Shown here: in pieces, positions 1 through 64,000 of the stretch
Layout of the letters: every line of letters starts with the position of its first letter
Position numbering within the stretch: the first letter of the stretch is position 1
Origin: Kiritimatiellia bacterium
GTDB lineage: Bacteria; Verrucomicrobiota; Kiritimatiellia; RFP12; UBA1067
Assembly: GCA_017403825.1 (NCBI GenBank)
Contig: JAFRDO010000077.1
Location: 64,921-128,920, forward strand
Length of the DNA: 64,000 nt
Direction of reading: 5' to 3'
Translations under genes and position numbers: made by a program
Notes under the pieces: generated by a model
What the model was told of the DNA's origin: nothing
Seen by the model: only the letters and a program-made list of their open reading frames with translations
The model's database searches: none

Positions 1-10249: not shown

Positions 10250-11253
10250 CGTCCTCGCCCCTTTCGCATCGAGCGCACAAGCTCGCTGACGACAAGCGCA
10301 TCGCCGCTTGCCGTCCCCGTCACCACCCTTTCGCGCAGCGTAAGGAACCGCCAGCGCGCCATTCGTAACTCCTGAAGAGTCCAGTTCCGCAGGAAGCCCT
10401 CGGTCTTCTTGACCACGTACGGATTCATTCCATCCGTGCGCCCGCCCGCCACGTCGACGAGCTGGCGGAAGAATCGCTCGATCACGCCGCTCATGAACAC
10501 CGCGAAGCCGGTCCCCAGCTCAAAGCGCCGAATCGCCGCAAGCGCCGCGCCTGTGTCACGCCGGCCTATGGCGTCAGTTACGTCCCACACCTCCGGCTCT
10601 ACTCCGACTCCGGGACTCGTGACTGCCGCCACGGAGGCGGCGGTGATGACTGACGATTCACTGCCAAGATAATCACGCATCTTGCCGAGCTCGCTCATCT
10701 GCGAACGGGCGTCGCCGCCGACAATCGCCACGAAGCGCTCCGCCACGCCCGGCGCGAACTTAAGCCCCATCCCGTCGGCAAAGTCGATGGCACGCACGAC
10801 CGCGGCGCGGGCGGCGTCGCGCGGACTATCCTCCGCGAAGACCACTAGCTCAGCCGCAGACGCAAGTCGTTTCGCGAAAACGGACGTCTTCAGCAGGTGT
10901 GGGCCGGACAATATGAAGTGCTGGTTTTCAGGCAGCATCGCAGCAGCCAGCCTTGCGGCGAACTTCTCGAGTGCAGACTTAACCTCGTCGGCGATAGCCT
11001 TCTTTCCACCGGGGAGGAAGTGAACGTTCTTCCACCAGGTCACCTTCTTAGGATCGAGAAAAGGAGGAGTTCCGAAAGAAGCATCGGCCGCACGGAGGTC
11101 GGCCAGCTGCAGCTCGGCATTCGTCGCATTCAGGGAGTCCACGACCTCCAGGCCGACACCATCGCCCACGATGCGCTTGGCCGCCTCGTTCACGAGGTAG
11201 TCATCCGCGCCGATTATGACGTGCACATTCAACGAACACCACCCCCACGACAA
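10246..11253 (-). CDS. holA: DNA polymerase III delta subunit.
   Basis: The N-terminus 'VHVIIGADDYLVNEAAKRIV' is typical of HolA. The length is about 335 aa. Its position between lgt and the PTS-IIA gene fits a housekeeping operon. A GTG/TTG start near 11226 is possible. Confidence 0.6.
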   Translation of the reverse strand: MSWGWCSLNVHVIIGADDYLVNEAAKRIVGDGVGLEVVDSLNATNAELQLADLRAADASFGTPPFLDPKKVTWWKNVHFLPGGKKAIADEVKSALEKFAARLAAAMLPENQHFILSGPHLLKTSVFAKRLASAAELVVFAEDSPRDAARAAVVRAIDFADGMGLKFAPGVAERFVAIVGGDARSQMSELGKMRDYLGSESSVITAASVAAVTSPGVGVEPEVWDVTDAIGRRDTGAALAAIRRFELGTGFAVFMSGVIERFFRQLVDVAGGRTDGMNPYVVKKTEGFLRNWTLQELRMARWRFLTLRERVVTGTASGDALVVSELVRSMRKGRGR

Positions 11254-11965
11254 CCATACCGATGGAAATCGCCTGACTTATGCTGAACGGGCCTATAGCC
11301 GCCCTCGGATCCCCGCGCAGGTACTCCATGCCGAAACGGATCGCCGCGTAGCCAATCAGGTAAGCGCCTGTCACGAGCCCCGGCCGGTCGCGTGCGCCAC
11401 GCCGCCACAGGACCATCAGAGCCGCGAACAGGACCAGCAGCGCCCCCGCCTCAAAAAGCTGCGTCGGCAGCACGCTCACCGCCCTGCAGCCGTGCTCGTA
11501 CCAGCTGGGGCTCCCAGCCGGGAACGTAACGGCGCACCAGGCCGTAGAGTCTCTCCCGTAGCAGCACCCGTAGAAGAAGCATCCTACGCGCCCGAACGCA
11601 TGCCCAAGCGGCAAGACTGCCGACAGCAAATCCGCAAGCCGAAGCGGATGCTCTTTCCTGACAAAGCACCAGACGAAGAAGATGACAAAAGCAAGGACGA
11701 ACCCACCGTAGAACATGAGTCCGCCCTGGTCGACGCGGACGATTGCCGCCGGATTGGACGCGAATTCGGTCTGCCAGTGCTCGATGACGTAAGCGGTCCG
11801 GCTGCCGACGACACCGCCTATCATCAACGCCATGAGCAGGTTGGAGAGATCCTTGCGCCCGCTCAGCCTCTCTATGAGCCACCAGCAGACCAGGAACCCA
11901 GTAGCCATCAGGACGCCGTATGTCCTGACGTGCAGGAAGCCGATGTCTATGAGGTCCGGGTACAT
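11201..11965 (-). CDS. lgt: Prolipoprotein diacylglyceryl transferase.
   Basis: The Lgt signature 'GRVGCFFYGCCYG' is present and the protein is multi-pass membrane. The start was refined to MYPDLIDIG at 11965. The track ORF extends to 12028. Confidence 0.85.
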   Translation of the reverse strand: MYPDLIDIGFLHVRTYGVLMATGFLVCWWLIERLSGRKDLSNLLMALMIGGVVGSRTAYVIEHWQTEFASNPAAIVRVDQGGLMFYGGFVLAFVIFFVWCFVRKEHPLRLADLLSAVLPLGHAFGRVGCFFYGCCYGRDSTAWCAVTFPAGSPSWYEHGCRAVSVLPTQLFEAGALLVLFAALMVLWRRGARDRPGLVTGAYLIGYAAIRFGMEYLRGDPRAAIGPFSISQAISIGMVVVGVVFVECARHNRRG

Positions 11966-12651
11966 AGCGAGACGATCCATCTGCCGCCCGACCAGGCGAA
12001 GGCCCAGACGGCGGAGTAGGCGGAACAAACGCGATTAGCAATGAAGCTGCCGACGGCGGCGAACGTAACCGGAGTCGTCGCAGCCAGCCAAACGAGGACT
12101 ATAAGAACGTTCACCAGGAAGATGAAGGTCCAGGAGAAGATGCGGCCGTAAAGCTTGACGTCCGGCTGACGCTGGCCTAGCGTCTCAAGCGTGAAAAGCA
12201 CGTGGAACGCCCAAGTAAAGCCGATCAGGAACATCCAAAGCGGAAGGCACGGCAACGGACGCAGGAATGCGAACGTCACCAGGGCGCAGACTATGACAAC
12301 GAACGTGTAGAACGGAAAGAAGTACGGCGCGAGCGTGATCAGCAGGTTGGACTTCGTCAAGCGCACGCTGCCGCCGCCCTCTTCAACGCGCAGGTCACTC
12401 GGACGTGCGCCGAACAGTAGCCCCCAGAGCGCATGCGTCAGCTCGTGTCCCAGCACATAAGCCTTCACCGGATGGCTGAGAGCCATCCAGGCGAGCGCGA
12501 ACGCAGCTATGCCGCCCAGAAGGGCCAGCGCCTCAGGGCTCATGCCCTCCGCGCCGGCGGACGCGACAATGGCGTCGAACAGGGCCCGCATGAACCCCCA
12601 GCACGCCGGCAACAGCGCGATTCCGGTCAGCAGCCTCAGGAAGTTCGCCAT
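11947..12651 (-). CDS. Polytopic membrane protein with an HExxH motif. It is a putative zinc metalloprotease of the DUF3267/M50-like kind.
   Basis: 'YVLGHELTHALWG' sits within a hydrophobic multi-TM protein. The assignment rests on motif similarity only. Confidence 0.4.
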   Translation of the reverse strand: MANFLRLLTGIALLPACWGFMRALFDAIVASAGAEGMSPEALALLGGIAAFALAWMALSHPVKAYVLGHELTHALWGLLFGARPSDLRVEEGGGSVRLTKSNLLITLAPYFFPFYTFVVIVCALVTFAFLRPLPCLPLWMFLIGFTWAFHVLFTLETLGQRQPDVKLYGRIFSWTFIFLVNVLIVLVWLAATTPVTFAAVGSFIANRVCSAYSAVWAFAWSGGRWIVSLCTRTS

Positions 12652-12662
12652 CCTATCCGCCG

Positions 12663-12953
12663 TCAGTCCTTTTCAAAGATAAACACCAGCTCGCCGGGGA
12701 AGACCCGGTGGTTCGTGCGGGCGATCTTCTCGACAAAATCTGCATCGGTCTTGAACCGGCGCTGATTGTCGACAAGCTGCTCGATCTCGCGCTTGCGACG
12801 GTCGATCCGCTCCTGAAGCTCCGCGTTCTGCCGCTTCAGCGATTCGCTGCGACGGTAGTCAGGATACATCATCATGACGCCGCCGACTACGATCAACGCA
12901 AGCACGAAATACGTCAGATACCCGACGACCTTGTCTTTCAGGCTTTCGTTCAT
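12663..12953 (-). CDS. Septum formation initiator (FtsB/DivIC-like) family protein.
   Basis: A single N-terminal TM segment is followed by the coiled coil 'LKRQNAELQERIDRRKREIEQL'. The probable start is at MNESLKDK (12953). Confidence 0.5.
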   Translation of the reverse strand: MNESLKDKVVGYLTYFVLALIVVGGVMMMYPDYRRSESLKRQNAELQERIDRRKREIEQLVDNQRRFKTDADFVEKIARTNHRVFPGELVFIFEKD

Positions 12954-12993
12954 GTTGAAGATTATACCAAAAATCGCGCGGGGTGTGGACGAC

Positions 12994-13578
12994 TCAGCCT
13001 TCAGGAACCGAAGCGGCATTGAATGCGTTGTATGCGTTCATGGCCATTTCAGGACCGTCGCGGAGCACGGCTTCGACGGCATCCGCGGCCTTCCCGATCA
13101 CGACATCGATTACCTTGCGCGTCTCAGGGTCGAACTTGCCGAGCACGTGCCCTACGACGTTGCCACGGTCCTTGCCGACGCCGATCTTCACGCGCACAAA
13201 GGCACCGGTTCCGATTCTTTCGATTATGTTCCTTATGCCGTTGTGTCCGCCGCAGCTGCCGCCAGTGCGGATGCGAAGGCGTCCGACAGGAAGGTCGATG
13301 TCGTCCTGCACCACGATGAGATCGGCAGGCGAGGCGTTGTTATATCTCACGACAGGAGCGACTGACTCGCCGGAGAGGTTCATGAACGTCTGAGGCTTCA
13401 CGAGCAGCACCTGTTGCCCTGCGATAACGCACTTCGTCATGAAGCAGCGGAAGGCTCGCTTCGCCTCCCACGTCGCACCCGCTGCGGCGGCAAGGCGGTC
13501 GACCGTCTCAAAGCCGACGGAATGCGGAGTGTCCGCATACTGCTGGCCAGGGTTCCCCAGTCCTACGACAACCTTCAT
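12994..13578 (-). CDS. pth: Peptidyl-tRNA hydrolase.
   Basis: The 'MKVVVGLGNPG' start and the 'NLSGESV' and 'GGHNGIRNI' motifs are present. The start was refined to the ATG at 13578. Confidence 0.9.
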   Translation of the reverse strand: MKVVVGLGNPGQQYADTPHSVGFETVDRLAAAAGATWEAKRAFRCFMTKCVIAGQQVLLVKPQTFMNLSGESVAPVVRYNNASPADLIVVQDDIDLPVGRLRIRTGGSCGGHNGIRNIIERIGTGAFVRVKIGVGKDRGNVVGHVLGKFDPETRKVIDVVIGKAADAVEAVLRDGPEMAMNAYNAFNAASVPEG

Positions 13579-13601
13579 GCTAGCACCCCGCGCACGGAAC
13601 G

Positions 13602-14720
13602 TCAGTTGAACAGGAACTCCACGACATCGCCGTCGCGCATCTCGTAGTCCCTGCCTTCGGGACGAAGCGCGCCGTGTTCGCGCGCGCCAGCCTCGCCGCC
13701 ATACTTCACGTAGTCGTCGAAAGCAACGACCTGCGCCCGAATGAACCCCTTCTCGAAGTCGGTGTGGATGACACCGGCGCACTTCGGAGCCTTCCAGCCT
13801 CGGCGGAATGTCCAGGCCCGGACCTCCTTCGGTCCGGCCGTCAGGAAACTCGCCAGCCCCAGCGTCTCGTACGCCAGCTTGATGGTCCTGTCCAGCGACG
13901 ACTCCTCCAGTCCGTAGCTCTGCAGAAACTCCCTGGCCTCGTCATCGGAGAGTCCGGCAAGGTCGGCCTCCATCTGTGCGCAGACCACGACAGTCTCGCA
14001 GCCCTGCCGGGCCGCGTATTCGCGCAGCGCCACGACGTGCGGATTAGACTCGCCCGTCACGTCGTCGTCGGCCACGTTGGCGCAGTAGATTACCTTCTTG
14101 TCGGTGAGGAAGTGAAGCTCCTTCAGGACGTTCAGTATAGGGTCGCCCTCCGAACGCGGGAAACTCCGAACCGGGAAACCTTCGCCAAGGTGCTTAAGCA
14201 AGGCCTCGCAGGCATCAGCCTCGGGACGCAGCTGCGGCTTGGCCTGCGCCTCCTTGCGGATCTTATCGAACCGCTTCTGAAGCTGCTCCATGTCGGCGAG
14301 GATCAGCTCCGTCTCAATCACCTCCGCATCGCCCACGGGATCGATCGGAGCCGACTTGCCTCCGCCCTCCTGCACGTGGATTATGTCTTCGTTCTCGAAA
14401 CACCTTACAACATGCAAGACGGCATCACACTCGCGTATGTTGGCGAGGAACTTGTTGCCCAGCCCTTCGCCCTTTGACGCGCCCTTCACAAGCCCCGCGA
14501 TGTCAGTGAACGCCACGGTCGCGCGGATGACCTGCTCGGGCTTGGCGATCTTGGCAAGCTCGTCCAGCCGTGCGTCGGAGACCTCTACCACGGCAGTGTT
14601 CGGCTCGATGGTGCAGAACGGATAGTTCTCCGCGGCCGCCTGTTGCCGCTTCGTGAGCGCGTTGAAGAGCGTGGACTTCCCGACGTTAGGCAAGCCTACT
14701 ATGCCGACTGACAGACTCAT
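13602..14720 (-). CDS. ychF: Ribosome-binding ATPase YchF.
   Basis: The 'GIVGLPNVGKSTLFNALT' P-loop is present. YchF-family motifs and the TGS domain follow. Adjacency to pth is the classical arrangement. Confidence 0.9.
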   Translation of the reverse strand: MSLSVGIVGLPNVGKSTLFNALTKRQQAAAENYPFCTIEPNTAVVEVSDARLDELAKIAKPEQVIRATVAFTDIAGLVKGASKGEGLGNKFLANIRECDAVLHVVRCFENEDIIHVQEGGGKSAPIDPVGDAEVIETELILADMEQLQKRFDKIRKEAQAKPQLRPEADACEALLKHLGEGFPVRSFPRSEGDPILNVLKELHFLTDKKVIYCANVADDDVTGESNPHVVALREYAARQGCETVVVCAQMEADLAGLSDDEAREFLQSYGLEESSLDRTIKLAYETLGLASFLTAGPKEVRAWTFRRGWKAPKCAGVIHTDFEKGFIRAQVVAFDDYVKYGGEAGAREHGALRPEGRDYEMRDGDVVEFLFN

Positions 14721-14722
14721 TG

Positions 14723-15475
14723 CTATTTCTCCTTCCAGGCCCTGACGGGCACGAACATCTCGGGATGGCCGCTCCTCGCCGCAACCCGCTCGGCGAAATC
14801 GGCGTCTCGCGCATTCTGAAGCGCGACGTACCAGCCGCAGAACGCGCCGTCCTTGCGGTTCCCTGCTGCGGCAAGGCGCGACAGCGCGGACTTCAGCGCG
14901 CTTTCCGATACGTCCCCTCCGCGCCAGTACGCCTCCTCTATCACGAACGACTTGAACAGCCGCGGCGAAAGTTCGTACACGCGCTCGGGACGCGTCCGGT
15001 TGAAGTCGCCTACGATACGCTCTATCGGAGCGTCAAGACGCGCGAAGCGAGCGTCCTCATAGCCGCATAGCGCCAGCGGCTCCTTCCATGGGTCGCGCAA
15101 CGTTTCGCCGCGCCACGGGCTGCGCGCGTGCATCTCTCGGAACAGGCTCTCCACCGCCAGCAAGTCCGCCATCTCGTCGTCGCGGACGAACCGAACGTCT
15201 ATGAAGAGCCTGCCGTAGACAGTGAACGAATACACGCGGCGACCCACCGAAAGGCTGTAGCGTACCGACGCCAGGGACGGACGCGACTCGCGCAGACCCA
15301 TAAGGCCGAGATAGCGCTCCCACTTGGCGCGGCGCCCGTTCTGCGCGGAAACGAGCCGCCCGGCCTTCTCAAGCACTGCCACCTCGCCGGCGGCAACCGG
15401 CTCCGAAAATTCGCCCGGTGCGCCTAGCGCCGTCAGCACCTTCATCGCGGCGAAAAGGATTGCACCGAAGGTCAT
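14723..15475 (-). CDS. Hypothetical protein, paralogous to the downstream gene.
   Basis: It shares 'RFVR(D/P)DEM(A/E)...' and 'DFN(R/A)(T/R)R(P/G)E...(K/L)(S/H)(F/M)(V/I)IEE' blocks with the 15472..16443 product. The 4-nt ATGA overlap suggests translational coupling. Confidence 0.45.
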   Translation of the reverse strand: MTFGAILFAAMKVLTALGAPGEFSEPVAAGEVAVLEKAGRLVSAQNGRRAKWERYLGLMGLRESRPSLASVRYSLSVGRRVYSFTVYGRLFIDVRFVRDDEMADLLAVESLFREMHARSPWRGETLRDPWKEPLALCGYEDARFARLDAPIERIVGDFNRTRPERVYELSPRLFKSFVIEEAYWRGGDVSESALKSALSRLAAAGNRKDGAFCGWYVALQNARDADFAERVAARSGHPEMFVPVRAWKEK

Positions 15476-16443
15476 TTCGACGCTCCCTTCTTGCCAACGA
15501 TTGAAATCGGCACGAACGACTTCGGCTCGTACGCGCGGCGGACGATTCGTTCCGCATAGACGTTGCGGTAGAGCCGCCCGTCCTGCACCTTGTCGCTGCG
15601 TCCGTTGTAGCGCTCCAAGGCCGTGTACCAGTCGTCGAAGCGGCCTTCGGGACGGTTGGCCGCCGGCTGGCCTGACGCGCCAAAGCCCTTTCGGGCGAGA
15701 TACATGACCGCCGCCCGGACGTTCTGCTCGCTGGTGCCCTCGTTACGCCGCTCCGGCTTTCTGAGGCCGAGCTGCTCCTTGTACGGATTCCAGTCACCGG
15801 GTACGTTGACCTGCTGCGGATCGACCTTCCAGGCCGCCAGGCTCCTTCCGTCGCGTCCTCCTGTCTCCTCTATCATATGCGACTTCACGAGTTCCGGCGG
15901 CAGGTCGTGAATCAGCTTCGCCTGCTCCGGCGTGGACGCGGCCCATTCGCCGCGCCGTGCGTTGAAGTCGGCAACCATGCGCAGTATGAGGTCGTCGTAC
16001 TGCTGGTAACGGGAATCTTCGTAACCGCGAAAGACAGGCAGCTTCCGCGGCTTCTCCGCGGAGGGTTTGGCGGGAGTTCCGACAGGCGGCTTCTCCTCTG
16101 CCGCCTTGGCACGGGACTTCACCTCCTCATCCGCGAAATGCTGGCGATAAAACCGGTTCACGGCCTCGATGGCTTCCATTTCGTCGGGGCGCACGAACCG
16201 GTCGTCAAACCACAGTTCGCCATCCGCATCGAAGTAGAACCTGTTTCCAAGGACCTCCAGCACTTCAACCGCGTCGGAAAGAGACATCTGCGAATCCTTT
16301 CGGCCCATCTCATGCTGGAAGTCGTCGTAGGCGCGGCTTCGCTCGCCAGCCGCAAGAAACACCTCAAGGGCAGGAGCAAAGACCTCTACGGCCTCCTGCA
16401 GCAATCCCACGTCGAGGGCCACGGCAAGTAGAAGACCGATCAT
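15472..16443 (-). CDS. Hypothetical protein, paralogous to the gene at 14723..15475. Start refined to MIGLLLAV.
   Basis: Conserved blocks are shared with its neighbour. The refined start gives an ATGA overlap with the cysE stop. The track ORF starts at 16515. Confidence 0.45.
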   Translation of the reverse strand: MIGLLLAVALDVGLLQEAVEVFAPALEVFLAAGERSRAYDDFQHEMGRKDSQMSLSDAVEVLEVLGNRFYFDADGELWFDDRFVRPDEMEAIEAVNRFYRQHFADEEVKSRAKAAEEKPPVGTPAKPSAEKPRKLPVFRGYEDSRYQQYDDLILRMVADFNARRGEWAASTPEQAKLIHDLPPELVKSHMIEETGGRDGRSLAAWKVDPQQVNVPGDWNPYKEQLGLRKPERRNEGTSEQNVRAAVMYLARKGFGASGQPAANRPEGRFDDWYTALERYNGRSDKVQDGRLYRNVYAERIVRRAYEPKSFVPISIVGKKGASK

Positions 16444-17186
16444 TTTGTCTTTATCGACGGCGCCGGCGGCCGGTTGTAGACGCGAGAATTGGGCGGAACC
16501 GAGTCCTTTAGCCAAACGTTGCCGCCAATCTCGGAATCATGCCCGATGACCGTGTCGCCGCCGAGAATCGTCGCGCCGGCGTAGATCACCACGTTGTCCT
16601 CCACGTTAGGATGGCGCTTGACGCCCTTTACGAGCGCACCTGTGACCGGATCCTTGTCGAACGAGAGTGCGCCCAACGTGACGCCCTGGTAGAGCTTTAC
16701 GTTCTTGCCTATCACCGTCGTCTCGCCGATGACGACTCCTGTGCCGTGGTCGATGAAGAACCTCTCGCCTATCGTCGCGCCGGGATGTATGTCGATGCCG
16801 GTCTTCGAGTGCGCAAGCTCGGACATCACGCGAGGAATGATCGGGACTTTCATTCGGTAGAGTTCATGCGCCAGGCGATGAACCGTCACCGCATAAAGGC
16901 CGGGATAGGCCATCACCACCTCCATGCGGCTGGTCGCCGCCGGATCGCCCTCGTAGGCAGCAATGACGTCCGACTCCACCAGCCGCTTCACCTCCGGCAA
17001 CGCGGCAACGAAAGCGGCTGATATACGCTTGGCGTCCTCATCCGTCATGAGCAGCGCGATCTCGCGCTCCAGGTCGGCCGCCAGGTCGGCAACGGCCGAA
17101 GCGGCGCCAAGCTCACCGTAGACGCACGGATGCAGTACGGCAAGCCCGCGCCGAACGATCCGCTCGACTCTCTGGGGCAGTGTCAT
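16440..17186 (-). CDS. cysE: Serine O-acetyltransferase.
   Basis: An N-terminal SATase helical domain is followed by left-handed beta-helix hexapeptide repeats (GATIGERFFIDHGTGVVIGETTVIGKNV...). The length is 248 aa. Confidence 0.8.
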   Translation of the reverse strand: MTLPQRVERIVRRGLAVLHPCVYGELGAASAVADLAADLEREIALLMTDEDAKRISAAFVAALPEVKRLVESDVIAAYEGDPAATSRMEVVMAYPGLYAVTVHRLAHELYRMKVPIIPRVMSELAHSKTGIDIHPGATIGERFFIDHGTGVVIGETTVIGKNVKLYQGVTLGALSFDKDPVTGALVKGVKRHPNVEDNVVIYAGATILGGDTVIGHDSEIGGNVWLKDSVPPNSRVYNRPPAPSIKTK

Positions 17187-17207
17187 GTCAAGGCATATTA
17201 TACCATA

Positions 17208-18278
17208 TCAGGCGCGCTCGAACGTGAACTTCTCCCACGGAATTGCCACCGGCTTCTTTTCCGTAAGGATCTCGTCCGTATGCATGAGCAGCGGGAATTC
17301 CGCGGCATCGAGCTTGCCGGCCGCACAGAGGACCTTGACGGCCCGCGCCACGCGCACGGCGACGACGAGCGACTCGAGCGTAACGCCCTTCAGCTCGGCC
17401 TTCGCCTCATCGATGTTCATGCCGCGTCCAAGCAGAATGCCGACGAGCCTCGTCCTGCCGCCGTACACCGTGACGTAGAGGTCGCCAGCGCCTACGCACA
17501 GGTTCTCGAGCGTACCCGCGCCCTGAAGGTCGAGGAGCTTCTTCATCTCCTTGACCGCCTGACCGAACACCGCGGCCTGCGAGTTGAAGTGCAGCTCCGA
17601 ATCGATGCCGAACGCCTTCTGATTGAGACCGATCGTAAGCGCAATGCCGAGGGCGTAGCCGTTCTTGAGCGCAACCGCGCTCTCTATGCCGGTAACGTCG
17701 GTGGAAAGCGAGATGTGGTAGTAGTCCGTCGCCATCGCAGCCTTCAGCATCCGCAGCGTCTCGATGTCCTTGCCGCAGAAAGCGACTTCCGTCTGGTCGT
17801 GCGCCACCAGCTCGTAGCTTGTGCAGGGGCCGCCGATCGCGCAGATCGTACGCGAGATCCCCTTCTCGGCAAGACGAGCCTCCCACACCGCAGGATAGGT
17901 GAGCAGCTTTCCGTCAGGCGTGTCCATCAGTCCCTTCGTGACGGAAAGGACCGGCAACGCCGGCGGCAGCTTGGGCAGCACCTCTTCGCCGAACCAGTCG
18001 ACGCCGAAGCTCGACACGCCGCCAATCACGAAATCAGCCCCGACGACCGCGTCCATCATCTCCTCGACCTGATAGAACTCGCATCCCTCCGGGAACGGCG
18101 GAACGCCGTTCGGAAAGTGCTTTGCGAACTTCGGGTGCCTGTTCGTCTTGCGGCACTCGTCAATGATCTCGCGGTCAAGGGGCGTGCCGACAAGCCGCAC
18201 CGTGTTTCCGTTCTCACGGGCCGGGAACGCCAATGCGCTCCCCATCATGCCCGAACCGATTATTACTATCGTAGCCAT
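17208..18278 (-). CDS. gpsA: NAD(P)H-dependent glycerol-3-phosphate dehydrogenase-like oxidoreductase.
   Basis: MATIVIIGSGMMGSALA forms a Rossmann motif. A KN-containing block 'ALKNGYALGIAL' resembles the GpsA C-terminal domain. The start was refined to 18278, which has a GGAAGGAA Shine-Dalgarno. The track ORF carried a 124-aa spurious extension. Confidence 0.6.
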   Translation of the reverse strand: MATIVIIGSGMMGSALAFPARENGNTVRLVGTPLDREIIDECRKTNRHPKFAKHFPNGVPPFPEGCEFYQVEEMMDAVVGADFVIGGVSSFGVDWFGEEVLPKLPPALPVLSVTKGLMDTPDGKLLTYPAVWEARLAEKGISRTICAIGGPCTSYELVAHDQTEVAFCGKDIETLRMLKAAMATDYYHISLSTDVTGIESAVALKNGYALGIALTIGLNQKAFGIDSELHFNSQAAVFGQAVKEMKKLLDLQGAGTLENLCVGAGDLYVTVYGGRTRLVGILLGRGMNIDEAKAELKGVTLESLVVAVRVARAVKVLCAAGKLDAAEFPLLMHTDEILTEKKPVAIPWEKFTFERA

Positions 18279-18328
18279 TTTGCTTTCCTTCCTAGTTGAT
18301 AGATTGCAGTTAGTTGACTCAAGCGTTT

Positions 18329-19249
18329 TCACTTGACGCGGCTGCGAAGAATCTCCACCGCCTTGTACAGCGCTTCCGGATAGTCGGTGCCGAAGGAATC
18401 GAACCCGAACTCCCAGAGCGCGAGATACGTCTCGGGACGGTTCGCCTCCTCCTGCCAAACGCACATGGACGCCTCGACGCCTGCTGCGTGCAGGCGCTCC
18501 ACGCACTTCTTCATCGTCTCCGGCTTCGGGCAGAACGTCGGCTTGCCTTCCGCATCGTAGCGCAGCTGGCAGTGGAGCTGCACATTGTCGATGTCCTTGA
18601 AGTTTTCCGCCGCCGCCTTCTCGAAGAGCGCCATCATGTGCCGTTCGCACTTATCCATCACCTCCGGATTGCCGAAGTCGATGCGTCCCCAGTTGCCGAG
18701 ATGCATCCAGTGAAGGGTCTGCCCTTCCGGCAGCGCGGCCTTGTACCGCTTGATCAGGCCGTAGTCGCACGTGATGAACCAGCACTGCTTCTCAAGTCCA
18801 TGCGCCTTCACCATCTCCGCGACCTTTTCTGGCGGCACGTCCTTCCAGTCGATATGCATCTTGCGGACGGGATTCTCCTCCATCGCGGTGAAAATCGTCT
18901 CCCAAAGCGGAGCGCGGCAGGTGGCGTACTGTGCGCCGCGATAGCTGCCCACATCCTCTTCGCGGAGTTCGGCCCACGTCCACTCGCTGATCTTCCTGCC
19001 CTTCAGTCCGTTGTCGTGGAACGCCACGATCTTGCCGTCCTTCGTGTAGCGGATGTCGCTTTCTGGCGTGTAACCCTTAGCCCACGTGTACAAGAGCGCC
19101 TCCATCGTGTTGTCGGGACGCCCCTTGCCGTCGCCACGGTGTATCAGCGAATGTTTCAGCGTCTCAAGCGCCTCCGGCGTTACGGGACGCTCTCCGAAAG
19201 CCGCCGTCGCACAGACTGCGGCAACAACCGTCATCATTGTCTTTTTCAT
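18329..19249 (-). CDS. Glycerophosphodiester phosphodiesterase (GDPD family), secreted.
   Basis: The signal peptide is MKKTMMTVVAAVCATAAFG. The GDPD motifs 'HRGD...PDNT' and 'FHD' are present. The start was refined to 19249, which has an AAAGGAG Shine-Dalgarno. Confidence 0.75.
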   Translation of the reverse strand: MKKTMMTVVAAVCATAAFGERPVTPEALETLKHSLIHRGDGKGRPDNTMEALLYTWAKGYTPESDIRYTKDGKIVAFHDNGLKGRKISEWTWAELREEDVGSYRGAQYATCRAPLWETIFTAMEENPVRKMHIDWKDVPPEKVAEMVKAHGLEKQCWFITCDYGLIKRYKAALPEGQTLHWMHLGNWGRIDFGNPEVMDKCERHMMALFEKAAAENFKDIDNVQLHCQLRYDAEGKPTFCPKPETMKKCVERLHAAGVEASMCVWQEEANRPETYLALWEFGFDSFGTDYPEALYKAVEILRSRVK

Positions 19250-19277
19250 TTCTGTTTCTCCTTTAAGAGGTGATTGC

Positions 19278-19351
19278 AAAACCACGGAACACACAGAATA
19301 CACGGAATCGAAATTGCATGTTTTCCGTGTTGTTCCGTGATTTCCGTGGTT
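19278..19351. repeat. Second copy of the CACGGAA-rich palindromic element (10-bp terminal inverted repeats aaccacggaa/ttccgtggtt). It lies in the intergenic 5' region of the GDPD gene.
   Basis: The inverted repeat is read directly from the sequence. Three CACGGAA units occur on each arm. It shares the 'aaaccacggaa...cacacggaatcg...ttccgtggtt' architecture with 5414..5497. Confidence 0.55.
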
Positions 19352-19391
19352 GAAAATATATACAAGGAAGCTTTGCCATTGGTTCCTTAAG

Positions 19392-20348
19392 TTAAGCGAA
19401 CTCAAACGTGATGCGTCGCCCGTCCCAGTCTCTCACGAACGCATCCCACGACGCGGGACGCTCTGCCGCCGTACGCTTTGCCGGAAAATAATGGTCGCGG
19501 GTGCGGCAATGCAACACCGCTCGTTCAGGCTCTGTGCGAATCAGCCCCCAGCCCACGTCATGGTCAAGCCCGAACGATGGGAAACCCATCATGCGTATTT
19601 CCCGAGCTTTATCGGAGTAGCCGTTGAAGAGGTAGTTCGTCATCCAGTGGTGATGATGCCCATGCAGATAGCCCACGACCTTCGGGGACTTTGCACAGAG
19701 CTTTCCGATCTTCAAGGCATCCCCCATGTGGTGCGAACAGACGAACGTCGGCTTCTCCAGCGCTGGCAGCGTCTTTTCCAGCCACTTCACCTGATCGTTG
19801 CCCAGCTCGAATCCAGTGCAAGCCGGATAGCTTCCGCGCGTCGTCGGCTCCTTCAGGGAATCAAGCAAGATGAAATCTGCATTCGGTGTCTCGACGACCG
19901 AGACGAACCGACCCGGCACCTTGGTCGTCTTGTCGTAACCGGGGAAGAACTTCAGGAACTCGGCGCGGATGTCGTGGTTGCCCATCGCGAGCGTCAGCTT
20001 GATGCCAGCGTCCGTAAGCGGTTTCAACGCCTCGGCGGCAACTTCATAGTCGCCCGTCTCGCCGAACGCCAACGATATGTCGCCAAGGCCGATGACGTTT
20101 GCCGGCGGGTTCTTTAACGAGAGAATCTCCTGAACAAGAGACTTCGTCATATCCGGCTGCCACGGATATTCGCGCCCCGTGCGATATTGCTGCTTCGACC
20201 ACGGCAACCCCGTGTGAATGTCGCTGATTACACCAATGGAGTACGGGTCAAGCTTTCCCAGTTCTCCCGCTGTCGCGCACCCTTCCATTGCACCCGCCGC
20301 CGCAACCGCAACGGCTCCGCGCATGAAATCTCTTCTTGACACTGTCAT
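19392..20348 (-). CDS. Tat-signal metallophosphoesterase (calcineurin-like), copy 1.
   Basis: The Tat motif MTVSRRDFMRG is present. The metallophosphoesterase motifs 'GDISL', 'GNHD' and 'GHHHH' are present. The start was refined to 20348. Confidence 0.7.
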   Translation of the reverse strand: MTVSRRDFMRGAVAVAAAGAMEGCATAGELGKLDPYSIGVISDIHTGLPWSKQQYRTGREYPWQPDMTKSLVQEILSLKNPPANVIGLGDISLAFGETGDYEVAAEALKPLTDAGIKLTLAMGNHDIRAEFLKFFPGYDKTTKVPGRFVSVVETPNADFILLDSLKEPTTRGSYPACTGFELGNDQVKWLEKTLPALEKPTFVCSHHMGDALKIGKLCAKSPKVVGYLHGHHHHWMTNYLFNGYSDKAREIRMMGFPSFGLDHDVGWGLIRTEPERAVLHCRTRDHYFPAKRTAAERPASWDAFVRDWDGRRITFEFA

Positions 20349-20374
20349 GCTAATGTCTCCGTAATCTGATCGAT

Positions 20375-21655
20375 TCAATCCTTCAAGCATCCTATAGGGC
20401 ACACGACAACTCCATCCTCTGGCCTTACATACGCACATTCGCCGACAGCAGTCAACACCATCATGAATGACGGCTTAGCCATTTTCGCCGTGTCAATGCG
20501 CGCGGCAAGATTCTTAAGCGTATCCGCCCCGCGCTCAATCAACGGTGTGCCGCCGAGTTTGATTTCGATGAGACCGTACCGTCCGTCACGCAGGGAAACA
20601 ACAGCATCGCACTCCAGTCCATTCGCATCATGGTAATGGCAGACGTCCCCGAAATGCGCATCGGCATAAACGCGGAGATCGCGAACCGCCAGCGTCTCAA
20701 ACATGAAGCCAAATGTCTTGAGGTCTTCCATCAGACCTTTCGGCCCAATCCGCAGTGCAGAGGTCGCAATGGACGGATCGGCAAAATATCGCGTATCGGA
20801 CGTCCTGACAGGAGTCTTGCAGCGAAGATTTGGACACCACGCCGGCATGTCCTCAACAGCGAAGATACTCTTGAGCGCATTCAGGTACGAATAGACGGTG
20901 TCAGCATCGAACCCACCGGTCTCGTTAGCCGCAAGATCTGCGTTTATGACCGACGCCGTTGCCTGTGAACCTTGGAGCCGCGCATACGAACGCATCAGGC
21001 GACGCGCACGGTCTTCGTTGCGGGCTACGCCATCAACCTTGGATATGTCACGCTTGACAACGGCATCCAAATAGTCGAACGCTGGGTCAAAAGCTTCCTC
21101 GCCTTTCATTTCGCATGCGATAGGCCACCCACCTCGGCATATTGCCGCCGCAATCTCCGGAAGCTGCGAAACTGCAGGATGTGCGCCGGTGCAGTCCACG
21201 CCGTCGAAAAGCGCACCGAGCGACACCTCGCCGGACGACTCCCCCGATTCATAAAGTGACATCGTCCGCATTTTCACCCAGGCGAAACGTCCCGTTCCGC
21301 TGTGCTTCATCTCATCTTCGTTAGCAGGGACGGCTGACCCGGTCAGAAGAAACATCCCACGATCATCACCGTGATCGACCCGATAGCGAATCGCATCCCA
21401 CAGGATAGGTGCAATCTGCCATTCGTCAATAAGTCGCGGCGATTCACCATCAAGTACCTCTGACGGACGAATTCGCGCCATCAGCATATTGTGGTCGCGT
21501 TTTTCCGGTTCATCCATGTAAATAACGCTCTTGGCCAACTGCTCGCAGGTGGTTGTTTTTCCACACCACTTTATGCCCTCAAGCAGAATGGCACCGGCAG
21601 ATTTGAACCGCCGTTTCAGCACCACATCCAATATGCGCTTTTTGTAGCTATTCAT
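20375..21655 (-). CDS. AAA+ ATPase of the DUF4143 family (ATP-binding protein). It is probably horizontally acquired.
   Basis: The Walker A motif 'GIKWCGKTTT' is present. It has the typical architecture of about 426 aa. By inspection its GC content (about 53-55%) is visibly lower than the flanks (about 62-65%). Confidence 0.7.
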   Translation of the reverse strand: MNSYKKRILDVVLKRRFKSAGAILLEGIKWCGKTTTCEQLAKSVIYMDEPEKRDHNMLMARIRPSEVLDGESPRLIDEWQIAPILWDAIRYRVDHGDDRGMFLLTGSAVPANEDEMKHSGTGRFAWVKMRTMSLYESGESSGEVSLGALFDGVDCTGAHPAVSQLPEIAAAICRGGWPIACEMKGEEAFDPAFDYLDAVVKRDISKVDGVARNEDRARRLMRSYARLQGSQATASVINADLAANETGGFDADTVYSYLNALKSIFAVEDMPAWCPNLRCKTPVRTSDTRYFADPSIATSALRIGPKGLMEDLKTFGFMFETLAVRDLRVYADAHFGDVCHYHDANGLECDAVVSLRDGRYGLIEIKLGGTPLIERGADTLKNLAARIDTAKMAKPSFMMVLTAVGECAYVRPEDGVVVCPIGCLKD

Positions 21656-21694
21656 GGTACGTATTATATCATATCGCTTCTATCAGCGCAATCA

Positions 21695-21777
21695 TTCGGT
21701 CAATTGAGGCGTTTTCGTTCGGTCAGTTGAGACCATTCCGTTCGGTTAGTTGAGACTTTTTTGTTCGGTTAATTGCT
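21695..21777. repeat. Four tandem direct repeats with a 23-24 bp period (TTCGGTYARTTGAG...). They could be iteron or operator-like sites.
   Basis: The units sit at 21695, 21718, 21741 and 21765. The first unit contains the palindrome TCAATTGA. The array lies upstream of the AAA-ATPase start, beside a TGaTATAAT element 7 nt before its ATG. Confidence 0.6.
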
Positions 21778-21794
21778 ATATCTCCGCGCCCCAA

Positions 21795-24700
21795 TTACTG
21801 AATGACGATCACCATGCCGAGCGGCTCCGGCAGCCACGTAAGGCGCACTGTCGCGGGGTCTGTCCCCTCCGTGTAGGTGTAGGTGCTGCCGTTATGGACA
21901 CGCCTGTTCGCCCATGCGCCGTTGACCAGCTCTTCTGTGGAATAGCGCACCACATCAACCACGGCCCCATTCCTGTCCACCGTCTTCGTAGCGGAAAATG
22001 TCCATTCGCCATCGACCTTGTACGCACCCGACTCGGACTGCACCGAACCTTCGCCACCAGCGACGACAAACACGTTCGTCGTCGCCAGCTCGCCGAAGTA
22101 CCGTGCCGAATCGACGTTGCGGTTGCGCACCATCTCGTCCGTCGTCAGGACGCGGTCATAGTAGCGGAACGTCTTCAGCGTGCCGGTGAAGTCCTGTGTG
22201 CTCGCCCCGCCGCCAATCCGGAGAGCGACAACATTCGTTGCCGTCGCCAACCTCGTAGCATCGGAATAATACCCTTGGGCCTGCGTACCGCTTGTCGGTG
22301 CTTCCGTACCTTCAAAGAACGTCGCCGTTTTACCATCTACGATTGCCGTGCCATACGAATAGACCTTGGAGTCGTGTACGAATCTCGGCCTCACGTTCGC
22401 CATGGCGTATGCTGCATCAGCAACATAGTAGAATGCGTAGTTGTAGTCCGTGCTCGTCCGAATGGCCATGGACGCCGCCTGCCAAGGGGAATTAAACATC
22501 AGATAGCCGCAGGTGGCGTTCACCTGATCCTCCACCTTTGCATCCACAAGGACCTGAAGTGAATAGCGCGGATTGAACGTGAATATCCCGGAGTACTGGA
22601 AGTATCCCCCAATGGTGTTGGACGTGTTCGTGAACGCATAGCCGCAGTCCGTCCAGCAACCCTCTCTTGTCGTCTTGTCTTGACGTGAGAGAGTATAGGC
22701 ACCGGGGTCGGCGAGGTTTGCCCATACCTTGGACCAGGCGCTCGTCGGGTTCGTTACGTCGTCCGATTCCACGCCAATGTTCTTGATGCCGTCATAGTGC
22801 AAGACAAGTCCGTTCGGAACGACATCCTCAAGTCCGAAGCCGGCGGCGGTGCGCAGGGCCTTCGTGCAGTTCCACCGCCACGTCAGACGCACCTTTGCGG
22901 GCGACGTGCCGACGGTGTACGTGTAGGATGCCGCACCGTCTGTAACGACCGGCGCGCTCCAGCCATGCGTGGCGGCATTCCACGTTTCAAGGGTATAGCC
23001 CGCGAACGTATATTCAAAGCCGCGTGAATCCGTCTGCACGGCCGCCGGCGCACTGAACGTGTAGGAACCTGAGATTTCATAGTTGCCGTTCGCCTCTGTT
23101 CCAGCGAAGAACGAATGCGAAGTGGCGACAACGACGTTCGTGACGGGCATGATGCCGTGGAAGCGGTAGTCGTCAACCACGCGGTTCTGCGCCAGTTCCT
23201 CGTTCGTGAGGACGCGATTGTAGAAGCGGAAGTTGTGGATCGTGCCGCGGAACTTCCGCAATGTATTGTCGGCAAGGCCACCTATGTAGAAGCCATTGCC
23301 GCTGGCCGTCTGGACTTGCGGCGTGGAGGTGAGCGCCATGCGCACGGCACCTGTCATATAGCGGTTTGCCGATGTCGTCGTGGGAATCGATGTGCCGATG
23401 AAGGCGGCTGTGTAGTCGTCGCCAAGGACAGTGGTCACGTAGCGCAACGGTGTCCCGTTAGGCTGGCATACGTCGGGCCGGGTGGAGGCATTGCCCGTTG
23501 CTTCGCTGTAGCCGTGGGTTGTCCAGTCGAACCATTCGTTTCCAGTGTCCCTGTTATCGCGCCGCAGGGAGATTGATCCACCCTTGTCGAATGTTCCGGT
23601 GTTATACCAGAGGTAGGGCTCGTTGACGCGGTTGTTGCTGGAATTGAGGTAATCTTCCTGGTCGAGGCCGTTGGCTTCAACGGCGATTTGGACCGTCTGA
23701 TTGGAAGGCAGCGTGAAAGCCGTGCCCGGCGTGAACCAGGACTGCTGCTCGAAACGGTAGCCGTCCGTGCGCCATTCGCCGGGCTTCGTGACGCCGCTCT
23801 TGGCATGGAAGGTCATGTCCCATCCGCCTGCCGGGGCGAGGTTCTTCCATGCGGTCGTGTCGCTGCTGTGCGGCTGGTCGGCACCGACGTTGCGGATACC
23901 GTCGTATTGGAGGAGAAGTCCGTCCTGCACATAGTCGGCGGTCGTGTAGCGCGTCACGATGCCATCGCCCCCCGTCCACTGCCATGTGATGCGAATGCGG
24001 TCGGAGGCGGTGACGGCGACGGATGTGCCACTCTTCGTCTGAGCCGTGCCCCATGTGCCAGTGGTATCGTCCCATGTCTCCAATGTATAGCCCGTGCAGG
24101 TGTAGGAGCGTCCATCAACCGTCTTCGAGGCAGGAGCGGAAAAGGCATAGCCGCTGGCATCGACAGCATACGCACCTGCCTTCTCGTTGCCCGAAACGCT
24201 TGCCGTCGACGAAGCAATCACCGCGTTTGTCGTAGGAATCGAGGAAACGAGTTTTCCAAAGAAGCGCACATCATCCACCGCGCGGTTCCAGACTCGCTCT
24301 TCTTCAGAAAGGGCACGATTATAATGGCGGTAGGACTTGATTGTGCCGAAAAGCGGCTGTCCGGCACTCGTTGCGGTGGAACCAGGATTGCCGCCTATAC
24401 CCCAAGCCGATGTTGTCATCGACTCAAGCGTCTTGCCGGAAGCGAGGTCTTTCTTGCCACCAAGCGCAGTCCCGGCAAAAAACCATGCGTTCGTAACATC
24501 GATAAGTGCAGTAACATAGCTGAATGACGTGCCGGAAATGTCCGCAGCAGATGCAAAATAATTATAGTGGTTGAGGCGAATGCGATTCCCAGCGGAGTTG
24601 GATGCGCCTCGGACACCAATGGAGTATGTTTTCCAATAAGTACTATCACTGTCCCATGGGAAGTATACGTAGCCGATGCCCGAACCGTGGTCGGCTGTCT

Positions 24701-25076
24701 TCGCGTCAATAAGCGCCTGAACGGTGTAGGAAGTTCCGAACGTGAACGCAGTGGTGCTGGCATAGGTCGTCTTGCCTTTGAAGTCAAAGCCGTCCTTGCC
24801 CCATTCACCCAAATTCAACTTGGACTGTCGCAGATCGTAAGTCGCACCACCAGATCCGAGGTTCTTCCATGTTGTCGTTGTCGTGGAATGGTCGGCATTC
24901 AGGCCCATGTTTCGGATGCCGTCGTAGTGGAGCACAAGCCCATCCTGCACATACGAATCGGCGTCGTAGTTGCCCGCAGTCCAGTATTTGAGACCTGCAT
25001 CAGCGGCGGCTGGAATCAGCGTCGCCATCAACGCCGAAAGCAGTGCACTTCTCTTGAACATTTCCTGGATTTTCAT
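21795..25076 (-). CDS. Family-B giant secreted protein. It has three LamG-like (ConA-like lectin) plus Ig-like modules and the C-terminal tail LPEPLGMVIVIQ.
   Basis: The signal peptide ends ...AAADA|G. Three roughly 350-aa modules each begin 'YVQDGL.LHYDGI.N.G'. Each contains the LamG-type motif 'G(T)(I/L)K(S/T/N)(Y/F)R.Y(N/D)R.L(S/T)..E'. Each ends 'VR(I/L)TW(Q/K)(W/Y)'. An AAAGGAAAA Shine-Dalgarno is present. Confidence 0.7.
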   Translation of the reverse strand: MKIQEMFKRSALLSALMATLIPAAADAGLKYWTAGNYDADSYVQDGLVLHYDGIRNMGLNADHSTTTTTWKNLGSGGATYDLRQSKLNLGEWGKDGFDFKGKTTYASTTAFTFGTSYTVQALIDAKTADHGSGIGYVYFPWDSDSTYWKTYSIGVRGASNSAGNRIRLNHYNYFASAADISGTSFSYVTALIDVTNAWFFAGTALGGKKDLASGKTLESMTTSAWGIGGNPGSTATSAGQPLFGTIKSYRHYNRALSEEERVWNRAVDDVRFFGKLVSSIPTTNAVIASSTASVSGNEKAGAYAVDASGYAFSAPASKTVDGRSYTCTGYTLETWDDTTGTWGTAQTKSGTSVAVTASDRIRITWQWTGGDGIVTRYTTADYVQDGLLLQYDGIRNVGADQPHSSDTTAWKNLAPAGGWDMTFHAKSGVTKPGEWRTDGYRFEQQSWFTPGTAFTLPSNQTVQIAVEANGLDQEDYLNSSNNRVNEPYLWYNTGTFDKGGSISLRRDNRDTGNEWFDWTTHGYSEATGNASTRPDVCQPNGTPLRYVTTVLGDDYTAAFIGTSIPTTTSANRYMTGAVRMALTSTPQVQTASGNGFYIGGLADNTLRKFRGTIHNFRFYNRVLTNEELAQNRVVDDYRFHGIMPVTNVVVATSHSFFAGTEANGNYEISGSYTFSAPAAVQTDSRGFEYTFAGYTLETWNAATHGWSAPVVTDGAASYTYTVGTSPAKVRLTWRWNCTKALRTAAGFGLEDVVPNGLVLHYDGIKNIGVESDDVTNPTSAWSKVWANLADPGAYTLSRQDKTTREGCWTDCGYAFTNTSNTIGGYFQYSGIFTFNPRYSLQVLVDAKVEDQVNATCGYLMFNSPWQAASMAIRTSTDYNYAFYYVADAAYAMANVRPRFVHDSKVYSYGTAIVDGKTATFFEGTEAPTSGTQAQGYYSDATRLATATNVVALRIGGGASTQDFTGTLKTFRYYDRVLTTDEMVRNRNVDSARYFGELATTNVFVVAGGEGSVQSESGAYKVDGEWTFSATKTVDRNGAVVDVVRYSTEELVNGAWANRRVHNGSTYTYTEGTDPATVRLTWLPEPLGMVIVIQ

Positions 25077-25106
25077 TGTCGTTTTCCTTTCTGTCGGTTC
25101 GTGAAA

Positions 25107-26063
25107 TCAAATCCGCAGCGTCACCTTCTGGCCGTTCTGCTCGCGCACGATGTCGTCGCGCCCGGGTTGTCCGTCGCCCGGACCGCCCGTGAAGAAGAAG
25201 TCGTTCTGGTGGTTCGTGATCTCCACGCGGTCCGGGAACGTCCTCATCGTCGCAAAGCCGATGTCGCCCCAATGTCCCGTGGAGGGCAGCCCCACATACG
25301 GCTTCACATGCTGCGGGTTCCACCCATTGTGCATGGCGTCGCGCACCCACTTGTGCCAGTGTCCGTGGATGTGCCCCTTGCATGCGGCGGACTCCAGCAG
25401 CAGCCCCGCGATCTTCACCTTTTCCTCGTTCGGCTTGTGGTGCGCACAGGTCAAGACAGGCTTCGTCGCCGCCTTCAGCGTCTCGCGCAGCCACTCGCGC
25501 TGGGCATTGTCCATTTCGCCAGGCTTGGACGGCTTCTTCTTCTCCACCTCAAGCGCGTTTAGCGTATCGAGCATCAGCAGATCGACGTACGGCAACTCCA
25601 CCTTCGAGACGATGCGCCCCGGAACTGGCGACGTCTTGGCGTACTCCGGCCACTGCACCAGAAAGTTTCCGCGGCGGTCGTGGTTGCCCATGCCGAGCGT
25701 CAGCCTGATGCCTGCGTCAGTTATCGGCTTAAAAAGCGTCGCCGCAAGCGCATAGTCTTCTCTCTGCCCCCAATGATAGGCGATGTCGCCGAAGCAGACG
25801 ACGTTCGCAGGAAGCGGATCGAGCGCAAGAATCGCCTCGACCGTCTTGCGGAAGCAGACCTCCTCGTAGCAGTGCGTCGGCACTTCGCTCTTAAGCCCGT
25901 TGACGTGCAGATCAGAAACGAGCGCGACAAGGCTTGGATCCCGCCGGGACGGCGTCATAGCCGACAGTCCGTCCCCGTCCTTCGCGAAAGACGGCAACGC
26001 CGCCGAAGCGATAAGCCCCGAAGCCGCCCCAATAAACTCTCTGCGTGTGATATTCGATTCCAT
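25107..26063 (-). CDS. Tat-signal metallophosphoesterase, copy 2. It is cotranscribed with the family-B giant protein across a 30-bp gap.
   Basis: The Tat motif MESNITRREFIGAASG is present. The metallophosphoesterase motifs 'GDIAY', 'GNHD' and 'GHWH' are present. The start was refined to 26063. Confidence 0.7.
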   Translation of the reverse strand: MESNITRREFIGAASGLIASAALPSFAKDGDGLSAMTPSRRDPSLVALVSDLHVNGLKSEVPTHCYEEVCFRKTVEAILALDPLPANVVCFGDIAYHWGQREDYALAATLFKPITDAGIRLTLGMGNHDRRGNFLVQWPEYAKTSPVPGRIVSKVELPYVDLLMLDTLNALEVEKKKPSKPGEMDNAQREWLRETLKAATKPVLTCAHHKPNEEKVKIAGLLLESAACKGHIHGHWHKWVRDAMHNGWNPQHVKPYVGLPSTGHWGDIGFATMRTFPDRVEITNHQNDFFFTGGPGDGQPGRDDIVREQNGQKVTLRI

Positions 26064-26092
26064 CTTGCGCCTCAGTGTCTTTTCTTGACTAT

Positions 26093-26200
26093 AGCCGCCG
26101 CCAAGCGACAATTCACCATTCAGAAAGAAATATACCAAATGCCGCCGCCACCCGCAACCAGAAAAACTTGTAAAATTGGAAATAAAAATTACAGAATCGG
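26093..26200 (-). promoter_or_regulatory. Conserved promoter-plus-leader module: -35 TTGCGG, a 17-nt spacer, extended -10 TGGTATATT, and a leader hairpin. A near-identical module sits at 36113..36218.
   Basis: Alignment of the two loci by eye shows conservation of 'GGTTGCGG n6 CGGCGGCATTTGGTAT(A/C)ATTTC' and of the leader 'TGGT(G/A)A(A/G)TTGTC(G/A)CTTGG(C/T)G(G/A)CGG'. Confidence 0.5.
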
Positions 26201-26212
26201 ATCAGTGCGATT

Positions 26213-26230
26213 TATGGTATAATCCTCCGC
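26213..26230 (+). promoter_or_regulatory. Extended -10 TGGTATAAT lying 9 nt upstream of the AraC/XylR-type regulator ATG. This implies a leaderless or near-leaderless transcript.
   Basis: 'atttatggtataatcctccgcATG' has no Shine-Dalgarno. The sequence CCTCC before the ATG is an anti-SD. Confidence 0.4.
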
Positions 26231-27394
26231 ATGAAACGCCGCCATGTACTCATTCTCGTCACGCCCGCATACCAGCCAAGGCTTGCCGGCATTGCGCGCT
26301 ACGCACGTCAGCATGGCTGGCAACTGACAATTCTCGACCGAATCGCACGCTATCCGCGCGGCTGGAACGGCGACGGCGTACTCGCGACGCTCCGCGAACT
26401 TCCCGAAATCGTCGCATTCGTCAAATCGCTTCGCAGACGCCACATTCCCGTCGTCGATCTCACATTCAACCATCCGGAACTTCATCTCCCGCGCGTGAGC
26501 GGCGACCACTTCCTGATGGGAAAGCTCGCAAGGCGGCATTTCGAGGAGCGCAACTTCCGTCATTTTGCATGGTTCTCGACCAACTGGCTCAACATCCACC
26601 GCCTCCGCTACAACGGCTTCTCGCAATCCACCACCCCCAACGCCAAACTCTCGACTCTAAGCCCCCAACCTTTTAAATGGATCTTCTCGGAAGAGGTTCC
26701 ACCGGAACGCATCGACGATTTCGCATGGTTTGACCGCTGGCTTGTAAAGAAGCTCGCTTCAGCCCCCAAGCCGCTCGCCCTTCTCGCCTACGACGACGCA
26801 GACGCCGCCCGTGCGCTTGGCGCCTGCCTTGCCGCCGGCCTCTCCGTGCCCGAAGATGTCGCCATACTCGGCATCGGCGGCGATCGCCTCATCTGCGAGA
26901 ACCAACCCGTTCCGATCTCCTCCGTCGAACACGACCAGGGACGTACTGGCTACGAAGGCGCCGAGCTTCTCGACCGTCTCATGGATGGAATGAAGCCGCC
27001 GACAAAGCCAATTTTGATTCCGCCGCGCGGCATCACTGTGCGCGCATCCTCAGACGTCATCGTCGCAGCAAGCCCCATCGTCCGCAAGGCGCTTGAATAC
27101 ATCCATTCCAATCTCGAAAAGCAATTCGGTCTGGCGCAGATCGCAGCCGACACGGACGTTTCGCGCGCAACCCTCACGCGACTGTTCAAACAGGAGACGG
27201 GGCGATCCATTGGTGCCGAGATCTTGCGCCAACGACTCGAACTGGCCAAACGGCTGCTCTCGAACAACAATCTGTCAATCGCGGATATTGCGTACCGCAC
27301 AGGCTTCTGCAACCCAGCCTACTTCACCAACACTTTTCGCAATTCCACCGGCCTCACCCCAAAGGCGTGGCGAGGCGGCCACAAAAGCTTATAG
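26231..27394 (+). CDS. AraC/XylR-family transcriptional regulator. An N-terminal periplasmic-binding-protein-like sugar-sensing domain is joined to a C-terminal AraC HTH.
   Basis: The C-terminus 'LAQIAADTDVSRATLTRLFKQETG...IADIAYRTGFCNPAYFTNTFRNSTGLTPKAWR' is a canonical AraC HTH. The N-terminal approximately 270 aa resemble an XylR-type ligand domain. Confidence 0.85.
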   Translation: MKRRHVLILVTPAYQPRLAGIARYARQHGWQLTILDRIARYPRGWNGDGVLATLRELPEIVAFVKSLRRRHIPVVDLTFNHPELHLPRVSGDHFLMGKLARRHFEERNFRHFAWFSTNWLNIHRLRYNGFSQSTTPNAKLSTLSPQPFKWIFSEEVPPERIDDFAWFDRWLVKKLASAPKPLALLAYDDADAARALGACLAAGLSVPEDVAILGIGGDRLICENQPVPISSVEHDQGRTGYEGAELLDRLMDGMKPPTKPILIPPRGITVRASSDVIVAASPIVRKALEYIHSNLEKQFGLAQIAADTDVSRATLTRLFKQETGRSIGAEILRQRLELAKRLLSNNNLSIADIAYRTGFCNPAYFTNTFRNSTGLTPKAWRGGHKSL

Positions 27395-27398
27395 ACGT

Positions 27399-30300
27399 CT
27401 ATTGGACGATAATCATCATGCCGAGCGGCTCGGGCAGCCACGTGAGGCGCACCGTCGCGGGGTCTGTCCCCTCCGTGTATGTGTAGGTGTTGCCGTTATA
27501 GACCTGACGGTTCGCCCATGCGCCGTTGACCAGCGTTTCGATGGAATAGCGTACCACGGGAACCGTCTCGCCGCTCTTGTTGACCGTGGTCGCAGCCGTG
27601 AACGTCCATTCGCTCTCGACTTTGTACGCACCCGTCTCTGTCTGCGTTCCGCCGCCCGCGACGACAAACACGTTCGTCGTCACCAGCACACCAAAATAGC
27701 GGGCCTGGTCAACCTCGCGGTTGTGCGCCACTTCCGCATCGGTGAGGACACGACCGTAGAAACGGTAGCTCTTGAGCGTTCCCTTGAAAAGTTCGTCTGT
27801 CCTCGGATAGTGTCCGCCGATGCTGTAGCCATTGACAAACATAACATTTGGCGGCGTCTTGGTCGTTGAAACGGCGTGGCCATTCGCCCATCCCGACGCC
27901 GTCCACGGAGCCGTTGTCCCAGCAAACATCACGCCGTTCGTCCTGTCGAGCATAGCCGTCGCATAGGAGAAATGCTCAGTTCCGGATGCCGCGCAGATTG
28001 ACGGGCGACTTCCGGTCGCACCCTGGACTACCAGATAAAACGTGTTGACTCTGCCGTTCCAGTCCGAGCTGCGCATGCCGAACGCGCAATTGTCCCAGCT
28101 CTGTGCAGCGTAGCCGCACATGACGTAGCCGATTCCGTTCTGGTCGGCAGGCGTCGCGTCAACGAGCGTCTGTATGGAATACCGCTCGGGAACTGCGAAT
28201 GACGTCCATTCATGGAAGACAGCGTCCTTGGCGAAGATGAAACCGTTGTCTGTCCACGCTCCCCTCGACGCATCCTGATTCCACGATTCCACGCCGCCGC
28301 CGTCGCCGAACTCGAAGCCCCCACAGTGCCATTGGTGCTGTAGCGCGTCAGGTCATAGACGCCAGGATTGGCGCAATTCACCCATTTCGCGGCGGTTGCA
28401 TCATGATCGGCATTCGGCCCAGCGTTGCAGATGCCGTCGTAGTTCACGATGAGACCGTCCTGAACGTAGTCATCTATGCCGTAATCGGCGGCGGTGCGCA
28501 GACCGTGCGTCGTCCGCCACTTCCATGTGAGGCGGACAAGTCCTGCGGCGGTCGTGTAGGCGTAGGACGCCCCCTCGTGCAAAACTGCCGCACTCCACGC
28601 ATTGCCGTTCCACGTCTCAATAGTATAGCCGGCACAAGCGTAATCTATGCCCTTGACAGTCACGTTCTCTGGCGCCGTGAAGGTGTAGGAGCCTGAGACT
28701 TCCCACGGTCCTTCAGACTCGTTGCCGTGAAGGAACGGGCGGGTCGTGTCCGAGGCCACCACCACGTTCGTAACGGACGGACGATGGAAGAAGCGCCATT
28801 CATCGACCCGGCGGTTCTGCTCCAGTTCAGCGGTCGTCAGAACCTTGTTCGGATAATAGCGAAGATTCTTGACCTTGCCTACGATAGAACCGTCCTCGGC
28901 GCCAAATCCTCCAAGCCGGAAATCATTACAGGTGTAGGCCGCAAGAGCCCCATCGAACTGGCGGAATCCGGTCGTGTAGTCACCGCTCGTCGGCGCAATT
29001 GTCCCGTCAAACGTGGCCATCGTACTGTTGCCGCCGTTAAGAATGGTCGTTGCGTAATCGTAGCGGCGCGACGTATGTGAGAAAATCGGTATATTGTTCT
29101 TATCCAGATTCTGTGCGTTTGAATAGCAGTAGTTGTCATCTCTGGACAACGCCAACGCGAATTTGGCGTACGCACCGGAATAGACATGCGCCCACCTTGA
29201 CAGCTGTCCGCCATCTGCGCTGGCATCTATAAGCGTCTGAACAGTGAAGGTGTCAGGAACCGAGTAGGCATTTCCGGTGAGCTGGAAAATGCTCTTGCCC
29301 CTGAACGCATAACCGTCCACCTCCCAATGTCCCTGGTCGCCGACCAGCCACATAAATGGCACTAGGTTGCGGGCGGCACCATCTGAGCCGAGGTTTGCCC
29401 AAACCGAGGCAGTCTGGCAGTGGTCCACATTGGCGCCGGCGTTGCGGATGCCGTCATAGTGCCAGACCAACCCATCCTGAACGTAGTCCTCCACGTCGTA
29501 AACGACAAGATACCCTTCGCCCTCGGGACGCGCATACTGCCACGTAAGGCGGACTTTCCCCGACGTGTTGGAGAGTGTGCAGGATGTCTCGCCGTCATGC
29601 GCGGCAGGTTCGCCCCATGCCGAGCCATTCCACGTTTCCAGCGTGTAGCCGCCAAGGACATAGCGCCGTCCCTTGACCGTGCGGCTGGCGGGTGCGGTGA
29701 AGGTGTAGCCCTCCGCATCAAGCGCGAAATGGTCGTCCGCGACGCCACCGATGGTGCAGGAGACAACGACGTTCGTCACGGGAATCGCGGCGCGACGCCC
29801 AAAGAAACGCGCTTCATCCACCACGCGGTTCCACGCCACCTCCTCATCCGAGAGGACACGCGTATAAAAGCGGAAGTTCTTGATGGTTCCCTTAAAAAGC
29901 TCATCCGCCCTCGGATAGTGTCCGCCGAGCGAAATGCCCCAGTCGCGCACATGGGAATCCTTGCTCAAATCTGAGCGATAGCTACCGTCCGTCGCACCCC
30001 ACGGCGCCGTTGTGCCGGGAAACATGACACCCTCCCCGTTGCTTTTGTGCAGAGCCGTCGCATACGAGAACGGGACGGTCGCGGACGATGCGGCAAAGTA
30101 CGGACGTTGCGAAGATACGAGATAGAAGGAATTGTTTGGAGTGCCGCCGCCGGCCGACGTTCGTACCCCCATGCAGCAGGCCGCCCAGTTGCCAGGATGG
30201 ACACTCCCGGAAAGGCCGGTGTCGTTATAGTCGCACATAATGTAGCCGATGCCGTTCTGATCACCAGACGTTGCATTGACAAGCGTCTGAATCGAGTAGT

Positions 30301-30697
30301 CCTTGGGGACGGTGAAGGATGCCATTTCATGGAAGATCGAATTCTTGTCGAACATGAAGCCGGCTGGCTCCCACGCGCCCTTTTCGGTGGAGTTTGTCCA
30401 AGCCGAATTGACATAGGAATAGCGCACCATGTCATAAGTCGCGCCGCCACTGCCAAGGTTCTTCCATGTCGTGGTGTTCGGGTCGTGGGCGGCGTTCGGC
30501 CCCGCGTTGCGGATGCCATCGTAATTGAGTACAAGCCCGTCCTGCACGTAGTCGCCAACGTCAAAGGACTTGTACGCGGGGTTGTCCCAATACTTTATGC
30601 CCGCGTCAGCGGAGGTTGCGATCAGCGCCGCCAAACACGCTGGAAACAGCCGGTTGGCTATTTTTGATGTTTCGTGCATCTTCATTGTCGTTCTCAT
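27399..30697 (-). pseudogene. Family-B giant secreted protein paralog, split by a frameshift near 28318..28322. The track shows it as two overlapping ORFs, 27399..28292 and 28028..30697.
   Basis: In the upstream ORF, module 3 breaks off at '...YDLTRYSTNGTVG'. It resumes in the other frame as 'GFEFGDGGGVESWNQDASRGAW...'. The last 90 aa of the long ORF are Arg/Ser-rich out-of-frame junk. The C-terminal 100 aa are about 80% identical to the 21795 gene and end LPEPLGMMIIVQ. Confidence 0.6.
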
Positions 30698-30715
30698 TTC
30701 TAATCTCCGAATTTT

Positions 30716-30746
30716 CTGCGGAAATTATACCACATAATCTCCGCAG
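30716..30746 (-). promoter_or_regulatory. Promoter of the frameshifted family-B gene. The extended -10 TGGTATAAT is embedded in the 7-bp inverted repeat CTGCGGA...TCCGCAG.
   Basis: On the minus strand it reads 'CTGCGGAgattatgTGGTATAATtTCCGCAG', followed by a GGAGA Shine-Dalgarno 8 nt before the ATG at 30697. Confidence 0.45.
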
Positions 30747-30803
30747 ATTCCATGCCCGTTACTGGCTCAATGCCGCCGCGAGTTTGTCGATATTGTCATA
30801 TTT

Positions 30804-32486
30804 CTATTTGAACTGCGGTGTGGTCCAGCCGCGCTTGCCGGTCTTGCGCCAATCGGCAAGCTGACGCTCCGCATGGTACATCTTCACAAGCTCCTCGAAA
30901 TATTTCCGTGCGGACTCCGGCGCGCCCTGACATGTCGAAATGATTTCGCGGTCTATCATCGCCCGCAGGTAGACGAGCCGCCAACGCCAAGATTCCTTGA
31001 GCGACGTCAGGATCGCCCCATCCATCCGCTCCGCAATACGGCATGCTTCCGCCGCGCGGCGGCGGTATTCCGCCAGCTCCGGGCTGTCGGGCGCAACACC
31101 CTTGAAAGACGGATGCGAATGGCCGCCTGGAAACTTATGATTGGTCTCGAAGATGTCGCAGAGCTTCACGAAGTCTTCCGGATCGGTTCCGGGCAGGTAA
31201 TAGGCAGCATAGGAACGCAAAAGATCATCGGTATCGGCCTTGGGATCGATGTAGAGGCCATTGACGACTTCTTTGTTGATGTCCTCGTAAAGCCCTTCCG
31301 AATAACTCATGAACCCGTCCGCAATGCGCTCCACCTGACGGAAAAGCCGTGCGAACCGCTTGGGCAGCGCCGTCGCGCCGTATCCGCCCCACGGCGCACG
31401 CCCCCACATGCTGATTTCGGGGAAGGTCATGATTGGGATTCCCTTCGGCGTCGGGTGCTCCAACGGATATTTCGGGAAGTCGGTATGCGAGTCGGCAAGA
31501 ATATAGTCCACGCCGTCATGCGTCTCAAGCCACTTGTAGAGCCCTTCCCAATCGTCGTCGTGGAACACCCATGTGCTGATGATGGTCTTGGCCTTTGGGA
31601 AAGCGGCCCTGTTCATGGCGCTGAAGCGCTCGATGAGCCGCAGGAACCCGTTGCCGCCCCACGGCTTGCATCCGTCGCATTCGCATCCGCCCTCGTCGAA
31701 AGGCCAATAGCAGAAGTAGTCGGGCGAACTGCCGGCGAGCTTTGCTATAGCGTCTTTCCGCAACCGGCAAAGATATTCCATCCCCTCCGGCTTGGAGATG
31801 CAGACGTTAAAGCCGAGATTGCCGCGCTTGGGGTCGGAGTTCGGAACGCCGCGCAACTCCTCAGGCGAGTCTTCTGGGGCCTGGTTGTTGCCGCCGCCAG
31901 AACAGAAGCCGCAGTCGAGCGCATGCACCCTGTTGACCGCAGCGAGAGACGCCTTCTCGAAATTCCCGTTTCTGCCGGGCGTAGGCAGTTCGCACTGGAA
32001 GTCGAACGCATTGTGTCCTGAAAGGGCGAGATCGTCGATGTAGGTTGTCAGTTCGTCCGGCGTTGCCATATGATACCAGTTGAGGAAGTGCCGCGCCATA
32101 TAACACATCCTGAGGGACTTCTTCGGCTCAAACCGGTATTCGCCGTCATCAAGCGAGAACGTCTTCTCGCCATACCGCGCCGTCCGCAACAGCAGTCCCG
32201 CGCCGAACACAAGCCCGCGGAACCGCCTGGCGCGGATCGTCGCCGTTCCGTCCTTCACGGTGACGACGGCGTTCTCGCCCTTCACGGCGTCATCGAGCGC
32301 AAAGCGAACCGCAAGCGGCTTTGCGGCATCAGACCCAGGCGTCCTCGCCTCGATGCGATTCGTCAGCATCTCTGCGACAAACCGTTTCTCGGCAGGCAAT
32401 GCGGACGCGTCAGCCGCAACGCGGGAGAACCCTCCTTGCGAAGCCATCGCGGCCGCCAACAACAGTGCACCAAACCCCGTCACCAT
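30804..32486 (-). CDS. Secreted hypothetical protein, possibly a glycoside-hydrolase-like TIM-barrel of unassigned family.
   Basis: The 560-aa protein has a signal-like N-terminus and a Cys-rich block 'DEGGCECDGCKPWGG'. It is tightly packed behind the ceramidase-like gene with a 1-nt gap. Confidence 0.4.
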   Translation of the reverse strand: MVTGFGALLLAAAMASQGGFSRVAADASALPAEKRFVAEMLTNRIEARTPGSDAAKPLAVRFALDDAVKGENAVVTVKDGTATIRARRFRGLVFGAGLLLRTARYGEKTFSLDDGEYRFEPKKSLRMCYMARHFLNWYHMATPDELTTYIDDLALSGHNAFDFQCELPTPGRNGNFEKASLAAVNRVHALDCGFCSGGGNNQAPEDSPEELRGVPNSDPKRGNLGFNVCISKPEGMEYLCRLRKDAIAKLAGSSPDYFCYWPFDEGGCECDGCKPWGGNGFLRLIERFSAMNRAAFPKAKTIISTWVFHDDDWEGLYKWLETHDGVDYILADSHTDFPKYPLEHPTPKGIPIMTFPEISMWGRAPWGGYGATALPKRFARLFRQVERIADGFMSYSEGLYEDINKEVVNGLYIDPKADTDDLLRSYAAYYLPGTDPEDFVKLCDIFETNHKFPGGHSHPSFKGVAPDSPELAEYRRRAAEACRIAERMDGAILTSLKESWRWRLVYLRAMIDREIISTCQGAPESARKYFEELVKMYHAERQLADWRKTGKRGWTTPQFK

Positions 32487-32487
32487 C

Positions 32488-33924
32488 TTATTGTCTCCAC
32501 TTGATCATCTTGTTCAAAAGCGTCAACTGCCCGTTTACGAGCGCATCGGCCGTGCCGGGACCGTAACTGGAGGTTTTCGCTTCGTAGCCGGGATAGCGGT
32601 ACGCCTCGTCCGTCGGGAAATATCCAACGGTACCGTTCGTCAGGCACATCGCCATCGTCATCCTGTAAGGCGACTTCGCCTTGATGCGACGCCCGATATC
32701 GCAGAACGGTTCGCCCGGGAAGCCCACGAACGCAAGGCTCATGCCGATTGACAGCGCGCAGATTCTTACCGGGAAAGCATCCGGGGATGACTCCATCCTG
32801 ACTTTGCGGTAGGCATCCGCAACGGCCGTCACATAATCCATGCCGGTGAACGGTATCTCGCCGCTCCGCCCGGCCTCGTGCGCCGCGATGAATCTTCTGG
32901 CCTCTTCCAACTCATCGGGCGACGCCTTGTTGGACGGCACCTGGACAAGTTCGGAGGCGTAGTGCAGACAACCCGCCGGGACAGGATCGCAGCGTCCCCA
33001 GACCGTCATCGCGGCTGCAGCCACCATCGTTCCCATGTTCAGTGCGTTCGCGTAGGTGTCCTTGACTGTTTCGCCCGGACGCGGATCGACGGCAATATGG
33101 TTGAGGTCGCCCTGCGTACCGTTCACCACAACGCATTTCACGCCGACCGCCATGCGCTCCATCTCGCGCCGCGCCGCGCCCACCCAATCGGCCGAGAACT
33201 TGCTCCCTCCAATAACGTCAGGATGGTTCTGGAAATTGATGACGTCGATCTCCGGCTTGCCGCCCCCGCGGACAAATCGCGCCAGCTGCAGCGTCTCGTC
33301 GGGCATTCCGACCGGACGGACAATATCCTTGTTCCCGACGCCGGGGTTCGTGCGCAACTTCCCGTCCTTCATCAGATAGGTTCGGACGAACGCATGGCGC
33401 TTGAGTTCCGCCGTTCCGACTGCAATCGTCGCCGGCGCCAGATCGGCTACGGCCGCGCTGGCTGCATCGCCAATTCGTTTCACAAGCAGGTTCACGTAGT
33501 TCGTTATCGCAGGCATGTCCTCGGGCTTCATGCCAAGGCCAGGACACGTCTTGCGCAACGTCTCGCCGCCCGTGTGAGTATGGGAGGAATGCACAATTAC
33601 GCCCGCCGCCGCAATGCCGGTGCGCCGTTCGACCTCGGCCTGCACAAGAGCAATAACATCGTTCTGCACATGCACGTTGTCAACCGCAACCAGCACCGCC
33701 TTGACATGGTTGTCGTCAAAGGCGATGACGCTTGCCTCCAGCGGATCGCGCACCCCTTCCGCAATCCGCCGCTTGTAGTATCCGGGTATGAAGATCCCGA
33801 CATCAGGCGTGATGTCCACGCGCGCAAAACCGGCGCGGAAGACCGTCGGGGATCCGTCGTCTGCAACTGCGCACAGACTGGCGCAGGCACAACACACAGC
33901 AAACAGGAAAACGAAACGCCGCAT
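32488..33924 (-). CDS. Neutral/alkaline ceramidase-like secreted hydrolase.
   Basis: The signal peptide is MRRFVFLFAVCCACASLCA. The N-terminal 'GFARVDITPDVGIFIPGY' and 'HSSHTHTGG' blocks resemble the Zn-binding region of the ceramidase family. Confidence 0.45.
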   Translation of the reverse strand: MRRFVFLFAVCCACASLCAVADDGSPTVFRAGFARVDITPDVGIFIPGYYKRRIAEGVRDPLEASVIAFDDNHVKAVLVAVDNVHVQNDVIALVQAEVERRTGIAAAGVIVHSSHTHTGGETLRKTCPGLGMKPEDMPAITNYVNLLVKRIGDAASAAVADLAPATIAVGTAELKRHAFVRTYLMKDGKLRTNPGVGNKDIVRPVGMPDETLQLARFVRGGGKPEIDVINFQNHPDVIGGSKFSADWVGAARREMERMAVGVKCVVVNGTQGDLNHIAVDPRPGETVKDTYANALNMGTMVAAAAMTVWGRCDPVPAGCLHYASELVQVPSNKASPDELEEARRFIAAHEAGRSGEIPFTGMDYVTAVADAYRKVRMESSPDAFPVRICALSIGMSLAFVGFPGEPFCDIGRRIKAKSPYRMTMAMCLTNGTVGYFPTDEAYRYPGYEAKTSSYGPGTADALVNGQLTLLNKMIKWRQ

Positions 33925-33927
33925 ATC

Positions 33928-36087
33928 CTATTTCACCTTCAGCATCAATCCGCGCTCTGCCGTCACATAGCCGTTGGGGAAAAGGCGGAGTCTCTTTCCT
34001 TCGGACGTGCGGAGCAGGCTTTGCTGCCTTTCCGTGAGCGCGCTTTCGGAGTCTCCGAACAGGAGCGCCCCTTCGCGGAAGCACTCGATTACGACGTTGG
34101 TCTTCCAGTCCGCATCCTGGCTGCTGGAATCGGCGAACGAAAGCATCGCCCCTTCGCCCAACCGGATCTTGCCGCCCCTGGCATTCACCTTCAACACGGC
34201 GGGGATCGCGTTCACCGTGTCGTTCGAGACGGCAAACGTGCCGCCTCCGAGCGTCAAGGCGCCGGTGCCCGTCCACCCGTTGCTGATGCCAAGGATAAAT
34301 GTGCCGCAGCTCACGACAAGACCGTTATTTAGGTTGAACTCGCCCATCATGAGCGCTGTGCCGATGCCGAGTTTGTTTATGCCTGACTTGATGAAAACGC
34401 CAGTGTATGGAGTGATATCACCCCGAAACACGAAGTCCGGCCTGTCATCGCCCGTCACATCGGCAACATCAAGCGACATCACGCCAAGGTTACCGTTGCC
34501 ATACCCTAAAACTTGCATCGGCGCATCCATTGACGAGGGGGACGTGCCTCGCACCTTCCAGGTCGCAGCAGAGGAATTGCCGGTCCAGAACGTTGCGCCC
34601 TTGCTCGCAAGGCTCGCCCCGTCCTCGAACAGCATTCTGTTCTGGTAGCTGTAGGTCACACCGCTAGCATGCTGCGATTCGAACGTGCCGCCGCAAAGTT
34701 CTATCTTCTGTTCGTTGGATGTCGTCCAATTGTTGTTGTGCAGCACTTTCCCGCCCCTGTACACGCGGATTGTCGCCGAATCGTTCTGCCACGCCACTTT
34801 GTTCGGGGAACCTTTGCTGCCCAACCCTGTCAAATCCAGCACGCCACCATCGCGTACCTCAACGATGCCGTTCGTCGGAAACGCCACATTGCTCAACACA
34901 TTGCACGTTATGGTCTTGCCCGCCGCACGGTCACCCTTGATGATGATACGCCCGTACCTGTCCATATCCGACTCGTTGACATCCCTTAACGTCCTGCCGA
35001 CCTGCGCGGATATGTTGTTGCGAAAAGTGTTTGCCAGCGTCACCGTATAGCTACCCGGCCTTGTCGCGGCAAGCACAAGCGTACCGAAACTGTCACCCGC
35101 CATCGTGCCGCCGATGCTGAGATTCGCGTCTCCCGCGATGAACTGTCCGGAAACGAAAGAGGACGGCGGCGCAGCCGTAGCACCGAGGATATCCACCGAC
35201 GCGCCTTTCGCGACGTTCAGCGCACCGCCAAGGCCGGAGAGGTCGCCGCGCAGGCTCACGCGCGGCGCACCTGTCCACATCGCCGACAGGTTGCAGACGT
35301 TGTAGCCGCCAGAATACAGTACTTCGGTATTGACGTTGGTATCGGGATTGGACTGCCACAGCCGGTAGAGGTTTTCCATGTCCTCCCCTTCCAGCTTGGC
35401 CCAGGGATAGTAGCCCGCGCGGATACGGCCTTGAATATCCGTTCCCGACTGCCTCAGTTCAAGCATTGAGGTTTTCGTAATGTCCTTTTTATCACCCGTC
35501 TTGTACCATATCTGCATCTGAAGCGTCATCATCTTCACGCCATCGCCGGTCGTAAAACGCCGCGCAAAATAAGGATAAAGAATCTGCGGATTGCCAATTC
35601 CGGAAAAGGCCCTGTTGTTGGCATAGAGAACGGTGATGTCATCCAGATCACAGCCGGGGAACATGGTCTTGAACGCCGCGTTGGCGCCATAATTCAGCAC
35701 ACCTCCGTTATAGACGACGACGGCGGCGTTCTGGGCGTTCGTGACGGTGAGACCGTTCACGCCAGTAAGCGTGTTCTCGATCACGAAGTTTCCCGGACCG
35801 GAAAGCGTCATGACGGCATCGGCGGCAAGGTCGATGGTGTCGCCGCCGAGCGTGATGGTGTCGCCGGCGGCGACGGTCGCAAAAAGCGTCTGAACCTTGT
35901 CGTTTGCATCGTAGGCGAACGCCAGTTCGCCGTTAGCACCAAGCGATCTGGGGTTGGCTCCCGTCGTCCATGTCAGCGACTGGTCCGCCGCCAACGACAC
36001 CGCACAAGACAGAACGACCGCGAGAAGAGAAACTAATGGTTTGCCCCGCCGTTCACAACTTGCGTTAGGTTTACACGGCATTTCCAT
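33928..36087 (-). CDS. Large secreted beta-helix/autotransporter-associated-repeat-like protein, possibly a lipoprotein.
   Basis: The start was refined to MEM/MPCKPNAS...LLAVVLSC. The protein has Gly/Asn/Thr-rich beta-strand repeats (GGTFAVSNDTVN..., GALTLGGGTF...). The track ORF carried a 61-aa spurious extension. Confidence 0.5.
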   Translation of the reverse strand: MEMPCKPNASCERRGKPLVSLLAVVLSCAVSLAADQSLTWTTGANPRSLGANGELAFAYDANDKVQTLFATVAAGDTITLGGDTIDLAADAVMTLSGPGNFVIENTLTGVNGLTVTNAQNAAVVVYNGGVLNYGANAAFKTMFPGCDLDDITVLYANNRAFSGIGNPQILYPYFARRFTTGDGVKMMTLQMQIWYKTGDKKDITKTSMLELRQSGTDIQGRIRAGYYPWAKLEGEDMENLYRLWQSNPDTNVNTEVLYSGGYNVCNLSAMWTGAPRVSLRGDLSGLGGALNVAKGASVDILGATAAPPSSFVSGQFIAGDANLSIGGTMAGDSFGTLVLAATRPGSYTVTLANTFRNNISAQVGRTLRDVNESDMDRYGRIIIKGDRAAGKTITCNVLSNVAFPTNGIVEVRDGGVLDLTGLGSKGSPNKVAWQNDSATIRVYRGGKVLHNNNWTTSNEQKIELCGGTFESQHASGVTYSYQNRMLFEDGASLASKGATFWTGNSSAATWKVRGTSPSSMDAPMQVLGYGNGNLGVMSLDVADVTGDDRPDFVFRGDITPYTGVFIKSGINKLGIGTALMMGEFNLNNGLVVSCGTFILGISNGWTGTGALTLGGGTFAVSNDTVNAIPAVLKVNARGGKIRLGEGAMLSFADSSSQDADWKTNVVIECFREGALLFGDSESALTERQQSLLRTSEGKRLRLFPNGYVTAERGLMLKVK

Positions 36088-36112
36088 CCTCCATTCTTTG
36101 CTTTCACATTGG

Positions 36113-36218
36113 CCCACCGTCACCAAGTGACAACTTACCATATGAAATGATACCAAATGCCGCCGTAGGCCGCAACCGGAAAGACTTGGAATCTTAAAAA
36201 CTGTAATCACACTTTCGG
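36113..36218 (-). promoter_or_regulatory. Second copy of the conserved promoter-plus-leader module: -35 TTGCGG, extended -10 TGGTATCAT, and the leader hairpin GUCAC-uug-GUGAC.
   Basis: See 26093..26200. The hairpin arms show compensatory change between the copies: GUCGC/GCGGC in one and GUCAC/GUGAC in the other. Confidence 0.5.
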
Positions 36219-36220
36219 CT

Positions 36221-37858
36221 CTATCCGCACACGGCCCTTGCCACGAGCGCCATGAACGTGAAGATGACAACGGCGGCGACGAATGCCATTAGCACCCCCT
36301 TGCCGACGTCGCGCCCCTCGGCGCGCACGAGCGCACGGAACCGGGCGATGACCTCCGGATTCTCAGGCCGGGTGAGAAACATCGCCGCAAGCCACGCAAC
36401 CGTCGTGACGGCCATGGTCCACAGCAGCTTATGCCAGAACAGGAGCGGCGTCGCCGAAATGTGCGGCCACACAAGCTGGAAGAACACCGCGCAAAGGAAC
36501 GAAACTAGCATCGCGACGATCTCCGTCCAGGCGTTGATGCGCATCCAGAACCATCGCAGGAGGAATATGATGCCGGTGCCGGCCCCGACCTGCACCATAA
36601 GGTCGAAGCCCGACTTGGCGCTCTCGATCAGCGGAGCAAGCGCGCACCCGGCCGTCATGAGCAGGACGGACGAGATTCGCGCCACGAATATCAGCTCGCG
36701 GTCGGACGCGCCCTTCCTGACGAATCGCTTCCACACGTCGTTCGTTACGTAGTTCGCCCCCATCGAGAGATGCGCGGCGATCGTCGAGAAGAGCGCCCCC
36801 ATCAGCGAGGCGGCGACCACGCCGACCCACCCGTTCGGAACGCACTTTATCATCGCCGGATACGCCATGTCGTCTCCGACGAGCGATGGATCGACGCCGG
36901 GGAACGCCGCCCGTATGGACTCAAGATCGGGGAAGATGAGAATCGACGCGAACGCCGCGATGAACCACGGCCACGGCCTGAGCGCATAGTTCAAGAGATT
37001 GAAGAAAAGCGTTCCGCCAAGCGCATGGTCGGGCGACTTCGCCGTAAGGACACGCTGAACGATGTACCCGCCACCGCCTGGTTCGGAGCCGGGATACCAC
37101 ACGTTCCACCACTGCACGGCGACCGGGATCACGAACACGGCGACAGCCGTGTCGACGTTGGTGAAATCCGGCATGAACCGTGTCTTTTCCAGCACCGCGG
37201 GGTTCGACATCATCGCCGACCAGCCGCCTACTGCGGGATGGTTCACGCCGTACACCATCACCGCAAACGCACCGATCATCACGACCGTAAACAGGAAGAA
37301 GTCCGTGTAAATCGTGCCGCGTATCCCGCTAAGACACGAATAGACGAGGGATGCCACCGCCGTCACCGCAAGAATCGTACACGCCGAAACGCCAAACATG
37401 ATGACGCCAATCTTGATTGCGCCCAACAGCACCACCGCCATCACAACAAGGTTGTAGATGACGCCAAGGTAGAGTGCGCGAAACACGCGGAGGAACGCGG
37501 CGGGGCGTCCCGAATACCGAAGCTCGTAGAACGAGATGTCGGTCGTCGCGCCAGACTTCACCCACAGCCTGGAATAGACGAACACGGTGAGAAGACCCGT
37601 CAGGAGAAACGCCCACCACACCCAGTTGCCGCTCAGCCCGTCGCGACGGACGATTTCCGTGAACAGGTTTGCGGAATTTGTCGATGTCGTCGCCGCGACC
37701 ATCGAGATGCCGAGAAGCCACCACGGCATCGAGCCGGCTGACTTGAAATATTCCAAGGAGTCTTTGGACTTCGCCTTCAGCGCCGCAAGCATCGGAATAA
37801 CCGCAAGCGCGATGAAGAAAACCGCTATGACAAGATAGTCAAGCCAGTTGAAGTTCAT
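36221..37858 (-). CDS. Sodium:solute symporter family transporter.
   Basis: The 545-aa protein has about 13 TM segments. SSS-family blocks are present (e.g. 'GSMPWWLLGISMVAATTSTNS' and 'GGGYIVQRVLTAKS'). Confidence 0.85.
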   Translation of the reverse strand: MNFNWLDYLVIAVFFIALAVIPMLAALKAKSKDSLEYFKSAGSMPWWLLGISMVAATTSTNSANLFTEIVRRDGLSGNWVWWAFLLTGLLTVFVYSRLWVKSGATTDISFYELRYSGRPAAFLRVFRALYLGVIYNLVVMAVVLLGAIKIGVIMFGVSACTILAVTAVASLVYSCLSGIRGTIYTDFFLFTVVMIGAFAVMVYGVNHPAVGGWSAMMSNPAVLEKTRFMPDFTNVDTAVAVFVIPVAVQWWNVWYPGSEPGGGGYIVQRVLTAKSPDHALGGTLFFNLLNYALRPWPWFIAAFASILIFPDLESIRAAFPGVDPSLVGDDMAYPAMIKCVPNGWVGVVAASLMGALFSTIAAHLSMGANYVTNDVWKRFVRKGASDRELIFVARISSVLLMTAGCALAPLIESAKSGFDLMVQVGAGTGIIFLLRWFWMRINAWTEIVAMLVSFLCAVFFQLVWPHISATPLLFWHKLLWTMAVTTVAWLAAMFLTRPENPEVIARFRALVRAEGRDVGKGVLMAFVAAVVIFTFMALVARAVCG

Positions 37859-38891
37859 GACCGTCCTCCTTCACCTTCGCAAGGCACTCCGCTGGAATCC
37901 TTGTCGAACCAGCGCCCATCCACCCTCCGTCAACGTCCATCATTCCGCCGTTGATGACGACTCCGCCTGAAACGGCGGGATTGACCGCCCTTATCCGTCC
38001 GCCCCAGCCGCGACATTCCGTGATCGAACTGTCGCCCATCCACGGAAGCTGGTTCTCGCGCTTCGCGCCTTCGACCAGATACAGTCCTTCTATCATCGGC
38101 GCAGGGGCGGTGTACCACTTTCCGGACCCAGCCACCTTGACTCCGTAATCCACGCCATTGCCGCCGGCCGCCGTCAGGAATCCGCGCTTCCCAGCCTTCT
38201 CCAGCCCAAGGACGAGCGCACGGCTCGAGGCCTGGCCAAAGTTGTGCGTAAAGCGGTTCGTCGCCGCGAAGTAGGAAAGGAGGTCCGATGCGTTCCTGCA
38301 CTTGAGGGCATACGGCATTATCGCCCGCGTGAAGAGAGCGTCTATCGCCTTCTGGCACGAATGCAATTCGTCGCCCATCCGCCGCGCCTCGGCAAAAAGC
38401 TCCTTCATCGGGAAACCGCCGACATCTCGCAGCACAGCAGCAATCTCGGCGAAAAGCGTGTCGCGCATCCAGACAAGATTCTCGGCGATCTCCTTTGAAT
38501 AGACGCCCCAACCGCAGAAGCCTCCGCCGAAACGCCCCTCGGCCGGGAACAGGCCTGCGCGAGAGCCGTAGTCGCGGTCTTCCACAATGAGAAGCGGAAC
38601 GGACTTCGTGATGATTCCGTAACCGGAGCCGTCTGTCGCATAGTCGCACGCCGCCTCGCACTTCACCGCTCCGCTCTCCAGCAAACGCACGGCATCGTCC
38701 GCCGTCTTGGCCCACCCCTCGAAGAGGCATGCATTCGCCATGCTGCGCTGATGGGCGCGACACATGCGAGCGTATTCTATCGGCGGACCCGAATGAAGCA
38801 CCGTCTTGTCGGCAAGACAGAGAAATTCGCCTGCCGGCAGCACGTCAACCCAATGCGGATTCCCAGCCTCCCGAAGCTCTTCAACCGTCAT
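37839..38891 (-). CDS. Cytoplasmic hypothetical protein of a DUF family. It is cotranscribed with the MBL hydrolase and the SSS transporter.
   Basis: The 350-aa protein has no signal peptide. It overlaps its neighbours by 11 nt and 20 nt. Confidence 0.45.
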   Translation of the reverse strand: MTVEELREAGNPHWVDVLPAGEFLCLADKTVLHSGPPIEYARMCRAHQRSMANACLFEGWAKTADDAVRLLESGAVKCEAACDYATDGSGYGIITKSVPLLIVEDRDYGSRAGLFPAEGRFGGGFCGWGVYSKEIAENLVWMRDTLFAEIAAVLRDVGGFPMKELFAEARRMGDELHSCQKAIDALFTRAIMPYALKCRNASDLLSYFAATNRFTHNFGQASSRALVLGLEKAGKRGFLTAAGGNGVDYGVKVAGSGKWYTAPAPMIEGLYLVEGAKRENQLPWMGDSSITECRGWGGRIRAVNPAVSGGVVINGGMMDVDGGWMGAGSTRIPAECLAKVKEDGHELQLA

Positions 38892-39759
38892 CTCTTATCT
38901 CCTTCAGGTGCTCGGAAACCGTATGAAGCGCGAGGAAAAGCCTTTCGGGCATTCCGCAGCCGACTTCGGAGATCAGCCTGCGGGCGAGCGAGACCGGCTC
39001 CTCCTCGACCGGCACGCCCTCCTTCAGATAAGAAGCGATGCGCTCGCCATAAAGTTTAGTGCGTTCTCCGCTGTAGCGGATCGCCGCCGCAACGGCCTCG
39101 CGACCCTGAACGATGTTGCCGATACCGTCGTAAACGTGTCCGCAGACGATGTTCTCGATGTCTTCCCTCGCCAACTTGGCAAGCGTGTTCCTGTACGCGG
39201 CAAGATCGCGGTAGAAGGCGATTCCCTGGCAGACCGTGCCGTTCGCCTGGATCGAATCGCCGGTGAACGCGGTGCCGGTCTGTTCGTCGAACCACACAAG
39301 GCAGTTGTCGTCGTGGCCTGGCGTTGCCACGGCGCGGAGCCGTCCCTCCAAAAGCTCGCCTTCCCCAAGCAGAAGGTCAGGTTCGACGCCCTTCAGGTCA
39401 GACTGCGGCGGCGGCGAATTCTTCGGGAAGCGCGTACGTACGCGGACCGACACCTTCGCCGGATCGCGCAGAGCATCAGCGGCGGAAGCGAGCGTGGCGG
39501 TCTTCACGCCATATTTCTCGTGAAGCGCATAATGTCCACCGATATGGTCGCCATGGACGTGCGTGCAAAGGAGCCAGTCGATGTCGGATGGCTTCATGCC
39601 GAGATCTTCAAGCGCGGGAATGAGGTATGCTTCAGGATCCAAATGCGACGAGTCGATGAGAATGTTCTTTTCGCCGCGAATGAGGATGATGCCAGTCCAT
39701 ACCGGCCCGAACGGCACCTTAAGCAGATACGTGCCCGGAAAGATCTCTTCGAATTTCAT
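38881..39759 (-). CDS. MBL-fold metallo-hydrolase.
   Basis: The 'THVHGDHIGG' HxHxDH motif is present, as is the downstream 'GHD' and His ligands. The start was refined to MKFEEIFPG at 39759, which has a GGAGG Shine-Dalgarno. Confidence 0.8.
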   Translation of the reverse strand: MKFEEIFPGTYLLKVPFGPVWTGIILIRGEKNILIDSSHLDPEAYLIPALEDLGMKPSDIDWLLCTHVHGDHIGGHYALHEKYGVKTATLASAADALRDPAKVSVRVRTRFPKNSPPPQSDLKGVEPDLLLGEGELLEGRLRAVATPGHDDNCLVWFDEQTGTAFTGDSIQANGTVCQGIAFYRDLAAYRNTLAKLAREDIENIVCGHVYDGIGNIVQGREAVAAAIRYSGERTKLYGERIASYLKEGVPVEEEPVSLARRLISEVGCGMPERLFLALHTVSEHLKEIRDDG

Positions 39760-41807
39760 CGAGCCTCCATCGGGTCGCCAACGCGTTCTAGTGCATAAAG
39801 CCTGTATGTTACGATGAAGGCCGTGCACTGGTTGTTGAAGTTGCCGCGGGCGGCGATGGGGTTGCTGCGGTACTTGGCCCACCGCGTCTGGGAATGCGCC
39901 TCGCACTGCGACCCCGGCGTGCGGAGGACGCCGTTCATCGAGCCGACGTCCGGCCCTGCGACATCCTGCATCGCGTTCACCCAGATGAGCCTACCAGCCT
40001 CGCGCCACACGCTCTCGCCCGTCGCGTCCGCAAGGTCGAAGAGGTCGGGAATCGCCACCGTCGCGTATGGGTCGATGGCCGGATGCTCCGCCGAGACCAG
40101 CGTCCCGCCGCTCGTGTGGTAGCCGAAGCGCCCGAATTCGCTTGTCGGCGGATACAGCGCATCGTACGTGAACATCCACGAGCAGAAATACGTCGCCACG
40201 CGCTCGGCGCAGTCGAGATAACGCTTCTCTCCAGTCTGGCGGTAGAGCTCGAGCGCGGCGTAGATGTATGGGAAGGAAGACTCCTTGTCGACGCAGTTGC
40301 AGTCGTCCGCGCCGGCGACGCAGCGAAACTTCCCGAGATCCATCTCAAAGTACCTGTCGAACGCCTTGCGCGCGCAATCGAGGTAGCGACGGTCTCCGCA
40401 GACGGCGTGGAGCTCAAGCATCCCCTTCACCATGAATCCGCCGCCGTCGCCTCCGCCTTCCAGCTTCTCGCCAGTCTTCAGCGACCACATGCGCCCGAAG
40501 GGATCCTTCTCGTCGTAATGCGCCACGAAGAAGTCCGCGAGCCTCATTGCGAACTCAAGATAAAGCGGATGTTCGACGCCGTACTCCTTCAGCATCTTCC
40601 ACATCTTCGCCATCTCTCCCACGCCCCAGCCAAGCTCCGTCACACTGAGACGTTCGACCTTGCTACGCCGGCGGGTCGGCGCGAGGCCGGACGCGACCTG
40701 CCGCCGCGCCCAGTCGTCCAGGTCGTCGAGGCACCACTTCGCGAACTCCGTGTCGCCGCGCTTCACGGCTCCCTTGTACGCAAAGCGGTGCGTCATGAAG
40801 TTCTGTCCGGCGAAGCCCATTTCGTCCATCCAGAACATGCGCAGATATGGACGGTTCAGCGACGGATCTCGCTCAAGATCGGCAAGCGTGAGCTTCTTCT
40901 CCGCATCCGTCATCCACGCCGGGAAGTGACGCTTGTTGGTCCGCGCAGTGTAGCCGAGCCTGAATGAGATGTCCGTGCCCATCGCGCCCTTCGACTTGCC
41001 GTCTGCGACCGACTTCTCGCAGCAGTCGAGGATCCACTGGTGCGAGACCTTCTCGGCAGTTGCCGCGTCCATGGCCGGAATCGGATGGTCGTGCTTCAAA
41101 ACGGCCATCGCCGCCTTGAACGCCTCGCGGTAGCCGCAGTTCTCCCAGCGCGGCTTGCCAGTCATGAAGTACGACTCCGCCTCGAAGGTCGCGCCGGGCG
41201 GCAGCGTGATCCACTCGTCGTAGCGGTCAACGTAACTGAACTTGAACGCATAGCACACCGGACTTTCACGAACCGGATAGAATATCCTGTGCTCGAAACG
41301 TCCGTCAGGGAGCCGTCGAATCGAACACGAGCTTTCGAGCGAAGCCCTGTCGCGGTCTGAGGCGAACATGGCGAAGAGCGCATCCTTCGTCTCGGAGAGC
41401 GTGCACGAAGGAATGGACTCGCGGTCGTAGCCGAACACCCACGGCTTGCCGTCACGCTCCAGGCCGCTTGGCGCAACCTGGTTGCCGAACGCATTGTCAC
41501 CGTAGATGACGCCGGGGATCACCCAGTTAGTCGGCTTGAAGTCGCATGTCGCGCGAACCACGGCCTGAAAAGTGCGCGTCTCGTTTGAGGGATTGGTAAT
41601 CTTCACGAGACGACGGCTGAGCTTGAAGTCGGCTGTCTCGACACCCGCATCCCGCACGACCTCGGCAATCGCGTACTTGGCGGAACGATCAACGTCGCCT
41701 CCGCCCTTCTCGTAGATTTCCACTGGCAAAAGTTCTCCATGCGCCAACGCCGCCAGCGCTGAGGCAGTGACCGCCAGAAGGACCATCTTCTTGTTTTCTA
41801 TGCTCAT
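39756..41807 (-). CDS. Secreted putative polysaccharide-degrading enzyme with an N-terminal beta-sandwich and a C-terminal (alpha/alpha)6-like domain. It is a paralog of the gene at 41810..43855.
   Basis: The start was refined to MSIENKKMVLLAVTASALAALAHG. It shares blocks with its neighbour ('...PWVF(G/S)Y(D/E)R...PSCTL(S/T)E...' and 'W(M/I)F..D..Y'). Confidence 0.5.
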   Translation of the reverse strand: MSIENKKMVLLAVTASALAALAHGELLPVEIYEKGGGDVDRSAKYAIAEVVRDAGVETADFKLSRRLVKITNPSNETRTFQAVVRATCDFKPTNWVIPGVIYGDNAFGNQVAPSGLERDGKPWVFGYDRESIPSCTLSETKDALFAMFASDRDRASLESSCSIRRLPDGRFEHRIFYPVRESPVCYAFKFSYVDRYDEWITLPPGATFEAESYFMTGKPRWENCGYREAFKAAMAVLKHDHPIPAMDAATAEKVSHQWILDCCEKSVADGKSKGAMGTDISFRLGYTARTNKRHFPAWMTDAEKKLTLADLERDPSLNRPYLRMFWMDEMGFAGQNFMTHRFAYKGAVKRGDTEFAKWCLDDLDDWARRQVASGLAPTRRRSKVERLSVTELGWGVGEMAKMWKMLKEYGVEHPLYLEFAMRLADFFVAHYDEKDPFGRMWSLKTGEKLEGGGDGGGFMVKGMLELHAVCGDRRYLDCARKAFDRYFEMDLGKFRCVAGADDCNCVDKESSFPYIYAALELYRQTGEKRYLDCAERVATYFCSWMFTYDALYPPTSEFGRFGYHTSGGTLVSAEHPAIDPYATVAIPDLFDLADATGESVWREAGRLIWVNAMQDVAGPDVGSMNGVLRTPGSQCEAHSQTRWAKYRSNPIAARGNFNNQCTAFIVTYRLYALERVGDPMEAR

Positions 41808-41809
41808 AA

Positions 41810-43855
41810 CTACATACCCTCCCTTTTCAAATGGCTTTTGAGGCGCCGTTCTACCGTCCACATGCGGAACGCGCTCGGCCACGGCGCAAGGATGTCGCTC
41901 ATGTAGCCCGCCTCGATCACGGGACGGTACTTCGTGAACCGGGCCTGGAAGCACGCCTCGCTCTGCGAGCCGATCGGACGCTGCTGGCCGTGGTAGAACT
42001 CGCCGAGGCGCGTCGTTATGCACTGCATTGCGTTCGCCCACATGAGGCCCGCAATCCGCCGCCACTTCGCGTCGCCTGTAAGCTCCGAAAGCTCTTCAAG
42101 GTCGGGCACGGCGATCGAACCCCACGAATCGATTCCCTGATGCTCGGCGCTCACTGCCGTTCCGCCCGTCGTATGCCAGTCGTGCTTCGCGATGTCCGTC
42201 TCTGGCCCATACACGCCATCGAAGAAAAACATCCAGCTCGTGAAGTAGGCCGCTGCTTTCTCCGCGCGCTCCAGATGCTTCGCATCCCCTGTGAGGCGGT
42301 AGAGCGAAAGCGAGCCGTTCAGGAACGGCCAGGCCGTCTCCTTGTCGATGCAATAGCAGTCTATCGCGCCGGCGGTGCACTCGAAGCGGTCAAGGTCACG
42401 CTTGAAGTAGAAGTCGCTCGCCTTGAGCGCAGCGTCAAGGTACTTTTGCTCCTTCGTCTCTCCGTACAGCTCGATGAGCGCCGGGATGAGGAACCCGCCA
42501 ATCGTCCCGGCACGTGCGGCTGGCCGGCCGTCAACGCGCCAGCTCTTTCCGAAGCCCCATTCGTCCGACCAGTGCCCGACGAAGAAGTCGCAGATGCCGC
42601 GCGCGAACTTGACGTATTCCGGCTTGTCCATGCCATGCGTCGACAGAAGACGCTTCATTCGCACCGCCTCCGCCGCCGCCCAGCCCATGTTACAGGCATC
42701 CGCAGGACGACGCTCGACACGGTCGGCGTCGAAGTTGTAGTTGTAGCAGGTGTGAAGGAGCCCGCTCGGATATTGCGTGGCGACGAAAGCGTCAAACACT
42801 CCGACCGCCTTCTTGAGGAGTGCATCGTCGCCCGCAGCGAACGCCTTGACGGCGAGCATTCGCGCATTCAGGAAGTTCTGCCCAGCCCAGCCAACCTCGA
42901 ACGTCTGGCAATACGTGCCGAGATCGGTCCAGTATTCCCACTTCATGCGCTCGGCCATCTCCTCGCGCGTGATGCGCATAGCCGCACAGTCGTGTGCCAT
43001 GCGGTTCGTGACGTGTTCGTTCACGAGCCACTTGCCCCTGTAGAGATAGAGCAGCGAATGAATGTAGCGTACGCCAAGGTCGAATACCTCGTCGTCCGTC
43101 AGGCACGGCTTCAACTGCGGATCGAGCAACCTGAGCGCATGGTCGATGAGCGCGGCATAGGCGTAGCCCGGCCACTTCGGACGGCAGACGCACACATAAC
43201 TCTTCGCCGTGAACGTTTCGCCCGGACCGAGCGTGATGTAAGTGTCGTAGCGCGGGCCAAACACGCCTTTCGACTCGTAAGTGTACGGGGCTTCGGTGAC
43301 CGGACGGCAGATGACGTGTTCATAGCGCTCTCCAGCAAGCTCAAGCGAGCACGCGCTGACAAGCGACTCCTTCGTGTCGTTCGCTGCAAAGACGGCAATG
43401 CCGACAGAAGCGTTCTCCGTCAAGGTGCAGCTCGGAACGCCAGTACGTTCATACGAGAACACCCACGGCTGCCCTTCGCAGGACAGCCCCTTCGGCGTCT
43501 TCAGCGCGCCGAACTTGTTGCCGTTGTAGTTGACGCACGGTATAAGATAGCGATCAGCGGCAAAGCAGTCGCGCACGCGCAGCTCGTCCTTGAACGTCAC
43601 CGGTTCGCCGCCTGTGTTCTTCACAGTACGCGTAATGGCATACGCGCCGTTGCCGAGATGCTCAACCTTTTCTTCCGCCAGCTTAAGCGCCGCGTTCGGC
43701 GCCGTCCACGGCACAAGTTCCGCAAGCGCGGAAGACCAATCCCCCACAATTCCGCTCTCACCAAACAATACAATCTCGCCGCCGACACCTGCAAAGCCAG
43801 ACGCCGCAATCAACCACACACAAGCCAATGCCATGATGCTTTTCGCTGTCATCAT
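41810..43855 (-). CDS. Secreted putative polysaccharide-degrading enzyme, a paralog of the gene at 39756..41807.
   Basis: The signal peptide is MMTAKSIMALACVWLIAASGFA. Conserved blocks are shared as noted above. Confidence 0.55.
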   Translation of the reverse strand: MMTAKSIMALACVWLIAASGFAGVGGEIVLFGESGIVGDWSSALAELVPWTAPNAALKLAEEKVEHLGNGAYAITRTVKNTGGEPVTFKDELRVRDCFAADRYLIPCVNYNGNKFGALKTPKGLSCEGQPWVFSYERTGVPSCTLTENASVGIAVFAANDTKESLVSACSLELAGERYEHVICRPVTEAPYTYESKGVFGPRYDTYITLGPGETFTAKSYVCVCRPKWPGYAYAALIDHALRLLDPQLKPCLTDDEVFDLGVRYIHSLLYLYRGKWLVNEHVTNRMAHDCAAMRITREEMAERMKWEYWTDLGTYCQTFEVGWAGQNFLNARMLAVKAFAAGDDALLKKAVGVFDAFVATQYPSGLLHTCYNYNFDADRVERRPADACNMGWAAAEAVRMKRLLSTHGMDKPEYVKFARGICDFFVGHWSDEWGFGKSWRVDGRPAARAGTIGGFLIPALIELYGETKEQKYLDAALKASDFYFKRDLDRFECTAGAIDCYCIDKETAWPFLNGSLSLYRLTGDAKHLERAEKAAAYFTSWMFFFDGVYGPETDIAKHDWHTTGGTAVSAEHQGIDSWGSIAVPDLEELSELTGDAKWRRIAGLMWANAMQCITTRLGEFYHGQQRPIGSQSEACFQARFTKYRPVIEAGYMSDILAPWPSAFRMWTVERRLKSHLKREGM

Positions 43856-43863
43856 GATTTGGC

Positions 43864-43914
43864 CTAGACGTTCATGCTGTCGCCCGCGCCACCGATTACA
43901 AATATTTTTCTCAT
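43864..43914 (-). other. Candidate 16-codon upstream ORF (MRKIFVIGGAGDSMNV) with a strong Shine-Dalgarno. It lies 8 nt before the Shine-Dalgarno-less start of the hydrolase gene.
   Basis: AAAGGAGG lies 8 nt upstream of its ATG. Its stop sits 8 nt before the ATGATG of the 41810..43855 gene. The call rests on arrangement only, with no homology support. Confidence 0.25.
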
Positions 43915-43985
43915 TTCCCCTGCGCCTCCTTTATGCCGTCAAGTCCAGACTGTTGTCTTTGATGCCGAGTATTATACTAAAACGA

Positions 43986-44885
43986 TTACGATGTCAGCTC
44001 CTTCAGAAGCGCGATCTCCTCCCTGTACCCTTGGAGGTCGCATGGTGTTTCAAGATAGAATGGAAGTTTGCGCAACGCCGGGTGACAGACGATGCGACGG
44101 AACGCCTCAAGGCCGATCTTGCCCTTGCCGATCTTCTCGTGGCGGTCCTTGCGGGAGCCGCGCACGTTCATGGAATCGTTTATGTGAATCGCCTTAAGCC
44201 GTCCGAGACCTACAACCCGGTCAAACTCCGCCAGCACGCCGTCAAGGCCGCCGACGATGTCATAGCCGCCGTCCCAGACATGACACGTGTCAAGGCAGAC
44301 GCCAAGCTGGCAGGCGCCTGAAAGCTGCGGTTCCGCAGCATCGATTATGGCGCGTATCTCCTCGAACGTGCCTCCGACCTCGCTGCCCTTCCCGGACATG
44401 GTCTCCAACAGGATCGCCGTCGAAAATGGCCGTCCGCCCTTCGTCACCGTCGCAATCACGCGGACCAGGTGCGACGCTATCAGCCCTATGCCCGCCTCGG
44501 CCCCCTGCCCCACGTGGGAACCTGGGTGAAAGTTGTACATCGCCCCCGGAGTCAGCTCAAGACGCCTCAGGTCGTCTACCATCACGCTCTCGGCGAACTC
44601 GCGGACGCGCGCCTCGGCTCCGGCGGCGTTCAGCGTATAGGGCGCATGCGCGAGTATCGGACCTATGCCGTTAGCGGCGGCGTACTCGGTGAACGCCGCG
44701 ACGTCCGCCTTGTCGATGGGCTTCGCCGCGCCTCCGCGCGGGTTGCGCGTGAAGAACTGGAAGACGTTTGCCCCGATGGACACAGCTGTCTGCGCCATCG
44801 CCAGATAGCCGCCGGAGGCGCTGAGGTGACAGCCGACGCGCAAGGGTGGACATGCGTCCGTCTCATGCAATCGACACTTGTGCAT
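43986..44885 (-). CDS. nfo: Endonuclease IV (AP endonuclease family 2).
   Basis: Motifs 'VGCHLSASGGY', 'LLETMSGKGSEVG' and 'GVCLDTCHVWDGGYD' are present. A TTG start near 44843 (MRVGCH...) would fit the family length better. A TGCTATAAT -10 lies immediately upstream of the annotated ATG. Confidence 0.85.
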   Translation of the reverse strand: MHKCRLHETDACPPLRVGCHLSASGGYLAMAQTAVSIGANVFQFFTRNPRGGAAKPIDKADVAAFTEYAAANGIGPILAHAPYTLNAAGAEARVREFAESVMVDDLRRLELTPGAMYNFHPGSHVGQGAEAGIGLIASHLVRVIATVTKGGRPFSTAILLETMSGKGSEVGGTFEEIRAIIDAAEPQLSGACQLGVCLDTCHVWDGGYDIVGGLDGVLAEFDRVVGLGRLKAIHINDSMNVRGSRKDRHEKIGKGKIGLEAFRRIVCHPALRKLPFYLETPCDLQGYREEIALLKELTS

Positions 44886-44920
44886 GAAGCGTATTATAGC
44901 ACAAATCCAGCCTTACGGTG

Positions 44921-46531
<1,611 letters not shown>

Positions 46532-46558
46532 TTCGCTGATTTCCTTTCGGTTGAAACC

Positions 46559-47614
46559 CTACTTCCAGTTTATGTAGCCGCTGACGGGGGTCAGATAGGC
46601 CGCTCGGTCGGTGGCGGGCTTATACCGCGTGCCGTCATACCAGTCGGTAAAACCGTTCTCGGCTCGGTAATATTCCCCGGTCTCGGTGTCCTGGACGCGC
46701 TCGTATCCAAGGGTGGCGTCGCTGCGTTTCTGCGACAGGACGTCATATGTGGCGTTGCGCCGCCGATAGGAGTCCATGATCATGCCTCTTATCGAATCAG
46801 CCGTCTGCATTATGTAGGCGGACGTGCCCATCAGCTGCGCCCAGGCCGCCCTGCGCTGCCGATGGAACGCCTGGGTGAAGGCTATCGAGGAAAGGCAGCG
46901 GTCAAGGACCGGCTGCCATTCGACGAACTCTTCCTTCAATGCAGTCTCGGAGATGATGGAGAACTCCGTCATGACCCCCACGTCCAGCTGCCCGGCCCCA
47001 GGCTTGAACACGTTACGGCTCACCATCTGCGTCATACCCTTGACGACCGCATGGTACAGCCCCTGCATCTGCCTGCCCGAGGATGCCGACGTGCATTGCG
47101 CGACAACCACCTCTCCGCCAAGCGGCGTCTTGCCCAGCCGTTCCAGAACCTCGAACTGCCTATAGCCCATTATCGGCCCCATCGCGGCGAAAAAGCCAGC
47201 CGTCGTCGGCTCCCTCACGACCGGCATCTTCGCAAAAAGGCTGTTGGGTCCGTAGTTCTTTATGTGCCAGTTGCGAGCCTCCTGCGACTTGAGCCCAATG
47301 GCGTTGTTCAGGCAAAAGTAAAGCTCTCTCTCCGGACGCGCCGGATCATACACCGTGATGGCATAGCTTATGAGATCAACCTTTCCCGTCGCCTTGAGAC
47401 CGGTGCGCACACGCCATCCGTTAGGAATGTTGACGGTGAAGAATCCGCTGGGGTCGCTGTACTTGACGAATTTGACATTCCTAGCCGCCGAAGGGCGAAT
47501 GCGAATCGCCCCCTTCTTAGGCGGAAAGCCATACCCCGTCAGGCATGACGCAAGCACAACGGCCACTGCAAGGGAAACAACCTTGATTTTCATATTGCGA
47601 ATATTATATCTCAT
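46559..47614 (-). CDS. Hypothetical lipoprotein.
   Basis: The lipobox VLASC occurs in MKIKVVSLAVAVVLASCLTG. The probable start is at 47593. Confidence 0.45.
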   Translation of the reverse strand: MRYNIRNMKIKVVSLAVAVVLASCLTGYGFPPKKGAIRIRPSAARNVKFVKYSDPSGFFTVNIPNGWRVRTGLKATGKVDLISYAITVYDPARPERELYFCLNNAIGLKSQEARNWHIKNYGPNSLFAKMPVVREPTTAGFFAAMGPIMGYRQFEVLERLGKTPLGGEVVVAQCTSASSGRQMQGLYHAVVKGMTQMVSRNVFKPGAGQLDVGVMTEFSIISETALKEEFVEWQPVLDRCLSSIAFTQAFHRQRRAAWAQLMGTSAYIMQTADSIRGMIMDSYRRRNATYDVLSQKRSDATLGYERVQDTETGEYYRAENGFTDWYDGTRYKPATDRAAYLTPVSGYINWK

Positions 47615-49616
47615 CGAACCCGACTACGGCAACGCCGCACTCCTTTGCTGTCTCAAGAATACGCTCCAGCCATTCCGTCTTCATGTTGATGCTTTTGGCG
47701 TCGGGACGAATCCCGTGAGATGTGAGCACAAACACCTCCTTGCGCTCGGCACAGCGACGTATGCAGGCGAGCAAGTCCTCGATATCGGTATGGTACGCCT
47801 CGCCCGCGATGACCGTGTCGAGACGGAAGCGCGAACTCAGCTCCGACGCTGGAAAGAACACCCGGTCGACCGTATGAATGGGCTTCAGGCCTTCCTGCTT
47901 CTCGCCTTTCGGGTCGAACGGCGCCACGCCCTTGTGTCCGCCGCGAACATGCGCGAATCCCCTGGACTTGAAAAGCGCGTCCGATTCTTCCGAGAACCGG
48001 CAGTTCGGGTAGGCGTACGACGTAATCGGTATCCAGGCGACGCGCATGCGATCGAACTGCGGCGCAATCTCCTCGTCGAAAAACCTCGCTGCGCCCTTTG
48101 CGGCGATTGCCTCGTTCGCATTGGCATGGCGAAGCCCATGAAGCCCGATGGAATGTCCGTGCGCCCTGAGGTTCTTCAACGCCTTCACGGTCGTACTGTC
48201 AATCTCCCCGCACACGAAAAACGTGACGTGCGCACCGTACTTGTCGAAGATCGGCAGGGCCTTAGTCCAGTCATCCAGGTTGCGGTCGTCGAAAGAAAGC
48301 AACAGCGTTCCCGTCGGCTTGTCGGACGGACGGCAGTTCTCGAAGCGCACTCCCTCGGACGGTCCCTTGAAGGTGGCGAACTTGCGGCTGCGCGGATTCC
48401 CCCACTTGCGGTTGTTGCGCACCCTGAAGCCATCGAGATGCCGCCGCGTGCAGTTCCTGAACGTCACGTTCTCGGCATGGCACTTCTCGGCGCCGTCGAT
48501 GCGGCATGGCGCAATCGACTCCATGCGGCAGTTCTCGAACACGATGTCGCGCGCCCGCGCGTCCGCATTCGGGCAGTCGAATCTCACCGGGTAGGCGCTT
48601 TCCAGAATGTCGCAACCGGTCACGTGCACGTTCTCGATGTAGACGTTCTTCCCCTCGGCCACCCACGCCGGAGTGAAGCCTATGCCGTTGGCGCTCTCGT
48701 GGAATCGGCAGTTCTCCACCGTGACGTTCCGGATCGTGCCGGTGCCGACGCCGAAGCGGATTCCCCAGCAGCAGGTCCACACGTCGCAGTCGGCGATACG
48801 GATGTTCTCGCACGGATGCTCCGCAGCGTGGAGCTTGCATGAGGCGCGAATGGCGAACCCGTCGTCGCCGGTCCTGATCGTGCATCCGCTCACGGTCACG
48901 TTGCGCGTGCAGTCGATGGATAGGCCGTCGGAGTTGGCGATAGTGCGGTCGGCGTCGACGGTAACGTTCCGTATGTCAAGCCCGTCGCAGCAGCGGAAAT
49001 GTGTGGTCCAGCACGGCGTATGCCTGAGCGTCACGCCCTCGATGCGGATGTTCTTCGAGAGGAACATGGCGACCATCGGACCGGGACGGAACCAGTCGCG
49101 GTCGACCGGGTGCAGCTTAAGGCCGTACTTGTAGTACGGGAAGTGGCTGTCTTCGTCGCACTCCTCGTTGAAGAACTTGGGGCCGCTGCCGTCGATCACG
49201 CCCTCGCCGGTGATGGCGACGTTCTCCGCCTTGTAGGCAAGGACAAGGTGTCCGCCGCTCCATTCCTCGCCGTTGCTCCAGAAGTTCTCCGGGAAACAGT
49301 CATTGGCGTTGTAATCGCCCCGTTCAGTCGAACCTTTCAGCGTGGCACCCTTCTCAAGATGCAGTTCAACGCCGCTCTTGAGCCACACGGTGCCGGAGAG
49401 GTAGGTGCCGGCAGGCAGCACTACACGCCCGCCACCCGCCGCCAACGCGGCATCGACCGCACGCTGGATCGCCGCCGTATCCTTGGTCGCGCCGTCGCCC
49501 TTCGCGCCGAAATCGCGCACATTCCACGTCCCGGCGTCCGCAATCGCACATCCAGCCGCAAGCACGGCGGCTGCGGTCATTCCTAAACGGTTCGCAATCA
49601 CTCCTGGATTTCCCAT
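47604..49616 (-). CDS. Bifunctional-looking secreted enzyme. An N-terminal GH28-like pectin-lyase-fold glycosidase is fused to a C-terminal polysaccharide deacetylase (CE4/NodB-like) domain.
   Basis: The GH28 motifs 'WNVRDFGAKGDG', 'NSDGLSID', 'GDDGFAI' and 'RIAD' are present. The C-terminal 'LLLSFDDRNLDDW...TFFVCG...HGHSIGLHGLRH' is NodB-like. Confidence 0.7.
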   Translation of the reverse strand: MGNPGVIANRLGMTAAAVLAAGCAIADAGTWNVRDFGAKGDGATKDTAAIQRAVDAALAAGGGRVVLPAGTYLSGTVWLKSGVELHLEKGATLKGSTERGDYNANDCFPENFWSNGEEWSGGHLVLAYKAENVAITGEGVIDGSGPKFFNEECDEDSHFPYYKYGLKLHPVDRDWFRPGPMVAMFLSKNIRIEGVTLRHTPCWTTHFRCCDGLDIRNVTVDADRTIANSDGLSIDCTRNVTVSGCTIRTGDDGFAIRASCKLHAAEHPCENIRIADCDVWTCCWGIRFGVGTGTIRNVTVENCRFHESANGIGFTPAWVAEGKNVYIENVHVTGCDILESAYPVRFDCPNADARARDIVFENCRMESIAPCRIDGAEKCHAENVTFRNCTRRHLDGFRVRNNRKWGNPRSRKFATFKGPSEGVRFENCRPSDKPTGTLLLSFDDRNLDDWTKALPIFDKYGAHVTFFVCGEIDSTTVKALKNLRAHGHSIGLHGLRHANANEAIAAKGAARFFDEEIAPQFDRMRVAWIPITSYAYPNCRFSEESDALFKSRGFAHVRGGHKGVAPFDPKGEKQEGLKPIHTVDRVFFPASELSSRFRLDTVIAGEAYHTDIEDLLACIRRCAERKEVFVLTSHGIRPDAKSINMKTEWLERILETAKECGVAVVGFDEI

Positions 49617-49632
49617 GACATGTTGCGCAAGC

Positions 49633-50955
49633 CTACAGCCTGCGGAACGTGGCGCAGCGGATGGCCTTGCCGTTCGACAGGCGAACCGTCGTCACGTCGC
49701 CGTCCGTTGACACGTCGCCATCCGCAAGGGTCTCGCCCCAGCGGATGTCGATGAGCGCGTCGCGCACCATGAAGTCGAAGTACGGCATGTCCTCCGGCGG
49801 CTTCTTGTCCGGCGTGACGACGACAGGCTCGCGTCCCTCCTTGCGGCGAGCGGGAATGCACGCCTCGACGCACTTGCCGACGGGACCGTACAGCACGAGG
49901 TCTTCGTCGTGGCGGTCGTCGTACCACGCGGCCTTCGCCTCGGCGAGGCAATCTGCCGCCTCCCGGTGCTTGTCGATGTCTTTCTGGCGGTACGAGCGCA
50001 TCCACGACGCCATAAGGAAGCCCTTTATCAGTTTGCGCTTCAGGTGCTTCTTGGAGAAGCGCACCATCGTCGCCATGTTCCATTTACGCGCCCATGTGCT
50101 GCCGCACGGAATCATTTCATACCCGCCGTCGCTAAGCTCCTTGAACGCCAGCGCGCCCGCCACGCCCTCCGGCCAGTCGCGGCGGCGGATCTCGTCGTTG
50201 TCGCGGACGAAATGCCAGAAGCGCTCGTAGTGCCACGGGCACTGCATCACTCTCTTCGGCATCCTGCGGTAGAATTCCTCGCAGTCAAGCCATATCTTGT
50301 CGCTCCAGATCCACGGCCTCGACCCGTTTTTCTCGGCCTCGCCTGCCGTGAAGAGCATGTCGTGCCACCACAGCTCGCCCTGACGCGACACCGCGTAACG
50401 CGACTTCCTCTGCGCCCCCATGCGCTCCTCGTCCCACCCGAGGTGAAACAAGCGCGGCGTGCCGAAGATTTCGCACACGTCACGTATCACGTCAGCGCAC
50501 ACCTTGTAGTATTCAGGCGTTGCCACCATGCGGCTGTAGTCCTTGAGCCAGGCGTCGTGGCAGGCGGAGAAGTTGAGTTTCGGAATCGGCTCAAGCCCCA
50601 TCCCCTTGAGGCGCACAATCTCCTCCTTCATCCGCTCCGGAGACCAGCTGCCATCCACTGCAAGCTCCGGATGGCTCGGATAGGCAAGGCCCTCGCCAAG
50701 GTCGATGAGAATCAGGTTCGCGCCCTTCTTGGCGTAGCATTCCGTAATCTCGTTCCACACCTTCACGTCCGTACGGTTGAACGGCTGCGCATAATCGTCA
50801 CGCTTCTCCGGCTTCGGTTCTCCGATAAGCGGCGCCTCGCCCCACATGTTGTGGCCGAGCTGAACCATGAAACCCCAGATCATTCCGTCCGCCGCGAGCG
50901 GTTTTCCCGTTGCATCATTTGCTGTCATCTTCCTGTTTCTTTCATTGAAGGTCAT
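49633..50955 (-). CDS. Putative glycoside-hydrolase-like TIM-barrel protein with an H-x-G-x-D-E motif. It is a paralog of the gene at 59255..60316.
   Basis: The start was refined to MTFNERN at 50955, giving an ATGA overlap with the upstream gene. It shares 'LGHNMW', 'IDLGE..AYPSHPEL', 'NFSA.HD.WLK.Y' and 'HLG(W/Y)DEE' with the Tat-signal paralog. Confidence 0.45.
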   Translation of the reverse strand: MTFNERNRKMTANDATGKPLAADGMIWGFMVQLGHNMWGEAPLIGEPKPEKRDDYAQPFNRTDVKVWNEITECYAKKGANLILIDLGEGLAYPSHPELAVDGSWSPERMKEEIVRLKGMGLEPIPKLNFSACHDAWLKDYSRMVATPEYYKVCADVIRDVCEIFGTPRLFHLGWDEERMGAQRKSRYAVSRQGELWWHDMLFTAGEAEKNGSRPWIWSDKIWLDCEEFYRRMPKRVMQCPWHYERFWHFVRDNDEIRRRDWPEGVAGALAFKELSDGGYEMIPCGSTWARKWNMATMVRFSKKHLKRKLIKGFLMASWMRSYRQKDIDKHREAADCLAEAKAAWYDDRHDEDLVLYGPVGKCVEACIPARRKEGREPVVVTPDKKPPEDMPYFDFMVRDALIDIRWGETLADGDVSTDGDVTTVRLSNGKAIRCATFRRL

Positions 50956-51866
50956 CGTGGCATTGGGTTCTTGAACACGCAGTGGCGCGTGATGTCCGTC
51001 ACCTTGTCGCCCTTGATGTCGGCGAAGAGGACGAGCGCGTGGACGGAAAGCCCCGGCTTCTCGCGCGACTTCATCCAGTTCGGCGTGGAGCAATAGACGA
51101 AGCGCGTCGCGCCGTCCTTGCCGCCGGGAACGACGTCGACGCCCTGGAACCAGCCGAACGACCACTTGCCAAGGACATTGAAGTCCTTATCAAACTTGAA
51201 GAAGTTGTACCCGCCCTCGTCCGGCACGTCCGACGCAACGTAGATGAAGGTTCCGTCCGTCGTAATGTTCTGTTGACCCGTCGAATAAAGCGGCGAATGG
51301 TGGTCCACGACGAACGTGTCGCCTATGTCCTCAAGCGTCGTCGCGGCAAACTTGCGGTAACGCGCGCAATGGCGCGGCTTATCCTCCTCGCCAGGCAACG
51401 CAACCGTACTCAGCCCTATGTACAGCACCCCGTCAAGGCAGGTGATGCCGTCGCCGCCCGCGCCTTTAGGCCGTGTGAACACACGCTCTTTCACAAGATT
51501 CAGGTCTTCGTCGAACATCTGAATGCTGCCTTCAGGGCCGCTCAAGTGGCAGACGATCGTGTAGAGATGCCCGTTCCAGTAGCAGATGTCACCCTGATGC
51601 TTCACGAGGTTTTCGGCCCGCTTCATGAGCCGCCCGTACCAGTCGGTCTTTACGATCTGGTTGTGGAATGCGAAATAAAGCGCATTTGAAGTGGCGCACA
51701 TGCCCTGAACGTGCCCGCACCACGTATTGCCGGTCCATTCCCTCACGGCGCCTTTTTCGGTGATGCGCACCTCCCAGTTGCCCGGCACCTGCCAGTTGCC
51801 GACATCGGCGGCCACCGCACACGCCGCCAGCAAAAAGACGGCAACCGCAATATTCATGTTCTTCAC
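50952..51866 (-). CDS. Secreted beta-propeller-like hypothetical protein, tandem paralog 1.
   Basis: The signal peptide is MKNMNIAVAVFLLAACAVAA. It shares 'W.GH.QGMC..SNA.YF.FHNQIVKTDW.GRL', 'DGIT.LDGV.Y' and 'G.DVVPGGKDGA.RF' with the gene at 51863..52831. Confidence 0.45.
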   Translation of the reverse strand: MKNMNIAVAVFLLAACAVAADVGNWQVPGNWEVRITEKGAVREWTGNTWCGHVQGMCATSNALYFAFHNQIVKTDWYGRLMKRAENLVKHQGDICYWNGHLYTIVCHLSGPEGSIQMFDEDLNLVKERVFTRPKGAGGDGITCLDGVLYIGLSTVALPGEEDKPRHCARYRKFAATTLEDIGDTFVVDHHSPLYSTGQQNITTDGTFIYVASDVPDEGGYNFFKFDKDFNVLGKWSFGWFQGVDVVPGGKDGATRFVYCSTPNWMKSREKPGLSVHALVLFADIKGDKVTDITRHCVFKNPMPR

Positions 51867-52831
51867 CTTTCAATGAACTTCACGAATCCGGCGCCTGTGC
51901 CATGCTCCGTGAAATCGAAGACCTGCCCGTCCTTGACTTCGACAAACTGGACGATTCCATAGACGTTGATGCGCGGGTCTTTCTTGTCCGGCGTGGTCCA
52001 GTTGGGCGTGAACACCCAGGCGAAGCGCACCGCGCCGTCCTTGCCGCCGGGCACCACGTCAATGCCGTGGTTCCACCCGAACCTGTACTTGGCGACAACC
52101 TTGAAGGTGTCCTTGTCATGCACGACCACGTTGGGCGTGCGCTCCCGCTCGTCGTAGGTGTAGTGGCTGGAATAGATGTACTTGCCGTCCGTGCACATGT
52201 TCTGCGAACCGCAGACGGACTTCTCGCCGTCGTCGATGGCAAAAGGCTCGCCGATCTGCTCCAGCGTCTCGGCGTCGAACTTGCAGTACTTGTTGAGGCA
52301 TCCGCATTTCTTCTCGAAGTCGTACGTGCCGCTGCAGCCCAGGGCGAGGTATATCACGCCGTCAAGTGCGGTTATGCCGTCGCAGCCACCCTCGTTCGGG
52401 AGCCGCATCTCTTTGACCTTCTCCAGCGTCTCGGCGTCATACACGTATATGCATGGCGTCCAAGTCTCGCCCTTCTCCTTCGGCTTGCGCGCAACGCCCG
52501 TGTAGAGCTTGCCGTTCCAGATGCAGATGTCGCCGCCGTGCCGGTCAACCTCAGTCCACTTCAGGAGCCGCCCCTGCCAGTCGGTCTTCACGATCTGGTT
52601 ATGGAACGAGAAGTAGATTGCGTTCGAGCTTACGCACATGCCCTGGCAGTGTCCGCTCCATGTCTTGCCGATCCACTTCTGGACGGCTCCAGGCTCCGTT
52701 ATGATGATGTTCCAGTTGGGAACCTTCCAGTTCTCCTTTTCGAGGTCGATCGCGCCGCATTGCGCCGACGCCGCAACTGCCGCCGCGAGCATTCCCGCAC
52801 GCACCCTTCCGCCAACAATCGTCTTTTTCAT
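51863..52831 (-). CDS. Secreted beta-propeller-like hypothetical protein, tandem paralog 2.
   Basis: It overlaps paralog 1 by 4 nt (ATGA). A signal peptide is present. Confidence 0.45.
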   Translation of the reverse strand: MKKTIVGGRVRAGMLAAAVAASAQCGAIDLEKENWKVPNWNIIITEPGAVQKWIGKTWSGHCQGMCVSSNAIYFSFHNQIVKTDWQGRLLKWTEVDRHGGDICIWNGKLYTGVARKPKEKGETWTPCIYVYDAETLEKVKEMRLPNEGGCDGITALDGVIYLALGCSGTYDFEKKCGCLNKYCKFDAETLEQIGEPFAIDDGEKSVCGSQNMCTDGKYIYSSHYTYDERERTPNVVVHDKDTFKVVAKYRFGWNHGIDVVPGGKDGAVRFAWVFTPNWTTPDKKDPRINVYGIVQFVEVKDGQVFDFTEHGTGAGFVKFIER

Positions 52832-52866
52832 GTTTGACTGTTCCTTTTCGATGTCAATCCGTCATG

Positions 52867-55095
52867 CTACCGAATGAAAATCGTCATGCCGAGCGGTGCC
52901 CTGTACTCCACCGTGGTGGTTGCAGCATCGCCCACGACCCTCTCGTTGAAGACGGTATAGACCGGCTTGACGGAGTAGGTATAGGTGTTGCTGGCGCTTC
53001 TCGCCTTCGCTTCGCTCCATTCCAACGTCAGCGAATCCGATTTTTCGCCCGGCATGAGAACGCCATTCTCGTACCACTCGTAGCTCTGGGCGCCTGCGGC
53101 AAGGCACGTGAGCGTTCCCGTGCTGCGAGCTTCGATTTGCTTCAACGTCATGGGCTGCGGCTCAATCTGGAACGCCACCCCCTTGCTCTTAGCCCCGCTC
53201 ACTTTGCCGCCCTCGAGCGGATAGAACCGCTTTCCGCAGAGATCGTAAAGACCCGCAACGCCGTTTGTGGAATACGGCACGAAGTCGCGCACCAGCGCAC
53301 CGCCCGTCGTCACCTTGAATCTGTAGAGGCGCATGTGATTCTTGGAATTGCCGATTTTCATCGTCGCCGAACCTCCATCAACCCGCGTGAGCGAGCCTTG
53401 CCCCTCCGCCAGCGGCAGGTCGTATTCCACCTCGCCCCCGCGCCGGATCGTCATTTTATAGTTTGGTCCATCGAGCGTGAACTGCCTGCGGGCGTTTGAC
53501 ACACGGACACCCGTCGGCCAGCCGGAGTAGTTGTTGCAGTCCGCAAACCTGTAGTTGAAATGCTGGTCTGTATCGCCGGAGATGTATAGGTAGGCCACCA
53601 CGCCGCTGTTGACGGCGGGCTCCTGCCAAAGAACGTACTGCCCCTCCCCGTTGTTCACTTCCCTGAACGAGAGATCCGCCTCGACACACGAATTGCTCGC
53701 GACGGTGCAGCCCGTGTCGATGTATGTTCCATTGAACTCGAGATACGCCTCGTCCGATCCGTCCGTGCAGGCGATGTCGCCGCCAGCCTCGAACATGAGA
53801 CGTGGGTTGCTATGGCCGTAAGTGATCGCATAGCGCGGGGAATCTTCAGGATTCGCCACATCGACCAGCCCCGACACGCCGTTCGTGACGGTCGGCCTGT
53901 AGTCCTTGACGAGCACGTCCGACTCGTAGATCTTCAGTCCGTAGATCTTCATCGGCGCGAAGTAGTTGCCTTCCGTCGCCGTGCCAAGCTGCAGCTTGAC
54001 ATTGCTCAGATCGGTGTTTATGGCCTGGGCGGCGGATACCGTGTCCACGGAATTCGTGTATCCGGCCGTCACCATGACAAGCGTGTTGCTGGTTATCGAG
54101 ATGGTACGGCGGATGTTGTAGGAAATGTCCAGCGGTGCCTTGAAGTTGGAGTATGCGCTGGTACCCAGCTTGTAGCCGAGGTAGCCGGTTGACGTTCTTC
54201 CGACAATCTCCATTTCATTTCTGTTGGAACCCTGCGCATACATGAATTCCGGGGCGTGGTTGTAGCCGCTCATCGGTATATTCGGCGTAAGCGACGCAAA
54301 GTCAAGCTCAACGCGCGATGTCGGCTTCACGACATACCCAGTGTCGAAGTAGATGCACTTGCCGACGACGGAATTCGTCGTGATGTCGTTGTAGTCGCCG
54401 GTCGAGAGATAAGGGTCGTCCTTGACGATCGCAATGTCGCCACCATACTTGACCTTTGAGATGTCAACGCCCGTGACGAACGACTCTATGTTGGGACCGC
54501 TTACCCTGAAGCCGGGAACGCCGCCCTTGAGGCACGGCGTGTAGGTCTTCACGAGCGTCCCCGATTCGTACACCTTCGCGCCGTACACCTTCATCTTGGT
54601 GGGGCCGTAGAAATCGGACGGTATAACGGCCGAGTCTTCGCCGAGCCGGCTGAACATGGACAGCGAATACTTGGACTTCAGGCTGGAAATCGTTCCGCTT
54701 AAGGTGGTGGTGGAAGCGGCGCCTCCATCCGTAACGTTCGTGGCGACGCACGTACGGGTCGTAGAGTCAAATGAGACGACGTGGCGCTTGAGATCGGCGG
54801 CTCCCAGATTCGCATCGCCGGCAGAGCAAGTCCACACAAAGTCTTTCGAACCATTTACGATCAGCGAGAACATCGGAACGGAAGTGTTGTTCCCCCAGCT
54901 TCCGAACGGCCTAGTGTCGGCTGCAACCTCCGTCAGCTGGAAATCGACCTCTAGTTTCGTGTTCGGCCCAATGAAGTGCACGAGACAGATGCGGGCCTCG
55001 CCTTCCGATTCGAGGTAGCCGTCTTCCGCATAAGCGGCACTAAAGCACATCAGCGCAACGGCAGAAGCAAACAGCAAATTGAACATCTTTTTCAT
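52867..55095 (-). CDS. Family-A giant secreted repeat protein ending with the tail APLGMTIFIR.
   Basis: The start was refined to MKKMFNLLFASAVALMCFSAAYA with a GGAGG Shine-Dalgarno. It has repeats '(K/R)(V/I)Y.....LV.(D/T)Y.P....G(V/S).G'. Its N-terminus is similar to the partial gene at 1..1363. A TGGTAGAAT promoter-like element lies about 35 nt upstream. Confidence 0.6.
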   Translation of the reverse strand: MKKMFNLLFASAVALMCFSAAYAEDGYLESEGEARICLVHFIGPNTKLEVDFQLTEVAADTRPFGSWGNNTSVPMFSLIVNGSKDFVWTCSAGDANLGAADLKRHVVSFDSTTRTCVATNVTDGGAASTTTLSGTISSLKSKYSLSMFSRLGEDSAVIPSDFYGPTKMKVYGAKVYESGTLVKTYTPCLKGGVPGFRVSGPNIESFVTGVDISKVKYGGDIAIVKDDPYLSTGDYNDITTNSVVGKCIYFDTGYVVKPTSRVELDFASLTPNIPMSGYNHAPEFMYAQGSNRNEMEIVGRTSTGYLGYKLGTSAYSNFKAPLDISYNIRRTISITSNTLVMVTAGYTNSVDTVSAAQAINTDLSNVKLQLGTATEGNYFAPMKIYGLKIYESDVLVKDYRPTVTNGVSGLVDVANPEDSPRYAITYGHSNPRLMFEAGGDIACTDGSDEAYLEFNGTYIDTGCTVASNSCVEADLSFREVNNGEGQYVLWQEPAVNSGVVAYLYISGDTDQHFNYRFADCNNYSGWPTGVRVSNARRQFTLDGPNYKMTIRRGGEVEYDLPLAEGQGSLTRVDGGSATMKIGNSKNHMRLYRFKVTTGGALVRDFVPYSTNGVAGLYDLCGKRFYPLEGGKVSGAKSKGVAFQIEPQPMTLKQIEARSTGTLTCLAAGAQSYEWYENGVLMPGEKSDSLTLEWSEAKARSASNTYTYSVKPVYTVFNERVVGDAATTTVEYRAPLGMTIFIR

Positions 55096-55191
55096 CGCAA
55101 ACCTCCACCTTGTAAGTTGATTTTGTGCACATTCTACCAAAGCCATCCTCCGAATGCAAGCCCGAACCGCTACAGCCCGAAGCGCCGCGCG

Positions 55192-58089
55192 TCACACGTG
55201 CTTGGCCAGGAATCTGCCCAAAAACGCATAAGCGACGTATCCGCCGAAGAAGGTTATGCCGAGCGAACGGCTGCCCGCCGCACCGGCGCCGGACGCAAAA
55301 ACGAGCGGAAGCATCGTCAGCGCCGCCAAGAGCGGAAGGAGCGACCGCTTCCAGAAGCCAGCCGAGGAATCCGCGACAAGCGACATCGCCGTTGTGGCAG
55401 CGACGAGCATCACAATCGCATAGCGCGAATAGACGGAAAACGCGACGCCCGAGACCGTAAGCGCCAGGATGGCGCCGAACACCGCCACAACCGATGGCAG
55501 CAGCGACCAAAAAGCCTTGCGCCAACTCTCCCGGTAGGCCACAAGCACAAGATACACGAGAAGCAGCGCAAGCGCGAAAAGCAGACCTTCGTCGCCACGG
55601 CTCTTGAGCGACTCGTAGGTGAAGCCCGCCCAGTCGTTGATGAAGCCCGGGGAGAGCTTCTCGCGGCATATCCTGCGCACCTCCTCCACCGCTTCGGACA
55701 TCGAGACGCCGGGCTTCGGGATGAACTGCTCTGTGCAGTAGAGGTACTGGTCGCAGCGGTAGCACGCGCGCGGCCCCAGTTCCTCCCGGCAAGTGACCAG
55801 CGTGTCGATCGGCACCATGGCCCCGGTCTTGGACCTGACGTAGAGCTTTCTTATGTCATCAGGCCGCGCACGGCCGCTCCAGCCGGACATGGCCGTCACG
55901 CGGTTCACCTGAGTGCCCAGATTGACATCGTTCACGTAAATCGACCCGAGGTTGTGCTGCAGCACCGTGTAGATGCTCGACATCGGCACCTTCATCAGCT
56001 CGCACTTGGCCCGGTCGACCTCAATGCGCAGCTTCGGCGTGTCAGTGTAGAAGCCGCCATTTACGGATTCGGCCAACGGAGACTTCGCAAGCTCGCCGCG
56101 CATCCGCAGCACTTCGCGCGAAAACTTCACCGGATCGCTGTCGCCGATCGCCTGAAACAGGACCGACACGCCGCCCTGAGTTCCCATGCCCTTTACGGGG
56201 GGCATCCGCAGGGTGTGTATCTCCGCGTCCGGCACTTCGTCAGCAATCTTCTGCACGCGCCTTGCGATCTCATACGACGATTCGCCCCTGCCGCGCTTGT
56301 TCCAGTCCTTGAGCGTCAGGAACATCTTCGCCTGATTCTCGCCCGAACCGTTGATGATGCTCGTCCCGAAGAGCGTAACGCTCTTCTCCACTCCGTCAAT
56401 GGCGCTCGTCTCCCGGCAGATGCGACGCATCACCTCGCCGGTGACGTCCATCGGCATTCCCTCCGCCGTCTTGCAATCGACGATGAGCACCCCCATGTCT
56501 TCGTCCGGCACGAACTCGCTCGGCAACTTCAACGACAGGACATACGAAACGAGTCCGGCGAGCGCCGCAAGTATCAGCGCAAGAATGAGCCCGTCCTTCG
56601 GCGCGGCGGCATCCGGACGCGAACCGCAGCCGTCCGCCGCAGCCAAGCGTTTCGCGGCGACGGGCACCAGAAAGACCGAATTGAAAGCTGACGCGACGGC
56701 CATTGCCGCGAACACCACCGAGAACTGCCGGAAGAGCACGCCCTGTACGCCATCCACCAACGCGAGCGGCAACGCGGCAGCCGCCATGACTGCCGCGGCG
56801 GCGATCTGCTCCATTCCCGGGAGTCGGCCCTTGCGTACCTTTGAAATCGACCAGCCGGCCAAGCCGGTCACAAACGCAAGCGACGCGAGAAACGCATAGA
56901 GCGCAAGGAGATTCACCTGACAACCGGACGCCGACAGCACCACCGCCGTAAGCGACGCGGGTACGACCATGGACACCGTCGCCAGAAGCGACGCCCGGAA
57001 CGACCGCAATGCCGCCCACAGCGCGAGAAACATGATCAGGACCGCCAGCGCCACCGCCCAAGCGCCGCCCTCCAGCGCCCGATACATGTACTCCGTCGTA
57101 TCGTAGGTCATGTCCCACGTGAGGTCCGCCGGGAAAAACGGCTCGAGGCTGCGAAGCTCTTTCTTCACCTCCGCCATGGTCTCAAGGGGATTCGCCCCGG
57201 GCAGCAGATACAGCATGATATAGACCGCCGGATCCTCGCCGAACATGGCGGTGTACGAATAGCCGTGCGGCCCCATGCCGATGGTGGCCACATCCTTCAG
57301 GCGCACCAGTCCGCCGTTTGCGTCCGTAGTGACGATGATCTCGCCGAATTCCTCCGGCGACGAAAGCCGTCCCTTGGAGATGAGCGTGATGACGCGCGCC
57401 GTGGCGTCTTCCGACGGATAGGCGCCTACGGCCCCCAGGGACGCCTGGACGTTCTGCGCCCGGATTGCCGCGACGACATCTTCGGTATTGAGTCCGAGCG
57501 CCGCGAGGCGTTCGGGGATCATCCACACGCGGACGGCCAGACGGTCGTACCTGACCACCGACTTGCCGACGCCGGCCACGCGCAATATCGCCGGGTTAAC
57601 CACGCCGTGCACATAATCCGCCACCTGATCGCATGTAAGACGTCCGCCGGGCGAGCGGAGCGTCAGCACGCCAAGTTCCTCGGTGGTTCCGCTCTCGACG
57701 GTGACTCCCGTGTTCTTTACCTCCTGCGGAAGCAGTGAGAGCGCCTGCTGAACCTTGCTCTGCACCTTCATCAGGGCGATGTCCTTGTCGTATCCGACGG
57801 CGAAGTTGACGGTCAGGGAATATGCGCCAGAGTCATAGCAGCTGCTCGTCATGCGGTCCATGCCCTCGACGCCGTTCACCTTCTCTTCAAGGGGACCTGC
57901 GACCGTATTCATGAGTTCAACCGCGTTCGCGCCGGGATACGTACATGACACGGAAATCGCCGGACGCGCCAGCGCCGGGTACAGCGTGACCGGCAGGAGG
58001 CACAGCGAGAGGGCGCCGGCGATCAAGATGACCAGCGCGACAACTGCCGCGAGGCGAGGACGGGCGACGAAGAATTCCGTCGCCTTCAC
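55192..58089 (-). CDS. RND efflux transporter permease (AcrB/CzcA superfamily).
   Basis: The 965-aa protein has 12 TM segments with two large periplasmic loops. It overlaps the adaptor gene by 4 nt. Confidence 0.85.
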   Translation of the reverse strand: MKATEFFVARPRLAAVVALVILIAGALSLCLLPVTLYPALARPAISVSCTYPGANAVELMNTVAGPLEEKVNGVEGMDRMTSSCYDSGAYSLTVNFAVGYDKDIALMKVQSKVQQALSLLPQEVKNTGVTVESGTTEELGVLTLRSPGGRLTCDQVADYVHGVVNPAILRVAGVGKSVVRYDRLAVRVWMIPERLAALGLNTEDVVAAIRAQNVQASLGAVGAYPSEDATARVITLISKGRLSSPEEFGEIIVTTDANGGLVRLKDVATIGMGPHGYSYTAMFGEDPAVYIMLYLLPGANPLETMAEVKKELRSLEPFFPADLTWDMTYDTTEYMYRALEGGAWAVALAVLIMFLALWAALRSFRASLLATVSMVVPASLTAVVLSASGCQVNLLALYAFLASLAFVTGLAGWSISKVRKGRLPGMEQIAAAAVMAAAALPLALVDGVQGVLFRQFSVVFAAMAVASAFNSVFLVPVAAKRLAAADGCGSRPDAAAPKDGLILALILAALAGLVSYVLSLKLPSEFVPDEDMGVLIVDCKTAEGMPMDVTGEVMRRICRETSAIDGVEKSVTLFGTSIINGSGENQAKMFLTLKDWNKRGRGESSYEIARRVQKIADEVPDAEIHTLRMPPVKGMGTQGGVSVLFQAIGDSDPVKFSREVLRMRGELAKSPLAESVNGGFYTDTPKLRIEVDRAKCELMKVPMSSIYTVLQHNLGSIYVNDVNLGTQVNRVTAMSGWSGRARPDDIRKLYVRSKTGAMVPIDTLVTCREELGPRACYRCDQYLYCTEQFIPKPGVSMSEAVEEVRRICREKLSPGFINDWAGFTYESLKSRGDEGLLFALALLLVYLVLVAYRESWRKAFWSLLPSVVAVFGAILALTVSGVAFSVYSRYAIVMLVAATTAMSLVADSSAGFWKRSLLPLLAALTMLPLVFASGAGAAGSRSLGITFFGGYVAYAFLGRFLAKHV

Positions 58090-59258
58090 TGCGCGACCAC
58101 CCTCACGCTGTCGCCGTCCTTGAGCTTGAACGCGCCGAGGGCCACGATCCTGTCGCCTTCAGAAAGCCCTTTCGACACCCTGGAAAGTCCGTTCCATTCG
58201 CCGTCGGTCTCGACTATGACCGGGTGCACCTTGCCGTCGTCGCCGACCTTCCACGCCTGAAGCCCCTCGTCGGCGCGCACAAGGGCGGCCGTAGGCACGA
58301 CGACTGCCGCAGGCGGGTTCTTCTCGTCCGAAAGGACGCGCACGAACGCATTCGCAACAAGGCGTCCCGCAGGGTTTGCGAAGCAGACGTGCATGGTGAG
58401 CGTAGCGGTCTCGCGGCTCATCTCGTTGTCGCCGAAGTCAATCACGCCCTCGTGACCGTAGAGCGAGCCGTCGGGCAGCACGAGCCTGAGCCGGCGCGAA
58501 TCCTTGAGTTCGCGTCCGCCGCGCTCCGCCGCCGCCTGCCACGCGTCGTAGTCGCGGTCGCTGATCGGGAACACGACGCGTATGGGGTCGGTCTGCACGA
58601 CGCGGGCAAGGGCGCTCTTCGACGGGGACACGTAATCGCCCACGTGGTGGAGAGCCCTGCCGATGCGTCCGGATATCGGCGAATAGACCTTGGTGTGCCT
58701 GAGGTTGAAGTCGGCTATGGCAGCAGACGCCTTCGCCTGCTCAACTGCGGCGTTCGCGGCGTTCAGCGACGCCTTCGCGGAGGCAAGCGCCGTCTCGGCG
58801 GCATCACGCTCGGTTGCTGTTATGCCGCGCTCGTCGGCGGAAGAAAGCCGCCTGTAGTAGCGCTCGGCGCGCTCCAGGTCGGCTTGCGCCACCGTCACCT
58901 TCGCCTCTGCGCTCGCGACTTCGGAATAGCGCAGGTTCTTCGCGGCAAGATACTGCTCGGAGTCGATCTCGAAAAGCAGGTCGCCCTTGCCGACCTTCGC
59001 TCCCTCGGTGAAGCATACGCGCTGGATGTAGCCGTCGATCTGCGGCAGGATGTCCGTGACCTGCGCGGACTCCACGTGCCCTACGTACTGGACGGGCGGG
59101 TTGAACAGCGCGTTCGTCGCCACCGCAACGCTTACCGCAGGCGGTTCCTGCGGACGCTCCTCTCGCGGCTCTTCCCTGAACCCTACGGCTTCTCGCCCGA
59201 ACCAGCCGAGCAAGACAAGCGCCACGGCGGCGACAGCCGTCGCAAACTTCCTCCTCAT
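58086..59258 (-). CDS. RND efflux periplasmic adaptor (membrane fusion protein).
   Basis: An N-terminal TM anchor is followed by coiled-coil Ala/Glu-rich hairpin and beta-barrel regions typical of HlyD/AcrA-family proteins. Confidence 0.8.
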   Translation of the reverse strand: MRRKFATAVAAVALVLLGWFGREAVGFREEPREERPQEPPAVSVAVATNALFNPPVQYVGHVESAQVTDILPQIDGYIQRVCFTEGAKVGKGDLLFEIDSEQYLAAKNLRYSEVASAEAKVTVAQADLERAERYYRRLSSADERGITATERDAAETALASAKASLNAANAAVEQAKASAAIADFNLRHTKVYSPISGRIGRALHHVGDYVSPSKSALARVVQTDPIRVVFPISDRDYDAWQAAAERGGRELKDSRRLRLVLPDGSLYGHEGVIDFGDNEMSRETATLTMHVCFANPAGRLVANAFVRVLSDEKNPPAAVVVPTAALVRADEGLQAWKVGDDGKVHPVIVETDGEWNGLSRVSKGLSEGDRIVALGAFKLKDGDSVRVVAQ

Positions 59259-60316
59259 GCGTCCGCCTTGATGACCGCACCGACCCGGTCTATCGCCTCA
59301 AGGTTCTTCTTCTCCCAGCCGGGCAGCGTGAAGAACCACGGCGCCATCAGGAAGCCCTTCAGGCGTTCCGGCGAGCAGACCTTGCGGCAGAACTTGACGG
59401 TGCCGGCGAAGTTGGTGTCGTAGCTCCAGTTCGATCCGGTCGGAATCTGGTCGAAACCGGCCTTGTCGAGCTCCTCGTAGGCCTTGACGTAGGTGATGTA
59501 CTTCTCCTTGCCCTTCGCCTTGAGCGCGTCATAGTCGAAGTCGGAGCTGTAGTACCAGTTGCTCTGCAGCACGCTCTTGGGCATCCGCTTGAAGAACAGG
59601 TCGGGATGGTGCCACACGTAGTCGCTCCAGATCCACGGGCGCATGCCGTTCTTCTCCGTCTCCTTCACGAACCACAGGAAGTCGTTCCACCAGAGGTCGC
59701 CCTGGCGCACGGTGCAATAGAGGTACTTGCGCTGATGCCCGACGGTCTCCTCGTCGTAGCCGAGATGCAGGAAGCGCGGACGGTCGAATATCTCGCAAAC
59801 GTCACGGATGAGGTCTGAGCAGACCTGATAGTACTGCTTCGTGGAGAGCATGCGCTCGTACTTCTTGAGCCACACGTCGTGCGCAGCGGAGAAGTTCATC
59901 TTCGGAATCGGCTCCAGCCCCATCGCCCTAAGGCGCGCCAGCTCCTTGCGGAAGCGCTCGATCTCCCAGCTGCCGTTCACCCACAGTTCCGGATGGCTCG
60001 GGTACTGTATCGCCTCGCCGAGGTCGATGACCACCATGTTCATGCCGACCTGCACCATGCGGTCCGTGAGCGTACGCCACACCTTCTCGTCGAAGCGCAC
60101 GTGGTCGGCCTGGCACACGAGCTTCAGGTCATCGCCCTTGTACGGCCCCCAGGACGTGACGGGCTGGTCGCTCCACATGTTGGTGCCCATGTGGAAGAGC
60201 CCGGCCCATATGAAGCCGTCCTGCTTCTGCGGGGCAGCGGCCAGGCCGCGCCCGGCCAACATTCCTCCCGCGGCCATAGCCGCAGAGCTTACGAAATTAC
60301 GTCTTGTCATTTCCAT
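59255..60316 (-). CDS. Tat-signal putative glycoside-hydrolase-like TIM-barrel protein, a paralog of the gene at 49633..50955.
   Basis: The Tat motif MEMTRRNFVSSAAMAAGG is present. Blocks are shared with the paralog as noted above. Confidence 0.5.
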   Translation of the reverse strand: MEMTRRNFVSSAAMAAGGMLAGRGLAAAPQKQDGFIWAGLFHMGTNMWSDQPVTSWGPYKGDDLKLVCQADHVRFDEKVWRTLTDRMVQVGMNMVVIDLGEAIQYPSHPELWVNGSWEIERFRKELARLRAMGLEPIPKMNFSAAHDVWLKKYERMLSTKQYYQVCSDLIRDVCEIFDRPRFLHLGYDEETVGHQRKYLYCTVRQGDLWWNDFLWFVKETEKNGMRPWIWSDYVWHHPDLFFKRMPKSVLQSNWYYSSDFDYDALKAKGKEKYITYVKAYEELDKAGFDQIPTGSNWSYDTNFAGTVKFCRKVCSPERLKGFLMAPWFFTLPGWEKKNLEAIDRVGAVIKADA

Positions 60317-60343
60317 GTCTTGTTCTCCTTTCAGGTTGTCATC

Positions 60344-61762
60344 TCACGCGCAATACGGCTGGGTCCAGGCGGTGTGATGCGCCGGGTGAAGGCAGCGCTG
60401 GCGCTTGAACTTAGTCGGTGCGTCGCTCTCCACGCGGGCGCGGACGTAGAGGTCATCCGCCGCCAGCATGTAGGAGGCCTCGACGCGCTCGCCCTTCTTG
60501 CCCTCGACCAGCTTGACGGTCGCGCCGATGCGATCGTCGTAGATCGGCACCTTGCGGGCGCGGTCCATGTGTTCCGCCGTGGCCGGGATGTTTACGTAGC
60601 GCACGGGATCGAGCGGCGCCCCCTTCTTCGTGGAGATGAAGCGTATCTTGTATGCGACGCCGGGCGTCGCCGGGACCGAGACGGTCAGCGTGCCGGTCTT
60701 GCGGTCGAACGACACGTCCTCGAGGTCCTGCTGGGACGATGCGTAGAAGTCGCCGCGCTGGATCGCCTTGAAGAGCGACTCCTGAGTCAGCTCCTCGGCA
60801 AGCACCATGACGTAGCTGTCGCCGAACGCCGAGTATTCCAGGCCGGTTCCGGGATAGAAGTGCGTGTCGTCGGAGCCGATGCCATAGAGCATCTGCTGGC
60901 CGTGAGTCATTCGGTAGGCGAGCACCGCGTCCCACAGGTTGTCGTGGTACCACTCGCCGTCGAGCTCCTCCGGCACGGGCCACTCGGAACCGTTGTTGCA
61001 CACCTCGAAATAGCGTATTTCGGGATTGTCGATGAGATCCTTCGCATACACGTCGTAGTAGAGCCAGTTCGGATGGTTCACCATGCAGAAGAACGGCGGG
61101 TTGCCGCGCTCCTTGGCAAGCGCCTCGCTAAGCTCGCGCGATTCGCGGATGGCGGAGGCGACCGTGCGGCCCGGCAGGAACTCGATGAGCTTCGCCCGCT
61201 TTGCGCGCTCTATCACGTCGTCGATGCCGACGACGTTCATGTGCATGGCATAGGTGACTCCATTCTCCTTCACGTCCGTCGTCAGTTCGACGCCGGGTAT
61301 CATGAGGAACTTCTCCTTCTCTTCGAACATCTTCTTGACTTCGGCGAAAGTCTTGAGGCGGACATGGGTGAGAGCGCCGTCCTTGCCCCCGCGCACGGAA
61401 GCGGTCTTCCCGAATCGCTCCATGTATTTCTTGAAGCAGTCAGGATGCACGCAGATGGGCGGCCATCCCTTCTCCGTGCCGTTGCCGACGGCGATCCACC
61501 GATCGGGATCAACGCCGAGCCGGTTGTGGTCGGTGAAGGCGATGAAGTCGTAGCCGGCGTCCTTGTACGCGGCAGCGCACTGCTCCGGCAGGGCGCGTCC
61601 GTCCGACCAAAGCGTATGCATGTGCATCATGCCGCGATACCAGCGCTTGCCGGTCCCTGGCTTCGGAATGCCTGCATAGGCCGCCATCGTTCCGGCGGCA
61701 AAGGCCGCCCCCATGAACCCCTTTCGGGTCATCGTCTGTTGCATTGTGTTTGCTCCTTGCAT
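60344..61762 (-). CDS. Secreted PHP-domain (polymerase/histidinol-phosphatase-like) metal-dependent phosphoesterase.
   Basis: The 'MMHMHTLWSDG' motif is PHP His-x-His. An N-terminal Tat/Sec-like signal MTRKGFMGAAFAAGTMAAYA is present. Confidence 0.6.
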   Translation of the reverse strand: MQGANTMQQTMTRKGFMGAAFAAGTMAAYAGIPKPGTGKRWYRGMMHMHTLWSDGRALPEQCAAAYKDAGYDFIAFTDHNRLGVDPDRWIAVGNGTEKGWPPICVHPDCFKKYMERFGKTASVRGGKDGALTHVRLKTFAEVKKMFEEKEKFLMIPGVELTTDVKENGVTYAMHMNVVGIDDVIERAKRAKLIEFLPGRTVASAIRESRELSEALAKERGNPPFFCMVNHPNWLYYDVYAKDLIDNPEIRYFEVCNNGSEWPVPEELDGEWYHDNLWDAVLAYRMTHGQQMLYGIGSDDTHFYPGTGLEYSAFGDSYVMVLAEELTQESLFKAIQRGDFYASSQQDLEDVSFDRKTGTLTVSVPATPGVAYKIRFISTKKGAPLDPVRYVNIPATAEHMDRARKVPIYDDRIGATVKLVEGKKGERVEASYMLAADDLYVRARVESDAPTKFKRQRCLHPAHHTAWTQPYCA

Positions 61763-61790
61763 GTTGTAGTCGATTTCAACCGGATTCCCT

Positions 61791-63254
61791 TCACGAACTC
61801 CAACTCCACTTCACCGGCGGAAGCGGGTCGCCGCATATGCCGAAGCTGTTCGCGGGACGGACGGTGAACGTGACCGCCTTGTCCTTCGGAAGCTCGAACT
61901 TGCCAAAGACGCAGCACGACGGCTCCTTCTCCTCCGTCTCCGTCCAGTACGCACGCGTGGAGAACACGCGGCGGACAAGCTTGAAGTCCTTCGCGCTCGC
62001 GACCACCTCGTAGTCGAGAGCGCGCGGCCGCCCGTCGCCGGAGTGCGCCGGCGGGAACGTCACGACCACCTGCTCCAGCTGCTGCTTCGCGCGATTCTTC
62101 CCTACGCGTTCGGACACGGTGGCCGTCGCGCCCTCGGGAAACGCCGGCGCGACTGACACCGACCTGCGCACCAGCTCGGAGCACGAGCCGTCAGGCGACG
62201 GCAGCGGAATCACCCAGTTCGGCCCCATCGCGGCGTCATGGCGGACGTCCCGCCGCTCAAGGACGATGCTGTCGTCGCAGACGGTCACGAAAAGCGCCTG
62301 GTTGGAAGTCATGCAATCCACGCGATTCATCAGCTGCGGACGCTTCTTGTCCGCCTGGTTGCCGCACGAGAACGAGTTCTCGCGTCCGCCGCGCGTGCAG
62401 CAATAGCTCGTCGAGGGCACGTGGACGACGGTGTATTCGCCCTGCCAGAGGCTAAGTTCGTCCGCGCAGTTCCTGTGGCAGTGGCCGAAGAACGCCATCA
62501 CGTTCGGATACTTCGCGAGCGCCTTGTGGTTCGGGTCGTTCTCAAGGCTCTTGGGATCCCATTCGGGAAGCGTGCCGTGCACCGGACGGTGCATCGAGTA
62601 GAAGAACGGCTTCGTCGGGTCTGGATTTGCGGCGGCAAGAGCCTCGGCAAGCCCCGGTATCACCGTGCCGCTCCCCATGTTGTGCGGATGATGCGCCAGG
62701 ACGAAGGTGTAGCCCTTCACGTTCTTGACCTGAATCGGCTCCCATTTCTCGTGGAAGAGCCTGTCCCATATCGCTACGACATCCTCGTTCACGAGCGCAT
62801 GGTTCGGCGCATCGGGATCTTTCGAGCATTTCACGGCCCACGGATACTTGTGGGCGTAGCCGCCGTAGTCGTGGTCGCCGAAGTGGAAAAGCCTTGCGAT
62901 CGGCTCGCCGTCGCTGCGCCTGTCGCCCGGAAACACCCTGTACCAGATCTCCGCCGCGTATTCAAGCTCGGAGACAAGTCCGCAGTCCGCTATGTCTCCG
63001 CAGAGCAGGACGGCGTCAGCCTTCCGTTCGTCATACCAGCGAAGCGCCTTCTCGAACCAGACGTCGCTTTTCATGCTGTCCTTCTGCACGAGAAGGTGAA
63101 CGTCGGAAAGGACGCCGACCTTTAGCTTCGGCTCGCCGCCTCCGCCCTTCCTCGGAAGGCACCCTGCCGCCGCCAGCACCGTAGCCGCCGTGGCCTGCCC
63201 GAAAAACGTCCTGCGCGTAAGCGCCTGTCGCGTTGTCATGTTCATGATGTCCAA
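61791..63254 (-). CDS. Tat-signal metallophosphoesterase, copy 3.
   Basis: The Tat motif LTRRTFFGQATAATVLAAAG is present. Metallophosphoesterase motifs 'LSDVHL', 'GDIAD' and 'GHCHRN' are present. Confidence 0.7.
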   Translation of the reverse strand: MDIMNMTTRQALTRRTFFGQATAATVLAAAGCLPRKGGGGEPKLKVGVLSDVHLLVQKDSMKSDVWFEKALRWYDERKADAVLLCGDIADCGLVSELEYAAEIWYRVFPGDRRSDGEPIARLFHFGDHDYGGYAHKYPWAVKCSKDPDAPNHALVNEDVVAIWDRLFHEKWEPIQVKNVKGYTFVLAHHPHNMGSGTVIPGLAEALAAANPDPTKPFFYSMHRPVHGTLPEWDPKSLENDPNHKALAKYPNVMAFFGHCHRNCADELSLWQGEYTVVHVPSTSYCCTRGGRENSFSCGNQADKKRPQLMNRVDCMTSNQALFVTVCDDSIVLERRDVRHDAAMGPNWVIPLPSPDGSCSELVRRSVSVAPAFPEGATATVSERVGKNRAKQQLEQVVVTFPPAHSGDGRPRALDYEVVASAKDFKLVRRVFSTRAYWTETEEKEPSCCVFGKFELPKDKAVTFTVRPANSFGICGDPLPPVKWSWSS

Positions 63255-63265
63255 TGTCTTTACTC

Positions 63266-64000
63266 CTATTGATTCTTGCTGACGATCTTCAGCTCTCCAG
63301 GAGACAGCCGCACCTGTTCGCGCGCGGCGCCTGAAGAACGCTCGAGAACAGCCTCCTGCGCGAGGTGCGGCTCGGTGTTGAGCAGGTAGACGGTGCCGTC
63401 CGGATAGACGCTCCAGCGGACTGTGTCAGGGCATTCCACCTTGGGCCAAACCTCCGTGCCGACGGCCTCCATCGCCTTCGCCATCAGGTAGGAATAGAGC
63501 TTGCGCACTCCGAACGTCCCGGGCGAATCCAGCGAAGCGAGGAAAATGACGCGTCCCTTGCCAATCTCGTTCACGAAGCCGATGCCCCTGCATTCGGCGA
63601 TCTTCTTCTCGTGAAAGCGGTCGGACGCCACGATGAACGGCGTCGCTGAGGTCGCTTCCAGCGCAGGGATGTCGAAGCCGCCCTCGATGAAGTCAGGGTC
63701 CCACATATCGGTGAGCGGCTGGAAGTTCCAGCCGGGGCCTGGGTTCTTCATGAACTTCATTCCGTGCGGCAGGTGCCACGGCTTCCCGTCAACAGTCTTC
63801 ACGCCGAGAAGCTCCGACCAGTCGCCTCCGTTGTACGGCACGAACCCGCCGTCGGGAGCGTCCTGCACAGTCATGTGGCTTGCGGCAAGCATCAGCGTGC
63901 CGCCGCCCTTCACGTAACTGACGAGCTTCGCGTAAAGCGCATCGTCCATTACGTTGCGCCCAAGGAAAAAGAGGAAGCGATACTTCGCAAACTCGGCTTC
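63266..64000 (-). CDS. C-terminal part of a larger protein whose N-terminus lies beyond the window end. It may contain a glutamine-amidotransferase-like/beta-galactosidase trimerisation-type domain.
   Basis: The reading frame stays open upstream of the track ORF start (63949) all the way to position 64000 (…EAEFAKYRFLFFLGRNVMDDALYAKLVSYVKGGGTLML…). Confidence 0.45.
   Translation of the reverse strand, partial: EAEFAKYRFLFFLGRNVMDDALYAKLVSYVKGGGTLMLAASHMTVQDAPDGGFVPYNGGDWSELLGVKTVDGKPWHLPHGMKFMKNPGPGWNFQPLTDMWDPDFIEGGFDIPALEATSATPFIVASDRFHEKKIAECRGIGFVNEIGKGRVIFLASLDSPGTFGVRKLYSYLMAKAMEAVGTEVWPKVECPDTVRWSVYPDGTVYLLNTEPHLAQEAVLERSSGAAREQVRLSPGELKIVSKNQ

Follow-up and report, generated by a model that had tools for sequence, protein, structure and literature searches.

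A peptide tail of seven to nine residues at the extreme C terminus of many exported Kiritimatiellia proteins looks like an undescribed envelope address or docking tag. The explanation that we prefer, with confidence evenly balanced between acceptance and doubt, is that the tail is a modular, Kiritimatiellia-specific C-terminal tag that is captured in trans via beta-strand addition on a shared envelope receptor.

The window, the whole stretch of 64,000 nucleotides that was analyzed, comes from a metagenome-assembled rumen Kiritimatiellae genome. As a sequence-only reading of this DNA had claimed, three near-identical tails are present on the minus strand, each after the last Ig-like domain of its protein. 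Gene B1 (21795..25076, minus strand) encodes a 1,093-aa protein with a Sec signal peptide and three LamG-like plus Ig-like modules, followed by the tail P-L-G-M-V-I-V-I-Q and a TAA stop (21795..21824). Its C terminus reads ...LTWLPEPLGMVIVIQ*, Pfam matches it to Laminin_G_3, and its product is identical to the NCBI entry [quoted passage not shown] The B1 paralogue B2 (27399..30697, minus strand) ends in ...LPEPLGMMIIVQ*, with the tail P-L-G-M-M-I-I-V-Q and a TAG stop (27399..27428), and is interrupted by a frameshift within a G5 run at about 28317-28323. Since the same split, into 889 and 225 aa, occurs in independent assemblies of the same strain, B2 is a pseudogene or reflects a shared sequencing error. 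A plus-strand regulator gene with Peripla_BP_3 and AraC HTH domains (Pfam) lies between B1 and B2 (26231..27394), and its family recurs beside tail-bearing genes elsewhere (23 loci). Gene A (52867..55095, minus strand) encodes a 742-aa protein composed of a signal peptide, three LamG/LNS-like jelly rolls, a C-terminal Ig-like domain, and the free tail P-L-G-M-T-I-F-I-R with a TAG stop (52867..52896); the C terminus reads ...EYRAPLGMTIFIR*. For proteins of 742 to 1,100 aa, the earlier description as "giant" was generous.

The strict motif was found in no window open reading frame (ORF) beyond A, B1, and B2 in a six-frame scan, and the back-translated pattern CCNCTNGGNAYN...ATH...ATHMRNTRR gave 2 matches in the window versus 0.00 in shuffles of the window. 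The tail nevertheless reaches further than was first thought. A fourth gene, C (33928..36081, minus strand), encodes a 717-aa protein that carries a signal peptide and whose fold, beta-helix-like, has no relation to A and B. It ends in ...VTAERGLMLKVK*, a weaker form of the tail, E-R-G-L-M-L-K-V-K, with G at -6, L at -3, V at -1, K at 0, and a TAG stop (33928..33957). Protein C belongs to the large "autotransporter-associated beta strand repeat" superfamily (1,654 cluster representatives). The tail is selective within the window, where most of the secreted glycoside hydrolases do not have it.

Homologue comparisons define the core of the tail as G(-6)-x-x-Φ(-3)-x-Φ(-1)-[R/K/Q](0), where Φ is hydrophobic, with P frequent at -8. 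The consensus given previously, PLGM-x-I-x-I-[QR], is just one variant of this looser G-x-x-Φ-x-Φ-[RKQ] pattern, which is accompanied by a second form, P-F-Φ-Φ-Φ-Φ-R. The pattern G..Φ.Φ[RKQ]$ was matched by 111 of 120 family A homologues and by 87 of 120 family B homologues, 22 more of which carry the P-F-Φ4-R variant, which does not contain the glycine. Glycine occupies -6 in 118/120 A homologues and 91/120 B homologues, with Φ at -3 and -1; position -5 is hydrophobic as well in many tails. Of the 240 A and B homologues, 229 terminate in R, K, or Q; H is a rare terminal residue. With a position-specific scoring matrix (PSSM) built without family C sequences and a single threshold, 237 of 270 homologue C termini matched, versus 0 of 246,202 internal positions, and the motif is thus far beyond chance. 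Family C homologues keep the tail as well, with a strict match in 115 of 144 further representatives of the C superfamily, and the tail is kept in homologues of all three families down to ~30% identity. Among the tail-bearing genes, every one of the three stop codons is used, along with six codons for Arg and three for Ile. Since codons and stop codons vary freely, conservation acts on the protein level, and this variation excludes DNA-level conservation, such as that of a terminator or of the next gene's ribosome-binding site.

To place the tail relative to the folded domains, we used AlphaFold models. The model of A (pLDDT of 89.3) puts the last Ig strand at residues 725 to 732 and models residues 733 to 742 as coil, with pLDDT falling from 69 to 49; Foldseek matched it to neurexin and laminin LG domains (E value of ~1e-11). 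The model of C (pLDDT of 86) is beta-helix-like, has no match in the PDB, and likewise ends in ~10 residues of coil with a pLDDT near 50. In both models the terminal domains are complete, with no strand missing. The occurrence of a coil tail on two unrelated folds argues that the tail is not the last Ig strand. That the tail is simply the last strand of a shared Ig domain is excluded by these coils, by the internal Ig-like domains of B, which have no tail, and by the bearers that have no terminal Ig domain at all (families C, E, and PATR). The models thus support the tail as a separable module and predict a free peptide; they are models of monomers, and the tail may still pack in cis or into a same-family partner.

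The tail terminates at least ten families unrelated by sequence (blastp; window and related DNA), and blastp detected no similarity between families outside the last ~9 residues. The claim that it sits on nonhomologous architectures was therefore right for many unrelated exported families and wrong for the pair on which it was based: A and B show no significant blastp similarity, but Pfam and a Foldseek search with the A model show that both consist of LamG-type jelly rolls with an Ig-like domain at the C terminus, so that they do not represent different architectures at the fold level. Bearers in related DNA include PATR (passenger-associated-transport-repeat) beta-helix proteins, a GDPD phosphodiesterase, an L-type-lectin protein, and a choice-of-anchor Q protein. 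At one locus, L130, the PATR, GDPD, and L-type-lectin genes lie within one run of secreted proteins, in which ~7 of 9 called genes carry the tail or a near-variant at the end. Tagged genes also form tandem clusters at L019 and, with four genes, in the window, and at L108 a single ORF joins a B module to an A module. All bearers have either a signal peptidase I-type signal peptide or an anti-sigma membrane anchor. In each of families A, B, and C, some members have a zf-HC2 anti-sigma or ECF-sigma part fused at the N terminus, and one such anti-sigma-fused tail gene shares a 4-nt overlap with an ECF sigma gene and is followed by a GH97 gene. The bearer loci are sugar-utilization loci, with AraC-type regulators, glycoside hydrolases, and GDPD enzymes.

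Family E (loci L128 and L129) is informative as to position. Its proteins match the choice-of-anchor Q model NF041518 with 38.5 and 45.3 bits (cutoff of 25), and the domain stops 10 residues short of the stop codon, so that the remainder is the tail alone. "Choice-of-anchor" domains are found on surface proteins that are anchored by LPXTG, PEP-CTERM, or T9SS elsewhere (bioRxiv 10.1101/2023.03.06.531300). By sequence context, family E points to the tail as the occupant of the anchor position.

The tail is confined to the Kiritimatiellia lineage. A strict PLGM DNA pattern, which samples a few percent of real tails, gave 60 matches across 185,579 species genomes. Four of these end intact family A ORFs (~780 aa), all in Kiritimatiellae or PVC-labeled assemblies, and two more, both from a single Kiritimatiellae assembly, are at the ends of ORFs of 61 and 127 aa, which are short or fragmentary. 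The remaining matches in ORFs of appreciable length, one in Gemmiger (402 aa) and one truncated in Pyramidobacter, fall within the chance estimate of about four, and viral contigs gave four matches, which is chance level. The tail rule selected 60 of 720 ORFs in Kiritimatiellae DNA versus 2 of 414 in control loci. We found no Pfam or NCBIfam model that matches the tail and no description of it in the literature on Kiritimatiellia sorting signals, LamG proteins, and C termini. Modularity, conservation, breadth, and lineage restriction together rule out both of the trivial outcomes envisaged at the outset: that the motif is merely the last Ig strand of these paralogs, against which the coil models and the other families speak, and that it is absent from orthologs, since it is kept in orthologues and paralogues of every family tested.

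Candidate partner genes were sought in the neighborhoods of the bearers. No receptor, protease, or Omp85 gene lay beside the tail-bearing genes in any locus examined, no processing enzyme or sortase-like gene was seen in the neighborhoods examined, and exosortase genes were absent from the neighborhoods examined (~20-kb loci). Neither the window nor ~650 kb of related DNA yielded a beta-barrel gene; the sole outer-membrane gene seen encodes a TolC-like OEP without a terminal beta-signal. A PDZ protein adjoins the L130 cluster; it was dropped as a receptor candidate because it occurs once. Directly downstream of A, two paralogous, tail-less secreted proteins of ~304 and 322 aa are encoded (50952..52831, minus strand); their family adjoins family A in 35 of 64 loci, and a domain search gave just a weak DUF5074 match. 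We dropped this family as a tail partner, as it tracks family A rather than the tail and has no informative domain.

Among known systems, two offer direct points of comparison. The outer-membrane-protein beta-signal has the consensus ζ-x-G-x-x-[Ω/Φ]-x-[Ω/Φ] (bioRxiv 10.64898/2026.09.25.754295), and lectin-like bacteriocins dock a short, unstructured C-terminal peptide on BamA strand 1 by beta-augmentation (bioRxiv 10.64898/2026.09.25.754295; PMC13463100). Like the tail, the beta-signal, which is read by BamA and BamD, is C-terminal and has G-x-x-Φ-x-Φ spacing, and it forms a strand, as is proposed for the tail. It is recognized by beta-augmentation; the tail is likened to it by sequence spacing, and its capture in the same manner is proposed. 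The beta-signal ends with an aromatic residue, usually Phe or Trp, whereas the tail has an aliphatic dyad and one extra terminal residue, R, K, or Q; and the beta-signal is the last strand of a transmembrane beta-barrel, whereas the tail bearers are modeled as soluble LamG, Ig, and beta-helix proteins. By analogy, the peptide of the lectin-like bacteriocins (Llps; LlpA/B along with L-type pyocins), which is likewise unstructured, carries a Φ-x-Φ dyad, and is attached to lectin domains, is the best precedent for the working of a tail of this kind. The Llps, however, are MMBL beta-prism lectins that act from outside on other cells, while the tail bearers are a cell's own exported proteins from many families. 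In addition, Llp peptides are hypervariable, mostly Gly-less, and capped by an aromatic residue or His, while the Kiritimatiellia tail is uniform, keeps its Gly, and ends in R, K, or Q.

The PEP-CTERM, LPXTG, GlyGly-CTERM, PGF-CTERM, and MYXO-CTERM signals are likewise short C-terminal tags on unrelated surface proteins of one lineage, and the tripartite signals share with the tail a place after choice-of-anchor and beta-strand-repeat domains. They have, however, a membrane helix of ~20 residues and a basic cluster, where the tail has no more than 5 hydrophobic residues and one R, K, or Q. The sequence-only reading had set the tail apart from PEP-CTERM, LPXTG, GlyGly-CTERM, and T9SS signals, and this was borne out: the tail fails their definitions, and a search of 655 kb of Kiritimatiellae DNA turned up no tripartite terminus resembling PEP-CTERM. 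Neither the NCBIfam CTERM models nor TIGR04183 and TIGR04131 matched the bearers. The T9SS C-terminal domain, like the tail, marks a subset of Sec-exported proteins for the surface, and A and B do end in an Ig-like sandwich; T9SS cargo, however, all carries a beta-sandwich of 70 to 100 residues, whereas the tail bearers share ~9 residues, and T9SS is from a different phylum group.

We infer recognition in trans, beta-augmentation, a receptor identity, and a cellular destination, as follows. The tag, with the core G-[T/M]-x-Φ-x-Φ-[R/K/Q]-COOH and often P-x ahead of it, would mark a subset of Sec-exported, non-lipoprotein envelope proteins: LamG/lectin modules, PATR and other beta-helix "passenger-like" proteins, a few enzymes, and extracytoplasmic anti-sigma sensor modules. 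After export, the tail would hang from the folded protein as a free, flexible peptide. It would then become an amphipathic beta-strand, with -1, -3, and often -5 as its hydrophobic positions and Gly -6 as a hinge, and an envelope receptor would capture this strand in trans by edge-strand addition (beta-augmentation), with the register fixed by the terminal carboxylate and the R/K/Q side chain. Because the tail shares its G-x-x-Φ-x-Φ spacing with the outer-membrane-protein beta-signal, our guess for the receptor is an outer-membrane beta-barrel, perhaps an Omp85 relative or a dedicated anchor barrel. Glycan-binding proteins might thereby be tethered or displayed at the outer membrane, and the tag would fill the role held elsewhere by PEP-CTERM, T9SS, or LPXTG signals. 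Against a canonical beta-signal stand the R/K/Q terminus in place of an aromatic residue and the aliphatic nature of the hydrophobic residues, and one might expect BAM to be jammed if dozens of a cell's own periplasmic proteins carried a true beta-signal mimic. Bearers fused to inner-membrane anti-sigma factors fit periplasmic docking and surface display equally.

A bolder version of this mechanism, which we think possible but unlikely, is a new envelope sorting route in which the 7- to 9-residue, beta-signal-like tag delivers "passenger" proteins, folded and without a barrel of their own, to a dedicated beta-barrel in the outer membrane. The barrel would be an Omp85 relative or anchor barrel, and the result would be surface display or tethering of PATR beta-helices, lectin modules, some enzymes, and anti-sigma sensor modules on long periplasmic linkers. 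The arrangement would amount to an autotransporter taken apart, in which one common translocator serves many tagged cargos.

A tail that is free, amphipathic, and able to form a strand could also serve as a donor strand, inserting into the sheet edge or groove of another tagged protein and so giving rise to fibers, lattices, or hetero-complexes, that is, assemblies of lectin and beta-helix proteins on the envelope. The models here are chaperone-usher pili and the type V pili of Bacteroidota, whose donor strands are, like the tail, terminal amphipathic strands completing another subunit's sheet. The bearers are all beta-rich with exposed sheet edges, and the tandem clusters at L130, at L019, and in the window bring together tagged genes of several families. 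We consider this alternative quite improbable: the pilus strands need an incomplete acceptor fold, of which none is evident in the monomer models, where the terminal domains are complete; the bearers are heterogeneous and are not pilins; a common acceptor would have to suit LamG plus Ig domains, beta-helices, and choice-of-anchor Q domains alike; and the anti-sigma-fused forms are hard to place in a polymer. Those fused forms in families A, B, and C, including the gene that overlaps an ECF sigma gene by 4 nt ahead of a GH97 gene, would fit a regulatory or quality-control signal, in which a periplasmic PDZ-type protease or chaperone reads the free C terminus and thereby governs turnover of the bearers and regulated proteolysis of anti-sigma factors with the same modules. 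Comparable readers are DegS, for the termini of outer-membrane proteins, and Prc/CtpA, for C-terminal tails; PDZ-type recognition typically shows the same strict need for the extreme C terminus, and a PDZ protein does adjoin the L130 cluster. This, too, seems to us a distinctly weak prospect, since PDZ ligands usually end in a hydrophobic residue and not in R, K, or Q, the PDZ neighbor was seen once, most bearers are free secreted proteins (the enzyme and PATR proteins included) for which a degradation signal would be of no obvious use, and the choice-of-anchor Q context suggests anchoring.

The tail might instead have no function in trans, being either what is left of a degenerated PEP-CTERM-type signal or a short structural cap folded back on the last domain. 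Some family B tails begin L-P-E-P-L-G..., like the start of PEP-CTERM, and related beta-strand-repeat proteins of other PVC bacteria often carry PEP-CTERM. The PEP motif is, however, found in a minority, namely, some family B tails (LPEPLG...), and is absent from A (RAPLG), C (AERGL), E (DLPAT), and PATR. A remnant would decay, whereas G(-6), Φ(-3), Φ(-1), the terminal R/K/Q, and the distance to the stop codon are kept across families at 25 to 35% identity and the motif is also kept across the C superfamily (1,654 clusters); and one cap could hardly suit unrelated domains, given a coil on two different folds. Both forms of this explanation are very unlikely. Last, the combination of a lectin-type domain with a short, unstructured C-terminal peptide bearing a Φ-x-Φ dyad recalls Llps and L-type pyocins and could mean that the tagged lectin proteins are toxins, beta-signal mimics whose C-terminal peptide blocks the BamA of competitors. 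That is scarcely credible for proteins that have Sec signal peptides, occur in sugar-utilization loci and, as the sampled loci suggest, as many paralogues per genome, are in some cases fused to anti-sigma factors, have a LamG or beta-helix fold rather than the MMBL beta-prism, and carry R, K, or Q rather than an aromatic residue or His as the cap.

Under the preferred reading, a docking tag captured on an envelope receptor, the tail would be the shortest such tag known, and it does not follow the common layout, which consists of a motif, a membrane helix, and a basic cluster. Through each of the sorting tags LPXTG, PEP-CTERM, and the T9SS domain, a dedicated envelope machine came to be discovered, and such tags are routinely used for predicting surface-displayed proteins. 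All of the proteins involved here carry a hypothetical annotation at present. The tag would offer a one-line rule for predicting the set of bearers and a peptide bait for the receptor, and it may link beta-signal recognition with the sorting of soluble proteins. If the sorting route proved true, it would allow polysaccharide sensing across the envelope by a single polypeptide. The tail marks the likely glycan-binding, adhesin-like proteins of abundant and almost uncultured polysaccharide degraders of the rumen and gut.

Four minus-strand genes of the window end in a short C-terminal tail with the core G(-6)-x-x-Φ(-3)-x-Φ(-1)-[R/K/Q](0), where Φ is hydrophobic. B1 (21795..25076; ...RLTWLPEPLGMVIVIQ), B2 (27399..30697; ...LPEPLGMMIIVQ), and A (52867..55095; ...VEYRAPLGMTIFIR*) carry the strict PLGM-type form, as described in the sequence-only reading, and a six-frame scan of the window (G+C, 60%) gave no further copy of the strict motif. 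The back-translated pattern gave 2 matches in the window versus 0.00 in shuffles. A PSSM scan of ORF ends added a fourth bearer, C (33928..36081; ...AERGLMLKVK), which is similar to neither A nor B. The window proteins are identical to NCBI "hypothetical proteins" of a metagenome-assembled Kiritimatiellae bacterium, and ruminant gut assemblies contain the same contigs. B2 is frameshifted in a G5 run at 28317..28323, giving ORFs of 889 and 225/297 aa. The split recurs in ENA and Logan assemblies made independently from the same strain and marks either a true pseudogene (or slippage site) or a sequencing error common to all of them.

The tail is kept in homologues, ending nearly all of the 120 listed for A (35 to 100% identity) and nearly all of the 120 listed for B (30 to 100% identity). 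Their profile has mostly P at -8, G at -6 (118/120 in A and 91/120 in B), T, M, or L at -5, I, V, or L at -3 and -1, and R, K, or Q at 0 (229/240); one B subfamily has a shorter variant, (N/K)-P-F-Φ-Φ-Φ-Φ-R. A single PSSM threshold matched 237 of 270 C termini versus 0 of 246,202 internal positions, and in B no tail follows the internal Ig-like domains. The tails show no fixed codon choice, indicating that selection acts on the peptide. Homologues of C also retain the tail (e.g., ...NGYLAPRGMAVVIQ). A profile searched against 1.84 billion cluster representatives gave a C superfamily of 1654 members, with G-x-x-Φ-x-Φ-[RKQH]$ in 115 of 144 new top hits and near variants in most others. Identical tail DNA (ACGCCGCTTGGCATGGTTATCATCATCAAGTAA) occurs in the ~780-aa family A genes of loci L005, L008, L041, L056, L094, and L107, the first four from GTDB species representatives whose assemblies are assigned to different species; recent transfer is one possible reason, very close relatedness another.

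Among 185,579 species (one genome each), PLGM-x-I-x-I-[RKQ..]-stop had 60 matches. Four of these end intact ~780-aa family A ORFs, all in assemblies labelled Kiritimatiellae/Kiritimatiellia or Verrucomicrobia, and two more, both from a single Kiritimatiellae assembly, lie at the ends of short or fragmentary ORFs (61 and 127 aa). Apart from these, just two ORFs reach an appreciable length, one of 402 aa from Gemmiger and a truncated one from Pyramidobacter; together they fit the chance estimate of ~4. Under a looser rule, the tail ended 60 of 720 Kiritimatiellae ORFs (≥200 aa; 551 kb of DNA) versus 2 of 414 in control loci. It was also present at two C superfamily loci with 48% and 53% G+C, one from a named Kiritimatiellia assembly.

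DNA fetched around relatives encodes further, unrelated bearers: beta-helix proteins of the PATR type (PF12951), a fusion of a GDPD phosphodiesterase with LamG, an L-type-lectin-domain protein of 1416 aa, 1002-aa and 1130-aa proteins without known domains, a 469-aa protein, and family E (beta-helix, PKD domain, and choice-of-anchor Q domain). PATR and beta-strand-repeat proteins elsewhere are passenger-type proteins. One locus (L130 1..23155; ENA WILK20 scaffold_151) is a run of secreted proteins in which ~7 of 9 called genes have the tail or a near variant: four PATR proteins, a LamG protein, a GDPD-LamG enzyme, and an L-type-lectin protein. Each bearer has either a signal peptide of the signal peptidase I type or an anti-sigma membrane anchor, and the tail is missing from most of the window's secreted glycoside hydrolases; the tail thus marks a subset of exported proteins. 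At L108 3528..6815, a single ORF joins a B-type module (LamG plus Ig, similar to B1 residues 2 to 367) to a complete A protein, indicating that modules of families A and B recombine.

In an AlphaFold model of A (80-sequence alignment; pLDDT, 89.3), three jelly rolls and an Ig-like domain are followed by coil: the final Ig-like strand spans 725-732, and pLDDT falls from 69 to 49 over 733-742. For C, the model (pLDDT, 86) shows a beta-helix-like fold without a significant match in the PDB and also ends in 10 residues of coil (pLDDT, ~50). Since both models leave the tail as coil, we rejected its assignment as the last strand of a shared Ig domain. Foldseek matched the jelly rolls of A to neurexin and laminin LG domains (E, ~1e-11), making A a LamG-type protein like B, in which Pfam finds Laminin_G_3. 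The earlier description of A and B as nonhomologous architectures is therefore right at the level of sequence and wrong at the level of fold.

The tail matches no NCBIfam or Pfam model, and NCBI names its bearers hypothetical. Its composition, five hydrophobic residues and a single basic or polar one at the end, rules out a membrane anchor of the PEP-CTERM, LPXTG, or GlyGly-CTERM type, in agreement with the sequence-only reading, and no terminus of these types was found in 655 kb of related DNA. The tail nevertheless occupies the position of PEP-CTERM/LPXTG-type anchors. Family E matches the choice-of-anchor Q model above its curated cutoff, and this domain finishes 10 residues short of the stop codon; choice-of-anchor domains take their name from proteins whose anchoring signal is of the LPXTG, PEP-CTERM, or T9SS kind (bioRxiv 10.1101/2023.03.06.531300). 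The G-x-x-Φ-x-Φ spacing equals that of the outer-membrane-protein beta-signal, ζ-x-G-x-x-[Ω/Φ]-x-[Ω/Φ] (Ω, aromatic; bioRxiv 10.64898/2026.09.25.754295), but the dyad of the tail is aliphatic and one extra R/K/Q is terminal.

Loci of tail-bearing genes are of the sugar-utilization type, with Peripla_BP_3/AraC regulators, GH28, GH20, GH97, GDPD, and Metallophos enzymes, and transporters as neighbors. A hybrid regulator (26231..27394, plus strand) joins a periplasmic-binding-protein-like sugar sensor to an AraC HTH; similar regulators recur beside tail-bearing genes in 23 related loci, with GDPD, Metallophos, and GH20 genes, which suggests substrate-specific utilization loci, possibly for glycans containing phosphodiester links. 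Directly downstream of A lie two paralogous secreted proteins of ~300 aa (50952..51866 and 51863..52831, minus strand) with no informative Pfam match; relatives adjoin family A in 35 of 64 loci, and L119 encodes a 1626-aa multirepeat version. A comes 97 nt after an RND pump pair (membrane fusion protein, 58086..59258; ACR_tran, 55192..58089). This spot often holds an outer-membrane factor gene; no TolC-like gene was found near A and the pair. The spacer separating the B1 stop from the start of an AAA_14/DUF4143 ATPase gene (20375..21655) contains 3.5 copies of a 23-bp unit (21695..21775; core ACCGAAC-N-GYCTCAA, 3 matches versus 0.02 expected); ATPases of this family are also encoded near tail-bearing genes in L131/L132 and L133. 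The loci examined showed no sortase-like, Omp85, or recurrent PDZ gene near tail-bearing genes; a 733-aa PDZ-domain protein adjoins the L130 cluster on the opposite strand and does not recur in other loci.

Some members of each of families A, B, and C open with an ECF sigma (r2 plus r4) or zf-HC2 anti-sigma domain, followed by a membrane helix and an 80- to 100-aa low-complexity linker (ORFs L133 10001..12691, L079 1476..4301, L080 879..3797, and L091 7084..10659; proteins P0011, P0016, P0017, P0020, P0037, P0039, P0085, P0170, and P0256-P0259). The linker runs in frame into an AGGAG-type ribosome-binding site 7 to 9 nt before an ATG, from which a normal signal peptide leads into a complete, tail-bearing A, B, or C module. 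This nested-start design occurs independently in the three families, and it may give two products per ORF, a sensor tethered to the membrane and a copy secreted in free form. In one case, the fusion gene and an ECF sigma gene overlap by 4 nt. From these fusions and this overlap, we infer that tagged modules also serve as extracytoplasmic sensor domains. That the tail is itself a C-terminal regulatory or proteolysis signal tied to anti-sigma control is unlikely.

The tail is a conserved, modular, strictly terminal, lineage-specific peptide, free in the predicted monomer, and such a peptide is the signature of a putative tag read in trans. Donor-strand assembly between tagged proteins would also employ a free strand, and we consider it improbable; a remnant or cap without function in trans, set against this conservation, is very doubtful. 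In lectin-like bacteriocins, a short free C-terminal peptide binds BamA strand 1 (bioRxiv 10.64898/2026.09.25.754295; PMC13463100). Bacteriocin-like beta-signal mimicry is a highly improbable role for the tail, but these soluble lectin proteins, whose free peptide docks on an outer-membrane barrel strand, are a direct precedent for the reading we favor, to which we give about an even chance: the tail would dock by beta-augmentation on a shared, putative envelope receptor, most likely an outer-membrane barrel, and would thereby anchor or display glycan-binding and passenger-like proteins.

Follow-up and report, generated by a model that had tools for sequence, protein, structure and literature searches.

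At araC-araBAD, AraC is served by the direct-repeat half-sites I1 and I2, which follow a periodicity of about 21 bp and of which the proximal one touches the -35 element. The same intergenic region also drives araC in the opposite direction, and the araC promoter is overlapped by the operator. The XylR sites of E. coli are about 37 bp long, comprise two direct repeats and lie beside the -35 element of promoters with a poor consensus, where XylR activates transcription by recruiting RNA polymerase (PMC3561964). The module described here, which occurs twice in the window (the whole stretch of 64,000 nucleotides that was analyzed), is conceptually a standard arrangement of the AraC/XylR type; its leader hairpin aside, it is real but ordinary.

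Like E. coli XylR (IA/IF, divergent xylAB/xylFGH), the candidate regulator encoded beside the first copy combines a LacI/GalR-type sensor with an AraC double HTH. Its putative operator likewise extends over about 37–40 bp as two boxes near the -35 of a poor sigma-70 promoter, with a direct-repeat match between the boxes (p about 0.03 among nine related sequences), and the regulator is a candidate for serving more than one promoter, again in a divergent arrangement. Unlike E. coli XylR, however, the window regulator is remote in sequence and not an orthologue; the module boxes ACGATaaTGTAAT and ATTACAAGTCTTT are unrelated to the E. coli consensus gaAa-a-a-AAT; and the candidate targets comprise phosphodiesterases, glycerol-3-phosphate genes and large secreted proteins rather than xylose genes. 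Furthermore, the divergent partner here is the gene of the regulator, with a leaderless-looking mRNA, and the host belongs to the uncultured Kiritimatiellae of the rumen. With araC-araBAD the module shares putative half-sites about 21 bp apart, a proximal half-site at the -35, a divergent regulator gene and an overlap of operator and promoter, whereas the sensor is LacI-type instead of cupin-type, no distal O2-type looping site was identified, and no CRP-like site is evident at the module. A short GC hairpin within the first ~45 nt of the predicted transcript, present in several members, also recalls 5'-UTR cis-regulatory RNAs; unlike riboswitches, leaders and 5' stabilizing stem-loops, it comes with no conserved structure, covariation or Rfam match, and two members lack the leader block.

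Kiritimatiellae abound in rumen and gut, and most of them are uncultured; to our knowledge, almost nothing is known of their gene regulation. For this lineage, the module supplies a concrete operator motif along with a widespread candidate regulator. It would define a regulon resembling extracellular phosphodiester and glycerol-phosphate catabolism, can be used for annotating regulon members in MAGs and documents a promoter grammar of the lineage, i.e., a TGGTATAAT extended -10 and probably leaderless regulator mRNAs. We consider it probable that both copies in the window are activator-dependent sigma-70 promoters carrying the operator of a XylR-type regulon. To judge from sequence, the module as a whole is most likely a regulon marker in rumen Kiritimatiellae, representing the promoter and operator through which a XylR-type regulator acts on its targets.

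Two copies of a promoter module

Copy A (winA; 26093–26203, minus strand), which comprises the operator boxes, the promoter and the start of the leader, lies upstream of a Tat-signal metallophosphoesterase operon. Copy B (winB; 36113–36221, minus strand) begins directly past the stop codon of an SSF symporter gene and lies upstream of a gene for a secreted protein of 716/718 aa. The first-pass annotation had pointed to two closely matching minus-strand regions at these places, and the likeness holds, with 77 of 102 aligned columns identical in a global alignment (26093–26200 against 36113–36218). A blastn comparison of copy A with the whole window returned copy B (E = 2e-10) and no other match of similar quality, the similarity being confined to about 80 nt, and the nhmmer family profile detects copy A at E = 1.4e-18 and copy B at E = 7.5e-18. 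Within the window, the pattern GGTTGCGG-N4-CGGCGGCATTTGGTAT matches these two copies only, with 0 matches expected in shuffles, and the leader block ATGGTRARTTGTCRCTTGGYGRCGG likewise matches precisely the two sites. The search pattern suggested earlier, with a gap of N6, yields 0 matches, the true gap being N4.

The genes downstream are unrelated, as had been claimed (best E = 1.8 in a protein comparison), and those upstream differ as well, with a divergent regulator gene at copy A and a co-directional SSF symporter gene at copy B. Because of these two facts, together with the short extent of the match (~80 nt), a segmental duplication that includes coding sequence is rejected; the flanks were examined for the coding similarity that the first-pass annotation had associated with a recent duplication of this kind, and none is present.

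The core promoter geometry was described correctly at the outset, comprising TTGCGG, a 17-nt spacer and then TGG followed by TATATT in copy A or TATCAT in copy B. In copy A, the weak -35 TTGCGG (26152–26157, minus strand) is followed, 17 nt on, by the extended -10 TGG-TATATT (26129–26137, minus strand). The corresponding region of copy B (36147–36175, minus strand) contains TTGCGG at 36170–36175, the 17-nt spacer and TGG-TATCAT at 36147–36155. Neither promoter is called by a simple sigma-70 consensus scan, since the -35 matches TTGACA at only three of six positions. The sequence features of the extended -10 (TGn and TAnnnT, 17 ± 1 nt past the -35 position) occur in all nine members of the family described below, copies A and B included, while the -35 is not kept in two of them, L037 and L038, which keep the spacing between the box and the -10.

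The sequence TGGTATAAT appears to serve the source genome generally as its strong promoter with an extended -10; it is found at other intergenic sites of the window at 1433(-), 1469(+), 12969(-), 17205(-), 26215(+) and 30732(-), usually after T-rich bases. Since the motif recurs across the window, the agreement between copies A and B at the -10 and the preceding TTTGG is partly generic. At the 12969(-) site, the motif is followed by 7 nt and then an ATG.

Other assignments for this region were considered and set aside. A sigma-54 promoter was rejected by eye, as copy A has TGGC but the wrong -12 spacing and sequence, and copy B is without the -24 GG. An ECF-sigma promoter is unlikely given that the -10 is of the same TGGTATAAT type as that of other intergenic promoters, including the regulator's own. 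A terminator flagged by a scan in the spacer (GTTGC...GCGGC followed by ATTTGG) was also rejected, with its 5 bp, 8-nt loop, poor T-tract and a frequency at the level of shuffles.

A family of nine and its putative two-part operator

The earlier proposal to look for more copies was pursued in related contigs. Contigs encoding orthologues of the phosphoesterase or the regulator, together with one metagenome pattern scan, yielded seven further copies in six loci of related Kiritimatiellae metagenome contigs. The family thus comprises nine members, i.e., copies A and B, L017a, L017b, L026, L031, L034, L037 and L038. The metagenome scan, which used a four-copy consensus, gave six matches, of which just one, L026, is genuinely related. 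Species-representative genomes (GTDB), scanned for TTGCGG-N8-GGCATTTGGTAT, gave 13 matches in unrelated phyla, none of them element-like, against about 17 chance matches estimated for the 18 specified bases; either the source species or this exact core is thus missing from these representatives.

When the family is aligned with the -10 as anchor, all nine members display one layout, consisting of a distal box, a proximal box, the 17-nt spacer and a TAnnAT hexamer. The consensus of the distal box is about GATACGATaaTGTAAT / aTaCGATnaTgTaAT, at ~-78 to -63, and that of the proximal box about ATTACAAGTCTTT / taTTaCAAGTnTTT, at ~-50 to -38 and two bases from the -35 position. The family core can accordingly be written as GATACGATaaTGTAAT, with ATTACAAGTCTTT at an offset of ~21–22 bp and set against a weak -35, and then the extended -10 ATTTGGTAtnAT. 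Across the nine members, the per-column information is highest in the two boxes and in ATTTGgTA, which is invariant or nearly so within the -10-proximal part of the spacer (gg.ggATTTGg), and it falls to background level past the -10. The family-wide conserved signal is therefore the upstream DNA at ~-78 to -38 and not the leader. The first-pass annotation had emphasized a conserved spacer and leader; the coordinates of its region do include the boxes, which it left undiscussed, whereas spacer and leader lack family-wide conservation.

In copy A, the distal box GATCCGATTCTGTAAT (26188–26203, minus strand) was located by the anchored alignment and the column conservation of the nine members, and it overlaps the -35 region of the promoter that serves the divergent regulator gene. 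The proximal box ATTTTACAAGTTTTT (26162–26176, minus strand) abuts the -35 and holds the most conserved columns of the family alignment. In copy B, the same alignment places a degenerate distal box AGCCGAAAGTGTGATTACAG at 36201–36220 and a proximal box GATTCCAAGTCTTT at 36180–36193, both on the minus strand. Compared with one another as direct repeats at an offset of 21–22 bp, the distal and proximal boxes reach a summed match of 65, as against 59.5 ± 2.6 in shuffles (p about 0.03, for nine related sequences only). An inverted-repeat operator of the form TGTAAT-N13/14-ATTACA was rejected, as it occurs at chance level (p = 0.43).

In ~290 kb of Kiritimatiellae sequence, no further copies of the module were found and none outside the recurring gene set described below; the module is therefore specific and not a global site. 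No module was detectable at the orthologous phosphoesterase loci L018–L021 and L028–L030, at the regulator orthologue loci L035 and L036 (64–67% identity) or at L039, which carries an orthologue of the gene driven by copy B. Given these loci, the operator is either fast-evolving or not universal.

Several repeats and neighbors of the module-less loci were recorded in passing. Three tandem 10-bp repeats, CGATTGCAGT CGATTGCAAT CGATTGCAGT, lie at ~5390–5425 of L028, upstream of a GDPD-LamG-phosphoesterase operon; they resemble the half-site of the family (ACGAT..TGTAAT / ATTGCAAG) and may be a diverged operator. At 9712–9871 of L036, a 22-nt tandem array of ~4–7 units, containing the palindrome CCAATGGGCATTGG, fills the gap between the 67%-identical regulator orthologue and a GH106 gene, a position at which one would look for the module. 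L035 encodes the most divergent of the regulator orthologues considered (64% identity); the intergenic region next to it holds a tRNA-Asn gene (9847–9921), and the locus has no module.

The XylR-like regulator and the driven genes

The gene divergent from copy A (26231–27394, plus strand) encodes a protein of 387 aa with Pfam domains PF13377 (residues 102–274) and PF12833 plus PF00165 (304–381), i.e., a LacI/periplasmic-binding-type sensor (Peripla_BP_3) joined to a C-terminal AraC double HTH (HTH_AraC), which is the architecture of XylR. Its best relative in the PDB is E. coli XylR (4FE4/4FE7, E = 4e-31, residues 10–382). The earlier observation that copy A is divergently adjacent to the promoter of an AraC/XylR regulator is thus borne out, the two lying back to back. 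Six of the nine copies (A, L017b, L031, L034, L037 and L038) are back to back with a single orthologue group of this regulator, whose members in L017 and L031 share 76–77% identity, and those in L037 and L038 73%, with the window protein; the module of L034 abuts an internally deleted remnant. The remaining three (B, L017a and L026) are without an adjacent regulator. L034 also encodes a 31%-identical paralogue, the intergenic region of which is unrelated to the module. The family to which the regulator belongs is widespread and numbers over 100 clusters (64–82% identity).

The promoter of the regulator has an extended -10 of the TGGTATAAT type (26215–26223, plus strand); the ATG comes after exactly 7 nt, and the start region (26215–26233) lacks a Shine-Dalgarno sequence. 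The same TAnnAT-N7-ATG order recurs at L017 (~12977–13000), L031 (~1767–1790) and L036, L037 and L038 (~10001 side), and the regulator mRNA is probably leaderless, judging from this spacing. Autoregulation is suggested since the distal box of copy A overlaps the -35 region of this promoter.

Five different first genes lie downstream of the module, all drawn from one recurring set of Tat-phosphoesterases, GDPD, GpsA-like dehydrogenase, MFS, ENPP-type phosphodiesterase, Lactamase_B_2 and LamG-like giants. A phosphoesterase gene is the first at copy A, L017a, L026 and L034; a LamG-like protein of ~1100 aa, 60% identical to the 1093-aa product of the second gene in the copy A operon, is encoded first at L017b; function-unassigned proteins of ~725–735 aa are encoded first at L031 and L037; a GpsA-like dehydrogenase gene, followed by one for an MFS transporter, stands at L038; and the gene for the 718-aa protein stands at copy B. 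The order of genes around the modules is rearranged between genomes.

At copy A, the first gene (25107–26063, minus strand) encodes a calcineurin-like phosphoesterase of 318 aa with a Tat signal (TRREFI). The operon (17208–26063, minus strand) encodes this Tat-phosphoesterase, the 1093-aa LamG-like protein, an AAA_14/DUF4143 ATPase, a second Tat-phosphoesterase, GDPD and a GpsA-like glycerol-3-phosphate dehydrogenase. The first gene at copy B (33928–36081, minus strand) encodes a putative secreted protein or lipoprotein of 716/718 aa with no Pfam or NCBIfam match, and it is followed by a neutral-ceramidase-like gene of 478 aa (32488–33924) and then a 560-aa gene. Its start (36079–36092, minus strand) is ambiguous, with in-frame ATGs at 36087 and 36081 and another in-frame ATG 5 nt past the -10; the ATG at 36081, six nt past GGAGG (36088–36092), is probably the one used. 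Orthologues of this gene occur in Kiritimatiellae only. The window proteins match contigs from ruminant gut metagenomes, and their nearest named homologues come from Kiritimatiellae MAGs. From its domain content, the gene set looks like one for the extracellular breakdown of glycerophosphodiester-type polymers or lipids.

In the arrangement that we propose, a dimer of the XylR-like regulator (26231–27394) would bind the two-part site against the weak -35 and, once bound to its ligand, would recruit RNA polymerase. The regulator would thereby switch on both the adjoining operon at copy A and a second, unlinked operon at copy B, and it would also control its own expression via the distal box of copy A that overlaps its promoter. 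The controlled genes would form a pathway breaking down a glycerophosphodiester-type substrate. From the co-occurrence of module and regulator, we infer the link between the two; binding by the regulator, activation rather than repression, the ligand and the substrate are likewise predictions.

A few features of the neighborhood deserve mention. The AAA_14/DUF4143 ATPase gene (20375–21655, minus strand) sits in the middle of the copy A operon, and a gene of the same type lies beside the regulator remnant in L034 (8442–9608); a selfish or mobile gene may have inserted here. The large LamG-like paralogues at 21795–25076 and 28028–30697 (minus strand; also 27399–28076) are 37% identical and account for families of DNA repeats picked up by a repeat finder. 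The 889-aa LamG-like paralogue lacks a module and is served by a TGGTATAAT promoter of its own at 30732. When window positions 36221–39906 (minus strand) are compared with 7417–9960 of L017 (plus strand), the module lies downstream of a Lactamase_B-AllG pair in both, the window adds the SSF symporter, and the gene after the module differs between the two loci, which suggests that breakpoints of rearrangement lie at or near the module.

Alternative readings and the leader hairpin

The likeness of copies A and B to each other is distributed unevenly along the module. Over the operator region, copy A is 80% identical to L017a and 79% to L038, compared with only 63% to copy B, and its likeness to the copies of other genomes is conservation between genomes. 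Over the core promoter, the two window copies agree at 81%, while either reaches at most 68–71% with other genomes, and their leaders agree at 20 of 25 bases (80%). The two leaders of the L017 genome similarly have TTGTGTCCGC in common. The stress initially placed on the identity of the spacer must therefore be revised, as this likeness is largely specific to the source genome and not family-wide. The sharing of the G-rich spacer and ~25 nt of leader is also what an activator-operator model leaves unexplained; the extra identity is specific to the source genome and probably derives from duplication or gene conversion. On these grounds, the resemblance of the two copies might be regarded as mainly historical, the result of a recent copy or gene conversion of a promoter cassette by which copy B borrowed its promoter without meaningful co-regulation. 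The reshuffled gene order near the modules would fit such an event, as would the orthologues of the copy B gene that lack a module of their own, being operon-internal in L017 (within the operon driven by L017b) and in L039 (with no module). However, copy B retains both boxes in register (1 mismatch in 20 for the proximal and 11/16 for the distal box), and its orthologue in L017 is already part of a module-driven operon, so that gaining its own copy preserves the same regulation. Moreover, a duplication accounts for the origin of copy B and is compatible with a working regulated promoter. We thus regard a purely historical resemblance as unlikely. A related proposal starts from the module's 3' half, comprising the G-rich spacer, the start region and the first ~25–30 nt of leader, which is alike within a genome and different between genomes, and holds that it reflects either a second, genome-specific layer of control, i.e., a co-evolving repressor, sRNA or RNA-binding protein recognizing the AAWGGTGRATTGT-plus-hairpin region, or a small promoter cassette that passes between regulon members, by copying or conversion, while the gene order is reshuffled. 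This proposal as formulated is given little credence, and for the within-genome likeness of the promoter-proximal half, a genome-specific second factor is less likely than duplication or gene conversion.

The boxes could also be the operator of some other transcription factor encoded elsewhere, e.g., a repressor or global regulator, with the adjacency of the XylR-like gene reflecting synteny in a catabolic island. Three of the nine copies do lack an adjoining regulator, and TGTAAT...ATTACA can be read as an inverted repeat, as for many dimeric repressors. Nevertheless, the inverted repeat stands at chance and the direct repeat fits better; an orthologue of one and the same regulator adjoins six of the nine copies in spite of their rearranged targets; no copies turned up beyond the gene set in the ~290 kb; and class II activators, including those of the AraC/XylR family, typically sit directly against a weak -35 (PMC3561964). 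An unrelated factor is consequently judged quite improbable, and the XylR-type operator is retained as the preferred reading.

A further reading assigns the regulon to the leader itself, with a conserved RNA that contains a small hairpin with compensatory changes and is sensed by a ligand, protein or sRNA taking the place of the DNA operator. The hairpin is GUCGC-uug-GCGGC in copy A (26097–26109, minus strand; -4.4 kcal/mol) and GUCAC-uug-GUGAC, a perfect 5-3-5 palindrome, in copy B (36119–36131, minus strand; -3.5 kcal/mol). The agreement of the two leaders, the fact that the three hairpin differences all keep the pairing, the presence of some palindrome or hairpin at ~+15 to +45 in six of nine leaders and a loose AAWGGTGRATTGT block, at variable distance, in four or five of them speak in its favor. 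Yet the supposedly compensatory changes amount to one G-C to A-U and one U-G to U-A, and three random transitions keep all five pairs in 25–38% of cases. The hairpin is absent from the MFE fold of both leaders, that of copy A using other pairs, and its in-context probability is 0.03 in copy A and 0.42 in copy B. RNAalifold finds 0 consensus pairs across seven leaders. In five aligned leaders, 52% of the helix cells are paired compared with 51% in shuffled alignments, and 68% when the helix is slid by -3; the covariation score is 0.12 compared with 0.16 when shuffled. The folding z-scores of eight leaders (-0.09, -1.68, -0.57, -0.52, -1.94, +1.37, +0.40 and -1.93; mean about -0.6) indicate that the leader fold is not more stable than its composition predicts. 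L031 and L034 have short leaders without the block or the hairpin, while L017a, L017b, L026, L037 and L038 have either different palindromes, which vary in sequence, loop size and position, or none. A search of Rfam 15 gave nothing at gathering thresholds in the whole window and nothing at E ≤ 1 in either region. The covarying hairpin of the first-pass annotation thus loses its support once more copies are aligned, and a leader RNA as the basis of the regulon is highly improbable. That annotation had left open whether the shared element was a cis-regulatory RNA or an operator marking a regulon; the operator part is supported, as a DNA module with seven further copies, a regulator orthologue beside six of the nine and one gene set, and the RNA element is not.

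A leaderless uORF or leader peptide starting at ATGGTG was likewise rejected: L017a, L026 and L038 contain no ATG there, and all codon differences between copies A and B are non-synonymous. The ATGGTG frame extends over 15 codons in copy A and reads in frame into the main gene in copy B and L037.

Follow-up and report, generated by a model that had tools for sequence, protein, structure and literature searches.

On the minus strand of the window, a 64,000-nucleotide stretch of DNA from a Kiritimatiellae genome of the ruminant gut, a tightly packed run of genes for exported enzymes that cut glycans or remove phosphate, with those of an efflux pump midway, reaches from beyond the window end (partial gene at 63266–64000) down to 46559. 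Pfam and NCBIfam profiles, together with reading of the ORFs, bear out the gene order and most of the domain calls of the original prediction for this region: a partial gene is followed by genes for Metallophos, PHP-like, GH-like, MFP and RND proteins, a 759-aa protein, two beta-propeller paralogues, a GH-like paralogue, a GH28-CE4 fusion and a lipoprotein. The features are listed in Table 1. Tat motifs (TRRTFF, TRRNFV and TRKGFM) and lipoboxes were read directly from the N-termini.

Table 1. Genes of the array and its downstream continuation, in order of transcription.
Feature	Position	Strand	Basis and remarks
X646, exported 646-aa protein; C-terminal 245 codons inside window	63266..64000	minus	Frame open to window end; gene extends past it
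MPE487, Tat-signal lipoprotein metallophosphoesterase; N-terminal dimetal phosphoesterase domain, C-terminal FN3-like beta domains	61791..63254	minus	PF00149 30.8 bits (cut-off 21.5)
PHP-fold metallohydrolase, CehA/McbA-like, Tat-like signal (TRKGFM); phosphoesterase activity putative	60344..61762	minus	Sub-cut-off profile matches
GHL353, Tat-exported distant GH20-like (beta/alpha)8 glycosidase	59255..60316	minus	Family profile, AF2/Foldseek; stop overlaps MFP start (ATGA)
MFP, RND periplasmic adaptor	58086..59258	minus	TIGR01730 203.8 bits (cut-off 94.9); PF16576
RND inner-membrane permease, HAE1 multidrug type, 965 aa	55192..58089	minus	PF00873 E 2.8e-166
742–759-aa Sec-signal protein with internal repeats, variable	52867..55146	minus	No Pfam or NCBIfam match
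BP322, exported 6-bladed beta-propeller	51863..52831	minus	Designed Kelch-type propellers (7ona E 3.6e-8), BP39L lectin, YncE
BP304, lipoprotein beta-propeller paralogue	50952..51866	minus	47% identical to BP322; 4-nt overlaps both sides
GHL440, GH20-like paralogue, 440 aa, ~110-aa C-terminal extension	49633..50955	minus	45% identical to GHL353
GH28 (beta-helix) and CE4 deacetylase fusion, lipoprotein	47604..49616	minus	PF00295 E 2e-22; PF01522 E 1.3e-12
351-aa lipoprotein	46559..47614	minus	Overlaps GH28-CE4 stop by 11 nt
ABC-F ATPase and endonuclease IV (nfo), housekeeping	43986..46531	minus	Pfam; gaps 27 nt (ABC-F), 35 nt (nfo)

With the longest ORFs, the intergenic distances in transcription order are 11, 28, 27, -4, -4, 45, 35, -4, -4, 16 and -11 nt, comprising four 4-nt ATGA/GTGA overlaps and one of 11 nt; the public gene calls give spacings of up to 46, 96 and 52 nt. 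Gaps of 30 nt or less, or ATGA overlaps, had been predicted throughout, which fails with either set of calls (45 and 35 nt in the one, up to 96 nt in the other). The ABC-F and nfo genes continue the array at similar spacing, so that no functional unit can be marked off by spacing, and the proposed limits of 46.5 and 64.0 kb are arbitrary, with the first ORF open to the window end and housekeeping genes carrying on downstream. The cluster genes are all co-directional, as predicted, but this is nothing special, since nearly every ORF from 3.3 to 64 kb, housekeeping genes included, lies on the minus strand; the GC skew is below zero nearly everywhere. Neither terminator-like nor promoter-like sites exceed their frequency in shuffled sequence. 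The four 4-nt overlaps, gaps of at most 45 nt and lack of terminator-like sites between the genes would fit co-transcription over a long distance, and part or all of the array may still be a single transcript.

Several genes that the original prediction placed elsewhere in the window were recovered: an exported GDPD next to gpsA (about 27 kb from the cluster, among housekeeping genes), two more Tat-MPE paralogues, and a nagA-like amidohydrolase adjoining a multi-module GH, here a 1153-aa GH39-containing protein. A ceramidase-like hydrolase was not recovered with Pfam at E<=0.001.

Domain and fold assignments

The full X646 gene is visible in locus L008, together with the gene upstream of it, which lies outside the window. 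X646 has a single weak match (PF22369 GLMA_2nd, E 4e-4). The upstream gene encodes a 527-aa lipoprotein with two EEP domains (PF03372 E 5e-29); the N-terminal one weakly matches the NCBIfam xth and MnuA-nuclease models, and the C-terminal one matches the mannosyl-6-phosphatase BT3783 (PDB code: 4c1r) with E 3e-32. As judged from this sequence match, the protein is a homologue of BT3783, a sugar phosphatase of a Bacteroides thetaiotaomicron mannan PUL. MPE487, the Tat-MPE expected at the array head, has a Metallophos domain above the cut-off, and its N-terminus combines the TRRTFF motif with an AAAGC lipobox. Its metal ligands D51, H53, D87, H128, H222, H258 and H260 are invariant among 39 homologues, and its AF2 model (pLDDT 90.9) is closest in fold to Rv0805, purple acid phosphatases, Lmo2642 and Mre11. 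The protein forecast as a PHP phosphoesterase does have a PHP-like fold, but it is CehA/McbA-like and both profiles fall below their curated cut-offs (PF02811, 24.3 versus 26.4; NF038032 CehA_McbA_metalo, 76.7 versus 80); the sole PDB match is the PolX PHP motif (E 0.003).

The GH-like genes encode a barrel that distantly resembles GH20, keeps a D-E pair invariant and has no Pfam model. GHL353 has no match in a Pfam search; its family profile matches the GH20 chains 9fyl/9fym (E 0.0017) and 8bal (E 0.012), and when its AF2 model (pLDDT 85.6) was compared with the PDB by Foldseek, the best 50 matches listed were all GH20 (E down to 1.7e-10, TM 0.55–0.62). The pair D188-E189 is invariant in the family, which comprises about 1,400 clusters at 50% identity. 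Fusion partners of the domain elsewhere include AXE1 esterases, beta-helix and FAD oxidoreductase domains. The predicted GH-like paralogue, GHL440, was found; its N-terminus, read directly, lacks a signal peptide, and the protein is probably cytoplasmic.

The supposed "giant" protein is just 742–759 aa long and is 24% identical to the product of a partial gene at positions 1–1363 of the window. The propellers are paralogues, as foreseen; BP322 has a weak DUF5074 match, and its homologue (87%) in L003 adjoins a LamG_3 gene and a heparinase-II/III-like gene. Both Pfam domains of the forecast GH28-CE4 fusion were found, while its matches to PglB and BT4146/BT4153/BT4155-like profiles are all under cut-offs. 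This architecture is common: among 1238 homologues, both domains are present in all but one of the 120 listed. The 351-aa lipoprotein has no Pfam or NCBIfam match.

Gene neighbourhoods in related loci

The full array order was found only in the near-identical L007 and L009 (89–98% protein identity), which argues against the prediction of one long operon. Both lack the 759-aa gene between the RND and propeller genes and have a different propeller arrangement; by this comparison of sequences the 759-aa gene is an insertion specific to the present genome. Gene flux is seen as well in L007, with a 679-aa gene inserted between the GH28-CE4 and 351-aa lipoprotein genes, and in L088, where the paralogue upstream of MFP is swapped and a GHL440 orthologue (88%) directly precedes MFP-RND. 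The GH-like genes, like GH28-CE4, change neighbours between loci. At 72–83% identity the neighbours of GH28-CE4 are ispH/PFK, an ECF sigma factor with FGE-sulfatases, or another GH28, and the 115 immediate neighbours at GH20-like loci are spread over 109 Pfam families. In 78 further genome loci that contain a homologue of the GH-like proteins (L010–L087), EEP matches occur in L015 and L076 only, MFP/RND matches in L027 only, and MPE, PHP or beta-propeller matches in none.

An MFP match precedes an RND match in 15 related loci, and orthologous pairs (69–87% identity) adjoin purB/dnaG, pheA/DAHP synthase, a RecD-like helicase, GH78 or GH109/SSF. The original prediction had called the placement of the pair inside a catabolic secretome operon unusual. 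Judged from these neighbourhoods the pair is autonomous, its position inside the array a positional accident of the lineage. A functional tie to the GH20-like enzyme, for example by expelling the lipid or aglycone of glycolipids or lipo-oligosaccharides or a toxic pathway product, is hinted at by the occurrence of a GH20-like gene upstream of MFP-RND in two arrangements with different paralogues. The ATGA/GTGA overlaps joining the GH20-like, MFP and RND genes favour it too, as does a family of 582–693 aa with no Pfam match, which adjoins the pair in L088 and L090 and lies about 5 kb off in L007. Such a tie is nevertheless highly improbable: RND orthologues at 69–75% identity have no GH20-like neighbour and adjoin biosynthetic or replication genes, the one GH20-like locus of the 78 with MFP/RND nearby has it on the opposite strand, and the pump is an ordinary multidrug exporter of HAE1 type.

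Functional interpretation

It is very unlikely that the array is one operon for phosphodiester-linked, N-acetylated polymers such as teichoic-acid-like glycans or phosphoglycolipids, in which MPE, PHP and EEP proteins would cut phosphodiesters and GH20-like, CE4 and GH28 enzymes would process the sugars. Three to four phosphoesterase-type genes do follow one another, closely spaced, together with genes for HexNAc-type enzymes and a deacetylase, the EEP protein is homologous to a glycan phosphatase, and MPE487 most resembles class III phosphodiesterases. Four distant MPE contexts were sampled; in L112 one gene separates the MPE487 homologue from GDPD and GH20 genes, and in L114 five GH20-like genes are packed with EEP, Y_phosphatase3 and two MPEs. 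A single GH28-CE4-Metallophos triple fusion also exists. Against this, the gene order is not conserved outside near-identical genomes, the 10 GH20-like fusions that were examined all lack a phosphoesterase domain, the PHP protein resembles CehA/McbA and misses the curated cut-offs, GDPD lies 27 kb away beside gpsA, the cluster is without a PhoD or GlpQ-type gene, and the array member GHL440 is not exported. Nor is there a specific pointer to glycerol- or ribitol-phosphate polymers. The cooperation predicted between phosphoesterases and N-acetylated-glycan enzymes has partial support in the GH20-like (hexosaminidase) fold, the BT3783-like EEP, the contexts in L112–L114 and the triple fusion.

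The phosphoesterases could also scavenge phosphate or nucleotides from extracellular nucleic acids, phospholipid head groups or phytate-like esters, unrelated to the glycosidases, with their adjacency due to dense packing of exported-enzyme genes. Nucleases as well as phosphatases occur within each of the EEP, MPE and PHP folds, and the weak nuclease matches of the N-terminal EEP domain and the resemblance of MPE folds to Mre11, Rv0805 and PAP are in line with this. In L111 an MPE487 homologue (73% identity) adjoins nusG and other housekeeping genes, and Metallophos genes are frequent in these genomes, with three within 22 kb of L003 and likewise three in the window. We consider scavenging unlikely, however, as the family nearest to the C-terminal EEP domain is that of the sugar phosphatase BT3783 and not one of nucleases, MPE487 homologues in distant loci overlap a GH28 gene (L113) or a GH20-like gene (L114) by 4 nt, and the triple fusion links GH28, CE4 and MPE covalently.

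We lean towards regarding the region as a mosaic peculiar to this lineage, put together on a gene-rich strand from small modules that move separately, and not as a conserved single-substrate operon, and hold this to be somewhat probable. What we observe are the assigned domains and folds, the signals for export, the overlaps and the non-conserved order; the substrates, enzyme cooperation and transcription units we infer. The modules would be the lipoprotein with two EEP domains (the second BT3783-like) followed by the exported 646-aa protein; the Tat-exported dimetal phosphodiesterase-type MPE; the PHP-fold CehA/McbA-like metallohydrolase; the Tat-exported distant GH20-like glycosidase, putatively translationally coupled to the MFP-RND pair; the variable 759-aa surface protein, inserted in this genome only; the two propeller lipoproteins with the cytoplasmic GH20-like paralogue; the GH28-CE4 and 351-aa lipoproteins; and the housekeeping ABC-F and nfo genes. 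The exported enzymes may trim acetylated glycans containing HexNAc and uronic acid at the cell surface or in the periplasm, with host, plant or microbial cell-wall material as candidate sources. The phosphoesterases would clear the way for exo-glycosidases by stripping phosphate caps or bridges, a role that BT3783 plays in the mannan PUL of B. thetaiotaomicron, and the cytoplasmic GH20-like paralogue could finish imported fragments. The RND pair would serve as a general HAE1-type efflux pump, its position not part of the pathway.

Comparison with known systems

As in AcrAB/MexAB-type HAE1 systems, the genes for MFP and RND permease form an overlapping pair; unlike them, no outer-membrane factor gene is nearby (no window ORF has an OEP/TolC-type Pfam match), and the permease is short, scoring 654 bits against the NCBIfam cut-off of 1250 (NF000282). 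Teichoic-acid catabolism in Firmicutes relies on secreted GlpQ (GDPD) and PhoD-type enzymes, and the window likewise encodes an exported GDPD and several exported MPEs, although that GDPD is remote from the cluster, PhoD was not found in this comparison and neither was a comparative link between GDPD and the cluster. GlpQ and WTA are the subject of PMC9656465. MPE487 shares the fold and all metal-binding motifs of the class III phosphodiesterase/PAP branch (Rv0805, Lmo2642, PAPs), but at about 14% identity, with GDHD in place of GNHD/E as motif III, and as a Tat lipoprotein with an extra C-terminal FN3-like module; its family is small (105 clusters at 90%), with no characterised member.

GH20 beta-N-acetylhexosaminidases and lacto-N-biosidases, such as Streptococcus pneumoniae GH20C (5A6K), Niako3494 (8BAL) and the Treponema denticola enzyme (9FYL/9FYM; PMC11776370), provide the best structural match to the GHL353 barrel. 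The invariant D-E aligns with the GH20 catalytic pair, and GHL353 has the small single-domain form of 8BAL and 9FYL. It differs in its Tat signal and in an identity of just 10–15% at the TM-scores given above, and PF00728 matches no window protein. The yeast alpha-mannan PULs of B. thetaiotaomicron carry the EEP-family sugar phosphatases BT3783 and BT2630 (Cuskin et al. 2015, PMC4978465; PDB code: 4C1R). Unlike these, the array is without a SusC/SusD pair, GH92, GH38, GH125 and GH99 genes were not found here (weak GH76-like matches lie outside the cluster), the EEP protein has two tandem domains, the array order is not conserved, and the RND pair and housekeeping genes are interleaved. What the two share is the co-location of exported glycan-degrading enzymes with an EEP-family phosphatase, represented here by the C-terminal EEP domain encoded just upstream of the window.

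Gene content and limits of the array

Kiritimatiellae are uncultured bacteria that are frequent in gut communities, those of ruminants included, and to our knowledge their glycan-degrading genes are not arranged as SusC/D PULs, so that gene neighbourhood is the main functional clue. No SusC-like TonB-dependent transporter or SusD-like Pfam family was matched by any ORF of the window. The window belongs to a metagenome-assembled Kiritimatiellae genome from the ruminant gut. For its GH28-CE4 and MPE proteins, sequences of 100% identity occur in NCBI/ENA entries named 'Kiritimatiellae bacterium' on contigs of ruminant-gut assemblies; among species representatives, isolate RGIG5820, obtained from sheep ileum, is the closest.

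The array is a minus-strand run of genes for exported enzymes and an RND efflux pair, extending from approximately 64.0 to 46.5 kb. Its gene order, as originally predicted, proved correct on ORF and domain checks. A partial gene is followed by genes for a Metallophos protein of 487 aa (MPE487), a PHP-like protein of 472 aa (PHP472), a GH-like protein of 353 aa (GHL353), the RND periplasmic adaptor (MFP, 390 aa), the RND permease (965 aa), a 759-aa protein, two beta-propeller paralogues (322 and 304 aa, 47% identity), a GH-like paralogue of 440 aa (GHL440, 45% identical to GHL353), a GH28+CE4 protein (670 aa) and a lipoprotein (351 aa). Export signals can be read in every member but GHL440, which is without a signal: MPE487, GHL353 and PHP472 (an RK variant) carry Tat motifs, and the remaining exported members carry lipoboxes or Sec signals. 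The junctions between the longest ORFs are 11, 28, 27, -4, -4, 45, 35, -4, -4, 16 and -11 nt; public gene calls, which place the GH28-CE4 and PHP starts later, give some gaps of 46, 96 and 52 nt. The predicted spacing of 30 nt or less therefore holds only approximately.

The limits first assigned to the array are not natural. Its first ORF runs off the end of the window and is part of a 646-aa gene (X646); a gene for a 527-aa EEP lipoprotein lies upstream of X646 and overlaps it by 1 nt. At the other end the run continues into ABC-F (27-nt gap) and then endonuclease IV (35-nt gap) genes. Scans for consensus promoters and terminators found sites no more often than in shuffled sequence and no terminator between genes; the window gave no match in Rfam or tRNA scans, and none of these scans pointed to a break in the array or to its limits. 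In a simple ORF map the minus strand carries nearly all credible genes between 3.3 and 64 kb, and GC skew is below zero in almost every 2-kb block of the window, from which we infer a replication-associated strand bias.

Coordinates of features in the window and in comparison loci from other genomes and metagenomes
Feature	Coordinates	Strand	Remarks
Partial gene	1-1363		
GDPD gene	18329-19405		
Tat-MPE paralogue	19392-20438	minus	34% identical to the other Tat-MPE paralogue; no BLAST kinship to MPE487; overlaps GDPD gene, then gpsA
Block of lowest GC	20-22 kb		GC 0.549
AAA_14/DUF4143 ATPase gene	20375-21655	minus	GC3 0.58, markedly under neighbours
LamG_3 paralogues	21795-25076, 27399-28292, 28028-30697	minus	Large, exported; mutual identity 37-48%
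Tat-MPE paralogue	25107-26138	minus	No BLAST kinship to MPE487
AraC-type regulator	26231-27394	plus	Periplasmic-binding-protein-like sensor; among very few plus-strand genes
GH76/GH127-like paralogues	39756-42065, 41810-43855	minus	About 680-770 aa, 34% identity; weak (alpha/alpha)6 matches
GH28-CE4 gene	47604-49616	minus	
GHL440 gene	49633-50955	minus	
759-aa protein gene	52867-55146	minus	Repeat protein with Sec signal; not at this position in L007 and L009; 24% identical to the partial gene at 1-1363
GHL353 gene	59255-60316	minus	
L088	1-8618		Protein family of 582-693 aa without Pfam match beside RND pair
L090	1-7680		Same family beside RND pair
L114	1-17449		ENA ERZ27247114 k141_982126

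Predicted activities of the encoded proteins

The two GH-like proteins belong to a very large family that has no Pfam or NCBIfam model, with 4,484 matches at E<1e-5 in 90% clusters and 1,392 clusters at 50% identity, spread over PVC phyla, Bacteroidota and Hydrogenedentes. An AlphaFold (AF2) model of GHL353 (pLDDT 85.6) was compared with the PDB using Foldseek, and the 50 best matches listed were all GH20 catalytic domains (E down to 1.7e-10, TM 0.55-0.62, 10-15% identity), which points to a (beta/alpha)8 barrel of the GH20 type. Enzymes of GH20 use an adjacent Asp-Glu catalytic pair in a substrate-assisted mechanism. The residues D188-E189 are invariant in 25 sequences of the family, and its HLGYDE segment aligns to HVGLDE of 9fyl/9fym, with D-E at the position of the catalytic pair. 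A family profile searched against the PDB matched GH20 chains at only E 0.0017. Neither window paralogue matched PF00728 (Pfam, E<=0.01), and one fused relative reached E 7e-4, under the cut-off of that model. Because of the profile match, the modelled fold and the aligned D-E pair, GHL353 and GHL440 are called predicted distant GH20-like glycosidases, lying outside the GH20 sequence model, and their family is a candidate new GH20-related family.

Elsewhere, members of this family are fused to AXE1 esterases (two cases), a beta-helix protein, an FAD oxidoreductase and DUF4350; a phosphoesterase domain was found in none of the ten fusion proteins examined. In 78 genome loci with GH20-like genes, from Kiritimatiellae, Lentisphaerae, Verrucomicrobia, Planctomycetes, Bacteroidota and Hydrogenedentes, the immediate neighbours are mixed (109 Pfam families among 115 neighbours), with GH109, GH123 and GH20 recurring. 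Homologues of the window AraC/PBP regulator also lie in nine of these loci, an SSF symporter in four and a nagA-like amidohydrolase in three. These neighbours appear compatible with a HexNAc-related role. Since its homologues accompany GH20-like genes in nine of 78 unrelated loci, the window regulator may control the regulon of this family.

MPE487 scores 30.8 bits against PF00149 (gathering score 21.5), and its metal ligands D51, H53, D87, H128, H222, H258 and H260 are intact and invariant, with Asp in place of Asn in motif III. Its model (pLDDT 90.9), which includes FN3-like domains at the C-terminus, is nearest in fold to Rv0805, purple acid phosphatases, Lmo2642 and Mre11. The protein is a predicted phosphodiesterase or phosphatase from a small family of 105 clusters. 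PHP472 has the HxH motif and scores 24.3 against 26.4 for PF02811 and 76.7 against 80 for CehA_McbA_metalo; because both curated cut-offs are missed, the term 'phosphoesterase' is not established. The nearest family, CehA/McbA, contains hydrolases of carbamates and of other compounds rather than proven phosphoesterases, and PHP472 is best described as a putative CehA/McbA-like PHP-fold metallohydrolase.

Sequence searches of the PDB with X646, MPE487 and PHP472 gave no useful match. The EEP lipoprotein upstream of the window has two EEP domains in tandem, and the C-terminal one matches PDB 4C1R, the 'mannosyl-6-phosphatase' BT3783 of B. thetaiotaomicron, over approximately 235 residues (E 3.4e-32); this homology to a characterised enzyme suggests a BT3783-type phosphatase. 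The BT3783 study reports phosphatase assays on phosphorylated sugars, and its figure legends describe incubation of the enzyme with a phosphorylated high-mannose N-glycan (PMC4978465).

The GH28-CE4 protein is over the gathering score for both domains (PF00295, 80.1 versus 22.9; PF01522, 48.2 versus 23.1), with readable NSD, GDD, FDD and HGLRH motifs, and the fusion is widespread (1,238 matches). Its GH28 part is nearest PglB and Bacteroides rhamnogalacturonidase/galacturonidase models, all under cut-offs. The propellers resemble six-bladed propellers of Kelch, YncE and lectin type; an identity as phytases was discarded, PF02333 being unmatched. The 759-, 351- and 646-aa proteins gave no family match, save a weak GLMA_2nd match for the last. 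For a ceramidase-like hydrolase, also predicted, none of the window ORFs gave a supporting Pfam match.

Conservation of gene order and the efflux pair

The complete order was found again only in L007 and L009, close relatives with 89-98% protein identity. Both are missing the 759-aa gene, so that a propeller gene directly follows the permease gene, and their propeller arrangement differs from that of the window; in L007 an extra 679-aa gene separates GH28-CE4 from the lipoprotein. The 759-aa protein seems to be a variable surface protein whose gene was inserted recently, and the LamG_3 paralogues form a family distinct from it. The order is broken at 72-83% identity for GH28-CE4, at 69-75% identity for the permease, and likewise across the 78 other loci with GH20-like genes. 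GH28-CE4 is flanked by ispH and a Metallophos gene in L003 (83% identity), follows an ECF sigma/anti-sigma-like pair with FGE-sulfatase genes in L005 (80%), and follows another GH28 gene in L006 (72%).

The permease (PF00873, E 2.8e-166) and adaptor (TIGR01730, 203.8 versus 94.9) have the profile of an ordinary HAE1-type RND pair. No outer-membrane factor of the OEP/TolC type was found in the window or among ten neighbouring genes scanned in related loci. In 15 metagenome loci with permease orthologues (69-87% identity, but 51-52% in L098 and L099) an MFP match precedes the RND match, and the surroundings change: GH109 and SSF genes upstream with purB and dnaG downstream (L091), pheA and DAHP synthase (L092), GH78 (L093) or a RecD-like helicase (L102). 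A GH20-like gene, the GHL440 orthologue, lies upstream only in L088 (permease 87% identity). The pair is thus autonomous, and its position inside a catabolic operon, highlighted as unusual in the original prediction, is not a functional anomaly. The protein family of 582-693 aa that adjoins the pair in L088 and L090 lies about 5 kb from it in L007 and is missing from the window.

The reading as a single operon is not supported by these comparisons. With order kept in L007 and L009 only, and with the changing neighbours of GH28-CE4 and the RND pair, the array is best read as a patchwork of small modules subject to rapid gene flux. The genes holA, lgt, pth, ychF, gpsA, ABC-F and nfo are interspersed among the exported-enzyme genes on the same strand. 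In these genomes an operon cannot be deduced from the close packing of genes in one direction, as the enzyme genes here have housekeeping genes and an autonomous efflux pair among them. The array observation is largely real, yet not beyond the background organisation of this genome. Outside the array, the AAA_14/DUF4143 gene in the block of lowest GC is possibly foreign DNA, and the GH76/GH127-like paralogues, followed by MBL-fold, AllG-like and SSF symporter genes, may form a separate sugar-utilisation module.

Phosphoesterases, glycosidases and a possible phosphoglycan substrate

Cooperation of phosphoesterases with hexosamine enzymes, as originally suggested, finds some support. Four MPE487-family contexts were read outside the close relatives. 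In L111 (MPE 73% identity) the gene adjoins nusG and other housekeeping genes; in L112 (44%) GDPD and canonical GH20 genes lie two genes away; in L113 (38%) and L114 (43%) it overlaps by 4 nt a 1,030-aa GH28 gene and a GH20-like gene, respectively. L114 carries on one strand five GH20-like paralogues, EEP, the MPE487 homologue, an MR_MLE enolase-superfamily gene, Y_phosphatase3, GH2 and a second Tat-MPE type, and is the strongest single hint of cooperation between these phosphoesterases and GH20-like enzymes. The GH2 gene there adjoins a homologue of the window Tat-MPE paralogues at 19392-20438 and 25107-26138. A 913-aa homologue of the window GH28-CE4 protein, P0120, joins GH28, CE4 and Metallophos in one polypeptide, the sole triple fusion among the 120 best homologues listed; derivation of its Metallophos domain from the window MPEs was rejected, as it matches none of them at E<0.01. 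Against cooperation, no MPE487, PHP or GDPD homologue occurs in any of the 78 loci with GH20-like orthologues, and Metallophos genes are common in these genomes (three in 22 kb of L003). On balance, the L112-L114 contexts and P0120 support an occasional partnership of exported phosphoesterases with GH20/GH28-type enzymes.

The comparisons lend modest support to the hypothetical phosphodiester-glycan substrate. GDPD does lie next to gpsA as predicted; it is the only GDPD in the window and is 27 kb from the array, in which a GlpQ/PhoD-type teichoic-acid set was not found, with no PhoD-type match. Literature searches gave nothing relevant on gut teichoic-acid degradation loci, and community surveys only for rumen Kiritimatiellae. 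We consider it rather unlikely that the Tat-exported GH20-like family, Tat-exported MPE487-type phosphodiesterases and BT3783-like phosphatases jointly depolymerise HexNAc/uronate glycans with phosphate bridges or caps while the RND pump removes a product. Such a scheme would make the MPE487 type a small, dedicated Tat-exported family, sometimes fused to or overlapping GH28, CE4 or GH20-like genes, would draw on microbial, fungal, protozoal or host phosphoglycan, and would couple the pump to the pathway in this lineage. Cooperation of these enzymes, if real, would define the way in which gut bacteria outside Bacteroidota handle phosphorylated glycans.

Three results are the most useful: the GH-like genes can now be placed in the very large GH20-like family, a BT3783-like tandem EEP protein is encoded just outside the window, and MPE genes recur next to GH28/GH20-like genes. 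They leave three experimentally tractable items: a GH20-like family without a model, an MPE487-type family recurring by GH28/GH20-type genes, and a tandem BT3783-like phosphatase. An equivalent of the yeast-mannan PUL was rejected, with no GH92, GH38, GH125 or GH99 and the weak GH76/GH127-like (alpha/alpha)6 matches outside the array. The array would count among the known gene neighbourhoods for glycan degradation that include accessory phosphatases, and BT3783 in mannan PULs is a precedent for such phosphatase-glycosidase partnership; the joint scheme, if true, would be a PVC-type counterpart of phosphatase-assisted mannan PULs with a different phosphoglycan target.
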